A DNA stretch of 64,000 nt. Source: an uncultured bacterium (GTDB taxonomy: Bacteria > Zhuqueibacterota > QNDG01 > DTFT01). The number at the start of each line of letters is the position of its first letter. Position 1 is the first letter of the stretch. Location of the stretch: the NCBI GenBank assembly GCA_963736115.1, contig CAVTNR010000012.1:352001-416000 (forward strand), written 5' to 3'. Below are positions 1-64,000 of this stretch, one piece after another. The translations under genes and the position numbers were made by a program. The notes beneath the pieces were generated by a model. That model had not been told where the DNA came from. It searched no databases and was given only the letters and a program-made list of their open reading frames with translations.

Positions 1-257
1 GCCCGTCCGGGCAGGGTCCGTTTCGCGAGTTGAACCACGGTCACGTCCGGATGACGGCTGTGTATCATCGCTTCCACAGGCTCAGGCGAACTGTCGACCA
101 CGATCACCTCGATCGAGAGCCGGGCCGACTGGCGCCGGACCGCGTCCAGGCAGTGGAGCACGGATTCCCCCGGCTTGTAGGAAGGAATGACGACGGACAC
201 ATCCGGCTTTCCCGGACGGGGGATGCGGCGGTTTTTTTTTGTGCGGGCCTTTTTCAA
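1..257 (-). CDS. GT2 family glycosyltransferase, 5' part (runs off left edge; absent from ORF track)
   Basis: Manual translation from TTG at 257 (TTGA overlap with the upstream GT4 stop): MKKARTKKNRRIPRPGKPDVSVVIPSY...IEVIVVDSS...HPDVTVVQLAKRTLPGR, a typical GT-A N-terminus. Confidence 0.85.
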   Translation of the reverse strand, partial: MKKARTKKNRRIPRPGKPDVSVVIPSYKPGESVLHCLDAVRRQSARLSIEVIVVDSSPEPVEAMIHSRHPDVTVVQLAKRTLPGR

Positions 258-1390
258 TCGGCCCCTTTTCCGGCCGATACCGGCCGGCTGAGCGTCTCGA
301 TGGCGGAGACGGTGTCGGCCCAGGCCGGGTCCGGCCCTTTCGGACGCGCCGGTTCCGGGCCCGCGGCCGCGGACAGCATGGCGCGGGCCAGGGCCGCGGA
401 ATCCCCGGGCGGGACGACGCGGCCCATGCCGGTCCGTTTCACGTTCTCGGCGAGACCGCCGACATCCGTGACCACGGCCGGCCTTCCCAGAGCCGCGGCC
501 ATCTGGGGCACGCCGCTCTGCGTGGCGCTCCGGTAGGGCAGGACAACCACGTCGCACGCCGCGAAATAAACGCCGACCTCCTCATTTCCCACGTACCGGT
601 CGATGATGCGCACTGCGTCTTCGAGTTTCAATTCCCGGATTCTCCTGCGGGTTTTTTCAACCGGCTCCCAGAATTCGCCCACCACCAGTAGAACTGCCGC
701 GGGCCGCCGGGCCGCGACAATCGTCATGGCGTCCAGCAGGAGATCCAGCCCCTTGTAGGGACGGACGAATCCGAAAAACAGGAAGACCGGTGAGCGGCCG
801 CCGATGCCCAGTTCGGTCCGCGCTTGCCGCCGGCTCCCGCGGAACGGGGGAAGGCTGGGATGCGGGGCGATGGGACAGCGGATCACCGCCGCGTCCGGCC
901 GCAGGCCGAACAGACGGCCGCGGTCCGCCTCGCTGTGCACGACGAAGCCGTCGGCCGCGCCGAGGGCGGAACGGACGATCCGCTCCAGCACGGCATTCGT
1001 CTCATGCGGCAGAACATTGTGGCAGACGAAAATCACCGGCACGCGGAGCCGGGCGCGCACCCGCCGGACGATGAACCACCACGCGGGCGCGAAAAACGGA
1101 ACCCACCACACCAGCACCAGGGCGTCCGGCCGGAATCCCGCGGCGCGCCGCGCCGCGGGCTCCCACGTGGAGGGATCGGCCGCGTCCAGGATGCGGGCGC
1201 AGGGCTCAACGTCCGGAAACCGGCTGGGATCCCGGTCCGTTTTTCCGGGAAACAGCCATTGCGGATACTGCCGCCGGAACGAGATGAAATCGACTTCGTG
1301 GGACCGCCTGAGGTGCCTGCAGAGCAGAGTGGTGTGCTGCGACACGCCCCCGCGGTACGGATGGGTCGGACCGATCAGCGCGATTCTCAT
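254..1390 (-). CDS. GT4 family glycosyltransferase
   Basis: MRIALIG..GGV start; FFGFVRPYKG, VVLPY..ATQSGV and TDVGGL GT-B motifs; ATGA overlap with upstream gene. Confidence 0.9.
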   Translation of the reverse strand: MRIALIGPTHPYRGGVSQHTTLLCRHLRRSHEVDFISFRRQYPQWLFPGKTDRDPSRFPDVEPCARILDAADPSTWEPAARRAAGFRPDALVLVWWVPFFAPAWWFIVRRVRARLRVPVIFVCHNVLPHETNAVLERIVRSALGAADGFVVHSEADRGRLFGLRPDAAVIRCPIAPHPSLPPFRGSRRQARTELGIGGRSPVFLFFGFVRPYKGLDLLLDAMTIVAARRPAAVLLVVGEFWEPVEKTRRRIRELKLEDAVRIIDRYVGNEEVGVYFAACDVVVLPYRSATQSGVPQMAAALGRPAVVTDVGGLAENVKRTGMGRVVPPGDSAALARAMLSAAAGPEPARPKGPDPAWADTVSAIETLSRPVSAGKGAD

Positions 1391-2355
1391 GCCCGGGGAC
1401 GCTTCTTCCTTTCCCCGTCCCCGAATTCGAGCTTCTTCATCCGGTACAGCACATCCTCGATCAGCCTGCGGTTGGCCGCGATCAGGTCGGACAGGAGCCC
1501 GATCATGGCCACCTGGAACCCGACGATCATGAGCACCGCGGCCAGAATCAGCGACTGAATGTGCCCCGTCCCGGACCCCGTGAAATAGTACCAGAGGAAG
1601 CGGAGCCCGAGCAGGAAGCCGAGCCCGAACACGGCGCCCCCGATGGAGAGGAATATCTTCAGCGGCTCATACAGGGCGTAGATGCGGATCATCGTGGTCA
1701 GGGACCTCTTGAGGTACGAGCCGATGTTCGAGAACAGGCGCGAGGGCCGCATCTGGGCGTTGGTGCGGACCGGGACATGCGTGACCGCGATGTTCTTCTT
1801 GCCGGCCTGGATCACGGTCTCGAGCGTGTAGGTGAAGCGCGAGAGGATGTTCAGCCGCATCGCGGCATCCCGGCTCATCGCCCGGAAGCCGCTCGTCACG
1901 TCCGGGATGTCCGTTCCGGAGAGCCGGCGCACCGTCCAGCTCCCCCACTTCTGGAGCCGCTTTTTGATGAAGGAGAAATGCCGGATGGTCTCCACCCGCC
2001 GGTCGCCGATCACCATGTCCGCCTCGCCCGACAGGATGGGATCGATCAGGGACTGGATGTCCGCGGCCGCGTACTGGTTGTCGGCGTCCGTGTTCACGAT
2101 GATGTCCGCGCCGAGGCGGACACAGGCGTCGAGCCCCGCCGAAAAGGCGTCGGCCAAACCCCGGTGGTTTTTGAAATGGACGACATGCGCCGCCTTTCCG
2201 CCTCGTGCCGCGCGGACCGTGCCGTCGGACGACCCGTCGTCGATAACGACCACCTCGATGCGGTCCACGCCTCGAAGTCTGCGCGGCAGGGCGCGGAGGG
2301 TCACGGGCAGTGTCTGTTCCTCGTTGTAGCAGGGGATCTGAATGATGAGTTTCAC
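1387..2355 (-). CDS. GT2 glycosyltransferase, polyprenol-phosphate (DPM1/ArnC-like) type with two C-terminal TM helices
   Basis: Start revised to GTG 2355 (GGAG upstream); IPCYNEE, VIDDGSSD, NTDADNQY (DxD), DVTSGFRA. Confidence 0.88.
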   Translation of the reverse strand: MKLIIQIPCYNEEQTLPVTLRALPRRLRGVDRIEVVVIDDGSSDGTVRAARGGKAAHVVHFKNHRGLADAFSAGLDACVRLGADIIVNTDADNQYAAADIQSLIDPILSGEADMVIGDRRVETIRHFSFIKKRLQKWGSWTVRRLSGTDIPDVTSGFRAMSRDAAMRLNILSRFTYTLETVIQAGKKNIAVTHVPVRTNAQMRPSRLFSNIGSYLKRSLTTMIRIYALYEPLKIFLSIGGAVFGLGFLLGLRFLWYYFTGSGTGHIQSLILAAVLMIVGFQVAMIGLLSDLIAANRRLIEDVLYRMKKLEFGDGERKKRPRA

Positions 2356-2369
2356 CGGACCGCGCTCCG

Positions 2370-3320
2370 TCAGTTGAGGGTTTCTTCGATGTTGTAGGGC
2401 TCCATCTCGCCCGCATGCGTGAAGATGATCATCTCGCCGAGCAGGCCGATGGAGATCATCTGGACGCCGATCACGAGGAGCAGTGCGCCGAGCACCAGCA
2501 GGGGCCGCCCCGCGATGGCGCCGAATCCGAGGATCCGGTACACGAACAGGTAGAGTTCGATGACGAGCCCGGCCGCGGCGAATCCGGTGCCGACGAATCC
2601 CATGAAGTGGATGGGCTTCCGCGAATACCGGGTGAGAAAGAAAACGGTGAGCACGTCGAGCAGGCGCTGGACGTATTCCCCCGGGTACCGCGACTGCCGG
2701 AAAGTCCCCGGCAGCTGCCCGATATCCTCCTCGGCCACGGCGTAGCCCTGCTGGGCGGCGAGCACGGGGATGAAGTTCACGAGGTCGCCGTACAGGGGCA
2801 CACGGTCGAGCACGTCCCGGCGCGAGACGAACACGCCGCTGTTGACGTCGCGAAGTCTCAGCCCGGTGGCGCGCGACACGAGGCGGTTGAAGCCCCGCGA
2901 CACCCACTGGTTGAGCCGGGAGTCGGCCCGGGGATGCCGGCGGCCGACGACGAAATCCGCGCCCGCGTCGAGCCGTTTCACCAGAGCCGGCAGTCCGTCG
3001 GGGTCGACGCGCACGCGGCCGCTGAGATAAGCGACGGCGCGGCCCCGCGACGCCTGAATGCCCGCGTGGAGCGCGGCCGCCTCGCCGAATTCGGTGCGGA
3101 GCCGGATGAGCCGCAGACGGCGGTCGCGCCGCGCCGCGGTCGCGAGCCGGCGCCAGGTGTCGTCCGTACTGCCGTCGTCCACGGCCACGATTTCATAGGG
3201 CCGTTTCAGCCGGTCACACGCGGCCCGGAGCGACGTGAAGGTCTGCGGCACGTCTTCGGCCTGGTTGCGGAGACCCACGACGACGGAGAGGTCCGGTCGC
3301 CGGGTGCGGTTCGATTTCAT
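2370..3320 (-). CDS. ArnC/DPM1-like GT2 protein with degenerate DxD motif
   Basis: VDDGSTD and C-terminal TM pair present, but YLSGRVRVDP replaces xxDxDLQxDP. Confidence 0.8.
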   Translation of the reverse strand: MKSNRTRRPDLSVVVGLRNQAEDVPQTFTSLRAACDRLKRPYEIVAVDDGSTDDTWRRLATAARRDRRLRLIRLRTEFGEAAALHAGIQASRGRAVAYLSGRVRVDPDGLPALVKRLDAGADFVVGRRHPRADSRLNQWVSRGFNRLVSRATGLRLRDVNSGVFVSRRDVLDRVPLYGDLVNFIPVLAAQQGYAVAEEDIGQLPGTFRQSRYPGEYVQRLLDVLTVFFLTRYSRKPIHFMGFVGTGFAAAGLVIELYLFVYRILGFGAIAGRPLLVLGALLLVIGVQMISIGLLGEMIIFTHAGEMEPYNIEETLN

Positions 3321-3354
3321 GGTCTTTCCTCGCGGTCGAACGCCCTTGGGGCGT

Positions 3355-3717
3355 TTATTTTTTGAGCATGGTGAATGCGCCGGCGGCGATCAGAAAGGCG
3401 CCGAAGACGCGCCGGAGAACATCATTCGAAACGCCGATCGCGGCACGGCTTCCCGCCAGCGCGCCGAAAATGAAACCGAGGCAGATGAGCCCCGCGATCT
3501 TCACATTGACGTGACCCGCCCGGTAATAGGTCCAGGCCGCCAGCAGGCCGACAGGCGGAATGAGAACAGCCAGCGAAGTGCCCTGGGCCTGGTGCTGGGT
3601 GAAGCCGAAAATCAGCGTCATCGCGGGAACGAGGAGCAGTCCGCCCCCGATGCCCATGAATCCGCTGGCGACGCCAGCGGCCAGGCCGAGCAGGATGTAC
3701 GGGACAATGGCATTCAT
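3355..3717 (-). CDS. Half-size TSUP (TauE/SafE) family membrane transporter
   Basis: ATG 3717 in ATGA overlap; GLAAGVASGFMGIGGGLLLVP and AQGTSL signatures; 120 aa, hydrophobic. Confidence 0.85.
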   Translation of the reverse strand: MNAIVPYILLGLAAGVASGFMGIGGGLLLVPAMTLIFGFTQHQAQGTSLAVLIPPVGLLAAWTYYRAGHVNVKIAGLICLGFIFGALAGSRAAIGVSNDVLRRVFGAFLIAAGAFTMLKK

Positions 3718-4697
3718 GCGCGACGCCTTTCCGATCGGGCCGGCGTTACGGCCGGCGGCCACGCGGACGCCAGGCCCCTTCCCCGGCGCCGGCCGGTTGC
3801 GACGATGAGACTCGCCACGGCTCCGAGAAAAATCCACTGGAAGGCGGCGGCGAGAAACAGAAAAACGATGGTGACCGCGATGTTCCGGCTCTCTGGCGGC
3901 AGTCCGCCGTTCATCCCGCGGGCCGCGATCCAGAGAGCGGCGGCGGCGCCGATGATGAAAAAAACGAGGCCGGTGCCCGCGAAAAACCGTAGCGGGTTGC
4001 GCAGGTGCTTCAGAAACAGATTCAGGCTGGACAGATCCATCAGCACGCGGAACGTCCGTGTCAGGTTGTACTTGGATTGACCGTACTGACGGGCGTGGTG
4101 CCGGACGGCAAGCTCGGAGATGCGGGCGCCCTCGACCCTGGCCAGGGCCGGCAGAAAACGGTGCAGTTCCCCGTACACGCGTATCCGCTCCACGACTTCG
4201 CGGCGGAACGCCTTGAGCGAGCACCCCGTGTCGTGCAGACGCACGTCCGTCACCGAGCAGATCAGGCGGTTGGCGATGCGGGACGGAATTTTCCGGATGA
4301 AGAGCTTGTCCCGGCGGTGTTTGCGCCATCCGCTGACCACGTCGTATCCCTCGCGTACCTTCTCGAGCAGGGCCGGTATGTCCCGCGGATCGTTCTGCAG
4401 ATCCCCGTCCATGGTGACCACGATTTCGCCGCGGCTCGCTCGAAACCCCGCGTCCATGGCCGCGGACTGCCCGAAATTCCTCCGGAGCAGGACGACCCGG
4501 AGCTTCCGGTCTCCGGCCGCGAGCCGCCGCAGGACGTCCCGAGTGCCGTCCTGGCTGCCGTCGTCCACAATCACGGTCTCGGTGGCCGGCCCGATGCGGT
4601 CCAGTACTTCCCGTATGGACCGGACGAGAATCGGTACGCTCTCCCGCTCATTGTACACGGGAACGACCACGGACACTTCGATTTTCCCGGCCTTCAC
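3714..4697 (-). CDS. ArnC/GtrB-like GT2 undecaprenyl-phosphate glycosyltransferase
   Basis: GTG 4697 (GTGA overlap); VVVPVYNE, VDDGSQD, RRNFGQSAA, MDGDLQNDP, LHDTGC, GELHRFLP. Confidence 0.9.
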   Translation of the reverse strand: MKAGKIEVSVVVPVYNERESVPILVRSIREVLDRIGPATETVIVDDGSQDGTRDVLRRLAAGDRKLRVVLLRRNFGQSAAMDAGFRASRGEIVVTMDGDLQNDPRDIPALLEKVREGYDVVSGWRKHRRDKLFIRKIPSRIANRLICSVTDVRLHDTGCSLKAFRREVVERIRVYGELHRFLPALARVEGARISELAVRHHARQYGQSKYNLTRTFRVLMDLSSLNLFLKHLRNPLRFFAGTGLVFFIIGAAAALWIAARGMNGGLPPESRNIAVTIVFLFLAAAFQWIFLGAVASLIVATGRRRGRGLASAWPPAVTPARSERRRA

Positions 4698-6568
4698 GCT
4701 TTTCCTCCAGCCCCGGCCCGTTGCGGACGGTCCACGTGCCGGGTCAGCCAGAGTTCCAACACCATGAGCGCCCACAGCCGGTGGGCGTGGTTCTCCCTTT
4801 TTTCGAGATGCTCGCGGATCATGGCCTGCACGCGGCCGGAGTCGAACAGCCCGCGCCGCCGCACCGTTTCTTCGGACAGGAGGTCGGTCATGAAGGACCG
4901 GACCCCGGCGTGGTCGCGCATCCAGTTTTTCAGCGGGATGCTGTGGCCCAGCTTGTCCTTGCGGTGCACGATCGCGTGCGGGAGCAGGGGCTCAACCGCC
5001 AGTTTCTCGATGCGCTTGACTTCCCCGCCCCGGATCTTGAAGCGCGACGGCATCTCCGCGCATGCCTGCACCAGGCCGGGGTCGAGGAGGGGAAATTTCG
5101 GCCGTATGCCGAAAGGCCGCACCAGACCCATCCGGCTCAGGTAGAAATGCACCACGGTCGCATAGTCCGCGGCCAGGGAGCGCGCCAATGCGTCGGAGCC
5201 CTCGGCTTCGCGGTTGAAGGTCAGCATGTCCTCGAAAGACGCGGTCCGGTACGCATCCTCCCAGCGGCCGGGCAGAATCAGGCCGGCCAGGTCATCGGGC
5301 CGGTAATAGGCGCGCCAGCGCTGGGTGCCGAGGCTGGCAGGAAAACCGGCGCTCGCGGAGAAACGCTTGACCTTGACTCTCAGGTCCTTCTTATGGTCGG
5401 AATCGCGCAAGTTCCGGCCCCAGGCGAAAACCGGCTTCTGCACCCAGGACGGGACGAAGCGGAGAAAAGCCGCGGCCCGGTCCGCCAGGTACACCGGATG
5501 GCCCGCGAACAGCTCATCCCCGCCGTCTCCGGTGAACAGTTCGTCCACCTTGCCTTCGGCCTCCCGGCCGAGCAGAAGCGTCGCGATGTTGATGCCCGCG
5601 TCACAGAATGGTTCGTCCTGCAGTTCCACCAGACCCTCAAGGCCGAGCACGTCCTCTGGTCTGTACTCCACCAGCGTGTGGCGGGTTCCGAACGCGTCCG
5701 CCACCATCTGCGCGTAATGCGATTCGTCGAAAGACAGCCCCCGGCAGCGGAAGGAAAAGGTCCGGAGCTCGGACACCCCCGCGCGGGACAGAAGCGACAC
5801 GACGGACGAGGAATCGAGCCCGCCGCTCAGAAACACGCCCGTCCTGCGGTCCTTCCGGACGCGGATGCGGACCGCCTCGGCCATCCTCTGCCGCACGTCC
5901 TCCGCCCATTCCGCTTCGGTGCGGCGAACCGGTTCCGTGAAACGCGGCCGCCAGAAGGGCCGGGATTCGGTTTTTCCGTCCCGGAACACCAGGCAGTCGC
6001 CGGGCCGCAGGCGGCGGACGCCCCGGTACATCGTCTGGAATCCGGGGTTGTAGCAGAAGGTCAGGAATTTGGTGATCACCCGGAGGTCCGGCTCCGGCCG
6101 CAGCTTCGCCAGTCTGAGCGCGAGTTCGGGGATGTTCGCGAATGCCAGACCGCCGCCGAAAACCGCGTAATAAACCGGCATGATGCCGAGTGGGTCGCCG
6201 GCCAGAACGCCGGTGCCGTCCGATCCGTCCCAGGCCGCGACCGTGAACGCGCCGTTCACTTCCGCGAACCCGTCAGGCCCCTTGCGTTTCCAGAGGTCCC
6301 AGAGCCTTTGAGCTTCGGTGACGCCGGCCGGTTCTCCGGCCCCGAACCATTCGCCGGTCCAGACCAGGCCGCTCCGGCCGTCTTCGGACCGCCACGACCG
6401 GGATAAGGCATCCGGTTTCCCGTCCGGAGACAGTCCGTCCGAAGTCAGCAGGGCCGAATCACATTCGAATACGGCCGGCTGTCCCGTAGCCCGCACGTTC
6501 TCGAAAATCGAGCCGAGTTCGTCCCGTATACCGGGAACTTCCGAATGTCCGAATACGCCGCACCACAT
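4694..6568 (-). CDS. Asparagine synthetase-like amide ligase with degenerate glutaminase domain
   Basis: Synthetase motifs FLSGGLDSS, TGDGGDELFAG and FPLLD present; N-terminus is MWCG and HRGPD/NGEIYN are missing. Confidence 0.85.
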   Translation of the reverse strand: MWCGVFGHSEVPGIRDELGSIFENVRATGQPAVFECDSALLTSDGLSPDGKPDALSRSWRSEDGRSGLVWTGEWFGAGEPAGVTEAQRLWDLWKRKGPDGFAEVNGAFTVAAWDGSDGTGVLAGDPLGIMPVYYAVFGGGLAFANIPELALRLAKLRPEPDLRVITKFLTFCYNPGFQTMYRGVRRLRPGDCLVFRDGKTESRPFWRPRFTEPVRRTEAEWAEDVRQRMAEAVRIRVRKDRRTGVFLSGGLDSSSVVSLLSRAGVSELRTFSFRCRGLSFDESHYAQMVADAFGTRHTLVEYRPEDVLGLEGLVELQDEPFCDAGINIATLLLGREAEGKVDELFTGDGGDELFAGHPVYLADRAAAFLRFVPSWVQKPVFAWGRNLRDSDHKKDLRVKVKRFSASAGFPASLGTQRWRAYYRPDDLAGLILPGRWEDAYRTASFEDMLTFNREAEGSDALARSLAADYATVVHFYLSRMGLVRPFGIRPKFPLLDPGLVQACAEMPSRFKIRGGEVKRIEKLAVEPLLPHAIVHRKDKLGHSIPLKNWMRDHAGVRSFMTDLLSEETVRRRGLFDSGRVQAMIREHLEKRENHAHRLWALMVLELWLTRHVDRPQRAGAGGKA

Positions 6569-6577
6569 GAGGGTTCG

Positions 6578-9316
6578 TCAATCCGCCTTGATCATTTTGA
6601 TGGCTTGAACGCGACCGTTGGATTCCAGGCGGCAGATGTATACGCCCGCCGCCGCATCGGAACCGGACTCATCCCGGCCGTCCCAGTCCGCGCGGTATTC
6701 GCCCGCGGGCCGCCATCCGGCCACCAGCTCCCGCACGCGCCTGCCCCGCACATCGTAAACCGTCAATCCCGCATCGCCCGGCTTGTCCAGGCGGTAATGC
6801 ACCGAGGTCCCGGGGTTGAACGGATTCGGATAATTCCAGTCCAGGCCGAATCCCGTTGGATTCGGCCTTCCGCTGCCGACACCGGTCACAACCGTCGGCG
6901 CAAGCAGTGTCTCCCGCTCGTTCAGACTGAAACGCTCCCACACCACGGTCCCGCCCTCATCCGCACAGCGGAACCTCAGTTTCAGGAACACGCCTGCCTC
7001 GTTCACAGGACTCGCTCCGTACAGTGCGATCTTCCACAGGCCGTCCGAGGGGCCGCTGGCTTCTGTCTGATACCCTTCCGTCAGCTCCGTTGTCTCAGCG
7101 CCTTCGAATGTCAGGCCCGATCCCTCGAGCCGGAACCAAACGTCCGCGGCGAGAAGGCCCGAATTCGCCTCCACGGTCAGCGGGACTTCCACAATCTTTT
7201 CGGACAAAGCCGCCCCGACCCGCGACGGCGCGGCCGCACTACCTGCATCGGCCTTTTCAGCGCCGGATGTCGAACCCCAGTTCTCGCTCACATCCCCGGT
7301 CACCCAGCAGGCGAAATTCTGGTTCCGGTAGCCCCTGTCCATCACGGGGTATGTGTATTTTCCCGGATTGAACCGCCAGCGGCCGATTTTGGAAGCCGCG
7401 TCGTTCTTTTTACCCACCGCGTACCGCGCGATATAAGTCGCGTCCAGCGCGTTCACATCAAGGCTGGAATCCGCGTCCGCCGCCATCTTCTGTGTGGCGG
7501 ACAGAGTGTCCAGGCCCGCGCACTTCAGCAGAACCAGGGACGCGTCATAGGCTGTGATCACGCCGGTGCCGAGGTCCTCGGCTCTCGGCTTGGACGGCGT
7601 CACGGTCAGGTTGGTGACGCCGTAATTGATGGGATAGAAGCCGTAGAGGCCCGCGACATCCGTGTAATCGGTCTGGGTCATGGATCCGGTCAATTTCACC
7701 GCGGCCTGGATGACGGGCCGGTTCGTCCGGACATGCTTCGCTTCACCCTCAACTGCCACCACGCCGTATTGGGTCGAGTTTTCCTCCGTGATGGTCATGA
7801 ACTGGTCAGCCATGAGCCCGATCCAACGCTGGACAATGCCGCTCGGCCAGTGGATGCGGACGGAATCGACGCTGACGCTTGAGCCGAGGCCGAAATGCAC
7901 CCAAAAGCTGTCGGTCTTGTACCCGCCGCCGCCCAGCACCTGCCGCATCTGCTTCTTTCCGCCATCGTAGTAGAGCACCACGCGCGCGCCCACGGCCATG
8001 CGGTTCGACTGCACACCGACGAGCTTGAACTGGATCCAGTGGTTGGGGCCTCCGTCGTTCATGAACAGGGTCGCGGAAATGCCCTCCAGCACGGGCCCCT
8101 TGGTCATGTAAATGTCCAGGTACCCGTCACGGTTGTAGTCTCCAATCGGCGTGCTCCAGTACCATTCGTAATCCTCGCGCACGCCGGCCGCGGCCGAGCA
8201 CTCCGTGAACGTGCCGTCGCCGTTGTTGTTGAAGAGCAGGAGCCGCAGTCCGTTCCGGGTGACGATGAACAGCTCCTGGTCCCCGTCATTGTCGAAATCG
8301 CCGGTGGAAAGACCGCCGCCGAACACCGAGCCCTCACGGTAGATCACGACCGAGTCAACGCCCGCGGCGGGCGCCACGTTGGCGAAGATGTTGGAGCCGT
8401 TGTTCCGGTAGAGCTGGCAGGCATAAGCCTGCCTGCGGATGAACAGGTCCCAGTCAAGGTCATTGTCATAGTCAAAGAAAATGGCGCCCACATTGTAGCT
8501 GTCGCGCGGAATGTTGTAACGCGCCGACTCTTCCCACAATGTGGCGTTTCCGTTGTTGCGCAGCAGCATCGACCCCGCGTCATACCTCGGCACATAGATG
8601 TCCGTGTCTCCGTCGAGGTCGACGTCGGCCATGGCGAATCCGTACAGGTCCTTGAACGTCGGCACGTGGTTCCAGAGGTCCGCCTCTCGTGTCCGGTCAT
8701 AGAACCACCCGTTCCGGTCATTGCGGTACATGAGAAAAAGCGTGTTGTCGTCGCCCTGGGGATAGGAGTCACGCGTGCCGAACACGTCGACATACCCGTC
8801 GTTATTGTAATCAATGAAAGCGATGGACCGGCAGTGAAAGGTGCGGGGGCTCACGTCCAGACCGCATTTCTGGTCCACGAAAGTCCCGTTGCCCAGGTTC
8901 CGGTACATCAGCGCCTCGTTCTCCTGGTTCCCCATACCGATCAGCATGTCCGGATGGCCGTCATTGTCGTAGTCCGCCACCGCGAATCCCTGGGCGCTGG
9001 GGAAACGATACCCCTCCACGCCCGCCGCAACCGTGACGTTCTCGAACAAACCCAGGTTTTTCGGGTTCTTGAGGAGGGTGTGCGGGAGGTTGATCCAGTT
9101 CCCCTCGCTCGTGTTGTGGACGACGAAGATGTCCTCCCACCCGTCGTTGTTGTAGTCCACGAACCCGGATCCATGCGTGTTGCAGACCACCACGGTGTTG
9201 GTGGCCAGTCCGACATCCGTGAAATGGAACGGCCCCGAGACAGCGACGGCCGCGCCATGCGCCAGAAGGCAGGCGCCAGCGAGGCGCAAGCGTTTGATTC
9301 CGGTGAGAGTGGTCAT
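6578..9316 (-). CDS. Secreted FG-GAP/CRTAC1-like + ASPIC/UnbV + dockerin-like + cohesin-like + FlgD-Ig protein (paralogue 1)
   Basis: Signal peptide after ATG 9316; repeated DYxNDGxxD; SNRMAVGARV...HFGLG...WPSG; TAYDAS..AADADSS..NALDA; NYPNPFNP...WDGRD tail. Confidence 0.85.
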   Translation of the reverse strand: MTTLTGIKRLRLAGACLLAHGAAVAVSGPFHFTDVGLATNTVVVCNTHGSGFVDYNNDGWEDIFVVHNTSEGNWINLPHTLLKNPKNLGLFENVTVAAGVEGYRFPSAQGFAVADYDNDGHPDMLIGMGNQENEALMYRNLGNGTFVDQKCGLDVSPRTFHCRSIAFIDYNNDGYVDVFGTRDSYPQGDDNTLFLMYRNDRNGWFYDRTREADLWNHVPTFKDLYGFAMADVDLDGDTDIYVPRYDAGSMLLRNNGNATLWEESARYNIPRDSYNVGAIFFDYDNDLDWDLFIRRQAYACQLYRNNGSNIFANVAPAAGVDSVVIYREGSVFGGGLSTGDFDNDGDQELFIVTRNGLRLLLFNNNGDGTFTECSAAAGVREDYEWYWSTPIGDYNRDGYLDIYMTKGPVLEGISATLFMNDGGPNHWIQFKLVGVQSNRMAVGARVVLYYDGGKKQMRQVLGGGGYKTDSFWVHFGLGSSVSVDSVRIHWPSGIVQRWIGLMADQFMTITEENSTQYGVVAVEGEAKHVRTNRPVIQAAVKLTGSMTQTDYTDVAGLYGFYPINYGVTNLTVTPSKPRAEDLGTGVITAYDASLVLLKCAGLDTLSATQKMAADADSSLDVNALDATYIARYAVGKKNDAASKIGRWRFNPGKYTYPVMDRGYRNQNFACWVTGDVSENWGSTSGAEKADAGSAAAPSRVGAALSEKIVEVPLTVEANSGLLAADVWFRLEGSGLTFEGAETTELTEGYQTEASGPSDGLWKIALYGASPVNEAGVFLKLRFRCADEGGTVVWERFSLNERETLLAPTVVTGVGSGRPNPTGFGLDWNYPNPFNPGTSVHYRLDKPGDAGLTVYDVRGRRVRELVAGWRPAGEYRADWDGRDESGSDAAAGVYICRLESNGRVQAIKMIKAD

Positions 9317-9317
9317 G

Positions 9318-10310
9318 TCATGCTTCTCCCGTCTGGGGTGAACGGCCGTCCCGCATGGGAATCCGCGTGATGGTATACCCGGCATCCGGGTGAATGGTCC
9401 TCGTCCACCTGAACATTTTCGAAAACACAACTCCGGCCACGGGCAGACGTTTGAGGCCGTCCAGAATACGGGCGGCCGAACGGCTGTAGTCGAAAGGCGG
9501 CTTCGTGTAATCGTACGCGTGCATGTCCTGAAAACGGTCCTCGAATCCGAACCGCGTTACCAGCATGTCCGGATGCTGGGACTCAAAGGCTTCGATCATC
9601 CGCCGCTTCATCCGGAGCTGTTCTTCCGTCATGGCCAGGCGGTACACGGGATCCGGACGCACCGGCTCCGGCGGATAGCCGGTTGCGGTGAAAGGGACGA
9701 ACCGGATCAGGCCGGACAGGATCTTCTCCGGAGTCGTGCGGAACGACAGATAAAAATTGTATTCCGGCGATTCGAACACGCGTCCCTTGAATCCGGAACT
9801 GCGGACGGCCTCGGCTGTCATGTAATTCACGACATCGTGCTGATAATGACCGCCTTCGTACAGCGGTATAAAAATCGTTTCCGGTTTACGGTTCCGGATT
9901 TCCGCTTCGATTATCCCGATGCAGGCGTCGATTTCCTCCCTTGCGGTCAGGCCGGTCAGGGAAGAATACTCCAGAAACCGGATGTCTGTCTCTTTCACGC
10001 CGGCCAGAGCCCAGGCGGCCAGGGCCTCGGACCGTCTTGCAGGAGTCCCATTCTCCATTCCGTCGGTCACATAAAGGACGCGAACGTTTCCGCCTTTCTC
10101 TTTCGTCTGCAGGCCGTAACCGCCGGCAATGGCCACGCAATCATCCTGATGGGGCGCGATGATGAGGATGTCTTCTCCGCCTGCCTCGATCGGCCTGAAC
10201 CGGCGCTTCCGCAACCGGGTCCGCACCCACAGCAGGAAAGCTGCAACCATAATCGCGGCATAAAGAACCGCGAGGATAATGAGAACCGTCCAGAGCATCC
10301 GGAGTATCAT
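9318..10310 (-). CDS. Membrane-anchored PIG-L/LmbE family deacetylase
   Basis: N-terminal TM helix; APHQDD, YVTDG, RRSEA, GGHYQH and K..MI.AFESQ motifs. Confidence 0.85.
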   Translation of the reverse strand: MILRMLWTVLIILAVLYAAIMVAAFLLWVRTRLRKRRFRPIEAGGEDILIIAPHQDDCVAIAGGYGLQTKEKGGNVRVLYVTDGMENGTPARRSEALAAWALAGVKETDIRFLEYSSLTGLTAREEIDACIGIIEAEIRNRKPETIFIPLYEGGHYQHDVVNYMTAEAVRSSGFKGRVFESPEYNFYLSFRTTPEKILSGLIRFVPFTATGYPPEPVRPDPVYRLAMTEEQLRMKRRMIEAFESQHPDMLVTRFGFEDRFQDMHAYDYTKPPFDYSRSAARILDGLKRLPVAGVVFSKMFRWTRTIHPDAGYTITRIPMRDGRSPQTGEA

Positions 10311-10326
10311 ATTCCAAAAATGCCAA

Positions 10327-13089
10327 TCACTGCATTTTCACCATCTTGATTGTCCGGACGCGTCCGCCGGACTCCAGACGGCAGACATAGACGCCTGCCG
10401 CAGTCTCAAGCCCGGAATCGTCCCGGCCGTCCCAGTCCGCGCTGTATAAACCGGCCGACCGCCAGCCCTGGACCAGCTCCCGGACACGCCGGCCCCGCAC
10501 GTCGAATACCGTCAAACCCGCATCGCCCGGTTTGTCCAGCCGGTAATGAACCGAAGTCCCCGGGTTGAACGGGTTCGGATAATTCCAATCCAGACCGAAT
10601 CCCCGAGGAACCGCACCCCTATCCCCGACTCCGGAAACCAGCGTCTCCGGGAGCCGCATCTCCCGCTCGTTCAGGGCGAAACGCTCCCACACCACGGTCC
10701 CGCCCTCGTCCGTGCAGCGGAACCTCAGATTCAGGAACACACCCGTCTCGTTCACCGGACGCGCCCCGTACAGCGCGATCTTCCACAAACCGTCCGACGG
10801 GCCATGCCATTCCGTCTGATAATCCTGCGTCAGTTCCGTTGTCTCCAAGCCTTCGAATGTCACGCCCGATCCTTCCAGCCGGAACCACACGTCCGCGGCC
10901 AGTAGACCCGAGTTCGCCTCCACGGTCAGCGGGACCTCCACGATTCCTTCGGACGCAACCGCCCCGATCCCCGACGGCGCGGCCGCGCTGCCTGCGCCGG
11001 ACTTCACCGGGCCGGGCGTCGAACCCCAGTTCCCGCTGACATCCCCGATCACCCGTCCGGCGAAATCCCGGCCGAACAGGGGTTCGGTCATGACCGGAAT
11101 GGACAGGCTGTCCGGGCTGAAAACCCATTCCCCCACAAACGACAGGCCCTGGTCCGTCAGGCCGACGGCGTGTCGCGCGATCAGGGCCGCGTCCAGGACA
11201 CTCAGCGTGTCGTCCCGGTCCGCGTCCGCTCCGTTCCTTCTCGCCGCTCCCATGGTGTCGAGCCCGACCAGGGCGCGGAGGACCAGGGCCGCGTCATAGG
11301 CCGTGATCACAGTATCCCGCACATCCTCACCCGCGTGTTTCACCGGAGTCAGGACGAGCTTCTCGGTGCCTGCGGGAACGGGATAAAAACGGTATCCGCC
11401 GTTTTCATCCGTTGTGTCCGAGACGGACATCCCGCCCGTCAGCCGCAGAACGGTACGTGAAACCGGCCGTCCGGACGGCGCTTGTCGGACCGCGCCTTCG
11501 ATGAAAAGATTCTCGTACCCGAGATCCGGATCGCCTTCCGTGACGGAAACGAACTGGCCCGGCGCGATGCCCGTCCACTTCTGCACGGTCCCGGCAGGCC
11601 AGTGGATGATCAGGCTGTCCACGACCGAAGCCGACCCGAGCCCGAAATGAACCCAGGTGCTGTTGGTCTTGTAACCCTCGCCGCCCAGCACCTGGCGCAT
11701 CTGCTTCTTTCCGTCCGCGACCAGGACAAGACGGCTGCCGACCGCGGAGCGGTTGCTGGTGACCCCGGTCAGGTGAAATTGGATCCACTGATTCGAAGAG
11801 AAGGCGCCGCTGGTGTTCCGGTACAGATGCCCCCCGCCCTTGGGATCGGAGGAATTGCTCCTGGCCATGTACACGTCCAAAAATCCGTCATGGTCGTAAT
11901 CCGCGACAGGCGCGGTCCAGTAATCCCAGAGGTCCTCGCGCAGGCCCGCGGACTCTGCAATTTCCGTGAACGTGCCGTCTCCGTTGTTCCGGTACAGCAG
12001 GAGTTCCATGGCCCACCGGGTGATCACCAGCAGGTCGACGTCTCCGTCATTGTCGAAATCGCCGGTGGACAAACCGCCGCCGAACACATTGTCGCTGACA
12101 TACTGGACGGTATGATTGACGCCCGCGGACGCGCCGACCTCGGTGAACCGGCCGTTCCCGTTGTTCCGGAAAAGCAACGCGGGCCTGAACGCGCGGCGGA
12201 CGTAGAGATCCCAATCCCCGTCGTTGTCATAATCGAAAAACACGGCGCCCACGAAATAGGTTTCGCCGTAAGTGGGAGCCGGAAAACCCCAGTCCCGAAA
12301 CCGGTCCTGCAGTCCGCCTTTTCCGTCGTTGATGAGCATGACGGAGGCTGCTTCGCGGCGCGGCACGAAAATGTCCTGATCCCCGTCCAGGTCCACGTCC
12401 GCCGTGGCGAATCCGTACAGGTCGCCGGGCGTGGCGAAGAGGGTGTTCAGACCCGCGTGGCCACGCTCAAAGGCCCACCGGCCCACGTTCATGTACGTGA
12501 CCACGAGCGGCAGTTCAGGCGGATACTCGGGCAGTCTGGAACAGGAGATGAAGAACAGATCCAGCAGACCGTTGTTGTCGAGATCGATGAACGAGACACC
12601 CCTCGCCCGGTAGGTATAAGCGCCGTCCAGCTGGCCCACATCCACGGCCGTGAACGTGTTGTTTCCGTCGTTATGGTACACGAGCGCCCTGTCGAAATTG
12701 CTCCCGCATGCGACCACCATGTCCATGGCGCCGTCATTGTCATAGTCCGCGGCCGCGAATCCCTGCGCGGACTGGGTGAGCAGGCCCTGGACCCCCGCCT
12801 GCCCGGCCACATCGATGAACCTTCCGTCCTTCTGATTCTCCAGCAGGGCGTGCGGAAACGATCTCCATGAGCCGATGCTGGAATTGTGCACGACAAAGAT
12901 GTCGTCCCATCCGTCCCCGTTGTAATCGAAAAATCCGGAACCATGCAGATTGACCCGCACAACGGAGTTCGTGGATTCACCCACGTCTTCGAACGTGATC
13001 TGTGCCCGGGTCTGCCCGAAAAGCATGGAAATAAATATTCCCAGCATAGCCGTCAACCAGGGCCTTCCGGAAATGAAGCGGGTGATCAT
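10327..13089 (-). CDS. Secreted FG-GAP + ASPIC/UnbV + dockerin-like + cohesin-like + FlgD-Ig protein (paralogue 2)
   Basis: Same architecture as 6578..9316; signal peptide ending near TRA-Q. Confidence 0.88.
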   Translation of the reverse strand: MITRFISGRPWLTAMLGIFISMLFGQTRAQITFEDVGESTNSVVRVNLHGSGFFDYNGDGWDDIFVVHNSSIGSWRSFPHALLENQKDGRFIDVAGQAGVQGLLTQSAQGFAAADYDNDGAMDMVVACGSNFDRALVYHNDGNNTFTAVDVGQLDGAYTYRARGVSFIDLDNNGLLDLFFISCSRLPEYPPELPLVVTYMNVGRWAFERGHAGLNTLFATPGDLYGFATADVDLDGDQDIFVPRREAASVMLINDGKGGLQDRFRDWGFPAPTYGETYFVGAVFFDYDNDGDWDLYVRRAFRPALLFRNNGNGRFTEVGASAGVNHTVQYVSDNVFGGGLSTGDFDNDGDVDLLVITRWAMELLLYRNNGDGTFTEIAESAGLREDLWDYWTAPVADYDHDGFLDVYMARSNSSDPKGGGHLYRNTSGAFSSNQWIQFHLTGVTSNRSAVGSRLVLVADGKKQMRQVLGGEGYKTNSTWVHFGLGSASVVDSLIIHWPAGTVQKWTGIAPGQFVSVTEGDPDLGYENLFIEGAVRQAPSGRPVSRTVLRLTGGMSVSDTTDENGGYRFYPVPAGTEKLVLTPVKHAGEDVRDTVITAYDAALVLRALVGLDTMGAARRNGADADRDDTLSVLDAALIARHAVGLTDQGLSFVGEWVFSPDSLSIPVMTEPLFGRDFAGRVIGDVSGNWGSTPGPVKSGAGSAAAPSGIGAVASEGIVEVPLTVEANSGLLAADVWFRLEGSGVTFEGLETTELTQDYQTEWHGPSDGLWKIALYGARPVNETGVFLNLRFRCTDEGGTVVWERFALNEREMRLPETLVSGVGDRGAVPRGFGLDWNYPNPFNPGTSVHYRLDKPGDAGLTVFDVRGRRVRELVQGWRSAGLYSADWDGRDDSGLETAAGVYVCRLESGGRVRTIKMVKMQ

Positions 13090-13120
13090 GACCGCTTTTC
13101 TTTAACGTAAGGCATTTTTA

Positions 13121-13149
13121 AATATACACCTTCTATATTAAAAAAACAA
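13121..13149 (-). promoter_or_regulatory. Putative sigma70-type internal promoter for paralogue 2 and downstream genes
   Basis: TTGTTT-N17-TATATT on the minus strand in an AT-rich intergenic gap (13090-13228). Confidence 0.45.
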
Positions 13150-13228
13150 ACAAACACCACTTAAATTGCGCTATGTTGTTGTTAAGTAATAACTTAATTC
13201 ATTTTTAAGACCGGATTCCCGGTTCAGT

Positions 13229-15990
13229 TCACTGTATTTTGATCATCTTGATCGTCCGGACGCGTCCACCGGATCCCAGGCGGCAGATGTACACACCCGC
13301 CGAAGCCTCAAGTCCGGACTCATCCCGGCCGTCCCAGTCCGCTCGGAATTCACCCGCGGGCCGCCATCCAGCCACCAGCTTCCGCACGCGCCGGCCCCGC
13401 ACATCATAAACCGTCAAACCCGCATCGCCCGGCTTGTCCAGCCGGTAATGAACCGAGGTCCCGGGATTGAACGGGTTCGGGTAATTCCAGCCCAAACCGA
13501 ATCCCGAAGGAACCGGCCTGCCGCTCCCCACGCCGGTCACAACCGTCGGCGCAAGCATCGTCTCCCGCTCGTTCAAGGCGAAACGCTCCCACACCACGGT
13601 CCCGCCATCATCCGTACAGCGGAACCTCAGCTTCAGGAACACGCCCGCCACTTTCACCGGACGGGATCCGTACAGGGCGATCTTCCACAGGCCGTCCGTG
13701 GGACCGCTGGTTTCCGTCTGATAGTCCTTCGTCAGCTCCGTTGTCTCAACGCTTTCGAATGTCAGGCCCGATCCCTCCAGCCGGAACCACCCGTCCGCGG
13801 CGAGAAGACCGGAGTTCGACTCCACAGTCAGTGGAACCTCCACCGCGTCTCCGGACAGAGGACCGCTGATCCGCGACGGCGCGGCCGCTTTCACAGAACC
13901 CGTTTTCCCGGGACTCAGCGGCACGCCCCAGTTCGCGCTGACATCGCCGATGACCCGGCATTGGAAATCCTGGCCGGTCACGGATCCGCTGAGGACCTCG
14001 ATGAAACGGACGGCCGGATCGAAGAGCCAGCCTCCTGCAAACGAAATTCCGTCAATGCGCCTGCCCACGGCATAACGCGCGATAAAAGCCGCGTCCAGCG
14101 CATTCACGTTTCCGTCGCGGTCCGCGTCCGCGGCAGCGGTCTCGTCCGAATCCAGCCTTTCCAGCCCCGCCACATGGCGAAGAACCAGTGACGCGTCATA
14201 GGCGGTGACTGTGTTGAAACCCACATCCTCGCCGACCGTTTTCAATGGCGTCAGCACCAGATCCCGGGTGCCGTCCAGAACCGTGGTGAAACGGAATGTG
14301 CCGTCCGGGCCTGTCGGGACAGCCGCGGCCATGCCGCCTGTCATGCGCAGGGTCGCGCGGTTGACGGGATACCCGGTCGGGTTGTGCCGTACACGCCCCT
14401 CCACGGATCCGGCCGCATATTCCGGTTCGGGGGCACCCTCGGTCACGGAAATGAAATGGCAGGCCGGGATGCTGTTCAGGCGCTGAACCGCCCCGCTCGG
14501 CCAGGTGATGGTCAGGTTGTCCACAGTGGATGCCGTCCCGAGTCCGAAATGGACCCAGGAGCTGTTGGTCATGTACCCCGCGCCGCCCAGCACCTGGCGC
14601 ATCTGCTTTTTTCCGCCCGCGGTCAGCAACAGCCGGCTCCCGACCGCGGACCGGTTGCTCGCCACACCGGTCAGGCGGATCTGGATCCACTTGTTGGCCG
14701 GGGTTCGAGCGCTGGTGTTCCGGTACAGGTGGCCTCCGCCCCTGGGATCGGAGGAATTGCTCCTCGCGAAATAAATATCCAGGAATCCGTCCCGGTCATA
14801 GTCCCCGACCGGCGCGCTCCAGTAATCGTAGAGATCCTCGCGCAGACCCGCGGATTCGGCGGTTTCCGTGAACGTGCCGTTCCCGTTGTTCCGGAAGAGC
14901 AGGAGCTCCATGCCCCACTCGGTGATCACGAGCAGATCCACGTCCCCGTCATTGTCGAAGTCGCCCGTGGAAAGGCCCCCGCCGAAACAGCTGTTGCCCG
15001 TGTACGGAACGGTCAGGCCGACACCGGCTGACGCGCCGACTTCCGTGAACCGTCCGGCGCCTGTGTTTCTGAAGAGCAGGGCCGGCCTGTAGGCGCGGCG
15101 TACGAACAGATCCCAGAAACCGTCATTGTCGAAATCCAGGAAAACCGCGCCCGTGTAATAGGTCTCGCCCGCGGAAGGGGACGGCAGTCCCCACGCGATG
15201 AACCGGTCCGTGAAGGACCCGCTCCCGTCGTTGATCAGCAACAGGGATTGCGTGTCGCGCCGCGGGACGAAAATGTCGGGGTCGCCGTCCAGGTCCACAT
15301 CCGCGACCGCGAACCCGTACAGGTCGCCGTCCGTCGCGAGCCAGGAGCCCAGCCCCGCGTTCCGTGCGGGTGAAGGAACCGTCTCCGTTGTTCCGGTACG
15401 CCACGCATGCGGGCAGTTCAGGCGTGTAATCCGGCGTCCGCGTGGAGCAGAAGAAGAACAGGTCCAGCCGGCCGTCATTGTCGATGTCAATGAACGCGAC
15501 ATTCCGGGCCCCGGTAGGTGTAATGCCCGGCCGTCAGCCCCGCGTCCGCGATCGCGTACGTGCCGTCGCCGCGATTGCGGTAGAGAAGCGCCTTGTCATT
15601 GTTGTTGCCGCATGCGATCATCAGGTCCGTGTGCCCGTCATTGTCGTAATCAGCGGCCGCGAATCCCTGCGCGGACTGGACCCACAGTCCCTGACAGCCG
15701 GCGGCTTCGGCGACGTCTTCAAACCGGTTGTTCCGCAGGTTCTTCAGCAGGGCGTTCGGAAAACTCCTCCAGGCGCCCAGGCTGGAATTGTGCACGACAT
15801 AGATGTCGTCCCACCCGTCTCCGTCGGCATCGAAAAATCCGGAGCCGTGCAGGTTGACCCGCACAATCGAGTTCGTGGATTCACCCGCATCCTGGAACGT
15901 GATCTGGGCCTGGGCCGGACGGAGAACCGGCAGGCACCCGATCCAGACCAGGGCCAGGATCCGGAATCCCGCGGGAACGCGGCGGTTCAC
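13229..15990 (-). pseudogene. Paralogue 3 of the FG-GAP/dockerin/cohesin/FlgD protein, interrupted by two +1 frameshifts (pseudogene or sequencing error)
   Basis: Removing one C at 15509-15512 and one C at 15362-15363 restores YTYRARNVAFIDIDNDGRLDLFF...GSFTRTNAGLGSWLATDGDLYGF, colinear with paralogue 2; GTG start at 15990. Confidence 0.85.
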
Positions 15991-16080
15991 GGTAATGGTT
16001 CCCGTCGTGAGTTGATCACCCGATACGCGCCTTCCTGACCGGGAAACCTGAAACGTCCTTCCGGTTTCCACCGGTCATTT

Positions 16081-19000
16081 CTATCTGATCTTGACCGCTT
16101 TCCGAAAGCTCGTCCTGTCCCCGGCCGTCATCCGGATCACATAGAGTCCGGACGGCGCCTCCATTCCGGATCCGTCCCTGCCGTCCCATTCAATCCTGAA
16201 TTCGCCCGCGCTTTTGCGTCCCTCGAACAGCACGGCCGTTTCCCTTCCGTACGCATCCAGGACGCGTATTGAAACCGGACCGGTCTTATCCAACCCGAAC
16301 AGGATGGTCACGGCCGGATTGAAAGGATTCGGGTAAACGGCGGACACTCCGAAAGACGAGGGCCCGGAGTTTCGCGCAGGACGCAATGCCGTGGTGTCAT
16401 GCGAGGTTGTGTCCGGCCGAATGATGCGGACAGCCGTGATGCCGCCCGCGGCCGGATGGTCGTCAAAGGCCAGTCCTGACCATTCGAGGCCGGAGCGCTC
16501 CGGGCCGTCCAATTTCGGCGCGAACCGCAGAATCATGAAGGGTCCGGAACGCGCCTTCGGCCGGCCGGAGTACAGGGCGGCGCGTATCCGTCCTTTCTCA
16601 GGTTCCCGGCAAGCCATCGCCAGGACGTCCATGGAATCAGCCTGTATCGCTTCAACGAATGAAACCGCGGACGTATCGTAATTGACTTCCAGGGACGCGG
16701 AACTGAAACCGAATCCGGCCGGAGCGGAAAGCGCCGCCTCCAGTACGACATCACCGGAATCCGCGGTCAACGCGTCCGGAAAGAGCCCGGCCGCGTCCAG
16801 AGAATCGGGCCGCCGGTTCCAGTTTCCGCTGGCATCTCCGATGACAATGGCCGTGTAATCCTCGGAATAATGGGACCGCCGCAGTTCCGGGTAAATCCGT
16901 TGATCCGGTATGAAACGCCATTCTCCGAGGGGGATGGTTGAGGCATCCGCGGACCCGACCGTCCATGCGGCGATCCGATCGGCATCCGCGGGCTCGATCA
17001 GGCCGTTGCCGTCCGCGTCCGCGGCCGTGCGCCGCTCCGCAGGGAGCGCGTCTCCGGACAAATGGCGCATCACTTCAGCCGCGTCCAATGCCGTGACCGC
17101 GGCCGCTCCGACGCCCTCCCATGCCGCCTTGAAAGGCAGCACTTCCAGGTCGGACACCCCGTATGGAAGGGGCGCCAGCTGATAGAAGCCGGCCGCGTCC
17201 GTTGCGACCGTGTCCGCCAGCGGGCCCCGGGCTTCGACCGAAACGCCGGCCACGGGGTCGCCTGTCCCCGCATAACGGCTGTTCCCCTGTATGGAGAGAT
17301 CCCGGCCGGTCACGACGGACCGTCCGGCCCGCACGGGGTTTTCGTTCAATATGAGCCCGGTCCATTCAATGACAGTCGGCGGAATGGGATACCGGAGCAT
17401 TCGGAACGAAACCGTAAACAGGGCTCCGGAGGCGGGAACGGGATCCTCCGAATAGAGCGCGACCCCAACCCGGCCGCGGACCGTCTCGGACGCAAGCACG
17501 CGGCAGCCGGCGGCTTCGGAAGACGGAATCGCGGAGAGGAAAGCCAGCGCCGTGGTGTCATACTCAAAGAAGCAATTCGCTGAGCGCAGGTCCGTCCGAT
17601 CCCCTGTTCCCACTGGAACCGCAACCGTCTGCTTGAAGCGTTCCGCCACGACCGAATCGGGGAAAACAACAGCCGCATCGGCTGTGTCTGCCTGCCGCCA
17701 TCCGTTTCCGCTCGCGTCCCCGGACAGAGCGGCCTCGAAATCCTGTCCGGTATGGGAATGGGTGATCGCGGAAAAGGTCCTGGACACGGGAGTGAAACGC
17801 CATTCGCCGATGGATGGAACGGATCCGCTCTCACATCCGGCTGAAAACGCCGCGACCAGGGCCGCATCCGTGGTATCGATGCGGCCGTCCGCATTGACGT
17901 CCGCGGCCGCCTGAAGCGCAAGGGGGAGCACGGCCGATCCGGCAGCATGCCGGAGGATGCATGCTGCGTCGAATGCGTTGACAGCTCCCGGCGGGACATC
18001 CGCGCCCGCGGGCTTGGACGGCGTTAAAACCAGGTTCGGTGCGCCGTACGGGATCCACCCGGTCCGGAAATCGCCCGACGCGCCTGTCACGGCGTCCGGA
18101 TTCAGAAGTCCGGCCGATCCGATCACCGCGCCGGAGACGCCAGTGGCGGTTCCGGCATAGGTGACCACGCCGGAGACAGTCAAGTCCACGCCGTTCACGG
18201 CCGTGGTCGCGGTTCCGTACCGGACCTCATTGAATGCGAGCCGTGTCCATGTCAGGGCCGACGCCGGTTCCGGGAACTGCAGCATGCGGAATTTCAGAGT
18301 CAGGAAAGCGGATCCAGGGGAAAGCGGCCGAGTGCCGTACAGAGCGAAGGCGAGCCGGCCGGGTGTCTCCGAATTCGTCACCAGATTGAAGTCTGAGATC
18401 GAAGACGCCTTGTCGGCCCGCACGAATTCAAGCGCGGACGAATTGGTTTCGAGCCGGATGTCGGCTGAATACGCGTTCTGGATATCCGGGACGTTCAGTG
18501 TGACATCAAACAGTCCGGTGTTTCGATACAACGCGACCGCTTCCGGGACGATGCCGCCGGATGCCGCGTCCGAAGGATCCGCTCCCCAATTGCCTGACGC
18601 GTCGCCTGAAAGCAAGGCGGTAAAGTCCTGTCCCGCAACGGAGGCGATGACATTCGAATAGCTCCGGCTGGCGGGCGAGAACCGCCATTCGGATATGCGG
18701 ACACCCGCGGCCGGCGCAAGGCCCGCAGAGACCCTGGCCGCGGCGGCCGCGTCCAAGCTGTTGATCGTTCCGTTTCCGTCCGCGTCCGCGGCCGCCTGCA
18801 GGGCCTGCGGGATGGCACTGCCCGCGGCGTGCCGGAGCATCAGAGCGGCGTCATACGCGGTCAGAACGCCTTCTTCAACCGGAACACCCCCGGTCTTTCC
18901 GGGACGGATAACCAGAGCGGGTTCATTGTACAGAATGGGCCTGAACGCGTATTCCCCTGTTGCGTCCGACCGGACGGAAACCGGGGGGCCGTCTCTCCGG

Positions 19001-20628
19001 ACTTCCACGTCCGGAACCGGCCGGCCCGAGGCGACGTACCGGAACGCGCCCGAAACCGCGAGATCGCCGAAATACTGCACGCCGTCCTGCTCACGGACGT
19101 CGTAGAACAGGCCTGCGGGGATTCCCATGATTTTCTGCACCGCGCCGCTCGGCCAGTGGACGATCAGCGTGTCCACCCTCGCTGCGTTTCCCAGTCCGAA
19201 ATGCACGGTGAAACTGTTGACCTTGTAACCCTCCCCGCCCGTCACCTGCCGCATCTGGCGCCGGCCGTCCGAGAACACTTCGAGACGCGCACCCACGCCG
19301 GACCGGTTGCTCCGCACGCCCGTGAGGCGGAACTGGATCCAGTTGAGGCTTCCCCCGGTGTTCCGGTACAGGGACGCGAACTGCGCAGGGACGTACGGGT
19401 TGAGGCTTCTGCCCATGTAGATGTCGACATACCCGTCATGGTTGTAGTCCGCGACCGGCGCGGACCAGTACCAGCGGTACGCGCCTTCGTCGATCCCCGC
19501 GCGGTAGGCCATGTCCGCGAACTTGCCGTTTCCCCAGTTCCGCAGGAGCGCGGCGTCGCCGCCCCACTCGTTGATGGACAGGATGTCCGTCCATCCGTCA
19601 TTGTCGAAGTCCGCGGCCGTGAGCCCGCCTCCGAACACATTGTCGAGGTGGTACCAGCCCAGGTTCAAGCCGATGCCCGCCTGCTCGGTGACGTCCGTGA
19701 ATGTGCCGTCGCCGTCGTTGCGGAACAACCGGCCGAACACATTGCCCGGATTGTCCGCGAACTCGCGCTTGAGGAACAGATCCCACCATCCGTCATTGTC
19801 GTAGTCGAGAAACAGGGCGCCGAGACAGCGGGTGTCGGAGGGGAGGCCCCGGTCGGCGGTGCGCTCGGTGAAGGCGCCGTTTCCGTTGTTGGACAGGAAA
19901 ACCGAAGGCGCGTCGTATCCCGGCGCGTAGATGTCGACGAAACCGTCGTTGTCCACGTCCGCGGCCGCGAATCCGTACTTGTTCTCGGGCGTGGGCCTGT
20001 AGTCCCAGATGCCGGCTTCCCGCGTCTTTTCCTCGAATCCGCCCCGGCCGTTGTTCATGAACACGAGAAACCGGGGGTCGTAGGCGAGGTTCTCCGGCCA
20101 GGTGTCACGGGTCGCGAACAGGTCGACGAACCCGTCGTTGTCGATGTCCATGAAGGCGAGGTTCCGGGCGCGGATCGTCATGCCTTGCGGATCATAGACG
20201 CGGTCCACGTCTCCGAAGGTCCCGTTCCCCCGGTTCTCGTAAAAGAGGATCCGGTTGTACTTGCCCATGGCCACGGTCATGTCCATGTCGCCGTCATTGT
20301 CGAAATCCGCGGCCGCCAGGCCCTGGGCGCTGGACCGGTCGTATCCCCTCGTCTCGGACGCACCCGTGACGTTGATGAAAGCGCCGTTGCCCTTGTTCCT
20401 CAGCAGAGAGTGATCGGTGTCGGCCTGGCCCGTGCTGTAGTTGTGGATGACGTAGATATCGTCCCATCCGTCCCCGTTAGTGTCGAAAAATCCGGAGCCG
20501 TGTGTGTTGCACAGCACCTGGGTGCCGGAGGCAACTCCGACGTCGTTGAACGACGCCTGGCCGAAGGCGGAAGCGGTCAGGCCGAACGCCAGCAGGACGA
20601 GGCATGCATGCCGGGAGTGTCGGGACAT
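16081..20628 (-). CDS. Large secreted FG-GAP + ASPIC/UnbV + 3x(beta-sandwich/dockerin-like + cohesin-like) + FlgD-Ig protein (paralogue 4)
   Basis: ATG 20628 with GAGGAGG upstream; three ~290-aa repeats each with (T/N)AxDAA..AAD.xxxG.I...EWRF.P...GDASGN; YPNPFNP tail. Confidence 0.88.
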   Translation of the reverse strand: MSRHSRHACLVLLAFGLTASAFGQASFNDVGVASGTQVLCNTHGSGFFDTNGDGWDDIYVIHNYSTGQADTDHSLLRNKGNGAFINVTGASETRGYDRSSAQGLAAADFDNDGDMDMTVAMGKYNRILFYENRGNGTFGDVDRVYDPQGMTIRARNLAFMDIDNDGFVDLFATRDTWPENLAYDPRFLVFMNNGRGGFEEKTREAGIWDYRPTPENKYGFAAADVDNDGFVDIYAPGYDAPSVFLSNNGNGAFTERTADRGLPSDTRCLGALFLDYDNDGWWDLFLKREFADNPGNVFGRLFRNDGDGTFTDVTEQAGIGLNLGWYHLDNVFGGGLTAADFDNDGWTDILSINEWGGDAALLRNWGNGKFADMAYRAGIDEGAYRWYWSAPVADYNHDGYVDIYMGRSLNPYVPAQFASLYRNTGGSLNWIQFRLTGVRSNRSGVGARLEVFSDGRRQMRQVTGGEGYKVNSFTVHFGLGNAARVDTLIVHWPSGAVQKIMGIPAGLFYDVREQDGVQYFGDLAVSGAFRYVASGRPVPDVEVRRDGPPVSVRSDATGEYAFRPILYNEPALVIRPGKTGGVPVEEGVLTAYDAALMLRHAAGSAIPQALQAAADADGNGTINSLDAAAAARVSAGLAPAAGVRISEWRFSPASRSYSNVIASVAGQDFTALLSGDASGNWGADPSDAASGGIVPEAVALYRNTGLFDVTLNVPDIQNAYSADIRLETNSSALEFVRADKASSISDFNLVTNSETPGRLAFALYGTRPLSPGSAFLTLKFRMLQFPEPASALTWTRLAFNEVRYGTATTAVNGVDLTVSGVVTYAGTATGVSGAVIGSAGLLNPDAVTGASGDFRTGWIPYGAPNLVLTPSKPAGADVPPGAVNAFDAACILRHAAGSAVLPLALQAAADVNADGRIDTTDAALVAAFSAGCESGSVPSIGEWRFTPVSRTFSAITHSHTGQDFEAALSGDASGNGWRQADTADAAVVFPDSVVAERFKQTVAVPVGTGDRTDLRSANCFFEYDTTALAFLSAIPSSEAAGCRVLASETVRGRVGVALYSEDPVPASGALFTVSFRMLRYPIPPTVIEWTGLILNENPVRAGRSVVTGRDLSIQGNSRYAGTGDPVAGVSVEARGPLADTVATDAAGFYQLAPLPYGVSDLEVLPFKAAWEGVGAAAVTALDAAEVMRHLSGDALPAERRTAADADGNGLIEPADADRIAAWTVGSADASTIPLGEWRFIPDQRIYPELRRSHYSEDYTAIVIGDASGNWNRRPDSLDAAGLFPDALTADSGDVVLEAALSAPAGFGFSSASLEVNYDTSAVSFVEAIQADSMDVLAMACREPEKGRIRAALYSGRPKARSGPFMILRFAPKLDGPERSGLEWSGLAFDDHPAAGGITAVRIIRPDTTSHDTTALRPARNSGPSSFGVSAVYPNPFNPAVTILFGLDKTGPVSIRVLDAYGRETAVLFEGRKSAGEFRIEWDGRDGSGMEAPSGLYVIRMTAGDRTSFRKAVKIR

Positions 20629-20686
20629 CGCCTTTCGACCTCCTCGTTTATCCGTTTTCCGCATCAATTCGTGTCCCATTTTTATC

Positions 20687-21538
20687 CTAAATATTCAGCA
20701 ACGGGAACTCGGAATACAAATTGTCCACATCCCCGGCTTCGAGATCCGCTGAACGAAACAGCCTCGGCCGTTTCAGCGCCAGCCGGAAGGAACCCGGAAT
20801 CCGCACTCCCTTCAGCATCCTCTCGTCCGCGTACAGGGACGTGACGCGGAGACTCAGGCACAGCTTCGCGACCGCGCGTCCGGAACACCGGCTGAATACC
20901 TCCGGATTTCCGAGGTGGTGGATCGAGCCGAGCCAGAACGGCTTTTTCCTCCGGACCATGCGGCTGATCACGCAGAAACAGCGTCCCCCTCCGGATGTGA
21001 TCAGAAAGCCATGGCATCCGGGAAACCGGTGATCGTCCCTGAGCCTGCGCTCCTCCGGAGTCAGAATGTCCTCCTCCCCTTCGTCCGCCTCGGTCACCCG
21101 GCACGCAGGCCCGGAGGGAAAACGGGGCATGAGCACGGATGTGCCGGTTTCCAGTTCACGGAACCCGGCTTTCAGCAGAAGCCCGGACACTTCGGCCGAG
21201 GGCGTGAGATCCACAATGTCCGTTCCCTTTTCCTTCAGCAGGGGCAGGAGCATGAATACACTCCGGCCCCGGAACGGTTCCCGCACGATCCAGCTGGTCA
21301 GGCTGCAACTCCTGCGCTCCCGGCCGGCCAGAACACGACGGCTGAATAAAGCGCCCAGGAATCCCACGGGGCTCTCGCCATCCAGCATCAAGGTGCCGCA
21401 AAACGGCTCTCCGGATCGGAACGGATCAGTGAAGATCAGGCGCCAGCCTTCGTCCGCCACATAGGGGTTGCGGAATTCCCTCAACAGGGGGAGCGCGGCG
21501 TCGAAATCAGCCGGCCCCGCGTTCCGCACGGTCACCAA
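20687..21538 (-). CDS. GNAT-fold acyltransferase-like protein
   Basis: VTVRNAGPADF start and VGFLG...SWIVREPFRG acyl-CoA-binding-like motif; overlaps the decarboxylase stop. Confidence 0.6.
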   Translation of the reverse strand: MVTVRNAGPADFDAALPLLREFRNPYVADEGWRLIFTDPFRSGEPFCGTLMLDGESPVGFLGALFSRRVLAGRERRSCSLTSWIVREPFRGRSVFMLLPLLKEKGTDIVDLTPSAEVSGLLLKAGFRELETGTSVLMPRFPSGPACRVTEADEGEEDILTPEERRLRDDHRFPGCHGFLITSGGGRCFCVISRMVRRKKPFWLGSIHHLGNPEVFSRCSGRAVAKLCLSLRVTSLYADERMLKGVRIPGSFRLALKRPRLFRSADLEAGDVDNLYSEFPLLNI

Positions 21539-22821
21539 GCCGCGGCTCCGGATTCCGTGAGCCGGTCCAGGCGGCGCACCGTTCCGTCCGGGTCCGCGGC
21601 ATATTCGTCCGGCCGCGGGTGGGACAGGAACAGGAGCGGGCTGGCGGAGTACGCGTACGCCCCGGAGTTGAATATCCCGATCCAGTCGCCGATTTCGGGT
21701 TTCGCGAGCCGGATCCGGTCTCCCATGACGTCGATCGACGTGCAGAGCGGCCCGACGGCCGTCACTTCAACCGTCTCCGCGTCAGCCGGTTTCGACAGGT
21801 TGCGAGCCCTGAAATTCTTCCGTATGACCTGCCCGAAATTGCCGCTGGCCGCGAGGTGATGGTTCATTCCGCCCTCGAGCACGACATAGTCGCGGCCGCG
21901 CGACGATTTTACGTCCACGACGGCCGCTGCGTACAGGCCGGACTGGGCCGTGAGCCAGCGGCCGAGCTCGATGATCGCGGCCGGCGCATCCGCCGGGTTG
22001 AGCTCCTTTTTCAGGCCGGCCCATTCCGCGTTCAGCGCCGCGCATGCGGATGTGGCGTCGAGTTCCGCCTGTCCCTCATGATAAGGGACGCCGAATCCGC
22101 CGCCGAAATTCACGATGCGCAGGAGCGGGGCCATGCCTCCGGCCAGGGTCCTGCGGACGATGTCCGCCGTGTGTTTGAAATTCGCGGCCAGAGCCTCCGC
22201 ATTCAGGCACTGGGTGCCCGCGTAGACGTGAATGCCCCTCGGCCGCACATGGGGCATGCGGCTGAACAGGTCCAGGATTTCCGGCAGGCGTTCCTCGTCC
22301 GTGCCGAAGGCCGAGGATTTGCCGCCCATCTTGATCGCGAATTCCCGAATCAGCAGGGAGGGATTGACGCGCACGGACGCGTCCGCGATCCTGCTCTCCG
22401 CGGAGGCCGCGGCCTCGAGTCGTTTGAGCTCGTTCGGCGATTCGACGCTGAGGCCGCCGATTCCGGCCCGGACCGCGAAGCGGAGTTCGGCGTCCGTCTT
22501 GCCCGGACCCGCGAAATGGATGCGTTCGGGTTTGAACCCGGCTTTCAGCGCTGCCGCCAGCTCGCCCCCGGAGGACACATCCGCGCCGTCCGTCCAGGCG
22601 GCCATGGCACCGAGCAGGTCCGGATTCGGATTGGCCTTGACCGCGTAATAGACGAGTATGGAAGGATCGAGCAGATTCCGGAGCCGCGCCGCGCGCTCCC
22701 GGATCAGGCCCAGATCGTACAGATAGAAGGGCCTTTCAGCGGAAGCAAGCAGCCCGGCGAAAGCGTCCGTTTCCCAGAACGGGATCCGGCCCGTTGCCGG
22801 TTCAGGATTTCCGTTTCGCAT
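21532..22821 (-). CDS. Fold-type III PLP-dependent decarboxylase (LysA/BtrK-like)
   Basis: YYAVKANP (PLP lysine), FAGPGK, HVYAGTQ, NFGGGFG, ELGR, GPLCTSID, GAY. Confidence 0.9.
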   Translation of the reverse strand: MRNGNPEPATGRIPFWETDAFAGLLASAERPFYLYDLGLIRERAARLRNLLDPSILVYYAVKANPNPDLLGAMAAWTDGADVSSGGELAAALKAGFKPERIHFAGPGKTDAELRFAVRAGIGGLSVESPNELKRLEAAASAESRIADASVRVNPSLLIREFAIKMGGKSSAFGTDEERLPEILDLFSRMPHVRPRGIHVYAGTQCLNAEALAANFKHTADIVRRTLAGGMAPLLRIVNFGGGFGVPYHEGQAELDATSACAALNAEWAGLKKELNPADAPAAIIELGRWLTAQSGLYAAAVVDVKSSRGRDYVVLEGGMNHHLAASGNFGQVIRKNFRARNLSKPADAETVEVTAVGPLCTSIDVMGDRIRLAKPEIGDWIGIFNSGAYAYSASPLLFLSHPRPDEYAADPDGTVRRLDRLTESGAAAW

Positions 22822-24457
22822 CCGAATGCTCCCTGACGGTCCGCGTGCGGTCGATCTTCCCGTTCGCGGTCAGCGGGAAGGCGGACAGCACGACCACGTC
22901 GTCCGGCACCAGGTAGAAGGGGAAATTCCGTTTACAGTGGCCGATCACGGTTTCAGCCGTTGCGGCCGGCGAGGACAGGGTCATGAAAACGCGGAGCCTG
23001 ATTTCGTCCTCCTCCTCGTATGCCGCGGCCACGCATTCCGCGACGCCCGGTATGGCCGTGACGCGCTCCTCCACCTCGGTCGGGCTGACGCGGTATCCCT
23101 TGGTCTTGATCATGGCATCGCGCCGGCCCACGTAATACAGAAAACCTTCGGCGTCGCGCTTCACGATGTCGCCGGAGAAAACCACGGTTTCCAGGTGGCG
23201 GTTGGACGGATCGAGCAGGGGATTCGGACGAAACACTTCGGCCGTCTTTTCCGGATTGTTCCAGTATCCGCGGGTGATGAGGGCTCCGCGGTGCACGAGT
23301 TCTCCCTCTTCGTCCGGGCCGCATTCGCGTCCCTGTCCGTCCACCACGAAAACCTCGACACCGGGGATTGCCTTGCCGATCGAATCCGGCCTGCGGTCGA
23401 TCTGGTCCGGATCCAGAAAGGTGGAGCGGAAGGCCTCCGTGAGGCCGTACATGAGGAAGATCCGGGTGCGTGGGAAAAGGCCGCGCAGTTTTCCGACCAC
23501 GGGCACCGGCACCTTGCCGCCCGAATTCGTGATCACCCGGAGGCGCGAGAAATCATGCGGCTTGGACGTGTCGCAGAGTCTGGGGTTGAAAATCTTGAGC
23601 CATACGGGCGGCATGCCGGCGAACACTGTGATCGCCCGGGTCTCGAGCGTTCGGAGCAGGTCGTTCGGCATGAAGAACTGGTGCAGAACAAAAGTGCCGC
23701 CGAGCAGAACCGCGTCCATGAGCTGGTTGAACCCGTAGTCGAAGTTGAGGGGAAGCAGGCCGAGAATCCGGTCCTCCCCGGACAGGCCGGTGTACGCGCT
23801 CACGATTTTCGCGCCGTCAATTGAATTGCGGTGCGTCACCACGATGCCCTTGGGCAGTCCGGTGGAGCCGGAAGTGTAGATGATGTGCGAAACGTCGTCC
23901 GTGATCCGTCCCGGTTCGACTGCCGCGGCCGGCATGGCCTCGGGCCTGAAGGCGCGGTTGAACGCTGCGTCCGGGCCGCAGTTCGCGTGTCCGGGGTCCC
24001 GCTTGCCGCCGCCCGGGGAACCGGGGTTCTCTGCCCCGCCGCCGAAGGTCACCGCGCCCGCAACACCCGCTTCCATCCACCGGTCCGGTGTAATGCGGTC
24101 CCGGCCGCGTCCGTTCGGCATCAGCATGTCCTGCGAGACGGCCAAAGTCCGGATGCCGCAGTCCTTCACGATGTGCAGCACCTGGTCCTCGGCCAGAATG
24201 GGGTTGAGGAGCACCACCACGCCGCCCGCCATCCAGACACCGAACATGGCCAGGACCTGATCGATGGTCTTGTCCATGTAAATGCCCGCGGGAGCGCCCG
24301 GCTCCAGTCCGGCTTCGATGAGCGCGGCTGCCGTGCGCCTGGCCCCTTCGACCGTTGCCGCATAGGACAATGTCCGCCCCGGCTCCTCGAGGCAGGGCTT
24401 GTCCGGAAAGCGGCTTGCGCTGTCCTCCAGGAGATGATGGTTCAGCCAGGGTCTCAT
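22802..24457 (-). CDS. AMP-forming acyl/aminoacyl ligase (adenylation enzyme)
   Basis: IIYTSGSTGLPKG, MYGLTEAFRS, SGD, GRRD.MIK..GYRVSPTEVE, TANGKIDR. Confidence 0.92.
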   Translation of the reverse strand: MRPWLNHHLLEDSASRFPDKPCLEEPGRTLSYAATVEGARRTAAALIEAGLEPGAPAGIYMDKTIDQVLAMFGVWMAGGVVVLLNPILAEDQVLHIVKDCGIRTLAVSQDMLMPNGRGRDRITPDRWMEAGVAGAVTFGGGAENPGSPGGGKRDPGHANCGPDAAFNRAFRPEAMPAAAVEPGRITDDVSHIIYTSGSTGLPKGIVVTHRNSIDGAKIVSAYTGLSGEDRILGLLPLNFDYGFNQLMDAVLLGGTFVLHQFFMPNDLLRTLETRAITVFAGMPPVWLKIFNPRLCDTSKPHDFSRLRVITNSGGKVPVPVVGKLRGLFPRTRIFLMYGLTEAFRSTFLDPDQIDRRPDSIGKAIPGVEVFVVDGQGRECGPDEEGELVHRGALITRGYWNNPEKTAEVFRPNPLLDPSNRHLETVVFSGDIVKRDAEGFLYYVGRRDAMIKTKGYRVSPTEVEERVTAIPGVAECVAAAYEEEDEIRLRVFMTLSSPAATAETVIGHCKRNFPFYLVPDDVVVLSAFPLTANGKIDRTRTVREHSDAKRKS

Positions 24458-24705
24458 CCGTCCGTCCGCATGTTCCGGAGTACCAGGTCGGCCACGGATT
24501 GGATCGTGGAAAACTGGGCTTCAGTAACGTCTTCAATGGCAATGGCCGCCCCAAACCGGGTCTCCAGGAATGTCAGAAATTCGACCACCCCGAACGAATC
24601 CAGCGCGCCCTTGTCGAACAGGTTGTCCGAGTCCGAGGGCTCGAATCCGACCGTGGTTTTGAAATGACCACGAAGTTCCTGCCTGATTTCTTGAATATTC
24701 GGCAT
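24454..24705 (-). CDS. Acyl carrier protein
   Basis: ~83 aa, acidic; LFDKGALDSF phosphopantetheine serine motif; ATGA overlap with the ligase. Confidence 0.88.
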   Translation of the reverse strand: MPNIQEIRQELRGHFKTTVGFEPSDSDNLFDKGALDSFGVVEFLTFLETRFGAAIAIEDVTEAQFSTIQSVADLVLRNMRTDG

Positions 24706-24790
24706 GACAGCCCTTTTTATTACGGATTGGACCATTTTACGGATAGATCAATCACTTGCCGCCTAACTAATTGAAAATATAGCAAATTCT

Positions 24791-26281
24791 TCACTTTTTG
24801 GCAATCCGAAACAGCTTTCCCGCCTTCCCTGCCAGGCTTTTCCGGAACCATTCCAACTCGCTCCTGTCAAAAAGGCCGAACGCCGTGATCAGAACGGCGT
24901 ATAGGGGAAGCAGTATCGTGCATTGAATCACAGGATGGGCCCCTTTTATAAGCAAATATACAGGGGCCATCAAAGTCAATGCAGCAAAAGGTTTGCCGAG
25001 TACTGCGAGCTGGGAACGAACGACGAATCCGGCCTTTTCAAGAATTCTCCAATACAGGATGACGATGAAAACATCCGTCAAGGCCGTAGCCGCGGCCGCG
25101 CCGATAATGCCGTATCGCCGTATGAGAATGATATTGACCGCGATGTTGAAAACGCTCCTGACCGCGGACGCGGCGATCTCGCGCGTCTGCAGATTCACCG
25201 CGATCAGTGTATTGCCGAAGAGGTAGCGGAGATAAGCCGGGACCACGGCCAGGCCGAGCACCGCGAGCGCGGCGCCGCCCTCCCGGTAGTCCGGACCGAA
25301 CCAACTCATCACGGTTCCGGCCATCAGCACCGTTCCCACGGCCACGGCGAATGCCGCGGCCGTCAGGTACCGGATCGCGCGGCCGAGCAGGGTCCGGACC
25401 AGGTCCTTGGACACGAGAGTACGACCCGCGATTTCTGGATAGGTCGCCTCGGTGAGCACATTCGGCACCAGCCAGAGACTTTCCAGAATTTTGCGGGCGA
25501 CGCCGTAAACGCCGGCCGGTCCGAAACCGATGGTCAGCAGGGACACCAGCACGGTGTCGATGTAGTCGTACACGCGCCAGAGCGCGGACTGGGCCACGTA
25601 TATCCACGATTCCGAAAGCAGGGAAGCCGACACTTTCACGCTCGGCCGGCTGTATCCGTCCGGGCAGAGACGCCGGACCGCGAAAAACAGCCAGATAAAA
25701 CTGATCAGGCGCGAGCCCGCGAACACCCAGGCCGCGGCGAAAACGCCCCGCCCCGACACCAGCAGGCCGCCGCCGATGACGAGCAGGACCACGCGCTCCG
25801 CGTTCATGGCCACGGTGTCGTGGTGAAATCCGCCGAGCGCCTTGACCGCCGCGCGGAGCGTCAACGTATAGCTCTTCAGGGATTCGGCCGCGAACACCAC
25901 GAGCAGAAGCAGACGGAACGACAACGTGTACTTTTCGCGGAACACCAGGGCCGCGCCGTAGCACAGTCCCAGCGTCAGGACCGTGAGCCCCGCCTGGAGC
26001 CAGAGCGCGTTCGAGACGAAAACGCCGGCCTCCCGCGGCCGCCGGACAATGACCTTGGTGATCGAGTATGAAAAACCGAACAGAATCAGCATCGCGAACA
26101 GGCCGGTGAAGCCCATGGCGGTGTTGAACTGGCCCCAGACATCCTTGCCGAGCCGGTTGGCCGCGAGAAAAAAGAAGGCGGCCGTGAACAGCATGCTCAG
26201 TTCCGAGAAGGCGCTGAACACGGTGTTCCAGACAATGCGCCGCGGCGGGGAAACCCGTCCCGTGGTCCCGGCATCGCTCAC
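24791..26281 (-). CDS. wzx: Wzx-type polysaccharide flippase
   Basis: 496 aa multi-pass membrane protein; RIVWN...RLG...WG, IDTVLV, LIRRYGIIGAAAAT. Confidence 0.85.
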   Translation of the reverse strand: MSDAGTTGRVSPPRRIVWNTVFSAFSELSMLFTAAFFFLAANRLGKDVWGQFNTAMGFTGLFAMLILFGFSYSITKVIVRRPREAGVFVSNALWLQAGLTVLTLGLCYGAALVFREKYTLSFRLLLLVVFAAESLKSYTLTLRAAVKALGGFHHDTVAMNAERVVLLVIGGGLLVSGRGVFAAAWVFAGSRLISFIWLFFAVRRLCPDGYSRPSVKVSASLLSESWIYVAQSALWRVYDYIDTVLVSLLTIGFGPAGVYGVARKILESLWLVPNVLTEATYPEIAGRTLVSKDLVRTLLGRAIRYLTAAAFAVAVGTVLMAGTVMSWFGPDYREGGAALAVLGLAVVPAYLRYLFGNTLIAVNLQTREIAASAVRSVFNIAVNIILIRRYGIIGAAAATALTDVFIVILYWRILEKAGFVVRSQLAVLGKPFAALTLMAPVYLLIKGAHPVIQCTILLPLYAVLITAFGLFDRSELEWFRKSLAGKAGKLFRIAKK

Positions 26282-27439
26282 GCGTCCCTCCTTCGGCTCT
26301 CAAGCAGGGACTCGAAACCACGGACCATGCGTTCGACCGAAAACTGTTCGACCGCGGTCCTGCGGCCGGCAGTCGGAAAGCCGCGAGGCAAGGCGCTTGT
26401 CCCGGAGGATCCGGATCAGGGCCGCGGCCAGGCCACCGGCATCGTCCGGATCGAAGAGAAGCCCGTTCTCTCCGTCGCGGATGATTTCGGGTATGCCGCC
26501 GACAGCGGGCGCGGCCACGGGCACGCCCGCGGCCATCATCTCGATGAGCGCGATGCCGTGCGTTTCCATGTGCGAGCAGAGCAGGCCCGCGTCGAGAAGG
26601 GGAATCAGGTCCCGCACGTCGCTGCGGTATCCCAAAAAGCGGACCGCGGATGAAACCCCGAACGATTCCGCCAGGGCCCGGAGTTCGGACTTGAGCGGTC
26701 CCTCACCGATGAGCAGGAAACGCGCACGGGGCACGGCCTTGAGGACAATAGGCACAGCCTCGAGCAGAAGCCTGTGGTTTTTCACCGGAACCAGGTTGGC
26801 GGTGATGCCGACCAGCCTGTCCCCCGGGCCGAAGCCGAGGCTTGCGGCCAGGCCGGGTTTCGGCCGGACGGACCGGAACCGCGACAGGTCGATGCCGTTG
26901 GGAATCACATCGATGCGTCCGGGCCGTACGCCGAGGCCGCGGATGATGGCCGCTTTGAGGAAAGCGGACGGAACCACGATGCGGTCCGTGTCTTTCAGAA
27001 GCAGGCGATCCGCCGGCCTGAGCGGCGCGGGATAAAGGCCTTCGAGCACCGTGTCCTGGGCGCGACTGACGGCCGGAACGCCCGCCAGCCGCGCCGCGGC
27101 CGGACCCGCGAAAGTGCCCGGACCGAGGGCGAAGTAGAGCATGACATCCGGCCGCATGCGGCGGAGCGTCAAAGCCGATCGCGCGATTGCGGAGAGGTCG
27201 AAGCGCCCCCGCATGGCGATTTCCACGGTTTCGATTCCCGGCCATTGAAAAAAGGCCCGCTGTCGGACGCGGACGGCTTCGTCCGTGCGGCGGGCCTTGT
27301 AACCCGGGTAGAGGAGGATGACGGACGGCTGAACGCGCCTGCGGTCCAGGTGCCGCATCAGGTGATCCAGTTTAGTCTCGAATCCCCCGATGTCGTGGCA
27401 CGCGACCAGAAAAGCGGCCCGTACGGGCCTGCGGTTCAC
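26278..27439 (-). CDS. GT4 glycosyltransferase with a probable +1 frameshift near the 3' end
   Basis: IPNGID, PVKNH, ETHGIALIEMMAAG, VGGIPE; deleting one G at 26375-26376 gives ..AGRRTAVEQFSVERMV.. ending in a GTGA overlap with wzx. Confidence 0.85.
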
Positions 27440-29415
27440 GGAACCCCGCCCGGAAACAGCCGGGCCATGGCTTCATCGAGCCGGCCGAGCCGGTTTTCCC
27501 AGAGAAACTCTTTCTTCAGCGCCTCGAAATCCGCACCGTCCACGGGTCTGTTTTCCTTCAGGATTCGGACGATCGCTTCAGGGAATTCTTCGATCGGGCA
27601 CACCGTCAGCCTGGAAAATCCGCGCGGCACGGCCCGGGCGCCGGTTTCCGTGGCCACGACAGGCTTGCCGCAGGCCAGGGATTCAACGACCTTGGTCGGC
27701 ATGCCCCAGCCGCCGGTCATGGGCGAAATCACGACGTCGGCCCGCCGGATGAGGTCGGCCACGGATTCCACGAATCCGGTGAATTCAAAAGCCGGATGGC
27801 TGAGTTCAAGCGGCGGATGCGCGCCCGCGAATTGAAAGCGGACTCGGGGAGATTCCTTCAGAACCCGGTCCGCGATTCGGTCGCGCACTGCAGCCACCGC
27901 TTCCCGGTTCGTGGAAATGGCGTAATTGCCGAAGAACAGGATGATTTTCGGGTTGTTCTTTTTCGGCTTGTACCGGGGGTTGAGTACCGTATCGTCAAAG
28001 CCCTGCGGCACGACCGTGATTTTGTCCGGCTTGGTCCACCGGCTGTAGAATGCCGCATCCTCTTCCGAGATCGCGACGAGCAGGCGGCATTTTTTCACGG
28101 CCTTTTTCTCCGCGGACCGGACCAGCGGCACCAGGGGCAAGCGCCTGAAGTCGGACTTCGCCTTGCCGAGATACTGCCGATACTCGATGTTGTGCGAGGC
28201 ATACACGAAAGGCACGCCGAAACGCTTGGAGAGCTTCACTCCGTATTTGCCTGCCAGGCCGTAATCGCAGAAGATCAGGTCGTAGCGGTTCTTTTCGAGA
28301 AGCCGGGCCGCCGCGCTATACAGGGGTTTACTGAATAGAAAATATCCCTTCTGTGAAAAAGGAATCGCGATTTTTTCTCCGACCCCTTTCAGTCGGTTCC
28401 CGTACTTTTCCTCGAGAGCCGGATCGCCGGGATGCCCGGATCCGGTCATGTACACCAAGTCCAGGCTGTGCCGCCGGCTGAGAAAATTGACGAACTCGCC
28501 GCCACGCGCGCCGGCTCCAGTGTAGGGCACGGCCGGGTCGTACATGGAGAGGTACAGGATGCGTTTGGAATGCGGCGACCACAGCATGCCGGACTTCCCC
28601 GCGAATGCTGTTTTGGATTGCGGCGGCTGTGTCGCCGCTTTTCGATCCGCGGCGTTTTTCTGCCCGCCCTTGACGGCTCCGAGTTTCCGTTGGCGGACCA
28701 CCTTCGCGGGCACGCCGGCCGCGATGGCATAATCAGCCACGTCGCGGTTGACCACCGATCCTGCGCCGATCACCGCGTGCCTGCCCACGGACACGCCGTC
28801 GAATACCGTGACGTGCGCGCCGATCCACCCGCCGGGCCCGATCCGGATGCCTTTGGACTCGCGGCCCTGGTTCAGGACCGGAACCGCGGGATCATCGAAC
28901 CGGTGCGTGCCGCCGACCAGGTACACGTACGCGGCCAGCAATTCCTCCGCGCCCACAACCACTTCGCTCGCGCTGAAAATCGTGCAGTTCGAGCCGATAT
29001 TGGCGCGGTCTTCGAGTGTGATGTCGCCGTTCTTGCAGTTGAGTATGGTGTTCCGGCCGAGAAACACGCCGTCGCCGATCCGGATGCCGTTGTTGTCCTG
29101 ACCCTTTGCGTCGAGCACGCATCCGTCGTCGATCACCGCGCCGTCACCGATCTCGATTTTTCCGGGATGACGCAGTACGACGCCGCGGCCGAACGTCACG
29201 CCGCGGCCCGTACGGCCGAGAAGTTTCGGGTAGAGTTTGGATCGAAGCAACAGCCCGGCCGCTCCCGGCATGGAGCCGCAGAGCGCGGTGATACACTCGA
29301 ACCGGATCAGCTTCAGCAGGCTCCGCTCGCCCAGGATGAGGTCCTGGTATTTCGCGAGCTTGCCTCCGCCTGAGGCGAATTCCTTCTGAATTTCGATGGT
29401 TTCGGTTTTGGCCAT
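27436..29415 (-). CDS. Fusion of hexapeptide-repeat (LbH) acyltransferase and GT4 glycosyltransferase
   Basis: N-part has IEIGDG/IRIGDG/WIGA/IGAGSVV/AGVPAKVV; C-part has RILYLS, SHNIE, PTKVVESLACGKPVVAT; no stop between them. Confidence 0.8.
   Translation of the reverse strand: MAKTETIEIQKEFASGGGKLAKYQDLILGERSLLKLIRFECITALCGSMPGAAGLLLRSKLYPKLLGRTGRGVTFGRGVVLRHPGKIEIGDGAVIDDGCVLDAKGQDNNGIRIGDGVFLGRNTILNCKNGDITLEDRANIGSNCTIFSASEVVVGAEELLAAYVYLVGGTHRFDDPAVPVLNQGRESKGIRIGPGGWIGAHVTVFDGVSVGRHAVIGAGSVVNRDVADYAIAAGVPAKVVRQRKLGAVKGGQKNAADRKAATQPPQSKTAFAGKSGMLWSPHSKRILYLSMYDPAVPYTGAGARGGEFVNFLSRRHSLDLVYMTGSGHPGDPALEEKYGNRLKGVGEKIAIPFSQKGYFLFSKPLYSAAARLLEKNRYDLIFCDYGLAGKYGVKLSKRFGVPFVYASHNIEYRQYLGKAKSDFRRLPLVPLVRSAEKKAVKKCRLLVAISEEDAAFYSRWTKPDKITVVPQGFDDTVLNPRYKPKKNNPKIILFFGNYAISTNREAVAAVRDRIADRVLKESPRVRFQFAGAHPPLELSHPAFEFTGFVESVADLIRRADVVISPMTGGWGMPTKVVESLACGKPVVATETGARAVPRGFSRLTVCPIEEFPEAIVRILKENRPVDGADFEALKKEFLWENRLGRLDEAMARLFPGGVP
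28564..28642. repeat. Two degenerate REP-like units inside the fusion linker
   Basis: TTTGGAATGCGGCGAC and TTTGGATTGCGGCGGCTGTGTCGCCGCTTT resemble TTTGGAGTGCGGCGACAGGTTGCCGCTTT at 52684. Confidence 0.65.
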
Positions 29416-29541
29416 AGCGACTCTTCCGCTCCCGAACATACATACGGATTTCATAAATTTATTTCGTCATGTCATCCCCGCGTACGTGTCTTTTTCATCC
29501 GCGTCAGCGGACGGGGATCCAGTCACTTTTTACACAATCTC

Positions 29542-30516
29542 CTACAACAGCCCCTGCTCCTTGTACCACGCCCCCGTCCTCGCGAGACCCTCGGCAAGAT
29601 CGATCTTCGGGTCATACCCGAGAATCCGTTTCGCCTTGGCAATGTCGAATGCCCTGTCCTTCACAAAAAATTCCACGCGCCTGGGGTAGATCGGCGGGGG
29701 AATACGGAAGGGACGGCAGACCTTCTCGCAGACCGCGGCGGCCGCGAGGAACGGCCCCACGGGAATGTGGATGCGTGACGGTTTCGTGCCGAGCACGGCC
29801 GCGATTGCGGCGTAGAGCTCGTTGAGCGTCGTGTACCGCGGACCGGCCAGGGTGAAGATCTGTCCCTCAATGCCTGCCGTTTCCCCGACGAGGCGTATCC
29901 CTTCAACAAGATCGTCGATAAAGGTCAGATGGTAGAGAACGTTTCCCGATCCGATCATGGGCTTGCGTACGTTCCGGAACAGCTTCAAAAAGCGCGTGTC
30001 ACCCGGCCCGTAAATGCCCACCGGCCGGAACACGGCGATGGGCGCTCCCTTCTCCCTGAAATACCGGAGCGCGAGAATCTCGCCCTCCATTTTGGATTCC
30101 TGGTAATGGTCGCCTGGATTGTACGGCGCCTCTTCCGTGGCTGGCGGATTCGAGATGTCGCCCTGCACGCCGACCGTACTGCAGTGCACGAAGCGCTTCA
30201 CCCCGGACCTCATCGAGGCCTCGATGAGGTTCTTCGTGCCGCCGACATTGACGTTGAAGAACAACCGCCTCGGCACATTCTCCTCGCGGTACACGGCCGC
30301 GATGTGGTACACGGTTTCAACGTCCCGGACAGCGGCGTCCAGGGTCTCCGGTTTGGTCAGGTCCCCGATGACCGGCTCGATGCCGGCCTGGACCAGCGCA
30401 CCGGTGTCGCTTCCCGGAAGCACCAGGGTCCGCACCTGAAGGCCACGGCCCGCGAGATGCCGGCACAGATGCCCGCCCGTGTAACCGGCGCCGCCTGTCA
30501 CGAGTACGCGACTCAT
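29542..30516 (-). CDS. NAD-dependent epimerase/dehydratase (extended SDR)
   Basis: VTGGAGYTG, HIAA, NVGGT, YQESK (YxxxK), RPVGIYGPGD; ATGA overlap. Confidence 0.9.
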   Translation of the reverse strand: MSRVLVTGGAGYTGGHLCRHLAGRGLQVRTLVLPGSDTGALVQAGIEPVIGDLTKPETLDAAVRDVETVYHIAAVYREENVPRRLFFNVNVGGTKNLIEASMRSGVKRFVHCSTVGVQGDISNPPATEEAPYNPGDHYQESKMEGEILALRYFREKGAPIAVFRPVGIYGPGDTRFLKLFRNVRKPMIGSGNVLYHLTFIDDLVEGIRLVGETAGIEGQIFTLAGPRYTTLNELYAAIAAVLGTKPSRIHIPVGPFLAAAAVCEKVCRPFRIPPPIYPRRVEFFVKDRAFDIAKAKRILGYDPKIDLAEGLARTGAWYKEQGLL

Positions 30517-32204
30517 GCGGCGGGCTCCCGTGCCGGCACGTATGCGGCTTCCGCGTCCCGGATTTCGCTTTTCAGCCTGGCCTCGTCCCATCCGAGTTCC
30601 GCGGCCATGAGCCGTCCGCAGGCCTCCAGCGCCTCCGCGCCCGGATGCTTCGCGGACCCCAGGCCCGTCCTCCGCCGCACCACATCGGCCAGCCGCACCG
30701 CGGCCTCCTCACGCACCGCGTGCACGATCTGTCCGCCGATCACTTCAACGGAGCCGGGCAGGGTTTTCCCCAGCTCCGGCCGGCCTTCGATGAGTTTCAG
30801 CACCGCGGGGTAATCCGTGCCGTACTGCGACAGCAGATGGTTCAGGACGGCCGGCGCAAGTCCGAACGGTGCGCTGGTCCTGACGTTCTCAGCGAAGGAG
30901 TCGAACCGCCGGATGTCCCCGCCGCGCAGGGGCGTATTCCGGGAAACCGACTGCCCGACCGGCGCATGCAGTTTCTTCACCAGGAGCTTCACGGTCCTTT
31001 CCGCCACGTCACGGGCCGTTGTGTATTTGACCCCGACCACGGATACGATGCCCTCCACGCCGTTCTCAATGGAATGGTCGTGAATGCGGTAATGCGGCGT
31101 CAGCCGCACTTCGCCCGTTTTCGGGTTCACTCCCTCCATGGGCAGGAATCCCTTGTGGAAGAAGGACACATCCTCGCGCCGGAACGCGGCGCCCGGAACC
31201 GCCCGGCCGATCTCGGCGAGAGCCGATTCGATGTCCGATTCGGTGACCGCCATGGCCTCAGGATCGCCCGTGTACGGCTTGTGAAAGGTGCCGGCCAGAG
31301 TGACGCCCTGCCAGGGCGCGACGAACAGCACCCGGCTGCCGCGGTATTCACTGCCGTCCGCCCGTCGGTGGGTGAAACGCCCGCTCACTCCCGCGGCGCA
31401 TCCCGGGAGCAGTCCGCGGTTCAGTACGAGATTCATGGCCGTGGACAACCGGATCATTTTATTCTGGATGCCCGGGACGGCCCTGGCAAGCACCGGGTCC
31501 GCGAATCCGCCCGAGGCGTTCAGGACCATGCGTGACCGCACTTCGAATTCCGTGCCCGTGAGGGTATCCTTCACCATCGCGCCTGAGATGCGGTTTTTGA
31601 CCCGCAGAAAATCAACCGCCTGCGTGTAATTCGCGCACACCGCTCCGGCCTGATCGGCCGACAGAACGAAGGCCAGCAGGAGCCGCTCTGAATTGACCAT
31701 CTGGGCGTCGGACCAGTAAGCGCCGCCCGTGACCCGGCCGCCGTCGATGCCCGGCACCAGGCCGATGCAGGTTTCCCTTGAAACGACCCGGCCACGCGGG
31801 ATCCGGTGTTCCGGGTCCAGCCCGTGGTTCCGGTCGAAACTCAGGATGTCGTTCGCGATCATGCCGAACCGCATCACCCACTTGCTTTTCATCATCAGGC
31901 CGTAGGTCGGCATGACGCAACACATGGGCCTCACCAGATGCGGCGCAACGGCCAACAGGATGCGCCTTTCGCGCACCGACTCGCGCACGCGGGCCAGGTC
32001 GAGGGTCTGCAGGTAACGCAGGCCGCCGTGCACGATCTTGAGGCTGTTGGCTGAAGTCAGCCCGCCGAAATCGGCCTTCTCGACGAGGGCCGTGCGGAGC
32101 CCGCGCGAGGCGGCTTCCCAGGCGGCCGTCGCGCCGTAAATGCCGCCGCCGATGATTAAAACATCGAACTCGGTGTTCTGGAGCTTTTTAAGATCTCTGA
32201 TCAT
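30513..32204 (-). CDS. FAD-dependent glycerol-3-phosphate dehydrogenase/oxidase family protein
   Basis: DVLIIGGGIYG, TSANSLKIVHGGLRYL, GVKYTTAR, DVVRRRT. Confidence 0.88.
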   Translation of the reverse strand: MIRDLKKLQNTEFDVLIIGGGIYGATAAWEAASRGLRTALVEKADFGGLTSANSLKIVHGGLRYLQTLDLARVRESVRERRILLAVAPHLVRPMCCVMPTYGLMMKSKWVMRFGMIANDILSFDRNHGLDPEHRIPRGRVVSRETCIGLVPGIDGGRVTGGAYWSDAQMVNSERLLLAFVLSADQAGAVCANYTQAVDFLRVKNRISGAMVKDTLTGTEFEVRSRMVLNASGGFADPVLARAVPGIQNKMIRLSTAMNLVLNRGLLPGCAAGVSGRFTHRRADGSEYRGSRVLFVAPWQGVTLAGTFHKPYTGDPEAMAVTESDIESALAEIGRAVPGAAFRREDVSFFHKGFLPMEGVNPKTGEVRLTPHYRIHDHSIENGVEGIVSVVGVKYTTARDVAERTVKLLVKKLHAPVGQSVSRNTPLRGGDIRRFDSFAENVRTSAPFGLAPAVLNHLLSQYGTDYPAVLKLIEGRPELGKTLPGSVEVIGGQIVHAVREEAAVRLADVVRRRTGLGSAKHPGAEALEACGRLMAAELGWDEARLKSEIRDAEAAYVPAREPAA

Positions 32205-32244
32205 TTTGTCATCCGATGAGTTTCATGGGCGGTTCAGGTTATAT

Positions 32245-32328
32245 GTTCATAGTTCATGGTTCATAGTTAGAAGAGTGAAGCGGCGGTTTTCCTTTCCCTA
32301 TTTTAACTATGAACCATGAACTATGAAC
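32245..32328. repeat. Perfect 25-bp inverted repeat built from GTTCAT(A/G) heptamers
   Basis: GTTCATAGTTCATGGTTCATAGTTA (32245-32269) / TAACTATGAACCATGAACTATGAAC (32304-32328). Confidence 0.9.
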
Positions 32329-32329
32329 T

Positions 32330-33118
32330 TTATTTCTCGGCAAACCCCATGAGATGCCACCCGTACTTCCGCACCAGGGGCCTGGGAACGGCGTTGAAAG
32401 CGCCGACGAAAACGGTGTTGAAGAGAAACGCCTTGAGTCCCTTCTGGTGCAGTTTGGAACGGACCGGGAAACGCTCCGGCACGATTTCCGTCCTCGCGAA
32501 GCCGGACAGCAGGTCCCGGAATTCCCGTATGGTGTACATGTTCAGCACCGGCGCGTCCTCGTGCTCCAGGGGCACGTGGAAACGTTTCGACATCAGAGCG
32601 AGCCATCCCTTCCGGTTGTAGACCATGGAGATGAACAGACCGCCCGGCTTCAGCACGCGCCGTGCCTCCCCGATCAGGGCCCGGGCATCGGCCGTGTACT
32701 GAATCACGCCGTGGCCGTACACGACGTCGAACGTCCCGTCCGGAAATTCCAGTGCCTCGGCGTTCATGACGCGGAGGTCCGCGGAGAGCCCGCGCTGGCC
32801 GAGGTTTTGACGCGCCAGATCGACGGCGGTCTGCGACAGGTCCACGCCCGTGCACAGGGCGCCCCCTCCCGCGAACCGGGCCAGGTCGATTCCCGCGCCG
32901 CATCCGACTTCCAGCAGGGTTTTCCCCCGGAACCCGGAAAAATCCACAAGCCGCGGCAGGTAATGAAGCTTCTCGAAACGGTAGGCGTCCAGGTCCTCGA
33001 AGAATCCGGGCGTCCCCACCGGGTGCCGGACGATTTCCAGGTCGTGAATGCGCTCGTTCCAGTAACGACGGACGGCTTCGATGGTCTCGGCGCGTCCCGG
33101 TTGGGTCGGTTCAGGCAT
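32330..33118 (-). CDS. Class I SAM-dependent methyltransferase
   Basis: LLEVGCGAG, GVDLS, FPDGTFDVV, RVLKPGG. Confidence 0.92.
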   Translation of the reverse strand: MPEPTQPGRAETIEAVRRYWNERIHDLEIVRHPVGTPGFFEDLDAYRFEKLHYLPRLVDFSGFRGKTLLEVGCGAGIDLARFAGGGALCTGVDLSQTAVDLARQNLGQRGLSADLRVMNAEALEFPDGTFDVVYGHGVIQYTADARALIGEARRVLKPGGLFISMVYNRKGWLALMSKRFHVPLEHEDAPVLNMYTIREFRDLLSGFARTEIVPERFPVRSKLHQKGLKAFLFNTVFVGAFNAVPRPLVRKYGWHLMGFAEK

Positions 33119-35006
33119 GCGTGCTCCCCGCGTACAGGTCAAACCACTGCTCGAATACCATGAGGGCCCACAGCTTGTGGCTGTGGTTCTCGACGCCGTC
33201 CATGTGCTCCCGCACCAGACCGGAAATAAATTCCGGACGGAACAGCCCCTGCCTGCGGATCCGCTCCTCGGACAGGAGGTCGAGCATCATGGGTTTCAGT
33301 TCGTTGCGGATCCAGTTCTTGATCGGGATGGAAAAACCCTGCTTGCCGCGGTTCTGCACTTCGGCAGGCAGGTCGTCCCAGAACGCTTTTTTGAGAATGT
33401 ATTTGGTCTTGAATCCCTTCATCTTCAGCTCCGGCGGAAGAGACAGCGCGAATTCCACGATCCGGTGGTCCAGATAGGGCACCCGGGCCTCCAGGGAAAC
33501 CGCCATGGACATCCGGTCGACCTTCACGAGAATGTCGTCCGGGAGATAGGTCTTGACGTCCACATATCCCGTCTTCGCCACGTCCTCCACATTTCCCGCC
33601 TCCCGGCCGAACCGGAGCAGGGATTCGTAGGGTGTTTCAGCGCCCAGGGACGCGAACGCGTCATCCGTGAACAGGGCGCGGCGCTCAGCTTCGGACAGGA
33701 ACACCATCCATCGGCCGTGCATCAGTTCCTTCGGCAGCCAGGTTCCCTGCACGAATCGTTTGAAGCTGTTGACCGGTCCCTTCTTGCTCTCCGTGGGCGG
33801 CAGGGACCGCGCGAGCCGGTCGAGCAGGCCGCGCTTCACCGCCTTGGGCAGCCGGTGGTAGAACCGGCGGTCGAAACGGTGCGCGCGGTAGGTGTCATAT
33901 CCCGCGAACAGCTCGTCCCCGCCGTCACCCGACAGCACGACCGTGACATCCTCCCGCGCCATCTTCGAGACCAGGTAGGTGGGGAAAATGGAAAAATCCC
34001 CGAACGGCTCGTCGAACTGTCGGATCAGCGTCTCGGTGAGATCGAGGGCCTTCGGTTCGATGACGAGCTCGCGGTGCTCGGTGCCGTACTTCGCGGCCAC
34101 GGCGCGGGCGTATTTCAGCTCATTGTACGAGGACTCCTTGAACCCGATGGAGAAGGTCTTGACCGGCCGGTCCATGCAGGCCGCCATCCGGGACACCATG
34201 ATGGATGAGTCGATGCCGCCGGAGAGAAACGCGCCCAGGGGCACGTCCGATACCAGTTGGAGCCGGACCGCGTCGTGTACCAGGTGACGCAGGCGTTCCG
34301 CCGCCTCCGCCTCGGTCCAAGCCGCGGGCTGGGGGATTCCGGACCAGTACCGGCCCGTGCGGACGCCGCCGTCCCCGACCGTCATCCAGTGCCCCGGCTC
34401 CAGCTTGCGTATTTCCCGGAAAATGCTCTGCGGCGAGGGCACGTATTCGAAGGTCAGATACGCGTTCAATGCGTCGGGATCCAGGGTCCGTGTGACGCCC
34501 GGACACCGGAGAATGGCCTTGATTTCGGACGCGAACACCAGCTTTTCGGAGTCGCGGTACACGTACAGGGGTTTGACCCCCAGGTGGTCCCGGCCGAGCA
34601 TCATGCGCCTGCGCCGGCCGTCCCACAGGGCGAAGGCGAATATGCCGTTGAGCCGGCCGCACACATCCTCGCCCCACTCCTCGTACCCGTGCACGATGGT
34701 TTCCGTGTCGCTTTCCGTGCGGAACCGGTGCCCGGATTTCTCGAGAGCGGAACGGAGCTCACGGAAGTTGTAGATTTCGCCGTTAAAGACGATGGTGATC
34801 GATCCGTCCTCGTTGGACAGCGGCTGATGCCCGGTGCGGAGGTCGATGATCGAAAGCCGGCGCATGCCGATGCCCGCGGGGCCGAACACGGCGACGCCTT
34901 CGTCATCCGGCCCCCGGTGCCGGATCGCGCCGCACATATCCCGGAGCGCGGTCTCGGCGACCGGCCGCGACGGATCGAAATGAAAGATGCCGCTGATCCC
35001 GCACAC
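33111..35006 (-). CDS. asnB: Asparagine synthase (glutamine-hydrolysing) family amidotransferase, probably sugar-acid amidation
   Basis: MCGI (Ntn Cys), HRGPD, RLSIID, FNGEIYN, LSGGIDSS, SGDGGDE, KVDRMSM..SLEARVP. Confidence 0.93.
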   Translation of the reverse strand: MCGISGIFHFDPSRPVAETALRDMCGAIRHRGPDDEGVAVFGPAGIGMRRLSIIDLRTGHQPLSNEDGSITIVFNGEIYNFRELRSALEKSGHRFRTESDTETIVHGYEEWGEDVCGRLNGIFAFALWDGRRRRMMLGRDHLGVKPLYVYRDSEKLVFASEIKAILRCPGVTRTLDPDALNAYLTFEYVPSPQSIFREIRKLEPGHWMTVGDGGVRTGRYWSGIPQPAAWTEAEAAERLRHLVHDAVRLQLVSDVPLGAFLSGGIDSSIMVSRMAACMDRPVKTFSIGFKESSYNELKYARAVAAKYGTEHRELVIEPKALDLTETLIRQFDEPFGDFSIFPTYLVSKMAREDVTVVLSGDGGDELFAGYDTYRAHRFDRRFYHRLPKAVKRGLLDRLARSLPPTESKKGPVNSFKRFVQGTWLPKELMHGRWMVFLSEAERRALFTDDAFASLGAETPYESLLRFGREAGNVEDVAKTGYVDVKTYLPDDILVKVDRMSMAVSLEARVPYLDHRIVEFALSLPPELKMKGFKTKYILKKAFWDDLPAEVQNRGKQGFSIPIKNWIRNELKPMMLDLLSEERIRRQGLFRPEFISGLVREHMDGVENHSHKLWALMVFEQWFDLYAGSTHA

Positions 35007-35007
35007 G

Positions 35008-36180
35008 TCAGCGTCTCCGGTTCGCGAGCGCCGATTGGGCCGCGCGGCCGAGCTTTTCCAGATAAACCCGGTAGCTGTATTTCGCCTCGGCCAGCCGGAC
35101 CGCGGCCCTGCCGATGCGGCCGGCGAAGGATTTGTCCCTGAGCAGGCGGACGATTCCGGCGCCGAAAGCCGCCGGATCCGGGTCGGTCAGGACGGCCGTA
35201 CGATCATCGAGCACCTGGGTGTGCGTCCACAGCCGGGTCGCGACCATGGGCACACCGGACCGGAGATAGGCGTAGAGTTTCAGCGGCGTGTTTGTCCCGC
35301 GCGTGCGCGGGGAAACCAGCACATCGGCGCACCGGATGTAGCTGTTGACTTCCTGCGGCTTCACCTGGCCGGTGAACGTGAAGGCGCCGGTCAGCCCCCT
35401 GTCCGCGACGGACTTCCGGACGGATGCCACCTGGTCCGGGTGCCCGCCGACCATGAGAAAACGCACCTTCGGGATTTTCCGGACGACCGGGGCCGCCGAT
35501 TCCACGAGCAGGTCCAGACCCTGGTACGGCTCGAACGTGCCGGTGTACAGGACGACCGGCCCCCGGCCCAGCGTTTTCCGAACGGCCGCGGACCGGTCTT
35601 CTTCGCCGAACACCATGCCGTAGTCCACGACGTTTTCAATCATCAGGGAATTTTTTTCGGGGAACTTCCGCCGGACATGATCGGCCAGGTCCGGGCAGAT
35701 GGGAATAACCGCGTCCGCGTGGGCCAGAATCCAGTCTTCCACCGCCTCGAAGGCCCGGACGAGCGGCCGGGAGCGGGAGAACTGAAAATTGCCGAGCTGC
35801 TGCGGCAGGCTGGAATGCATGTCGTACACATGCGGAATTCCGAACCAGCGCGACAGCCAGACGCCCCAGAGTCCGGCCTCCTCGTGCGTGTGGATGAGGT
35901 CATGCCTGCGGCGGGAGGCCCAGGCGAACGATTTCACCGCCAGCAGGAAATCGAGGGGGAGCTTGGCAAGCGAGGGACCGATCTTGACCCTGCGGATCCC
36001 GGGGATTGCGGCGACGCGGTGGATCCGCACGCGGGGCAGACGGACGTCCGCGCCCATGGAATACGTGAGCAGATCGACTTCATGCCCCAGGTCCGAGTAG
36101 GCCTTGAGCCGCCCGACCACCGAAAGCGGTGTGCCCCGCGGTTCGAAAATCGGTTCCGGAGCGATCATGAGGATGCGCAT
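35008..36180 (-). CDS. GT4 glycosyltransferase
   Basis: MRILMIAP, YTGTFEPYQG, SPR..GTNTPLKLYAYL..G.P. Confidence 0.88.
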   Translation of the reverse strand: MRILMIAPEPIFEPRGTPLSVVGRLKAYSDLGHEVDLLTYSMGADVRLPRVRIHRVAAIPGIRRVKIGPSLAKLPLDFLLAVKSFAWASRRRHDLIHTHEEAGLWGVWLSRWFGIPHVYDMHSSLPQQLGNFQFSRSRPLVRAFEAVEDWILAHADAVIPICPDLADHVRRKFPEKNSLMIENVVDYGMVFGEEDRSAAVRKTLGRGPVVLYTGTFEPYQGLDLLVESAAPVVRKIPKVRFLMVGGHPDQVASVRKSVADRGLTGAFTFTGQVKPQEVNSYIRCADVLVSPRTRGTNTPLKLYAYLRSGVPMVATRLWTHTQVLDDRTAVLTDPDPAAFGAGIVRLLRDKSFAGRIGRAAVRLAEAKYSYRVYLEKLGRAAQSALANRRR

Positions 36181-36184
36181 GGAC

Positions 36185-37483
36185 TCACCGCCCCATGGCG
36201 ACGTATTGAAAGCCCGCCTCGCGCATCTTTTTCGGTTCGTAAATATTCCGCAAGTCCGCGACCGCGGGAGTTTTCATGGCCTCCCGGATCTTCTGGATCT
36301 CGAGGTTGCGGAACTGGTTCCACTCGGTCATGAAGACCAGGCAGTCGGCGCCCGTTGCGGCGTCGTACGCGTCCTTGCAGTACGTCACGCCTTTGAGCAC
36401 CTTCGCCGCCTCCGCGTGCGCCACCGGGTCATAGGCGCGGACCGAGGCCCCCGCCTCCTGCAGTTTCCGGATGATGTCGACGGAGGGCGCGTCGCGCATG
36501 TCGTCCGTGTTCGGCTTGAAGGAGAGCCCGAGCAGGGCGACTGTCTTTCCCTTGAGGTCTCCGGCGGCCTGCCGGATCTTTTCAAACGCGATCTCCCGCT
36601 GACGCGCGTTCACGTCCACCGCCGAACGGACGATTTTCAGCTCCAGCCCCGCCTTTTTCCCGACCTCGACCAGGGCCAGCGTGTCCTTCGGGAAGCAAGA
36701 TCCGCCGTATCCCGGACCGGGATGCAGAAACTTGGAGCCGATGCGGCGGTCCAGACCCATTCCCTTGGCCACGTGATGCACGTCGGCGCCCACGCGGTCG
36801 CAGAGCGCGGCGATCTCGTTGATGAACGAGATCTTCATGGCCAGGAAAGCATTGGACGCGTACTTGACGAGTTCGGCGGTTTCGAGGTTGGTGATGACGA
36901 AAGGCGTTTCAATAAGGTACAGCGGCGAATAGAGGTCCTTCATGATGGCGACGGCTTCCGCGTCCTCGGCGCCGATGACCACGCGGTCGGGCCGCATGAA
37001 ATCCTCGATCGCCGACCCTTCCCGCAGGAATTCGGGGTTCGAGCACACGCTGAACCGGTGGGGCTCCTTCTGGTGACGGGTGATGATGTCCTTGACCCAG
37101 CCGCCCGTGCCCACCGGGACGGTGCTCTTGTTCACCACCACCTTGTACCCGTTCATCGACTCGGCGATGCCGCGGGCCACCTGCTCGATGTACTGCAGGT
37201 CGGCGGACCCGTCCGCCTTGGGCGGTGTTCCGACCGCGATGAAGACCACCAGCGACCGTTCCACCGCGGACCGCAGATCGGTGGTGAAGGTCAGCCGGCC
37301 TTCCTTGACGTTCCGGCTGATCAGGGCGTCGAGCCCCGGCTCGTAGATCGGAACGCCCCCCGAGTTCAGGGTCCGGATTTTCTCCTCGTTGGCGTCCACG
37401 CAGATGACGTCGACGCCGAATTCCGAGAAACAGGTGCCGGTCACAAGACCCACGTATCCCGTGCCTACGACGCAGATTCTCAA
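36185..37483 (-). CDS. ugd: UDP-glucose 6-dehydrogenase
   Basis: GTGYVG, KSTVPVGT, NPEFLREG, GYGGSCFPKD, FKPNTDD. Confidence 0.95.
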   Translation of the reverse strand: MRICVVGTGYVGLVTGTCFSEFGVDVICVDANEEKIRTLNSGGVPIYEPGLDALISRNVKEGRLTFTTDLRSAVERSLVVFIAVGTPPKADGSADLQYIEQVARGIAESMNGYKVVVNKSTVPVGTGGWVKDIITRHQKEPHRFSVCSNPEFLREGSAIEDFMRPDRVVIGAEDAEAVAIMKDLYSPLYLIETPFVITNLETAELVKYASNAFLAMKISFINEIAALCDRVGADVHHVAKGMGLDRRIGSKFLHPGPGYGGSCFPKDTLALVEVGKKAGLELKIVRSAVDVNARQREIAFEKIRQAAGDLKGKTVALLGLSFKPNTDDMRDAPSVDIIRKLQEAGASVRAYDPVAHAEAAKVLKGVTYCKDAYDAATGADCLVFMTEWNQFRNLEIQKIREAMKTPAVADLRNIYEPKKMREAGFQYVAMGR

Positions 37484-37597
37484 AGAAGCCTCCTTGTGCC
37501 TTTTACCGGCCGGCGGGGCGGTTTGCCGTCCGCGCCCGGGCCTTCGGAACGCGCGCCGCGAAGCGGATGGCGGCCGGCGCTCCGGAACAGGGACGGC

Positions 37598-39043
37598 TCA
37601 GGCCGCCCCGTACCCCGTCAGAACCACGAACACCGTGCGGACGAGAATCTTGAAATCAAGCCACAGAGAAAAACTGTCGATGTACTGCAGGTCAAGCTCC
37701 ATCCAGTGCTCGAAATCGACCCGGTTCCGGCCACTCACCTGCCAGAGGCACGTGATGCCGGGTTTCATGCTCAGGCGCCGGCGGTGCCAGGTCTCGTACA
37801 GGTCCACCTCGGCCGGAAGCGGTGGACGCGGCCCGACGAGGCTCATGTCGCCCCGAAGGACATTGAAGAGCTGGGGCAGTTCGTCGATGCTGAACTTGCG
37901 CATGAGACGGCCGAAGGCGGTGACCCGCGGATCCCGCTTGATTTTGAAGACGGGGCCGTCCATCTCGTTCTGCTTCTCGAGCTCCCGTCTGCGCATCTCG
38001 GCCCCGAGCACCATGGAACGGAACTTGACGAGGGTGAACCGGCGGCCGTTCCGGCCGCACCGGACCTGCCGGAAGAAGACCGGGCCCCTCGAATCGACCA
38101 CGATGCCGGCCGCAGCGACAATGAAAATCGGCAGCAGGAGCAGGATGAAGAACAGCGAGATGACCACGTCCATGACGCGCTTGAGGAACAGCTGCCATTC
38201 CTTGGCCGAGGTCGTCTGAAAATTCAGCAGGGGCACGCCCGCGAAGCTGGACATGGACAGCGTTCCGAGCTTGGGCGTGAACAGGTCGACCGACACGGCC
38301 GTCCCGACCCCCTCCCGCTCGCAGTGGAGAATGGCGTCCTCGATGCGGTTCAGCCAGAGGCGCGGCACCACGAAAATGACCCGGTCGACCACGTGCTCCC
38401 GGAGGATGCGGGGGATGTCGCGGATCCGCCCGATGACGGGGTAGTCGAGGACGGTCTTGCCGAGGAGCTTGGGGTCGTCATCCACCAGGCCGACGATTTT
38501 CAGGCCCCAGTTCGCGTGCGCGTGCACATTGCGGATGAATTCCTGCGCCCGCTTCCCCGTGCCGACGATCAGGAGGTTGACGAGGTTGTAGCCCTGCCGC
38601 GAGATGTAGTCGAGGAACCAGCGCCACGCCGCCTTCGACACGAACAGCCCGATCAGGGCGGTCACGGCAAAAACGGATACGTACATGCGGCTCGTCATTT
38701 CCAGCTTGAGGAGGAACACGACGCTGCCCAGCACGAACATGGCCGCCACGCCCGTCCGCAGGATGCGCCAGCCGGTCTCGATGAAGAGCTTGGTCCTGAA
38801 GTTGGTGTAGACGCCGTCGGCCGACATGAGCCGGATCCACGCGGGAATGGTCACGATGACCAGCCAGAAATGGACCTTGAGAAAACCCCGGAGCCCCTCT
38901 CCGCCGTGGGCCAGCGGTCCGTAATCAGCCAGGGAGCGGATGAACAGGGTGATGAAATAGGCCGAGACAAAGGAAACCGCGATGACCAGCCCGTCGGTGA
39001 GCTTCATCAGGCGGATGAGGAAAAGTTCCTTCTCTCGCAGCAT
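37598..39043 (-). CDS. Priming polyprenyl-phosphate hexose-1-phosphate transferase (WcaJ/WbaP family)
   Basis: N-terminal TM helices; KFRSM, DPRVT, SIDELPQLFNVLRGDMSLVGPRP, KPGIT. Confidence 0.95.
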   Translation of the reverse strand: MLREKELFLIRLMKLTDGLVIAVSFVSAYFITLFIRSLADYGPLAHGGEGLRGFLKVHFWLVIVTIPAWIRLMSADGVYTNFRTKLFIETGWRILRTGVAAMFVLGSVVFLLKLEMTSRMYVSVFAVTALIGLFVSKAAWRWFLDYISRQGYNLVNLLIVGTGKRAQEFIRNVHAHANWGLKIVGLVDDDPKLLGKTVLDYPVIGRIRDIPRILREHVVDRVIFVVPRLWLNRIEDAILHCEREGVGTAVSVDLFTPKLGTLSMSSFAGVPLLNFQTTSAKEWQLFLKRVMDVVISLFFILLLLPIFIVAAAGIVVDSRGPVFFRQVRCGRNGRRFTLVKFRSMVLGAEMRRRELEKQNEMDGPVFKIKRDPRVTAFGRLMRKFSIDELPQLFNVLRGDMSLVGPRPPLPAEVDLYETWHRRRLSMKPGITCLWQVSGRNRVDFEHWMELDLQYIDSFSLWLDFKILVRTVFVVLTGYGAA

Positions 39044-39051
39044 GATTCAGT

Positions 39052-40032
39052 CTATTTCCCGGTCGTTTCCCTGTACCAGTCCACGAAAGCCCGGATGCCG
39101 TCCTCGATGGGCGTCTTCGGCGCGTAGTCCAGCTCCCGGACCGCCTTCGACACATCCGCGAAGGTCACCGGCACGTCGCCCGGCTGGTCCGGCAGGCGCT
39201 TGATGTTCGCCTTCTTCCCGACCCGCTCCTCGATCAGGCGGATCAGACTGCGCAGGTCGATGGTCCGCGACTCCCCGAGGTTGTAGATGGCGTACCCCCG
39301 GCACCGATCCAGGGACTTCTCCATCCCGTCCATTATATCCGAATAGAACGTGTAGTCCCGTCGGCTCGTTCCGTCGCCGAACAGCGGGATTTCGCGGCCC
39401 TCGTCGATGAGCCGCGTAAACTTGTGTATGGCCATGTCCGGACGCTGGCGGGGGCCGTACACCGTGAAGAAACGGAGACAGTGCACCGGGAGACCGTACA
39501 GGGCATGGTACGTGTAGGCGAGCAGTTCGCCCGCCCGCTTGGAGGACGCGTACGGAGACAACGGCTCGTCCACGGCGTCGCTCTCCGAGAACGGGACCTT
39601 GGCGTTCGCCCCGTACACCGACGAGGAGGACGCGAAGAGAAACCGGCCGGCGCCGTTCTTCACGGCCGCCTCGAGCAGGTTGGCGGTGCCCTCGACGTTG
39701 ACCCGCTGGTACAGGGCGGGCTCCTGAATGGAAGGGCGGACGCCCGCCCGCGCGGCGAGGTGCACGACCGCGTCGATGCGCTGCTCCGTGAAAATCGCCT
39801 GGACTTTCGCGGCGTCGAGAATGTCGCCCTCGATCAGCCGGTAGGCGTCCGAGCCCCGTTCCGTCAGCGCCTGCACGTTCCGGCGCTTGACCGCGGGATC
39901 ATAGTAGTCGTTGAAATTGTCGAGGGCGGTCACGGCGTGCCCCCGCGAAATCATCCGTTCCGAAAAATGGGAGCCGATGAATCCGGCTCCCCCCGTTATC
40001 AGAATGCGGAGGCCGGCCGTCTCAGTAGGCAT
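39052..40032 (-). CDS. NAD-dependent nucleotide-sugar epimerase (UDP-glucuronate 4-epimerase-like)
   Basis: TGGAGFIG, HLAARAGVRPS, SSSSVYG, YASSK, RFFTVYGPRQRPDMA. Confidence 0.92.
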   Translation of the reverse strand: MPTETAGLRILITGGAGFIGSHFSERMISRGHAVTALDNFNDYYDPAVKRRNVQALTERGSDAYRLIEGDILDAAKVQAIFTEQRIDAVVHLAARAGVRPSIQEPALYQRVNVEGTANLLEAAVKNGAGRFLFASSSSVYGANAKVPFSESDAVDEPLSPYASSKRAGELLAYTYHALYGLPVHCLRFFTVYGPRQRPDMAIHKFTRLIDEGREIPLFGDGTSRRDYTFYSDIMDGMEKSLDRCRGYAIYNLGESRTIDLRSLIRLIEERVGKKANIKRLPDQPGDVPVTFADVSKAVRELDYAPKTPIEDGIRAFVDWYRETTGK

Positions 40033-42319
40033 AGTAACTGTAGCCCTCGTGCGCGACCTCCACCCCGGCGCCGTTGAGAATCACGCCGATCACTTTGGCG
40101 CGGACATTCTGGAAGAGCTCCATTTTCCGCTGGACGTCGTCGCGCTTCGTCATGCCCGCGCGGATGACCAGGGACACACCGTCGACCAGCGTGCCCAGGA
40201 TAACCGCGTCGGAAGCCGCGAACAGGGGCGGCGTGTCGAAGATCACAAAATCGTAGCGCTGCGTGATGCCCTCGATGAACTTCTGCATCTTATCCGATCC
40301 GAGCAGTTCGGAGGGATTCGGGATCATGGAACCGCAGGTGATTAGCGTGAGATTGGGGATGTAGGTTTCGTTCAGCACCGACTCGAGCGACGCCACGCCC
40401 GTCAGGTAATTGGTCAGGCCGGGCTTCTTGGGGCAGTTGAAGCTGTTGTGCATGACACCGCGGCGGAAATCGGCGTCGATCAGCAGGGTCCTGGACTTCT
40501 GCTGGGCCAGCGTGATGGCCAGGTTCGCCGCGGTGAACGACTTTCCCTCACCGGGCGCCACGCTGCTGATCACCATCGACTTCACCGGCCCGAAGGTCTT
40601 GGAGAAGAGGATGCTGGTCCGCAGGGACCGGTAGGCCTCGCCGACGGGCGTGGGCGAATAGTCGTGGGTGACGATCTGCGAGCTGATACTCTTCGCCTTC
40701 TCGGAGTCCTGGAGCTCGTAGGTGTCGAACTTGACCTTGGGGATCACGCCCAGGATGTTGAGCTTCAGGTACCGCTTGATGTCGTCGCGCGACTTGATCC
40801 GCTTGTCCGCCAGCTCCCACATGAGCGCGGCGCCGATGCCGAGGCACAATCCCATCAGGACGCCCATGCCCATCTTCTTCCGCTTGTCCGCGCTGATCGG
40901 CCGGCTGGGGGGGAGCGCCCGGTCGTAGAGGGTGATGTTCTCCGGCTCCACGGCCTCGTTGATCTGGGCCTCCTTGAAGTTCCGGGAGAGTGCCTCGTGG
41001 ATGGCCTCGTTGGCCCGGCGCTTCCGGTTGAGCCGGATGAAATTGATCTCCTCCTTGGGCAGTTTGCTGAGCTGGTTCTGGAGCGTTTCCGCTTCGGTCT
41101 GGAGCCCGGCCATCTGCTGGTCGATCGTGGTCAGCTTGATCTGGGCGAGGTTGTAGAGTGTCGACTGAATTTCAGTCAAATCGTCGTTGAGTTGCTTCAC
41201 CCGGGGATTCAGCGCGGGCGCGCTGCCCATCCGGTCCAGTTCGGCGTACTTGCTCTTCCACTGCTGGCTGGCCACGGTCATGTCCGGGTCGCCGCGGAAA
41301 ACCGGATATCCGATGATCTGGTCGTAGATGTAGCGCACGGAGACGCCGGTTTCGAAATCGGGGCTCGCGGGATCGAGCCGGGAGAGAAGCTGGGCCAGAT
41401 CCTTCTTCTGGACCGTCAGGTCGCCGACCCGGTCGCTGTTCCGGTCGAGTTCGGCCACGATGGCTCGGCTTTCCTCGTCCAGGTTCTGGATGTGTGTGTC
41501 CCGGAATTTTTCGAGCTGGTAGTCGGTGTCATTCAGATCGCGCTGGACGATGGCGAGCTGTTCCTCGAGATACTCGCGGCTGAACCGGCTCGCGCGCCGC
41601 TGGATCTCAATGCTCTTCTGCACGAATTTTTCGGCCAGCCGGTTGATCGTCTCCGACGCGAGATACGGGTCGGTGTCGGTCAGGGTGATCTGCATCAGGG
41701 TGCGGCCCTGGGGAATGATGTCCTCCGCCGCCTGCAGGCCGGCGACCGTGGACTGGAAGTCCTGGATCTGGAACGCCACCCGCGGACGCCGGCGGACGAC
41801 CTCGGGATTCAGGCGGAAGGAGAATCCGTTCATGCTGACCGTGTCCTCGATGAAATGCTCCACGCGGGCGCTGTCGAGCATCTTCACATCGGACCAGACC
41901 GCGGCGGTTCCGTTCGGATGAAAGCGCATCTCGTACCGGCCGGGCACCGGGTTCCGGGTCGTGAAGAACATCCGGAACACGTCCTGCCGGTAGAGCCTCG
42001 GCTCCGCGGTGTGGATGATTTTCAGCGTCAGGCCCAGCTCCGCCGTGACCTCTTCCGCGAAACTGCGGCTGCGGAGCTTGGCGATGCGGTTCTCGATGAG
42101 ATTCTCCGGAACCGCGGCCGAGACATTCTCGAAACTCAGCCAGGCGTCGGCCTTGAAAACGGGCGGCTGCTTTTTCAGGTACACGTACCAGGGCACCGCG
42201 ACGAGCGCTGTGCAGGCCAGCACGAGCCACCACCGCCGGAGGACGCCGCGGACGTATTTCATCAGATCCACATTTTCCTGATTCGGGGCGTTGCTGTCGA
42301 AAAACTCTTCCATTCCCAC
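40022..42319 (-). CDS. wzc: Polysaccharide co-polymerase / BY-kinase Wzc
   Basis: Two TM helices flanking a coiled periplasmic region; EAYRSLRT, PGEGKS, LIDAD, IFDTPP; C-terminal YSYYAY. Confidence 0.95.
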   Translation of the reverse strand: MGMEEFFDSNAPNQENVDLMKYVRGVLRRWWLVLACTALVAVPWYVYLKKQPPVFKADAWLSFENVSAAVPENLIENRIAKLRSRSFAEEVTAELGLTLKIIHTAEPRLYRQDVFRMFFTTRNPVPGRYEMRFHPNGTAAVWSDVKMLDSARVEHFIEDTVSMNGFSFRLNPEVVRRRPRVAFQIQDFQSTVAGLQAAEDIIPQGRTLMQITLTDTDPYLASETINRLAEKFVQKSIEIQRRASRFSREYLEEQLAIVQRDLNDTDYQLEKFRDTHIQNLDEESRAIVAELDRNSDRVGDLTVQKKDLAQLLSRLDPASPDFETGVSVRYIYDQIIGYPVFRGDPDMTVASQQWKSKYAELDRMGSAPALNPRVKQLNDDLTEIQSTLYNLAQIKLTTIDQQMAGLQTEAETLQNQLSKLPKEEINFIRLNRKRRANEAIHEALSRNFKEAQINEAVEPENITLYDRALPPSRPISADKRKKMGMGVLMGLCLGIGAALMWELADKRIKSRDDIKRYLKLNILGVIPKVKFDTYELQDSEKAKSISSQIVTHDYSPTPVGEAYRSLRTSILFSKTFGPVKSMVISSVAPGEGKSFTAANLAITLAQQKSRTLLIDADFRRGVMHNSFNCPKKPGLTNYLTGVASLESVLNETYIPNLTLITCGSMIPNPSELLGSDKMQKFIEGITQRYDFVIFDTPPLFAASDAVILGTLVDGVSLVIRAGMTKRDDVQRKMELFQNVRAKVIGVILNGAGVEVAHEGYSYYAY

Positions 42320-42378
42320 TCCTGATTGCCGATCGCGCGCCCGGACGGGCGCGGGTGATGTCTATTGAGAACCGCGGA

Positions 42379-43092
42379 TCACAGACTGCCGTATCGCAGA
42401 CGCAAATACAGGATGAACATCGAGGCGAACAGGTTGAGCATCACGAGAAGCGTCGCGATGTCGATCGACCCCCTCGGATACGCGATGATCTGGTCGCCGG
42501 ATTCGATGCCCACTTCCTCCAGCGAGTACCCGTTCTCGAAGCTCTGCAGCAGGTCCTTGATCACGACCTTCCCGCTCCGCTCGACCGCCATTTTCCTCAG
42601 GTCGGCGTTCGCCGCCGGCCCGCCGGCTTCGGCCACCAGGTCCCACAGCGAATTGGCGGGATCCACGCGGTATGATCCGGGCCGGTTGAAGGAACCCTGC
42701 ATGACCAGGCGGATCAGGGGATGCACCTCGATATACGGATTATGAAGATATTCCTTGAGCCTCTCCTGGAGCGTGCTCATGAGCTCGTATACGGTCAGAC
42801 CCCGGACCTTGACCTCTCCGATGAGCGGCATGACGATGAATCCGGACTGATTGATCGGGTAATCGCCGTTCAGGTTGATGTTCGTCGCCTGTTCCTGGTA
42901 CAGTTCCCAGACACGGATGCGCACGGCATCCCCTGGCTGAAAAATGGTCAGGGACTTGGCGGATTTGCTCCAGCGGGGCTGGGCGGCGCCGGTCTGGCTG
43001 TGAAGCCCTGCGGACGCCCCCAGAAAAAGGCAGAGGAAAACGGCGGTAAACCCTTTATTTGCAAGGGACAGAGAGTGCACGGCGCTGCGCAT
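42379..43092 (-). CDS. wza: Polysaccharide export protein (Wza-like, Poly_export + SLBB)
   Basis: QPGDAVRI..G.I.MPLIGEVKV.GLT; G...RPGSY...AGG; adjacent to wzc. Confidence 0.85.
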   Translation of the reverse strand: MRSAVHSLSLANKGFTAVFLCLFLGASAGLHSQTGAAQPRWSKSAKSLTIFQPGDAVRIRVWELYQEQATNINLNGDYPINQSGFIVMPLIGEVKVRGLTVYELMSTLQERLKEYLHNPYIEVHPLIRLVMQGSFNRPGSYRVDPANSLWDLVAEAGGPAANADLRKMAVERSGKVVIKDLLQSFENGYSLEEVGIESGDQIIAYPRGSIDIATLLVMLNLFASMFILYLRLRYGSL

Positions 43093-43173
43093 TCCGGGCT
43101 TCCTTTCCGAAAAGAGAATTTGGACGGGTCTTAGCCCACCCAAAAAGGCAAATCATATACCAAGGAGACCGGA

Positions 43174-43875
43174 TTACCTGGAGCGGTAGAACCGGTGGCG
43201 TTTCTCCCGTGTTTCCAGATTCAGGGTTCGGAGCAGGGAGAACAGGCGGAGGGGGCCGATCCGGACATATCCGTACTTTTCCGTTCCCAGCCGCCTCCGG
43301 ATCTCCATGAGCCCGGCCATCGGATTCTCGATGACGATTTTCTTGATCCGTTCGACGACGGGAAAATCCTTATAGGACAATTCGTCTTCCGTGTCCTGGG
43401 CCGTCCGTTTACCCTGCAGGCCGGGCGGCACCGGCGGCTTCTCGATGGAAATGGGAATCGGCGGCCGGGCCGGAGACTTCGGATTCTGCCGCTCGGTCTC
43501 GGTGATGTCGATGCCCCTGAGCAGGTCGAATTCGTCGACCGCCTCCTCCACCGATTCGTAGGTGTTCAGGATCTTGTGAAACTCGAGCATTTCGAACACC
43601 TCGGCGACTTCGGGGACCATGCGGACGAATTTCAGGTCCCCGCCCTGCTCCCGGATGTTCTTGATCTCGCCGACGAAAACACCCCAGCCGGCGCTGCTGA
43701 TGTAGGTCACGCGCCCCAGATCCACGATGATCTGGACCTTCTTCTGCCCCATCAGGTCCTGGATGACGCCGGCCATCTCCGGACACGTGGTCGTGTCGAT
43801 GTAGCCGGAAACCGAGATGAGCGAGAGGTCCAGCCGGCCGCCGACCTGATATATCTGTATCTGAATTCCCTGCAT
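43174..43875 (-). CDS. STAS-domain anti-sigma factor antagonist with C-terminal helical extension
   Basis: SGYID, VDL..VTYISSAGWG phospho-Ser motif, GGDLKF; Pro-rich linker and extra ~65-aa domain. Confidence 0.85.
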   Translation of the reverse strand: MQGIQIQIYQVGGRLDLSLISVSGYIDTTTCPEMAGVIQDLMGQKKVQIIVDLGRVTYISSAGWGVFVGEIKNIREQGGDLKFVRMVPEVAEVFEMLEFHKILNTYESVEEAVDEFDLLRGIDITETERQNPKSPARPPIPISIEKPPVPPGLQGKRTAQDTEDELSYKDFPVVERIKKIVIENPMAGLMEIRRRLGTEKYGYVRIGPLRLFSLLRTLNLETREKRHRFYRSR

Positions 43876-43885
43876 GCCGGTTCCG

Positions 43886-45376
43886 TCAGGTTTTATTCAT
43901 CAGAAAGCATTTATGGTACAGCTGCACGTACCGTTTCGCGGAGGCTTCCCAGGAGAAATCCTTCCGCATCCCGTTCTTCTGAATGCGCTGCCAGGTCCTC
44001 GGGTCGCCGTAGGCCTTCACCGCCTGTTTCAGGGCGGCGACGAGGGATTTCGCGTCTATGGAGGCAAGAATGAACCCGGTGCCCCGCTCGGACCTCGGCT
44101 TGACCGGCTCCACGGTGTCGAGCAGACCGCCCACCGGCGCGACCACCGGCACCGTGCCGTATTTCAAGCTGTAGATCTGGGTCAGGCCGCACGGTTCAAA
44201 CCGCGACGGCATCAGAAAAATGTCGGCGCCCGCGATGAGCAGATGGGCGAGCGACTCATCGAATCCCAGTTGAACCCCGACGCGTCCGGGATATTTCTTA
44301 ACGGCTTTTTTGAAGAAAGTCTCGTACGCCTCCTCCCCCTGTCCGAGCAGGAGAAAAACGCCGTTCAGGGCCATCATCGGGGCGAAGGCGTCCCGGACGA
44401 GGTCCATGCCCTTCTGTCCCGTCATCCGGGTCACCATGGCGATGACCGGGATGCCGGCCTTGTAAGGCAGTCCGAAGCGTTCGAAAAGGGCCCGCTTGTT
44501 CCCCTCCTTCTCCGAGATGCGCTGGAAATTGTAGGGATGCGGGATCAGCTTGTCCGTTTCCGGATTCCAGACATGGGTGTCGATGCCGTTCGCGATTCCG
44601 AAGAACTGCTTCTTCCGGGACCGCAGCAGCTTCTCCAACCCGAATCCGAATTCGGGGGACGACTGCGCCTCGGCCGCGTGCTTCTCGCTGACGGTATTCA
44701 GCAGGTCCGACGACTGGATGCCGAGCCGCAGAAAATTCACGCCGCCGTTCGCGTCGAGCCCGCTGTCCGCGGAGCGGTTTTTGGTGTCGAACCCGATCGC
44801 CGCGGCGTTTTTCGCGTCGAACCAGCCCTGGAAGCCGAAATTGTGGACCGTGAACAGCGTGGAGGTCTGGGCGAAAAAGGGGTTGCCGAGATACAGGGTC
44901 TTCAGATAATAGGGGATCAGGCCCGTCTGCCAGTCATTGCAATGGATGATGTCCGGCTGCCAGTGGAGGCGGTTCAGGGTCTCCAGCACGCCTTTTGAAA
45001 AAAGCGCGAAGCGTTGGGCGTTGTCCGGGTAATCCGCGCCCGTCCTGGGATCGGTGTACATGCCCTTGCGGAAAAAGAAGGGCTTGTAGTCGATGAAATA
45101 CACCTGCACTTTGGTGTCGGGAAGGAAGGCCGACTTGACATGGATCTGATGCGTCTCCGCGCCCACGGAAACACCGATGTTCTGCAGGCGAATCACGTCC
45201 CGCAGGATGTACCGCCGCTCGTTGATGCTCTGGTACTGCGGCGTGATGATCCGGACGTCGTGCCCCATGTCCTTGAGCGCCTTGGGCAGGGAGCCGCCCA
45301 CGTCCCCGAGGCCGCCCGTTTTGGAGAACGGCGCGACTTCGGAATAGACCATCAGGATCTTCAGCTTGCTCTTCAT
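43886..45376 (-). CDS. glgA: Glycogen synthase
   Basis: SEVAPFSKTGGLGDV, HCNDWQTG, MPSRFEPCGLTQ. Confidence 0.95.
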   Translation of the reverse strand: MKSKLKILMVYSEVAPFSKTGGLGDVGGSLPKALKDMGHDVRIITPQYQSINERRYILRDVIRLQNIGVSVGAETHQIHVKSAFLPDTKVQVYFIDYKPFFFRKGMYTDPRTGADYPDNAQRFALFSKGVLETLNRLHWQPDIIHCNDWQTGLIPYYLKTLYLGNPFFAQTSTLFTVHNFGFQGWFDAKNAAAIGFDTKNRSADSGLDANGGVNFLRLGIQSSDLLNTVSEKHAAEAQSSPEFGFGLEKLLRSRKKQFFGIANGIDTHVWNPETDKLIPHPYNFQRISEKEGNKRALFERFGLPYKAGIPVIAMVTRMTGQKGMDLVRDAFAPMMALNGVFLLLGQGEEAYETFFKKAVKKYPGRVGVQLGFDESLAHLLIAGADIFLMPSRFEPCGLTQIYSLKYGTVPVVAPVGGLLDTVEPVKPRSERGTGFILASIDAKSLVAALKQAVKAYGDPRTWQRIQKNGMRKDFSWEASAKRYVQLYHKCFLMNKT

Positions 45377-45569
45377 GGGCTTCCCTTCAATCGGACATCC
45401 GGCGGCCGGCCGGCTTTGCGGATGCGGAATCCCGCGGTTCCGGGCCGGTTTAACAACGCGGCGGGACCGGACACGCCGCCCCCTTCCCACGGCAAGGCGG
45501 AGGGCACCGGTCGTCCGATGAGACCGGAAACGCTCCGCCTGTTCGTTTTGGAACGGGGATGTGGACGCA

Positions 45570-46343
45570 TCACTGCCCGGACGCGGGTCCCTCGATTTGC
45601 GCGATGAACTGTCTGGCGATGCCGATGTATTCGCTGGACGGATAATTGTTGATCAGCTTCTGGAACTCTTCCCGGGCTTTGGGCTGGTCGTTGAGCTTGA
45701 CATAGCACAGGCCGAGCTTGAGCTGGGCCGAGTCGTCCTTGTTCGAATTCGGATAGCTGAACACTTTCTCGAACGAGAGAATGGCCTGCTGGTACTGACC
45801 CTGATCGTAATAGGCCTCGCCGATCCAGTACTGGCTGTTGTCGGCCAGGCTGTTCTTCGCGTTTTCCGCCAGGAGGGCTTCGAATTTCTGTATGGCTTCG
45901 CCGAGCCGCTTCGCCCGGTAGGCCTGAAGGGCCTCCTGGTAACGACTGCTGTAGGAATCGGTTTTCCATGCCGGGGGCGTGGTCACCCGGTCCGCAGGGG
46001 CCGTATTGAACGCGGTTGCGTCCCCCTGGGCCTGATCCTGGGTCTGGTCGGTCTCGAATCCGGTCCCGGCTTCGCTCTGTTCCGCGGGCATGAAAGCCGT
46101 TTCCGTCTCGAGCGGGGGCTCTTCGCTGACGCCGAGAAGCTTCAGCACGTCTTCTTCGTTGATGGATTCGTCCGAGCCGTCCTCGCCGCCGATTCCGAGC
46201 ATTTCATCGAGTTCCGAAACATCCTGATCCGAACCGTAAGGCGATGTTCCGTCCGTATAACTATTGGTAGCCGCGCATCCTGTTATCAGAACTGCGGCCG
46301 ATGTCATGCACAGCAAAAGTCCGATGATTCGCCTGGGTATCAT
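45570..46343 (-). CDS. cpoB: Tol-Pal associated TPR lipoprotein (YbgF/CpoB-like)
   Basis: Lipobox LITGC; ADNSQYWIGEAYY, YPNSNK..AQLKLG, YPSS. Confidence 0.75.
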   Translation of the reverse strand: MIPRRIIGLLLCMTSAAVLITGCAATNSYTDGTSPYGSDQDVSELDEMLGIGGEDGSDESINEEDVLKLLGVSEEPPLETETAFMPAEQSEAGTGFETDQTQDQAQGDATAFNTAPADRVTTPPAWKTDSYSSRYQEALQAYRAKRLGEAIQKFEALLAENAKNSLADNSQYWIGEAYYDQGQYQQAILSFEKVFSYPNSNKDDSAQLKLGLCYVKLNDQPKAREEFQKLINNYPSSEYIGIARQFIAQIEGPASGQ

Positions 46344-46379
46344 ACCCACCTCCAGTGAGAGGGATGGATGAAGTAGTAT

Positions 46380-46408
46380 AATTTATTGAAAATACGGCAA
46401 AAAATCAA
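46380..46408 (-). promoter_or_regulatory. Putative sigma70 promoter upstream of cpoB
   Basis: TTGATT-N17-TAAATT on the minus strand, followed by a GGAGG RBS. Confidence 0.55.
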
Positions 46409-46413
46409 GTTTT

Positions 46414-47220
46414 TTATTCCTTCCCCGCCTTCCTGCGACTGATCAGGACCATCAGAATCAGTCCGAACAGCGCCATGGACAGGGAGATCAACTGGTTATA
46501 GGTAAAAGATATACCCAAAAACCTGAATTGCACGGATGTTTCATAATAGCGGACAAAATCAATTAAAAAACGGAAAATGCCGTAAAGCACGAAAAATAAA
46601 GCGGATAAAAAGCCGTCCGCTCTTTTTTTGCGGTCCACAAGGAGAAGCACGGCCAGCATCAGAAAATCGTACATGGAAGAATACAACTGCGTCGGATGAA
46701 GCCGCAAACCGGGCAGAAAAGCCCCGGCCGGGCTCTGTTCCGGAAAAGCCACGCACCATGAATGATCTCCCGGTTTGCCGAAACAGCACCCGTTGAGAAA
46801 GCAGCCGATGCGGGTCAGTCCCAGCCCGAGCGCCAGCGAAGGCGCGGCCGCGTCAAAGAACCGGAGCACCCGTATTTTTTTCCGGACGCAGAAGACCGCG
46901 ATCGCAACGATTGCGAACACCACGCCGCCGAGCATGGAAAGGCCCGCGAGGCCGATCTCACCGTCGCTCTGAAGCGGGTTGACCGTATCCAGCCATCGGC
47001 CCCTGAATTCGTCGATATGGGTCACGACGTAAAACAGCCGCGATCCCGCGATCGCGCTCACCACGGTAATCAGGCCCGCGTCCATCACGTCGTTCCCGCG
47101 GATGCCCCGCTTCTCCCCCCGCTTCATCGCCCAGAGAATGCCGACGAGAAAAGAAACGGCGAGCAGGAGGCCGTAGGCATGGATGACAATGGGGCCGATT
47201 TTCAAGAGACTGGGAAACAT
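46414..47220 (-). CDS. lgt: Prolipoprotein diacylglyceryl transferase
   Basis: IGP..I..YG, GSRLFYV, RIGCFLNGCCFG, HPTQLY, RF.IDFVR. Confidence 0.9.
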   Translation of the reverse strand: MFPSLLKIGPIVIHAYGLLLAVSFLVGILWAMKRGEKRGIRGNDVMDAGLITVVSAIAGSRLFYVVTHIDEFRGRWLDTVNPLQSDGEIGLAGLSMLGGVVFAIVAIAVFCVRKKIRVLRFFDAAAPSLALGLGLTRIGCFLNGCCFGKPGDHSWCVAFPEQSPAGAFLPGLRLHPTQLYSSMYDFLMLAVLLLVDRKKRADGFLSALFFVLYGIFRFLIDFVRYYETSVQFRFLGISFTYNQLISLSMALFGLILMVLISRRKAGKE

Positions 47221-47289
47221 GCTTTCTCCTCAATTCAAATTTTTTAAACGAACGAATGCGGAATGCGCGGGTGCCTGATAAGACCGATC

Positions 47290-48990
47290 TCAGTGCCGGA
47301 AATGCCGCAGCCCCGTGAACGCCATGGCGATTCCCAGTTCGTCGCAGGCGCGAATGCTGTCCTCGTCGCGCTTGGAACCGCCCGGCTGAACGATGAAGCG
47401 CAGGCCGAACTCGGCCGCGGTACGGACCGTGTCATCGTACGGGAAGAATGCGTCCGAGGCAAGCACCATTTCGGAGAAGGCTTTTTTCCGATACGCATCA
47501 AAATCCATGCCCGGGTTGGACGCCGCATATTCCATCTCCAGGTTTTCCAATGCCTTGGTTACGGCCAGCTTGCGGAGGGAATCAACCCGGTTCGGCTGAC
47601 CCGCACCCATTCCGATGACCTGAAAGAATCCGGGGCTGTACTCCCGGCCCAGGACGATGGCATTGGATTTGGTGTGCTTGCAGGCTTTCAGCGTAAATTC
47701 CGCGAGCGCTTTGCGCCTCTCATCGAACCGCGCCTTTGTCACGCCTTCGAACCGGTCCCAGACCGCGAGATCGCGATCCATTTCCAGCATGCCGCCCGTG
47801 ATCTTCCGAAAGGTCCTGGGCTCAGCCCCGGCCGCGTCCAGCGGTCCGGCTCTGAGAAGCCGGAGGGTCTTGCTCCTGCCGAGCAGTTCCATCGCCTCCG
47901 CAGAAAAATCGGGCGCAACGATCACTTCGACGAACTTGTTCGGTATTTCCTGCGCCACGAGCCTGCCCGCGGAGACCACGAAACCGATATGGCGCACGTT
48001 TTCGCCTTTCAGGAACTCGGCGAAGGCGAGATCCACGGGCGCGTTGCAGGCGATGACAGAGCCAAACGCCGATATCGGATCTCCCGCCCACGCCCGCTCA
48101 AGCGCTTCGCGGCCGGTCGCGCCCGTTGCGTAACCGCACGGATTGGTGTGCTTGATGACCGCCACCCCGATCCCGCCGCCGGATGGGCCCTCGATCGACA
48201 GATCCTTCACGGCCTCAAGCGCGGCATCGCAGTCCACGTAATTATTGAACGACATTTCCCTACCGCCGAGTATCTCCGCTCCGGCTACGGAAGCCTCGCT
48301 GCACGAGGCGTCCCGGTAGAACACGGCCGTCTGATGGCTGTTTTCACCGTACCGGAGCGGTCGGCCGTTCGTGTATTTGAGGCGCAGGACCGGCTCCTTG
48401 AGAAATACCCCGGACAGAGTCCGGTCGATGGCCGAATCATAGTCCGCCGTGCGGCGGAAGGCCTTGACGGCGAGGCGCCGGCGGGTTTCCGCGGACACCG
48501 CCCCGCCGCTCCGGATCTCGTCCAGCACGGGGGCATAATCCGAGGGGTCGGTGACAATGGCCACGAACCGGTGGTTCTTCGCCGCGCTGCGCACCATGGA
48601 GGGGCCGCCGATGTCGATGTTCTCGATTATCTCGTCGATGGAAACGCCGGGCCTGGCAGCCGTGGCTTCGAACGGATAGAGATTCACCGCCACCAGGTCG
48701 ATCCACTCGATTCCCTGGGCGGCGGCCTGGCCTGCATGCTCCGCGTTGTCGCGCAGCCCGAGCAGGGCCCCGTGGATTTTCGGGTGCAGGGTCTTGACCC
48801 GGCCGTCCATCATTTCCGGAAACCCGGTGACCTGGTCGACCGCGGTCACGGGCACGCCGTTTTCCGACAGCAGTTTGTGCGTGCCTCCCGTGGACAGGAT
48901 GGTGAATCCGAGATCGACAAGCGCCCGGGCGAAGTCCACGACACCCGTCTTGTCCGATACACTGATCAGTGCGCGACGAACCGTTGACAA
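47290..48990 (-). CDS. purH: Bifunctional AICAR transformylase/IMP cyclohydrolase
   Basis: TTG 48990 with GGAGG; [55 protein letters not shown]. Confidence 0.96.
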
Positions 48991-49018
48991 GCCTTCCTCC
49001 TTTGCGCAAAACCGTTTA

Positions 49019-49177
49019 ATGAATGACCCTGCCGCAAGCGGCGGGGTATCGCAAGAAACTTGGATGATGGACGCCGCAAGCGGTGGGGAATCAGACCCGT
49101 CGGAGCGGCCAGAAGCCCAATCTCCGATCATCCAGAAAAACTGGAACCAGAATGACCAGGCTTCTGGCCGCCCGATT
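49019..49177. repeat. 159-bp structured repeat, copy 1 (purN-purH intergenic)
   Basis: Ungapped match to 62547..62705 with 15 mismatches by manual count; two GCCGCAAGCGG hairpins plus a long GCGGCCAGAAGCC/GGCTTCTGGCCGC stem. Confidence 0.95.
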
Positions 49178-49189
49178 GATTTCCGCGCA

Positions 49190-49813
49190 TCATATCATAA
49201 ACGCATTTCCGCCGTGGATCCGGACTCTGTCTTCCGCGAACGCCTGGAGCACCTCGGGATACAGCGCATGCTCCGCTTCCAGCACGCGGCCGGCCAGGAC
49301 TTCCGCGGTATCGCCGGCCAGGACAGGCACGCACCGCTGGGCCAGGATGGGCCCGCGGTCGTACTGTTCGTCCACGAGGTGCACGGTCACGCCCGTGACC
49401 TTGCATCCCTGGCGAATCACGGCCTCGTGCACATGACGGCCGTACATGCCCTTCCCCCCGAATGCGGGGAGCAGGGCGGGATGAATGTTCACGATCCGGC
49501 CCGGATAGAGGGCCACCACCTCCGGAGGGACGCGCTTCATGTAACCGGCGAGCGCGATGAACCCGGCGCCCGATTCGCGGAGCACGTCCGTGAGGCGCGA
49601 AACGAAAGCCTCACGGGAGTCGAAACCGGCGCTGGAGACGGTTTCCGCGCGGATGCCACGGGCCCGGGCGGTCTCGAGCGCGCCGGCCGCGGGGTCGTTC
49701 GAAATCAGAACGGCCACGGACGCGTTCAGGCGGCCGCCATCGATCGCCGCGAGAATGGCGGCGAAATTAGAGCCCCGGCCTGAAGCGAAAACGCCGAGTT
49801 GAAGGGATTTCAT
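49190..49813 (-). CDS. purN: Phosphoribosylglycinamide formyltransferase
   Basis: ASGRGSN, LAGYM, NIHPALLP, GVTVHLV...D.GPI. Confidence 0.96.
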   Translation of the reverse strand: MKSLQLGVFASGRGSNFAAILAAIDGGRLNASVAVLISNDPAAGALETARARGIRAETVSSAGFDSREAFVSRLTDVLRESGAGFIALAGYMKRVPPEVVALYPGRIVNIHPALLPAFGGKGMYGRHVHEAVIRQGCKVTGVTVHLVDEQYDRGPILAQRCVPVLAGDTAEVLAGRVLEAEHALYPEVLQAFAEDRVRIHGGNAFMI

Positions 49814-49823
49814 CCGGCCCCGC

Positions 49824-51116
49824 TCACCGGATCCGGTTCAGGAGGTCGTGAATTGTGCCCTCGAGGCGGTAATCGCCCATGCCCGTTTGATCGATGAACA
49901 GCACCGACCGGTTGAAGGTATAGTACGTCCAGATTTCGTAGGGCTTGGATCCCGATTCAAACGGGTGCCTCTCGATTTCCCCCGGGGGGCCCAGGAGAAT
50001 GTACACCATGCCGCGGTCGGTTTTCCATCCGTCGATGAAGGTCCCGAAATTCTGGTTGGCGAATTCAACCCGGCGGTAGTATTCCTCCTCCAGCTCGTTC
50101 GCTTCCGTGTCCGGTGTCGGGTCCCTCTGCCTCCAGAATTCGCGGAATGCCTCAAGCCTGTCCTCGCCCTGCTTCTTCTTCATCTTCTTGATCTCGGAGC
50201 CCCTGGCGATGTACCGCACCTGTTCGATCATCTGGTCCAGGTCCGCGGCCTGCCCCGGCATGTCCCCCCAGTGCACGGTCATCGGCCGGGACCGCTTCAC
50301 GATCCGTTCTCCGCTTCCCACTTCGATGTCCAGCTTGTACCGCCCGCCCCTCAGGTCGCCCTTGGCGACGGAAAGCACGCACACGGTCCGGGTTCCGGAA
50401 AGGGGCCGGGTCAGCGTGTCGGAACGCACCACCGCGCCCTTGATGTCGGTCAGCCGCATGCGGATCGGGACGGACGTGATGGACGGCGGGTTGTGGATCT
50501 CGAACCAGACGAACAGGGAGTCCATGGTTTCGGAGAGATTGCCGAGCACGCTGGCCACGGGCGAGGGATTCCCGGCCGAGTCCGCGACAATGCGTTCGGC
50601 CAGAATGATGTCGGTTACCGTGAGGTCCCCGGGCCTGCCTTTAGCGGTCTGGACGGGAATCTTTTTCACCGAGGCTTTTCTGGAATCCAGGTCCAGAACC
50701 GAGAGCATGAGCTCGTACCGTCCGGGCGCGAAGTCGAAGGCGCTCTGGGCCGGAGCGAAGGCGGTACGGGAGTTGGTGGAATCATAGCCCAGCACCCGGA
50801 CCTCATAGGAGCGGATCTTCGCTTCCACCTGCTCGCCCTGGGTATTGAACAGAATCGCGGACAGTTCGAAGCGGGCGAGGTATCCGCCGCTGTCGCGGAT
50901 GAACTGCAGTTCGTCATAGGCAATCTTGACAAAGCAGGTGATCCGGCTCTTTCCGCTGTCCGGCGAGGCCGTGATGGCGGTGTCGAAATGAAAATCCGGA
51001 ACGTCCTCGTCGCGGGAGAATCGGATTTCGGCCGGCTGGGCCAGGGCCCCGCAGACCGCCGAGAACAGGAATCCCGCCAGGAGAAGCGGACGGCCGTGAC
51101 GGATTTGGGAACGCAT
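49824..51116 (-). CDS. GWxTD domain-containing exported protein
   Basis: Signal peptide; FWRQRDPTP...NE...EYYRRV..AN..F....GWKTDRG.VYI..GPP. Confidence 0.9.
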   Translation of the reverse strand: MRSQIRHGRPLLLAGFLFSAVCGALAQPAEIRFSRDEDVPDFHFDTAITASPDSGKSRITCFVKIAYDELQFIRDSGGYLARFELSAILFNTQGEQVEAKIRSYEVRVLGYDSTNSRTAFAPAQSAFDFAPGRYELMLSVLDLDSRKASVKKIPVQTAKGRPGDLTVTDIILAERIVADSAGNPSPVASVLGNLSETMDSLFVWFEIHNPPSITSVPIRMRLTDIKGAVVRSDTLTRPLSGTRTVCVLSVAKGDLRGGRYKLDIEVGSGERIVKRSRPMTVHWGDMPGQAADLDQMIEQVRYIARGSEIKKMKKKQGEDRLEAFREFWRQRDPTPDTEANELEEEYYRRVEFANQNFGTFIDGWKTDRGMVYILLGPPGEIERHPFESGSKPYEIWTYYTFNRSVLFIDQTGMGDYRLEGTIHDLLNRIR

Positions 51117-51225
51117 GGTTCACCTCGCGGATAGGAACTGCATCGCCGCGGACCTTCCCGGTCCATGGGTCAGGCCGGACGGCCCGCCCGTGACGCGGCT
51201 TTCATGTACGACCGGCCGGTTCCGG

Positions 51226-52599
51226 TCAGGAACGCTCCCGGGCCGTCTTCCGAGAGGCCTGGGAAACAACCGTTCCCGTCAGATCATATGCGGAGGACCC
51301 TTCGATCCGGACCGGCACGATGCGGCCCGGGCCGGCTTTCCCGCGGACCCAGACCACGGCGTCGATTTCCGGAGCGTCCCCCGGGGTCCGGCCGACGCAG
51401 AGCCTGCGCCGCCTGTCGGTGCCGTCCACCAAGACCGGGATCACCTTCCCTTCCAGGGAACGGTGGTATTCCGCGGACAGAGTTTTCTGGATGCGCATCA
51501 GAACGCCCGCCCGGCGCTTCGCAGTCGCGGCCGGTACGGCACGCCGCAACGCCGCGGCCCGGGTTCCCTCCTCGGGGGAAAAGGCGAAAACACCCATGCG
51601 CTCGAACCGGATCTCCCGGACGAACCGGGCCAGCTCTTCGAACCGGCTGTCGGTCTCGCCCGGGAATCCCGTGATGAAAGCCGTGCGGAGCGTCAGGCCT
51701 GGCACAAGCGCCCGGAGCGTCTCGATCAGCCGGATCACGGCGGCCTTCGTCATGCCGCGGCCCATGGCCTTCAGCACGGGATCCGAAATATGCTGAAGCG
51801 GCAGGTCCAGGGTTTTGCAGATTTTCGGTTCGGCCGCCATGGCGTCAATCAGGGCGTCATCCACATGCGCCGGGTGACCGTACAGGATCCGAATCCATTC
51901 AATTCCCTGGATGCGGACCAGTCTTTTCAGGAGCCGGGCCAGCGAAGCCTTCCCACCCAGGTCGCGACCGTAGGCGGTGGTGTCCTGGGCGATGAGGATC
52001 AGCTCCTTCACGCCCCGGTCCGCCAGAGATTCGGCTTCGCGCACAAGGCCGGCCTGCGGCCGGCTCCGGTATTTCCCCTTGAACAGGGGAATGGCGCAGA
52101 ACGAGCAGGCATGATCACAGCCGTCCGCAATCTTGAGATAGGCGGTGTGCGGCGGCGTGGACAGGACACGTCCGCATCGTCCGGCTTCGGACCAGCGGTA
52201 CCGCCCACCGATAATGTAACGCCCGATCGCCTGAAAAGGTTCTACCCCGAAATAGGCGTCCGCCTCCGGAATTTCCAGAGGCAGGGCGTCCCGGTACCGC
52301 TCCGAGAGGCATCCCCACACCACCACGCGCGGCCGGACGGCTCGGGACCGGCCGGCCTTATCCCTGAGCCTGACAGCTTCGAGTATCGCCTCGATGGACT
52401 CCTGCTTCGCGTCCCGGATGAAACCGCACGTATTGATGCAGATGTCGTCCGCCTCTTCAGGATCAGCCGTGAGAACGGCCCCGTGCCGCCTCAATTCGCC
52501 TGCCAGAACCTCGGAATCCACCTGGTTCTTGGGACAGCCGAGGGTGATGATGGCGACTTTTTTTTGTTTTTTTTGCACGATACCCGTTAAAAAAATCAT
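51226..52599 (-). CDS. rimO: Ribosomal protein S12 methylthiotransferase (start may be GTG 52578)
   Basis: LGCPKNQVDSE, INTCGFI..AKQES, CDHACSFC, DAPEID TRAM end. Confidence 0.95.
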   Translation of the reverse strand: MIFLTGIVQKKQKKVAIITLGCPKNQVDSEVLAGELRRHGAVLTADPEEADDICINTCGFIRDAKQESIEAILEAVRLRDKAGRSRAVRPRVVVWGCLSERYRDALPLEIPEADAYFGVEPFQAIGRYIIGGRYRWSEAGRCGRVLSTPPHTAYLKIADGCDHACSFCAIPLFKGKYRSRPQAGLVREAESLADRGVKELILIAQDTTAYGRDLGGKASLARLLKRLVRIQGIEWIRILYGHPAHVDDALIDAMAAEPKICKTLDLPLQHISDPVLKAMGRGMTKAAVIRLIETLRALVPGLTLRTAFITGFPGETDSRFEELARFVREIRFERMGVFAFSPEEGTRAAALRRAVPAATAKRRAGVLMRIQKTLSAEYHRSLEGKVIPVLVDGTDRRRRLCVGRTPGDAPEIDAVVWVRGKAGPGRIVPVRIEGSSAYDLTGTVVSQASRKTARERS

Positions 52600-52685
52600 A
52601 CCCGACTACGGACCGAAAGCCGAGGACCAACGGTCCGAGGTCTGGTGATCCGAGGTCCGTGTCATCGGATCAACAATTGCGGATT

Positions 52686-52767
52686 TGGAGTGCGGCGACA
52701 GGTTGCCGCTTTCCCGGCGCCGACATGTAGGCGCCGGGGAAAAGCGGTCTCCTTCGACCGCACTCCA
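52686..52767. repeat. REP/BIME-like palindromic element
   Basis: Terminal IR TGGAGTGCGG/CCGCACTCCA enclosing CCGCTTT/AAAGCGG and CCCGGCGCC/GGCGCCGGG stems. Confidence 0.8.
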
Positions 52768-52825
52768 CAGGATCCCATACGGCGAACATGCAATCGCTGA
52801 TCAGAGATCCCTTTCGGAAAGTTCT

Positions 52826-53743
52826 TCAATCCCCCAGAATCCCCTCGGCGAACGTCTCCGCGTCAAACGGCTGAAGGTCGTCGATTGCCTCGCCCAGACC
52901 CGCCCATCGGATCGGAATGCCGAGGGTCCGCCGGATCGCCAGCACGACCCCGCCCCTGGCCGTGCCGTCCAGCTTGGTGAGCACAATGCCGGTGACGCCC
53001 GCGGCTTCGGTGAACTGCCGCGCCTGGGCCAGCCCGTTCTGCCCGGTGGTGGCGTCCATCACCAGCAGGGTCTCGTGCGGAGCGGAAGGCATGCGCTTGG
53101 AGAGCACGCGCCGGATTTTCTTCAGCTCCTCCATGAGATTGACTTTGGTCTGCAGGCGCCCGGCCGTGTCGATCAGAAGCGCGTCCGCGGACTGACGCAC
53201 CGCGTGGTCCAAGGCATCGAATGCGACGGAGGCGGGGTCCGCGCCCTGCTTCTGCGAAATCACCGGAACCCCGGCCCGGCCGGCCCATACCGCGAGCTGT
53301 TCGTTCGCCGCGGGCCTGAACGTGTCCGCGGCCGCGATCACTGTTTTTTTTCCGTCGTTGCTGAAGCGGTGCGCCAATTTCCCGATCGTGGTGGTTTTAC
53401 CCGTGCCGTTCACGCCGACGACGAGCACCACCCAGGGTTTTTCCCGAAACGCGGTCGGATCCGGACCGCATCCCGCCAGAAGGACGCGGATCCGCTCCTT
53501 CAGGACGAGGCGCACGGCCTCGGCTTCTGCCCCTCCCTCCGGAATCCGCACGGTCCGGACGGCCTCGACCAGGTCGGCCGCTGTTTCTGGGCCCGCGTCC
53601 GCTTCGAGGAGCGCGGTCTCCAGGCCCTCCAGAATCGCCCCGCGATTCGGTCCGGCGGCCGTGAACAGACGGCTGATTCCGTCCCGGAGGGACTTGCCGG
53701 CCCTGGACAGACCCGCGGCCCAGCGAATCGAAACCGGGCTCAA
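52826..53743 (-). CDS. ftsY: SRP receptor FtsY (short NG-only form)
   Basis: GVNGTGKTTT, DTFRPAA, DTAGRL, TKLDGTARGG; TTG 53743 in TTGA overlap. Confidence 0.95.
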   Translation of the reverse strand: MSPVSIRWAAGLSRAGKSLRDGISRLFTAAGPNRGAILEGLETALLEADAGPETAADLVEAVRTVRIPEGGAEAEAVRLVLKERIRVLLAGCGPDPTAFREKPWVVLVVGVNGTGKTTTIGKLAHRFSNDGKKTVIAAADTFRPAANEQLAVWAGRAGVPVISQKQGADPASVAFDALDHAVRQSADALLIDTAGRLQTKVNLMEELKKIRRVLSKRMPSAPHETLLVMDATTGQNGLAQARQFTEAAGVTGIVLTKLDGTARGGVVLAIRRTLGIPIRWAGLGEAIDDLQPFDAETFAEGILGD

Positions 53744-54312
53744 GCCGCGTCCGCCTGCCGGCCCCTCGACGCTGAACGGCTCCGCACCGCGGCGCGGAAG
53801 GATTGCCAGTAGACCCAGGTTGAATACAGGGTGAGTCCGATCGCGAGCGCCATCGCCAGGTTCGCCCACGGCTGCCGGCCGAGAATGAACAGCACCACGC
53901 TCACGCCGGTGAAAAACGCCGAATTTTTCCCCGGCCGGTTCGCCTCGAGCACCACGCCTTTTCTGCGCACCGCCCACAGCCCGAATGCCAGCATGGACAG
54001 CTCCCGGACGACAAGAAACGCGAGGTACCAAAGGGGGAAACGGTAAAGCGGGGACAACACCATCAGCAGTGCGGCGGACAGCACGTTCACCTTGTCGATG
54101 AGCGGGTCCATCATCCGTCCGAGATCCGACGTCTGGTTGAAGCGGCGGGCGACCCATCCGTCGATAAAATCCGTGGCAATGCCGAGCATGATGAAGACGA
54201 GCGCGGCAACGCGCCGTCCCTCCGCCATGAAGAGAAGAATGGGAATCAGCAACAGGAGCCGCAGGAGGCTCAGGGCGTTCGGAATCGTCCAGATCCGCCT
54301 GTTATTTACCAT
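53740..54312 (-). CDS. CDP-alcohol phosphatidyltransferase (PgsA-like)
   Basis: TIPNALSLLR; DFIDGWVAR.....SDLG..MDP..DK signature. Confidence 0.92.
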   Translation of the reverse strand: MVNNRRIWTIPNALSLLRLLLLIPILLFMAEGRRVAALVFIMLGIATDFIDGWVARRFNQTSDLGRMMDPLIDKVNVLSAALLMVLSPLYRFPLWYLAFLVVRELSMLAFGLWAVRRKGVVLEANRPGKNSAFFTGVSVVLFILGRQPWANLAMALAIGLTLYSTWVYWQSFRAAVRSRSASRGRQADAA

Positions 54313-54320
54313 CGGTTTCC

Positions 54321-55490
54321 TCAGAAATAGGACCGGAACAGCTCGAAGGCCAGCCTGGGATGCTTGAACAGCCCGGCCTTGAAAATCGCCTGGGCCGTGC
54401 GTTTTTCCTCCGGAATCGCGGACAGGGTCCGCGCCACTCCGTTGAGCTCCTCGTCGGACAGCCCGTATACGACCTTCTTGATCCGGAAATCCCGTTCGGT
54501 GTTCTCCCCCTCGGCCTTCATCCACGCTTTAACGTAGGCCCCCAGCGCCTTTTTCGAAACGTCTCCGCGCTGGACGCATTCGGCCGCAGTTTCGCCCGCG
54601 AGCCGGCCCGCGATCAGGGCGTTGAGGATGCCGCCGCCCGTGAGGGGGCTGGCCTGATGCGCGGCGTCTCCGACGAGCATCATGCCGTCGGTAATGATGT
54701 CGCCCCGCGGCGGACAGAGTGGGACCCCGCCCGCGACCCAGGTCAGCACCGAAGCGCCCGGGCACCGCCGTTCGAGAAAATCCTTCAGAAAATCAACGGG
54801 CTTCCTGACCCGGCATGCCGCCTCCGGAACGCCGAGACCCACATTCGCGGTCCGTCCGCCCTTGGGGAACACCCAGGCGTATCCGCCGGGCGCGAGGGCC
54901 GATCCGAAATGGAACTCCGCGAGCTCCGGGTCAGGATCAAGGCCCGCGACCGTCGCCTGGCTGCAGCTCGCGATGAATTCCGGCGGCGTGCGGGTGTCGA
55001 GGCCCGCCCACCGGCCGACGGCCGATTCCACGCCGTCCGCTCCGATGACGATTTTTGCCGCCACGTCAAAGGTGCGGCCGAGATGCTCGACCCGGACGCC
55101 GGACACGGCCCCGTTCTGCCGGAGCAGGCCCGTGACGCAGGCCTTGGTGAGGAACACGGCCCCCGCCTCCGCCGCCATCGCGGCCAGGTCGGCGTCGAAC
55201 ACCTTGCGGTGCAGCACGGTTCCGGTGTCCCCGGGACAGGCGGTCACGACCGTGCCGTCCGGCGCGACCAATTTCGCGCCCCTTACCTCGCGTGCGATCC
55301 ACGACGGCCGCACCTGGATCAGGGCGTGCAGGCCTCGGGACGACACGCCCTCGGCGCACCGGACCGGGAGTCCGATTTCCCTGTCCTTCTCGAACACCAT
55401 CACCGAGGCCCCGGCCTGAGCCGCGGACCGGGCGGCCCAGGACCCCGCGGGTCCGCCTCCCACGACAACGACATCCGCGCGGTCTTTCAT
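54321..55490 (-). CDS. Geranylgeranyl reductase family flavoprotein (archaeal DGGGPL reductase-like)
   Basis: VVGGGPAG, PVRCAEG, RKVFD..L, GADG.ES, PGGYAWVFP, VGDAA....PLTGGGI. Confidence 0.88.
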   Translation of the reverse strand: MKDRADVVVVGGGPAGSWAARSAAQAGASVMVFEKDREIGLPVRCAEGVSSRGLHALIQVRPSWIAREVRGAKLVAPDGTVVTACPGDTGTVLHRKVFDADLAAMAAEAGAVFLTKACVTGLLRQNGAVSGVRVEHLGRTFDVAAKIVIGADGVESAVGRWAGLDTRTPPEFIASCSQATVAGLDPDPELAEFHFGSALAPGGYAWVFPKGGRTANVGLGVPEAACRVRKPVDFLKDFLERRCPGASVLTWVAGGVPLCPPRGDIITDGMMLVGDAAHQASPLTGGGILNALIAGRLAGETAAECVQRGDVSKKALGAYVKAWMKAEGENTERDFRIKKVVYGLSDEELNGVARTLSAIPEEKRTAQAIFKAGLFKHPRLAFELFRSYF

Positions 55491-55681
55491 TCCACCTTCT
55501 CCCGGACGGGCACACCCAGCGGGCACATCACGGCGCAGTCGCCGCACCCGACACAAAGGTCGTCAAGAACGCGTACGGAGGATTCCTTCAGCTCGATCGC
55601 CCCGGCCGGGCACACGGCGACGCACACGCCGCAGAAATCGCAGGCGGCGGCCGAAATCCGATAACGGACGTTCTGTTTCAA
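55487..55681 (-). CDS. Small 4Fe-4S dicluster ferredoxin
   Basis: CDFCGVCVAVCP and CVGCGDCAVMCP; ATGA overlap with the reductase. Confidence 0.9.
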   Translation of the reverse strand: MKQNVRYRISAAACDFCGVCVAVCPAGAIELKESSVRVLDDLCVGCGDCAVMCPLGVPVREKVE

Positions 55682-55688
55682 TCGGTCC

Positions 55689-56621
55689 TCACGATGCCTT
55701 GAAGTTGGGATAATCAAAACCGAACCGCTCCTTGTAATACCACCGGGACAGGAAGAACACCGCCGCGATCGGGATCAGCGTCACCGGAAAACGGACGCAG
55801 ACCGAGGCCGCCAGGGCGAGCACCGAGAACTTGGTGGCCCGCAGGGAATCCGGCAGTTTCCCGCGCGCCGCCGCAACCGCGAACAGCGGCAGAACCGCCG
55901 CGCTTGGAATGAACAGCATCATTTCGTCCGTGACCAGGGCGGTGACCGTGCAGGCCGCTTCGAAGACCAGGGCCCAGACGGCCGTGTTCCGGATGCCGTA
56001 CCGGACTCCGAACGTGATCTTGCCGGTTCTGGAATCGCCCTTGATGTCCGGCAGAGTGGTGTTGCAGTATACGGCCGCGGTGCCGAAGCCGTAAGCGAGC
56101 GCCTGGAGTGGAAACGCCTGATCCCCGCCGCCCGACACCCAGCCCATGTCATAGACCAGCATCATGCCGCAGGCGTTCACCGCCAATCCCGGAACGGGGA
56201 GGTTCTTCCAGTTCGTCGGCGGATAATTGTACAGCACGCCCGTGATGAGAAAAAGGGTGAGAAATCCGAAACCCAGGAGCAGATCGATCCAGAAGGCGGC
56301 GCCGAGAACGGCCGCGGCCAGAATCCCCGCCTGGATATAGGCCGACTTCTCGTCCACCATGCCGTTGGCGATCAGAAAGAGCTTCCCGTTCAGCCGGTCG
56401 GTCTCCCGGTCCCGGATCTGATTGAGGATGTAGACGCTACCGCCCAGCAGGGTCAGCAGGACGAGGACCCATACGGGCGGCACGGGATGGATGAAATCCC
56501 CGCTGCCGCGGCCGAAACGTCCGCCGCCCGCAAGCCCGGCGATGAAATAGATCCAGATGGGAAAGAAGAGAGTCGGCCGGAGCAGGAAGACGCGGTCCAG
56601 CAGGGCCATGCCCTTTTTCAT
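55689..56621 (-). CDS. UbiA family membrane prenyltransferase
   Basis: LRP near N-terminus; NQIRDRETDRLN, LYN.PP..WK, PDIKGD...GKITF.V.YG; multi-pass membrane protein. Confidence 0.88.
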   Translation of the reverse strand: MKKGMALLDRVFLLRPTLFFPIWIYFIAGLAGGGRFGRGSGDFIHPVPPVWVLVLLTLLGGSVYILNQIRDRETDRLNGKLFLIANGMVDEKSAYIQAGILAAAVLGAAFWIDLLLGFGFLTLFLITGVLYNYPPTNWKNLPVPGLAVNACGMMLVYDMGWVSGGGDQAFPLQALAYGFGTAAVYCNTTLPDIKGDSRTGKITFGVRYGIRNTAVWALVFEAACTVTALVTDEMMLFIPSAAVLPLFAVAAARGKLPDSLRATKFSVLALAASVCVRFPVTLIPIAAVFFLSRWYYKERFGFDYPNFKAS

Positions 56622-58066
56622 CGCGCCTCCCCGAGCGGCCCGTCGAAATGGATTTTCTCGACGGGGTCGTCGTAGGGGACGGGGTAGTTCCCGTCGAAAC
56701 AGGCCGTGCAGTAATCGCCCTTTTCGCCCGGCACCGAGGCCAGCATGCCCTCCCTGGAAAGGTAGCCCAGGGAATCGACATGAAGGAATTCCCGAATCTC
56801 CTCCACGGACCGGTTCGATGCGATCAGCTCCTCACGTGTCGGAAAATCCATGCCGTAGTAGCAGGGATGGAGGATGGGCGGAGAACTGACGCGGATGTGC
56901 ACTTCGGTCGCGCCCGCCTTGCGGATGAACTGGGTCAGGGTTCTCAGCGTCGTGCCCCGGACGATGGAATCCTCGACGACCACGACCCGGCGTCCCTTCA
57001 GGACGCCCTCGACGGGGTTGAATTTCACCTTCACCCCGAAATTGCGGATCGACTGCTGGGGCTGGATGAAGGTGCGGCCGATGTAGTGGTTCCGGATCAG
57101 GCCGAGCTCGAACTTGAGTCCGCTCCGGCGGGCGAAACCCAGGGCCGCCGTGTTGCTGGAGTCGGGCACGGAAATGACGATGTCCGCGTCCACGGGATGC
57201 TCCTCCACAAGGCGCTTGCCGAACTTGCGGCGGGTTTTATCAACGCATTCGCCGAAGATGCGGCTGTCCGGCCGGCTGAAATAGATGAACTCGAAAATGC
57301 AGCAGCTTCTGCGTCCGGTCCCTTCAAGCTTCTCCGATCGCATGCCGTACTCGTCAAAGACGATCATCTCACCCGGCTCCACGTCGCGCACGTATTCCGC
57401 GCCGATGAGATCGAAGGCGCACGTCTCGGATGCCACGGCCCAGGCGCCGCCCTCCAAACGGCCGAGCGCCAGGGGCCGGAACCCGCTCGGATCGCGGGCG
57501 GCGATGAGGCACTCACGCGAAAGCAATACCAGGGAATACGCCCCGCGTACGGCGTTCAGCGCCTCCTTCACGCGGTCCGTGAAACGGCCGCATCGGGAGC
57601 GGGCGATGAGATGCAGGATGATTTCGCTGTCCGTGGACGTCTGGAAAATCGCGCCCTCGGACTGAAGCCGCTCGCGGAGGCTCCGGTAATTGACCAGATT
57701 GCCGTTGTGCCCGAGCGCGAGCGGGCCTTCCTTGGAATTGACCACAATGGGCTGGATGTTGATCAGCTGGTCGGAGCCGGTCGTCGAGTAGCGGTTGTGG
57801 CCGATGGCCTGGCCGCCCTTGAGGGTTCGGAGTATCTCCGGCGCGTGGAACACGTCGTTGACGAGCCCCTGACCGAGGTGCTTGTACAGCCGGATGCCGT
57901 CCGAAGAGACGATGCCGCAGCCCTCCTGCCCGCGGTGCTGCAGCGCGTACAGGGACAGGTAAGCCATTTCGGCCGCTTCGGGGTGGCCGTGAACGCCGAT
58001 GACGCCGCAGAATTCCCTGGGTTCATCCGGCGCGGATTGGGGGGTCATGCCGTCAGCCTTCCTCAT
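56618..58066 (-). CDS. purF: Amidophosphoribosyltransferase
   Basis: Propeptide + CGV; LQHRGQE, HNRYSTTG, HNGNL, VEDSIVRGTT, CYYGMD. Confidence 0.96.
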   Translation of the reverse strand: MRKADGMTPQSAPDEPREFCGVIGVHGHPEAAEMAYLSLYALQHRGQEGCGIVSSDGIRLYKHLGQGLVNDVFHAPEILRTLKGGQAIGHNRYSTTGSDQLINIQPIVVNSKEGPLALGHNGNLVNYRSLRERLQSEGAIFQTSTDSEIILHLIARSRCGRFTDRVKEALNAVRGAYSLVLLSRECLIAARDPSGFRPLALGRLEGGAWAVASETCAFDLIGAEYVRDVEPGEMIVFDEYGMRSEKLEGTGRRSCCIFEFIYFSRPDSRIFGECVDKTRRKFGKRLVEEHPVDADIVISVPDSSNTAALGFARRSGLKFELGLIRNHYIGRTFIQPQQSIRNFGVKVKFNPVEGVLKGRRVVVVEDSIVRGTTLRTLTQFIRKAGATEVHIRVSSPPILHPCYYGMDFPTREELIASNRSVEEIREFLHVDSLGYLSREGMLASVPGEKGDYCTACFDGNYPVPYDDPVEKIHFDGPLGEAR

Positions 58067-59112
58067 GTGATCACGATGGGATTGGAATAGATCCAGCCCC
58101 GGTTCTTGCGGAAAATTTCAATCCGGTAGACGCCGGATTCAGAGGCGCGCAGCCGGACGCTCCGGCCGTACTCCTCTCGCGCGACCCGGCCGTCCCGCAG
58201 GAGCCGCATGCGGCCCGGCAGAGGCGCCTCGGCACGGAACAGGACGTTTCCCGAGCGCGCCAGGCGGCTGCCCATCGGGTGCCGCTTTCCGGCCCGTTCG
58301 GCCCAGAACCGGAATCCGCGGCCGTCGCCGAGGGAATGATTGACGATAAACGCCCGGCCGGCGCCCAGCGACTCGAATACGGCCGCTTCAGCCTCGGCCG
58401 GAGTCGGCACATCGGCCGGCCGCAAAGGCTTGGCGGTCAGAATGTGCATCCGGATGGACTTGAACTGGACCTTGTATGGATACAGGGCGACCGGGAACAG
58501 ACCCAGGACCTTGTACTCGAATGCGTGCACATCGATGCCGCCCAGGCCCACAACCCGTCGCTTCCGGTTCAGCCGGTCCCAACGGTCCAACGTGGTCCAG
58601 ACCGGGAAGCGGATGGACCGCAGAGGATGCCAGATCCGCCAGATGAAATTACGGCGCGTCACGCCCTCGAGCCATTCGGACATCTGGTTCCAGATTTCGA
58701 TGCCGTCGAATCCGTCGACATCCCAGTCGGTCCAGGGATACGGCGGATAGGCGTCGGAGAAACTGCGCTTTTCCGCCGGGTGGGCGATCACCCCGAATCC
58801 GCCCTGGCGGGAGACACGCCGGACGTTCTGCCGGGCCGTCAGCCCGGCCGGTATTTCCCTGCGGATCCGGAAAGCCAGGTAATGGTTCCGGTCGTTCTCG
58901 TCATTGAGCTCGCACCCGGCGAGAACCAGCGTCCGGCCGTGCCAGCCCTCGAGCCCGAGCCGCCTGGGCGCGAGCGTGTTGTGGTCCGTGAACAGCAGGA
59001 AATCGAGCCCCATGTCCCCGGCGATGGCCGCGATCTCGGGAATGGGCAAAGCGCCGTCTGAAAAGTCGCTGTGCAGATGGACCGCTCCGGCAGCCTCATG
59101 CCAGTCATGCAT
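58063..59112 (-). CDS. PHP-domain metallohydrolase
   Basis: HLHSDFSDG, TDHN, AHP, GIEIWN, GGIDVH, WIYSNPI. Confidence 0.85.
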   Translation of the reverse strand: MHDWHEAAGAVHLHSDFSDGALPIPEIAAIAGDMGLDFLLFTDHNTLAPRRLGLEGWHGRTLVLAGCELNDENDRNHYLAFRIRREIPAGLTARQNVRRVSRQGGFGVIAHPAEKRSFSDAYPPYPWTDWDVDGFDGIEIWNQMSEWLEGVTRRNFIWRIWHPLRSIRFPVWTTLDRWDRLNRKRRVVGLGGIDVHAFEYKVLGLFPVALYPYKVQFKSIRMHILTAKPLRPADVPTPAEAEAAVFESLGAGRAFIVNHSLGDGRGFRFWAERAGKRHPMGSRLARSGNVLFRAEAPLPGRMRLLRDGRVAREEYGRSVRLRASESGVYRIEIFRKNRGWIYSNPIVIT

Positions 59113-59117
59113 CCGCT

Positions 59118-59519
59118 TCACCACCATGAAAGGAGCAGGGCGCCGCATCCGGCGCCCAGCAGGTTGGCGGCCATGTCCTTCCAGCTGGCATGGCCCCGTC
59201 CCGTGCCGCGGTCGAGAATTTCCTTGAGCCCGCCCACCGACACCGTGAAGGCGACGCCCGCGGCGAGGCTCCGGTTCCGGCTTTCATGGCCTTGAACGTT
59301 CATCGTCCGGCTGACCGCGCCGGTGAGGAGGAAGGACGCAGTGAAGTGACGGGCTTTGTCCGTGCCGAACCAGGAATCGCCGCCGCGGACGATGACGCAG
59401 GAATCCGCGGCTGTGGCCCGCGCTTCACCGGCCGCGGCCGTCCCGGACGGAACCGCAAGCGCGGCCGCGATCAGGACGCAGGCCGCAACGGCCGGTCTAG
59501 AGGCCCAGTTCGGCTTCAA
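59118..59519 (-). CDS. YfiM/DUF2279-like membrane protein (start uncertain)
   Basis: DSWFGTDKARHF, G.LKE..D, SWKD..AN..G. Confidence 0.7.
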   Translation of the reverse strand: MKPNWASRPAVAACVLIAAALAVPSGTAAAGEARATAADSCVIVRGGDSWFGTDKARHFTASFLLTGAVSRTMNVQGHESRNRSLAAGVAFTVSVGGLKEILDRGTGRGHASWKDMAANLLGAGCGALLLSWW

Positions 59520-60042
59520 TGGACTGCATCCCTTCGAGCGAGAGGCCGATGAAATCGCGGAGCGGCAGCCCCATTCCCTCGCAGGACCGGATCTGTTCAC
59601 GGTTGGCGCCCGCGGCGAAACGCTTTTCATCGAAACGCCTCTCGATGAATTCCACGTTCACGTTGCGGATCTTTTTCGTCGGGTGCATGAGAGCCGCGGC
59701 CACGATGAGTCCCGTGACCGGATCCGCCGCGTACAACGCCTGGTCGAGCCGGGATTTCCGCGGAAAATGGCCGGGATGGCTCTTGATGGCGTACACGACC
59801 GGCTCGGGCACGTCTTTTCCCTCGAGCATCTTTTCCGTCACGATGCCGTGCTTCGGAAAATCGTTCGCGGTCCGGTCATAGTCGAGGTCATGCAGAAGAC
59901 CGGACAGGCCCCACAGTTCCTCGTCCTCGCCGAAATGCCTTGCCAGCCGGCGCATGACAGCCTCGGCCGCCAGCATGTGCTTGATCAGGTTCTTGTTGGA
60001 GACGTTTTTTTGGACGAGATCCAGAGCCTCTTCGCGGGTCAT
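59497..60042 (-). CDS. HDIG/HD-domain phosphohydrolase
   Basis: MTREEAL, KHMLA, GLLHDLDY, AIKSH, AADP.TG, FAAGANR. Confidence 0.9.
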   Translation of the reverse strand: MTREEALDLVQKNVSNKNLIKHMLAAEAVMRRLARHFGEDEELWGLSGLLHDLDYDRTANDFPKHGIVTEKMLEGKDVPEPVVYAIKSHPGHFPRKSRLDQALYAADPVTGLIVAAALMHPTKKIRNVNVEFIERRFDEKRFAAGANREQIRSCEGMGLPLRDFIGLSLEGMQSIEAELGL

Positions 60043-60150
60043 ATCCCTTGTCCTATTCTGATGATCGTTGTCTTTTATGACGCAGCCTTGCAACGCAACA
60101 GCAGAAGCCTCCGGCCCGAGGAAAGCCGGTGAACGCGTTCGTTTTCAGTT

Positions 60151-60801
60151 TCAGAAAGAGACGCTCAGCCGGACACCCATCACCCCGCCTCCGAATGCAC
60201 CCCACCCCGGCTCCGGGCCCGTGTCGAAATGCCAGAGATGGGCGTCCACGTATGCGTCGGCAAGCGTCAGGCCGTAGAGGCCCGCAACCCACCACCAGGT
60301 CAGGTTCCGGCTGTTTTCGTAGAAGGCGCGCTCGTCATCCGTGACCGAATCCGCCGCGCGGCGGTTCTGGATGATGATGTTCGCCGCGAGTCCGGCCGCG
60401 CCCGCGGCCACCAGGCCGGTCTTCCATTTGGCGCCGTTGTACCACTGGCCCCATCCGGGCAGAACCGCGGACCGGATCAGGGCGCCCCTCGGAGATTTTG
60501 TTTCGGTTTTCTGCGGAACGGTCCGGGCGGTGAGCCCGGCGCTGTCCGGTCCGACGCTTTCACGTCCGGCCGTGTCCGGCCTGACGCTTTGACGTCCGAC
60601 GCTGTCCGGCGCGGCCTCACCCGAAGGAGCAGCGATGACAGCCGCGGTCTTGGATGAATCCGGGCCGGTACCCGTTGTGTCCGCGGGCCGGGCGGACCCC
60701 CAGGCGCGTCCGGCGGAAACGGCCGTTAACGCCGCGACCAGGACTGCCCGCCGGAGCCGCGGCCCCGGACGGTCAGGACGGAATTTCAGCCACGCACTCA
60801 A
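60151..60801 (-). CDS. DUF5683-like exported/membrane protein (start uncertain)
   Basis: KSPRGALIRSAVLPGWGQWYN...DAYVDAHL..FD; terminal Phe. Confidence 0.7.
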   Translation of the reverse strand: MSAWLKFRPDRPGPRLRRAVLVAALTAVSAGRAWGSARPADTTGTGPDSSKTAAVIAAPSGEAAPDSVGRQSVRPDTAGRESVGPDSAGLTARTVPQKTETKSPRGALIRSAVLPGWGQWYNGAKWKTGLVAAGAAGLAANIIIQNRRAADSVTDDERAFYENSRNLTWWWVAGLYGLTLADAYVDAHLWHFDTGPEPGWGAFGGGVMGVRLSVSF

Positions 60802-61165
60802 TTTCAACCAGCGCGTCTTTCGGCAGGCGGCGCACTTCAACCGTGGACCGGGCGGGCGCGGGCGCGGAAAAGAAGGACCCGTACACGGCGTTCATCTCAG
60901 TAAAGTCGTTCATGTCCGCGAGAAAAACCGTGGTCTTCAGCACGCGGTCGAGCCCGCTGCCGGCGGATTCCAGAACCGCCCGGAGATTCTCGACCGCCCT
61001 GCGGGTCTGCGCTTCTATTCCGCCGTCCACGAGCGCCCCGGTTCCGGGATCGATGCCGAGTTGACCGGCCGTAAACACCAGGTTCGCGCCGGACGCAATC
61101 ACCGCCTGGCTGTAAGGGCCGATGGCCTTCGGGGCCGCATCCGACCGGACTTCCCTGCGGGTCAT
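60773..61165 (-). CDS. ridA: RidA family imine deaminase
   Basis: APKAIGPYSQA, KTTVFL, PARSTVEV..LPK..LVEIE. Confidence 0.95.
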   Translation of the reverse strand: MTRREVRSDAAPKAIGPYSQAVIASGANLVFTAGQLGIDPGTGALVDGGIEAQTRRAVENLRAVLESAGSGLDRVLKTTVFLADMNDFTEMNAVYGSFFSAPAPARSTVEVRRLPKDALVEIECVAEIPS

Positions 61166-61362
61166 CAGTCGCCTCCCTTTTTCCTGCCGTCATCGATGTC
61201 CTCGAAGCGCGCGTCCTGCACGTCCGACCGGCTCAGATCCAGGGGTTCGTTTTTGGGCCGTCCCTTGACCCGGGGGTCCTCTTTTTCAGGCCGCCGGGTC
61301 ATGACCTGCACGGTCTTGATCCCGAAATAAATCAGGAGCATCCAGAATATCAGTCGAAGCAT
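61165..61362 (-). CDS. Small single-TM hypothetical protein
   Basis: 65 aa, hydrophobic N-terminus, DARFEDI tail; fills the operon gap and overlaps the ridA start. Confidence 0.75.
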   Translation of the reverse strand: MLRLIFWMLLIYFGIKTVQVMTRRPEKEDPRVKGRPKNEPLDLSRSDVQDARFEDIDDGRKKGGD

Positions 61363-61371
61363 CGGCGTCTC

Positions 61372-62004
61372 TCAGGATTTGCGTGGCACGTAGTACTTGA
61401 CCCCGACCGGCGGATTCTCGATCTGCCGGATCAGGTCCTCGAGGTCCTCGGTGTTCCGCACAAAATCGATTTCCGACGTGTTGACCACCAGAAGGGGCGT
61501 CTCCCGGTAGTGGAAAAAATACGTGTTGTAGGCCTCGTTGAGCTGGCGGATGTAGTCCGACGAAATGTTGCGCTCGTATTTCCGGTTCCGCTGGCGGATA
61601 TGTTCGATGAGCCGCTCGGTGCTGGACTGGAGGTAGATGGCCAGGTCGGGCTTCGGCAGTTCCCTCTCCATGAGGGTCGCGACCTTCTCGTACAGGATCA
61701 GGTCGCGCCGCTCGAGGTTCAGATAGGCGAAGATCTTGTCCTTGGCGAAAAGATAGTCCGCGATGAGGTGGCTGTGGAACAGGTCCTGCTGGGGAATGCC
61801 GAGCAGTTGGCGGTACCGGGTGATCAGGAAAAAGAGCTGAAGCTGAAAAGCGAACCGCTGGGGGTCCCGGTAGAAATCCTCGAGATAGGGATTCTCCTCG
61901 GAGGCCTCGAACACCAGGTTGGCGTTCATCCGCTCCGCGAGCAGACGGGCCAGGCTGGTCTTGCCCGCTCCGATGACTCCCTCAATCGCGATGTAATAGG
62001 GCAT
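61372..62004 (-). CDS. Deoxynucleoside kinase
   Basis: IAIEGVIGAGKTSL, NPYL..FY, Q..FL..R, PDL.IYL. Confidence 0.93.
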   Translation of the reverse strand: MPYYIAIEGVIGAGKTSLARLLAERMNANLVFEASEENPYLEDFYRDPQRFAFQLQLFFLITRYRQLLGIPQQDLFHSHLIADYLFAKDKIFAYLNLERRDLILYEKVATLMERELPKPDLAIYLQSSTERLIEHIRQRNRKYERNISSDYIRQLNEAYNTYFFHYRETPLLVVNTSEIDFVRNTEDLEDLIRQIENPPVGVKYYVPRKS

Positions 62005-62022
62005 GCCGTTTTCCTCCAGAAC

Positions 62023-62523
62023 TCATCCGTCCCGGATGACCCGCCGGACGGTCCCGCTGTCCCCGCAGGTTTTTAGCATCTCCGCAATCGTGCGTCCGCT
62101 CTCCGGATCGGTAAAGCCGGAGGCGATCTCCGCGAGAGGCTCCAGCACGAAACGGCGGCCGGCCGCGGCCGGATGCGGGAGCCGCAGGTTTTCCTCTTTG
62201 ATCACAGTCGAGCCGAAGTACAGGATGTCGATGTCGATGGTGCGCGGGCCCCACCGGTTCTTCCGTCTGCGGCCGAGCCGGTTTTCAATGGCGTGGCAGG
62301 CCTCCAGCAGGCCGGCCGGACTCAGGCCCGTCCGGATTTCCGCGACCTGGTTCAGAAAATCCCTCTGGCCGCTCAGACCCCACGGTTCCGTCTCATATAC
62401 GGAAGAAAGACGGACCACTTCTGTGTCCGGAAGTTTCGCGATCAGTTCCGCGGCTTGTTCCAGAAGGCTGGACCGGTCGCCCAGATTGGAGCCCATGCCC
62501 AGAAAAACGCGGGCTGACGTCAT
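62023..62523 (-). CDS. folK: 6-hydroxymethyl-7,8-dihydropterin pyrophosphokinase
   Basis: GSNLGDR, YETEPWG, FLN, WGPRTIDIDIL, LPHP....RRFVL.PL.EI; ATG 62523. Confidence 0.96.
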   Translation of the reverse strand: MTSARVFLGMGSNLGDRSSLLEQAAELIAKLPDTEVVRLSSVYETEPWGLSGQRDFLNQVAEIRTGLSPAGLLEACHAIENRLGRRRKNRWGPRTIDIDILYFGSTVIKEENLRLPHPAAAGRRFVLEPLAEIASGFTDPESGRTIAEMLKTCGDSGTVRRVIRDG

Positions 62524-62546
62524 GCTTGCACTGTGATTAATTCCAA

Positions 62547-62705
62547 ATGAAGGACCCCGCCGCAAGCAGCGGAGTATCACAGGAAACTTGGATGATGGAC
62601 GCCGCAAGCGGCGGGGAATTCGACCCGTCGGAGCGGCCAGAAGCCCAATCTCCGATCATCCAGGAAAATTGGAAACATAATGACGTGGCTTCTGGCCGCC
62701 CGATT
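62547..62705. repeat. 159-bp structured repeat, copy 2 (folK leader)
   Basis: ~91% identical to 49019..49177, same orientation. Confidence 0.95.
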
Positions 62706-62713
62706 AATCCAAA

Positions 62714-62742
62714 AATTTATTAAAAATTGTTGAGATTGTCAA
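62714..62742 (-). promoter_or_regulatory. sigma70-type promoter of the folK operon
   Basis: TTGACA (62742-62737)-N17-TAAATT (62719-62714); predicted +1 near 62707. Confidence 0.75.
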
Positions 62743-62763
62743 TCGGAAACTCCCTGAAAGCGC

Positions 62764-62797
62764 TTGCTTTTCCATCCCCTGTCCCTTACTTTATACT
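62764..62797 (+). promoter_or_regulatory. Putative promoter for the DUF72 gene
   Basis: TTGCTT-N17-TACTTT with overlapping TATACT just before ATG 62801; no SD sequence. Confidence 0.45.
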
Positions 62798-62800
62798 ATC

Positions 62801-63676
62801 ATGACGAACGTTCAGGATCCCGTGATCAGGGTTGGGCCCGCAGGCTGGAATTATCCGGACTGGTACGGCGTGTTCTATCCCGAAAAGAAGGATAAGTCAT
62901 TCAAAGAACTGGACTTCCTTGCTGATTTTTTCGACATGGCTGAGATCAATTCCACCTTTTACCGGCCTGCCAATGCATTCATGGGCCGGAATTGGGTCAT
63001 GAAAACAGCCAAAAATCCGGATTTCAAATTCACTGCCAAGCTTTGGAGCCGTTTCACTCACGAGAGGCGGGATTTCGGTTCCGATGAAGTGCGGCTTTTC
63101 ACCGCAGGCATAGACCCGCTTTTCCAGGCCGGAAAGCTGGGTGCCCTGCTCTGCCAGTTTCCCTGGAGTTTCCGGAACGACGAACCGAACCGGAAATGGC
63201 TGGACCGCGTACTGGACGCTTTCGGCGCCTACCCGCTGGTTGTGGAAGTCCGTCATTCCGGCTGGGACAAACCTGAGATCGGGGAATGGCTGGACAAACG
63301 GGGCGCGGGACTCGCGGCCATTGATCAGCCCGTGATCGGCCAATCCATCCCGTTCAAACCCGTGCGCACGGGCGCGATCGGATATGTCCGCATGCACGGC
63401 CGCAATACCGCGGCCTGGTTCGCCAAACCCTCGGGACCCGCGGCAAAAGAGAATCCCTCTGCCCGTTACGATTACCTCTACAGCGCGGCCGAAGTCGAGC
63501 AGATCACGGCCACGGTTAAAGCCGTGGCCGAAGGGACGAAGGAGACCTACGTCGTCCAGAACAACCATCCCCGGGGCCAGGCGGTCGCCAATGCCATACA
63601 GGTCCGCCGTTCGCTCGGTCAGGCCATCCGCAACCTGCCGGATTCAATGTTTCTGCAGTATCCGTTTCTGCGGTGA
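62801..63676 (+). CDS. DUF72 (YecE-like) family protein
   Basis: G.AGWNY..W.G.FYP, EINSTFY, FTH, QFPWSF, EVRH..W, YVRMHGRN, RYDYLYS, NNH. Confidence 0.93.
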   Translation: MTNVQDPVIRVGPAGWNYPDWYGVFYPEKKDKSFKELDFLADFFDMAEINSTFYRPANAFMGRNWVMKTAKNPDFKFTAKLWSRFTHERRDFGSDEVRLFTAGIDPLFQAGKLGALLCQFPWSFRNDEPNRKWLDRVLDAFGAYPLVVEVRHSGWDKPEIGEWLDKRGAGLAAIDQPVIGQSIPFKPVRTGAIGYVRMHGRNTAAWFAKPSGPAAKENPSARYDYLYSAAEVEQITATVKAVAEGTKETYVVQNNHPRGQAVANAIQVRRSLGQAIRNLPDSMFLQYPFLR

Positions 63677-63728
63677 TCCCGGGTGCAACATGTGCGACAT
63701 GTGATCGTAAAAAATGTAAGTCTCGAAG

Positions 63729-63848
63729 GTTCCGGGTTCCGGGTTTCGAGTTCCGGGTGAAAAAAAGCGATTGCTCGGGACGGAAGTTTCGGGCCCTTAT
63801 CAGTCGCCATCTGTTATAACTCGAAACGCGGAACTCGGAACTCGGAAC
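63729..63848. repeat. Inverted heptamer arrays (GTTCCGG-type / AACTCGG-type)
   Basis: GTTCCGGGTTCCGGGTTTCGAGTTCCGGGT (63729-63758) and AACTCGAAACGCGGAACTCGGAACTCGGAAC (63818-63848). Confidence 0.8.
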
Positions 63849-63889
63849 AAACATCCCCACAGTCAAGAACAGAGGATACTCCCAGAGCC

Positions 63890-64000
63890 ATGCCCCAGAG
63901 TCCCGCCTTCGTTAACCTCTTTAATGATTCCATCATGAAAACCGTCCGTCGGGCGGTCTCCGTCACGCGATGGAACCCGTCGCTGTTCGCGTTTTTCGTC
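63890..64000 (+). CDS. Possible start of an unidentified CDS running off the right edge
   Basis: ATG 63890, open for 37 codons (MPQSPAFVNLFNDSIMKTVRRAV...); AGAGGA upstream. Confidence 0.4.
   Translation, partial: MPQSPAFVNLFNDSIMKTVRRAVSVTRWNPSLFAFFV

What the first reader, a model, noticed from the sequence alone, without database searches (positions are those of the whole stretch)
49019..62742. The same 159-nt structured element leads two folate/purine genes (purH and folK): candidate new cis-regulatory RNA or co-opted palindromic mobile element
Seen: copies at 49019-49177 and 62547-62705 align without gaps (15 mismatches), share orientation, and end 28 and 23 nt before the start codons of purH and folK. 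Copy 2 begins about 2 nt after the predicted +1 of a TTGACA-N17-TAAATT promoter, so it would form nearly the whole folK 5'UTR. Copy 1 fills most of the purN-purH gap. In mRNA sense there is an invariant long stem (GCGGCCAGAAGCC/GGCUUCUGGCCGC) whose loop carries UGGAUGAU, complementary to a downstream AUCAUCCA (possible pseudoknot or alternative pairing, also invariant), followed by two CCGCUUGCGG-type hairpins. Established: PurH consumes ZMP and 10-formyl-THF, and such genes are typical targets of ZTP and THF riboswitches; I do not see the ZTP consensus here. Inference: an undescribed folate/ZMP-responsive leader. Alternative: the paired GCCGCAAGCGGC hairpins resemble IS200/IS605-type subterminal palindromes, so this may be a non-autonomous element that landed here by chance.
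Basis: partly seen in the sequence, partly recalled or inferred. Interest (0 to 1): 0.8.

Follow-up and report, generated by a model that had tools for sequence, protein, structure and literature searches.

The report
Mobile palindromic repeat, not a riboswitch
The shared 159-base element in front of purH and folK is one of about fifty copies of a small, hairpin-rich mobile DNA element that landed at these two genes recently, not a folate- or purine-sensing RNA switch.

Summary
The two 159-nt stretches align without gaps with 15 mismatches, lie in the same sense as purH and folK, and end 28 and 23 nt before their start codons.

- The element has 49 loci in this 3.3-Mb genome and is present in all 4 genomes of the genus.
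- It stands next to unrelated genes: 17 of 19 downstream genes examined have no link to folate or purine.
- It is missing from both orthologous sites in 3 of 3 congeners. A metagenome contig about 97% identical at the flanks also has the empty folK site.

The element behaves like a non-autonomous IS200/IS605-type element (a PATE):
- The insert is 157 nt, with no terminal inverted repeats and no target duplication.
- It always sits 3' of TCAA/TTAA.
- It carries subterminal GC hairpins.
- In 37 of 49 copies its strand follows the GC skew.

One metagenome contig holds a complete IS200 element with the same end hairpins, the same ...CTTCAT end and a TTCAA left flank. No cognate transposase was found in the genus.

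The long "invariant stem" is a 68-nt stem-loop nested in the left-end spacer. This is a new member of a known kind, of low to moderate interest.

The parts
49019..49175 (-). Copy 1 of the 157-nt non-autonomous element, in the purN-purH spacer (199 nt between the purN stop and the purH start).
   Evidence: Boundaries are set by analogy with the filled/empty junctions. The element is absent from this spacer in 3 of 3 congeners.
62547..62703 (-). Copy 2 of the element, inserted between the folK promoter and the folK ribosome-binding region.
   Evidence: The site is exactly empty in G001, G002 and G003. A 1225-nt metagenome contig joins 62545 to 62703, skipping 157 nt.
49176..49179 (-). Target tetranucleotide TCAA immediately 5' of copy 1; this is flank DNA, not element.
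   Evidence: TCAA is the commonest 5' tetranucleotide: 15 of 46 in the own genome, 11 of 26 in congener loci.
62704..62707 (-). Target tetranucleotide TTAA immediately 5' of copy 2; it already exists in the empty sites of the congeners.
   Evidence: empty site ...GGATTAA|TTGG....
49100..49175 (-). Module A of copy 1: a long, near-perfect stem-loop (element columns 3-78), read here as a stem-loop nested in the left-end spacer.
   Evidence: folds; 94.6% of cells paired. Arms are nearly invariant in 31 copies. Related metagenome elements lack this module.
62628..62703 (-). Module A stem-loop of copy 2.
49072..49085 (-). Hairpin 1 of copy 1 (left-end-type GC hairpin, columns 93-106).
   Evidence: The same hairpin type forms the left end of the IS200 element in L175.
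49019..49050 (-). Right end of copy 1: GATA, then hairpin 2 (columns 132-151), then the 8-nt tail ending ...TTCAT.
   Evidence: It matches the right end of the L175 IS200 element at 29 of 33 positions, 18 of which were fixed by the search pattern.
62547..62578 (-). Right end of copy 2: GATA, hairpin 2, ...CTTCAT.
   Evidence: It was flagged as a weak terminator-like site, at a level no higher than expected by chance.
62714..62742 (-). The folK promoter-like site TTGACA-N17-TAAATT. It belongs to folK, not to the element.
   Evidence: It is conserved in the three congeners that lack the element.
47290..48990 (-). purH (TTG start at 48990, preceded by AAGGAGGAA).
   Evidence: start and RBS conserved in congeners; AICARFT_IMPCHas 309.5 bits, MGS 89.5 bits.
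62023..62523 (-). folK (HPPK), ATG at 62523.
   Evidence: HPPK 137.1 bits.

Best explanation
The element is a 157-nt non-autonomous transposable element of the IS200/IS605 kind, a palindrome-associated transposable element or PATE. It has spread to about 50 sites in this genome and in its genus. Its presence before purH and folK is a coincidence of recent insertion.

Proposed mechanism (inferred):
- A Y1 (HUH) single-strand transposase supplied in trans recognises the two subterminal GC hairpins on one DNA strand.
- It excises that strand and pastes it 3' of a T-N-A-A tetranucleotide (mostly TCAA or TTAA) in single-stranded DNA at the replication fork.
- This leaves no target duplication.
Folded out of the way, it leaves about 14 nt between the left cleavage site and hairpin 1, against 17 nt in related elements without it and 19 nt in IS608.

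Consequences for the two genes (inferred, not shown): the folK mRNA of this species carries the element as a strongly folded 5' leader starting a few bases after the transcription start. The purN-purH transcript carries it as an intercistronic structure. It may change mRNA stability or read-through, but it is not a ligand sensor.
For: Copy number and spread
- 60 BLAST pieces merge into 49 loci in the own 3.34-Mb genome.
- All 4 of 4 genomes of the genus carry it, with 19-29 scored matches each. There are only partial matches in 4 of the 37 other genomes searched.
- A 19-mer of module A occurs in 31 loci of three congeneric genomes. The 6 single hits elsewhere show no further similarity.

Mobility
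- The folK site is exactly empty in 3 of 3 congeners, with promoter and flanks conserved.
- The purN-purH spacer holds unrelated sequence in 3 of 3 congeners.
- One contig of run X1 (4 runs laid) joins across the folK insert, with 22 other letters in 784 flank bases.
- Of 33 element clusters in 31 congener loci, 11 are cleanly empty in the own genome, 8 are shared, 12 are ambiguous and 2 have no flank match.

Junction anatomy
- There is no duplication longer than 1 nt and no terminal inverted repeat.
- The element runs TCGGGCGG...CTTCA(T).
- 5' flank in the own genome: T at -4 in 35 of 46 and A at -1 in 34 of 46.
- 5' flank in congener loci: T at -4 in 23 of 26 and A at -1 in 25 of 26.
- The tetranucleotide is present in the empty sites.

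Strand bias
- The element strand equals the G-rich strand at 37 of 49 loci (binomial p 4.7e-4), the same with 10, 25 and 50 kb windows.
- It holds at 14 of 17 loci between divergent or convergent genes, and at 5 of 7 loci where the flanking genes disagree with the skew.
- The direction is the one expected if the active strand lies on the lagging-strand template (passages of PMC5027513; the sign of skew is established knowledge).

Autonomous relative
- Metagenome contig L175 reads TTCAA | hairpin | 150-aa transposase | GATA-hairpin-AGCTTCAT. The transposase scores 129.6 bits on NF033573 (cut-off 55) and 115.1 bits on PF01797.
- 63 of 80 metagenome loci carry the complete right-end hairpin on many different bodies.
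- Six of these loci look like this element without module A.

The rules for IS608 are in passages of PMC3201880.
Against: No cognate transposase was found where the element lives.
- The own assembly (87% complete) has only three RAYT-type Y1 genes, each flanked by different palindromes.
- IS200-type genes of congeners have unrelated ends.
- The L175 transposase has no match in G000-G004.
- It has only 27-41% identical relatives, without the hairpin, in 7 of 167 genomes of the phylum.

The link to L175 rests on one 1.6-kb contig. That contig was found with a pattern that fixed 18 of the 33 right-end positions.

The left end differs from canonical IS200/IS605: the cleavage site abuts a long stem, and the 'folded-out' geometry is my inference.

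The orientation test uses GC skew on contigs of a metagenome-assembled genome, not a known origin.

In eight orthologous own/congener pairs, the stem arms diverged less (21 of 360) than 60-nt flanks (75 of 503). Pure junk DNA would not be expected to behave this way.
Confidence: 0.8

Rival explanations
1. REPIN/BIME-like element mobilised by one of the genome's three REP-associated tyrosine transposases (RAYTs). The two GC hairpins would act as REPs, and a domesticated single-copy Y1 enzyme would spread them.
For: - Three RAYT genes score above the NCBIfam cut-off of 80 bits (90.9, 88.2 and 133.9 bits).
- Module B folds as one long hairpin in which the two GC palindromes pair with each other.
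- The element is inherited vertically at 8 shared loci.
- Stems are better conserved than flanks.
- RAYTs are the only Y1 enzymes found in the own assembly.
Against: - Each RAYT is flanked by its own, different GTAG-type palindromes, with 65 and 56 tag copies in the genome and no strand bias.
- The element has GATA or GATT, not GTAG, 5' of its hairpins.
- Its ends match an IS200-type element instead.
- The two hairpins are direct copies of a self-complementary unit, not an inverted REP pair.
Confidence: 0.1
2. Undescribed folate/ZMP-responsive cis-regulatory RNA (riboswitch-like leader) shared by purH and folK.
For: - It lies in the sense orientation directly upstream of two folate/purine genes, inside the predicted folK 5' UTR.
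- The fold is very stable.
Against: - There are 49 loci. Of 19 downstream genes examined (out of 33 sense-downstream genes), only these 2 are folate or purine genes, 15 belong to unrelated families and 2 have no family.
- It is absent from both orthologous leaders in 3 of 3 congeners, while the promoter, RBS and start are kept.
- An empty allele exists in a metagenome.
- No Rfam family reaches its gathering score. The permissive search gives only miRNA and lncRNA chance hits at E 0.11-0.68.
- Covariation score is 0.081 against 0.077 in shuffles (102 of 500 shuffles as high), and 0 of 8 pseudoknot pairs show double changes.
- In the folded folK leader the element pairs with itself, not with the RBS.
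Confidence: 0.01
3. Classical MITE derived from a DDE-transposase insertion sequence.
For: It is small, non-coding, intergenic, multi-copy and folds into hairpins.
Against: - The two ends are not reverse complements of each other.
- There is no target duplication at 12 filled/empty junctions.
- A replication-strand bias is not expected for cut-and-paste of double-stranded DNA.
Confidence: 0.02
4. A mobile element in origin, but many copies are now kept by the host for a structural role, such as mRNA 5' or intercistronic stabiliser, attenuator or protein-binding site. On this view the purH and folK copies do affect expression without sensing a ligand. This does not exclude the main explanation.
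For: - In orthologous copies the stem arms differ at 5.8% of sites against 14.9% in 60-nt flanks (odds ratio 0.35, p 2.4e-5).
- Copies are enriched between divergent genes: 13 of 49, against 240 of 2280 intergenic gaps genome-wide.
- Copy 2 lies within the folK transcript.
Against: - The sample is small (8 pairs, one own locus used twice, gaps counted as differences).
- The sites are empty in close relatives, so the element is dispensable.
- No expression data exist.
- Gene conversion among copies could also slow divergence.
Confidence: 0.15

Closest known systems
IS200/IS605-family insertion sequences and their protein-less derivatives (PATEs), e.g. IS608 and ISDra2
   Same: - No terminal inverted repeats and no target duplication.
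- The left end is always 3' of a specific tetranucleotide.
- Subterminal hairpins at both ends.
- The right cleavage site lies a few nt 3' of the hairpin foot (8 nt here, 10 nt in IS608).
- Orientation is tied to replication direction.
- A relative with the same ends encodes an IS200 Y1 transposase (L175).

Sources: passages of PMC5027513, PMC3201880 and PMC10055086.
   Different: - It carries an extra 68-nt stem-loop between the left cleavage site and the left hairpin.
- No tnpA with these ends, and no tnpB, was found in the four genomes of the genus.
- Guide/cleavage-site pairing could not be assessed.
- It is itself a host for ~44-nt nested inserts.
REP/BIME/REPIN elements with RAYT (TnpA-REP) transposases
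   Same: - Abundant extragenic GC palindromes that fold as single strands.
- Related Y1 HUH chemistry.
- Partly vertical inheritance.
- RAYT genes are present in the genome.

Sources: abstract start and passages of PMC3116915; passages of PMC3333891 and PMC8266576.
   Different: - No GTAG tag.
- The RAYTs here are flanked by other palindromes.
- Defined transposon ends with a target tetranucleotide.
- The stem, loop and tail pattern of the CGTC families of PMC3733652 (abstract and section 6) is also not matched.
ZTP (pfl) and THF riboswitches
   Same: Only the genomic position: upstream of purH and of a folate-pathway gene.
   Different: - No covariance-model match.
- Not conserved at orthologous sites.
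- Multi-copy next to unrelated genes.
- No expression platform visible in the fold.
Bacterial MITEs co-transcribed with neighbours (Correia, ERIC, RUP, Chunjie, Nezha). These names are recalled from memory, not from any call.
   Same: Small non-coding repeats that land in 5' UTRs or inside operons and become part of mRNAs.
   Different: Those elements have terminal inverted repeats and target duplications. This one has neither.
Very small dispersed mobile repeats of cyanobacteria (Elhai et al. 2008). Seen only as a reference entry and in a search listing; the paper is not held.
   Same: This is a possible analogue, from memory, for the ~44-nt nested inserts noticed here: tiny repeats found inside other repeats.
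   Different: It was not compared, because the text could not be read.

Membership tests
Riboswitch / dedicated cis-regulatory leader (ZTP, THF or new) | Match to a curated covariance model | tested here: not met
   No family reaches its gathering score in the 64-kb window. The permissive scan of 48850-49350 gives only chance miRNA and lncRNA hits at E 0.11-0.68.
Riboswitch / dedicated cis-regulatory leader (ZTP, THF or new) | Conserved at the orthologous leader in related genomes | tested here: not met
   The element is absent in 3 of 3 congeners at folK and at purN-purH. An empty folK allele occurs in a metagenome contig.
Riboswitch / dedicated cis-regulatory leader (ZTP, THF or new) | Association restricted to a functionally coherent gene set | tested here: not met
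   Only 2 of 19 downstream genes examined are folate or purine genes. There are 49 loci, of which 12 are antisense to both neighbours.
Riboswitch / dedicated cis-regulatory leader (ZTP, THF or new) | Covariation supporting the RNA structure | tested here: not met
   Score 0.081 against a shuffled mean of 0.077, with 102 of 500 shuffles as high. The pseudoknot helix has 0 of 8 pairs with double changes.
Riboswitch / dedicated cis-regulatory leader (ZTP, THF or new) | Ligand-dependent structural switch | not testable with these tools
   This needs in-line probing or reporter assays.
IS200/IS605-derived non-autonomous element (PATE) | No terminal inverted repeats | tested here: met
   By direct reading of the 23- and 31-copy alignments, the left end TCGGGCGGCC... 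and the reverse complement of the right end ...GGGGTCCTTCAT do not match.
IS200/IS605-derived non-autonomous element (PATE) | No target-site duplication | tested here: met
   The folK junction in 3 congeners and 11 further filled/empty pairs show at most 1 ambiguous base.
IS200/IS605-derived non-autonomous element (PATE) | Left end inserted 3' of a specific tetra- or pentanucleotide | tested here: met
   TCAA or TTAA in 23 of 46 own copies, and TCAA in 11 of 26 congener copies. T at -4 and A at -1 in 74-96% of copies. The motif already exists in empty sites.
IS200/IS605-derived non-autonomous element (PATE) | Subterminal hairpins at both ends | tested here: met
   Hairpins 1 and 2 are paired in 91.6% and 88.7% of cells (folds). 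The left hairpin lies 14 nt from the cleavage site only if the module A stem is folded out, which is an inference.
IS200/IS605-derived non-autonomous element (PATE) | Orientation bias relative to replication (active strand on the lagging-strand template) | tested here: met
   37 of 49 copies agree with the local GC-skew sign, independent of gene orientation. The origin and terminus are not known.
IS200/IS605-derived non-autonomous element (PATE) | Ends shared with an autonomous element encoding a Y1 TnpA | tested here: inconclusive
   There is one metagenome contig (L175) with the same hairpins, tail and flank. None was found in G000-G004 or in 167 genomes of the phylum.
IS200/IS605-derived non-autonomous element (PATE) | Guide sequence 5' of the hairpin foot pairs with the cleavage site | not tested
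   GATA or GATT stands 5' of the hairpins. The pairing rules include non-canonical contacts (PMC3201880), so I did not score them.
REPIN / RAYT system | RAYT gene flanked by the same palindromes | tested here: not met
   The three RAYTs are flanked by other, GTAG-type palindromes.
REPIN / RAYT system | Conserved GTAG 5' of the palindrome | tested here: not met
   GATA (right end) and GATT (hairpin 1) stand there instead.
DDE-type MITE | Terminal inverted repeats plus target duplication | tested here: not met

The most novel reading that the evidence does not exclude
This genus hosts a layered single-strand-DNA transposon ecosystem that goes beyond an ordinary PATE.

(a) The 157-nt family has acquired a 68-nt perfect stem-loop. 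It acts as a fold-out adaptor in the left end and is held under constraint even in fixed, orthologous copies.

(b) A separate class of ~44-nt micro-elements (122 copies) inserts specifically into the loops of GC hairpins, including the transposase-binding hairpins of the PATEs and of each other. It follows junction rules that fit no described transposase. This would be a new kind of hairpin-loop-targeting mobile DNA, or a parasite of parasites.
Probability: 0.2. Interest if true: 0.55.

Novelty: new member of a known kind. Interest (0 to 1): 0.25.

Why it matters
The result removes a false riboswitch candidate. A shared structured leader before two pathway-related genes can be a coincidence of a mobile repeat, and a whole-genome copy count plus empty-site checks settle the question quickly.

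On the positive side, it defines a previously undescribed PATE family in an uncultured lineage, with clean junctions, a target motif and a replication-strand bias. It ties that family to a widespread environmental superfamily of small elements that share one IS200-type right end.

The nested stem-loop in the left end, and the ~44-nt inserts that sit in hairpin loops, are small puzzles of interest to people who study single-strand transposition. For the host, one species now transcribes folK with a 157-nt, -84 kcal/mol leader that its closest relatives lack. That is a natural experiment on the effect of 5' structure.

Tried and rejected
RNA and expression
- Rfam at gathering and permissive thresholds gave nothing relevant.
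- Sequencing runs: 21 were listed and no RNA holder was listed, so nothing can be said on expression.
- The terminator-like hit at hairpin 2 and two in the module A arm are no more than the shuffles give.
- The pseudoknot and structure covariation were not above controls.

Search for a transposase
- TnpB (PF07282) in the own genome: none.
- IS91-type Y2_Tnp in G000-G004: none, but the control genomes rang nowhere, so this is uninformative.
- IS110-type: one gene in an AT-rich island of the own genome, with ends unrelated to any repeat here.
- Closely spaced element pairs enclose only housekeeping genes.
- RAYT flanks and the IS200 genes of congeners have unrelated palindromes.
- The Y1 gene of metagenome locus L142 beside two family-2 repeats has unrelated ends.
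- The L175 transposase searched in G000-G004 and in 167 genomes of the phylum gave no close relative and no shared hairpin.

Other ideas dropped
- I tried to re-parse the ~44-nt inserts so that they obey the TNAA|...CTTCA| rule. That only works after rotating the unit and implies an implausible pre-insertion site, so it is left unexplained.
- The CGTC-type REP families (PMC3733652, section 6) do not match in stem, loop or tail pattern.

Literature
- Search one search returned nothing useful.
- One search was rejected for a syntax reason and re-sent.
- Elhai 2008 is not held.
- Supplementary files of papers were not consulted.

Full report
**1. Observation**

The two stretches are as described. 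Window 49019-49177 and 62547-62705 align without gaps over 159 columns with 15 mismatches. Both lie in the sense of minus-strand genes. The element ends 28 nt before a TTG that opens purH and 23 nt before the ATG of folK (direct reading). Pfam confirms both genes: AICARFT_IMPCHas plus MGS, and HPPK. The promoter-like TTGACA-N17-TAAATT upstream of copy 2 is real by consensus, with 10 of 12 matches. The element folds very stably as RNA or as either DNA strand (-83.8, -41.9 and -43.5 kcal/mol; z -6.7, -5.6 and -6.75).

**2. It is a dispersed repeat**

A search of the whole 3.34-Mb assembly (31 contigs, 87% complete) gave 47 matches. My own BLAST gave 60 pieces, which merge into 49 loci. Twenty-three are near full length.

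The element is modular. Module A (columns 1-93) holds the long stem. Module B (95-159) holds two GCCGCTTGCGGC-type hairpins. In several copies other short repeats are nested between or inside them.

All four genomes of the genus carry the family. Among the 37 other genomes searched, one of the same family and three of the same order show only partial, mostly module B, matches. A 19-mer of module A occurs in 37 loci of a collection of 185,579 species. Of these, 31 lie in three unnamed congeneric genomes. The other 6 are single hits in unrelated taxa with no further similarity, which is about chance level.

**3. Neighbouring genes**

I used a crude codon-usage gene caller of my own (2311 genes; starts are over-extended).
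- 48 of the 49 loci are intergenic or lie at ORF edges.
- 20 loci lie in the sense of two co-directional neighbours and 12 lie antisense to both (binomial p 0.22).
- 13 loci lie between divergent genes and 4 between convergent genes.
- Of the 33 genes that have a copy upstream in sense, I could hand 19 to Pfam because they lie in stored loci.
- Of those 19, 2 are PurH and HPPK, 2 have no family, and 15 belong to unrelated families.
- The unrelated families are deoxyhypusine synthase, GH2, peptidase M3, lamin-tail domain, phosphofructokinase, ABC ATPase, ExbB, TonB-receptor plug, RlmH-type SPOUT, RNase P protein, a methyltransferase, CDP-alcohol transferase, a histidine kinase, RNase R and UPF0047.

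**4. Empty sites**

At folK, the three congeners have promoter, flanks and start codon at 89-96% identity. The two flanks abut exactly...GGATTAA|TTGG....

At purN-purH, the three congeners keep the RBS and the TTG start. Their spacers are unrelated to the element and to each other.

In public sediment-metagenome contigs, one 1225-nt contig (run X1; 4 runs laid) joins 62545 to 62703 and skips 157 nt. It has 22 other letters in 784 flank bases. Depth over the element is about 100 times that of the flanks, as expected for a multi-copy repeat.

I also ran the test in the other direction. Of 33 element clusters in 31 congener loci:
- 11 are cleanly empty in this genome;
- 8 are shared (orthologous);
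- 12 are ambiguous or rearranged;
- 2 have no flank match.

The family has therefore moved since these species split, and the folK insertion is younger than about 3% flank divergence.

**5. Junctions, target and strand**

All filled/empty pairs give the same picture. The insert runs TCGGGCGGCC...GGGGTCCTTCA(T). There is no duplication beyond one ambiguous base and no terminal inverted repeat. The DNA just 5' of the insert is TCAA, TTAA, TGAA or TCGA, and this tetranucleotide is already present in the empty site.
- Across 46 left ends in this genome the tetranucleotide is TCAA 15 times and TTAA 8 times, with T at -4 in 35 and A at -1 in 34.
- In 26 congener left ends TCAA occurs 11 times, T at -4 23 times and A at -1 25 times.
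- The genome-wide frequencies of TCAA and TTAA are 0.3% and 0.08%.

The strand that reads TNAA|TCGGG...CTTCAT is the G-rich strand at 37 of 49 loci (p 4.7e-4).
- The count is identical for skew windows of 10, 25 and 50 kb.
- It is 14 of 17 between divergent or convergent genes, where gene direction cannot explain it.
- It is 5 of 7 where the neighbours disagree with the skew.
- Other repeats of the genome show no such bias: 62 of 122, 38 of 65 and 25 of 56.

For the IS200/IS605 family, the papers state three relevant properties:
- The left end always inserts 3' of an element-specific tetra- or pentanucleotide.
- The ends carry subterminal hairpins rather than inverted repeats.
- Excision and insertion favour the lagging-strand template.

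These come from passages of PMC5027513 and PMC3201880. The lagging-strand template has the sequence of the leading, G-rich strand (established knowledge), so the direction of the bias fits.

**6. An autonomous relative and a superfamily**

No transposase with these ends is in the genus.
- The own genome has three Y1 genes, all RAYT-type (NF047646 at 90.9, 88.2 and 133.9 bits; cut-off 80). Each sits among its own GTAG-type palindromes.
- The IS200-type genes of congeners have other ends.
- There is no TnpB.

A pattern for the right end (18 letters) found more than 118 metagenome stretches, of which 80 were held.
- 63 of the 80 carry the complete hairpin. It is usually preceded by GATA or AATA and followed by CTTCA-T (45) or CTTCA-A (17).
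- The hairpin is attached to many different bodies. None has module A.
- One 1626-nt contig, L175, reads...TTTTCAA | hairpin | a 150-aa ORF that is a full-length IS200/IS605 transposase (NF033573 129.6 bits, cut-off 55; PF01797 115.1 bits) | GATA-hairpin-AGCTTCAT | ....
- The right end of L175 matches the element's consensus at 29 of 33 positions, 18 of them fixed by the pattern.
- The left flank of L175 is the target motif that I had derived independently.
- Six metagenome elements (L159, L160, L179, L128, L115, L148) look like this element without the module A stem-loop. Their left ends read TNAA|TCTCTGAGGGTATAATT-hairpin, against TCAA|TCGG[68-nt stem-loop]TCCGACGGGTCTGATT-hairpin here.

I therefore read module A as a stem-loop nested in the left-end spacer. 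When it folds, about 14 nt separate the left cleavage site from hairpin 1. The figure is 17 nt in the elements without it and 19 nt in IS608. This would explain why the stem arms are nearly invariant in 31 copies while the loop varies. It would also explain why a diverged subfamily keeps the stem by paired changes: GCGGCC/GGCCGC becomes GCTGTC/GACAGC. These last steps are inference.

**7. RNA-level tests**

On 31 distinct full-length copies, 92.2% of cells pair. Covariation is not above the shuffle control (0.081 against 0.077; 102 of 500 shuffles as high). The loop/downstream 'pseudoknot' has no pair with changes on both sides. In the predicted folK leader the element folds on itself and leaves the RBS region alone. 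No RNA run was listed, so expression was not examined.

**8. What remains odd**

(a) In eight orthologous pairs the stem arms differ at 21 of 360 sites, the loop at 22 of 244, the linker at 21 of 120 and the 60-nt upstream flanks at 75 of 503 (arms against flank: p 2.4e-5). This hints at constraint or gene conversion, on a small and imperfect sample.

(b) The genome holds 122 copies of a ~44-nt unit (YCTTCAA, an AT-rich stretch, then a CCCGC...GCGGG hairpin).
- It is almost always inserted in the loop of a GC hairpin, including both hairpins of this element and the hairpins of other such units.
- It has no strand bias.
- It differs between orthologous copies in different species.
- I could not fit it to a known mechanism.

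(c) The source of transposase in the genus is unknown.

**9. Verdict**

This is a new family of a known kind of element. Earlier notes of this scan hold no look-alike DNA. They suggest the genome belongs to a Bacteroidota-related uncultured lineage, which I did not test.

Noticed in passing
Own genome outside the window, e.g. L020:1602-1645 (= G000:C9:39656-39699); 122 sites listed: A ~44-nt repeat consisting of YCTTCAA, about 20 AT-rich nt, then TTGRTCCCGC...GCGGG. It is inserted almost always in the loop of a GC hairpin, after GCTTG or GAAG and before CGGC. It occurs in either orientation and is nested in copies of itself, in the 157-nt element and in RAYT-type REPs. It shows no replication-strand bias (62 of 122). 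Its content differs between orthologous element copies of congeners.
   Followed up: partly
Own genome, e.g. G000:C8:149900-150130 and G000:C14:183950-184170; metagenome loci L113, L120, L142: A second host repeat family of about 150 nt without inserts. It has 42 5'-end motifs in the genome and two GC hairpins, and it ends in ...GGGGAGCTTCAAT, the same right-end type as the studied element. In this genome its hairpin loops are usually occupied by the 44-nt unit. In other metagenomes the loops are empty.
   Followed up: partly
G000:C17:75009-75827, C2:71373-71945, C19:57396-57962 (L031-L033): Three REP-associated tyrosine transposase genes, each embedded in its own GTAG-type palindromes. The tags GGTAGCCGC and GTAGGTCCGA occur 65 and 56 times in the genome. 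This points to at least two separate REP/RAYT systems besides the PATE family.
   Followed up: partly
L175:684-1233 (metagenome contig): An apparently complete, roughly 550-bp IS200-type insertion sequence with identical-type hairpins at both ends and a TTCAA left flank. It is the only autonomous relative found for a right-end hairpin that occurs in more than 118 metagenome stretches.
   Followed up: yes
window 48991-49189 and the orthologous spacers in L034, L035, L036: The purN-purH spacer is hypervariable within the genus, with four unrelated sequences of roughly 100-235 nt. The last codons of purN also differ, while the purH RBS and TTG start are fixed. The G003 spacer carries other GC hairpins.
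   Followed up: partly
Eight orthologous element copies (own genome against L051, L055, L057, L063, L071, L081, L072, L079): The module A stem arms diverge 2.5-fold less than the adjacent 60-nt flanks (21 of 360 against 75 of 503). One own copy (C9:182639) shows a paired C-G to T-A change in the stem.
   Followed up: partly
G000:C14:86800-89600: A single IS110-family (DEDD) transposase gene in an AT-rich island. Its surroundings show none of the repeats described here.
   Followed up: partly
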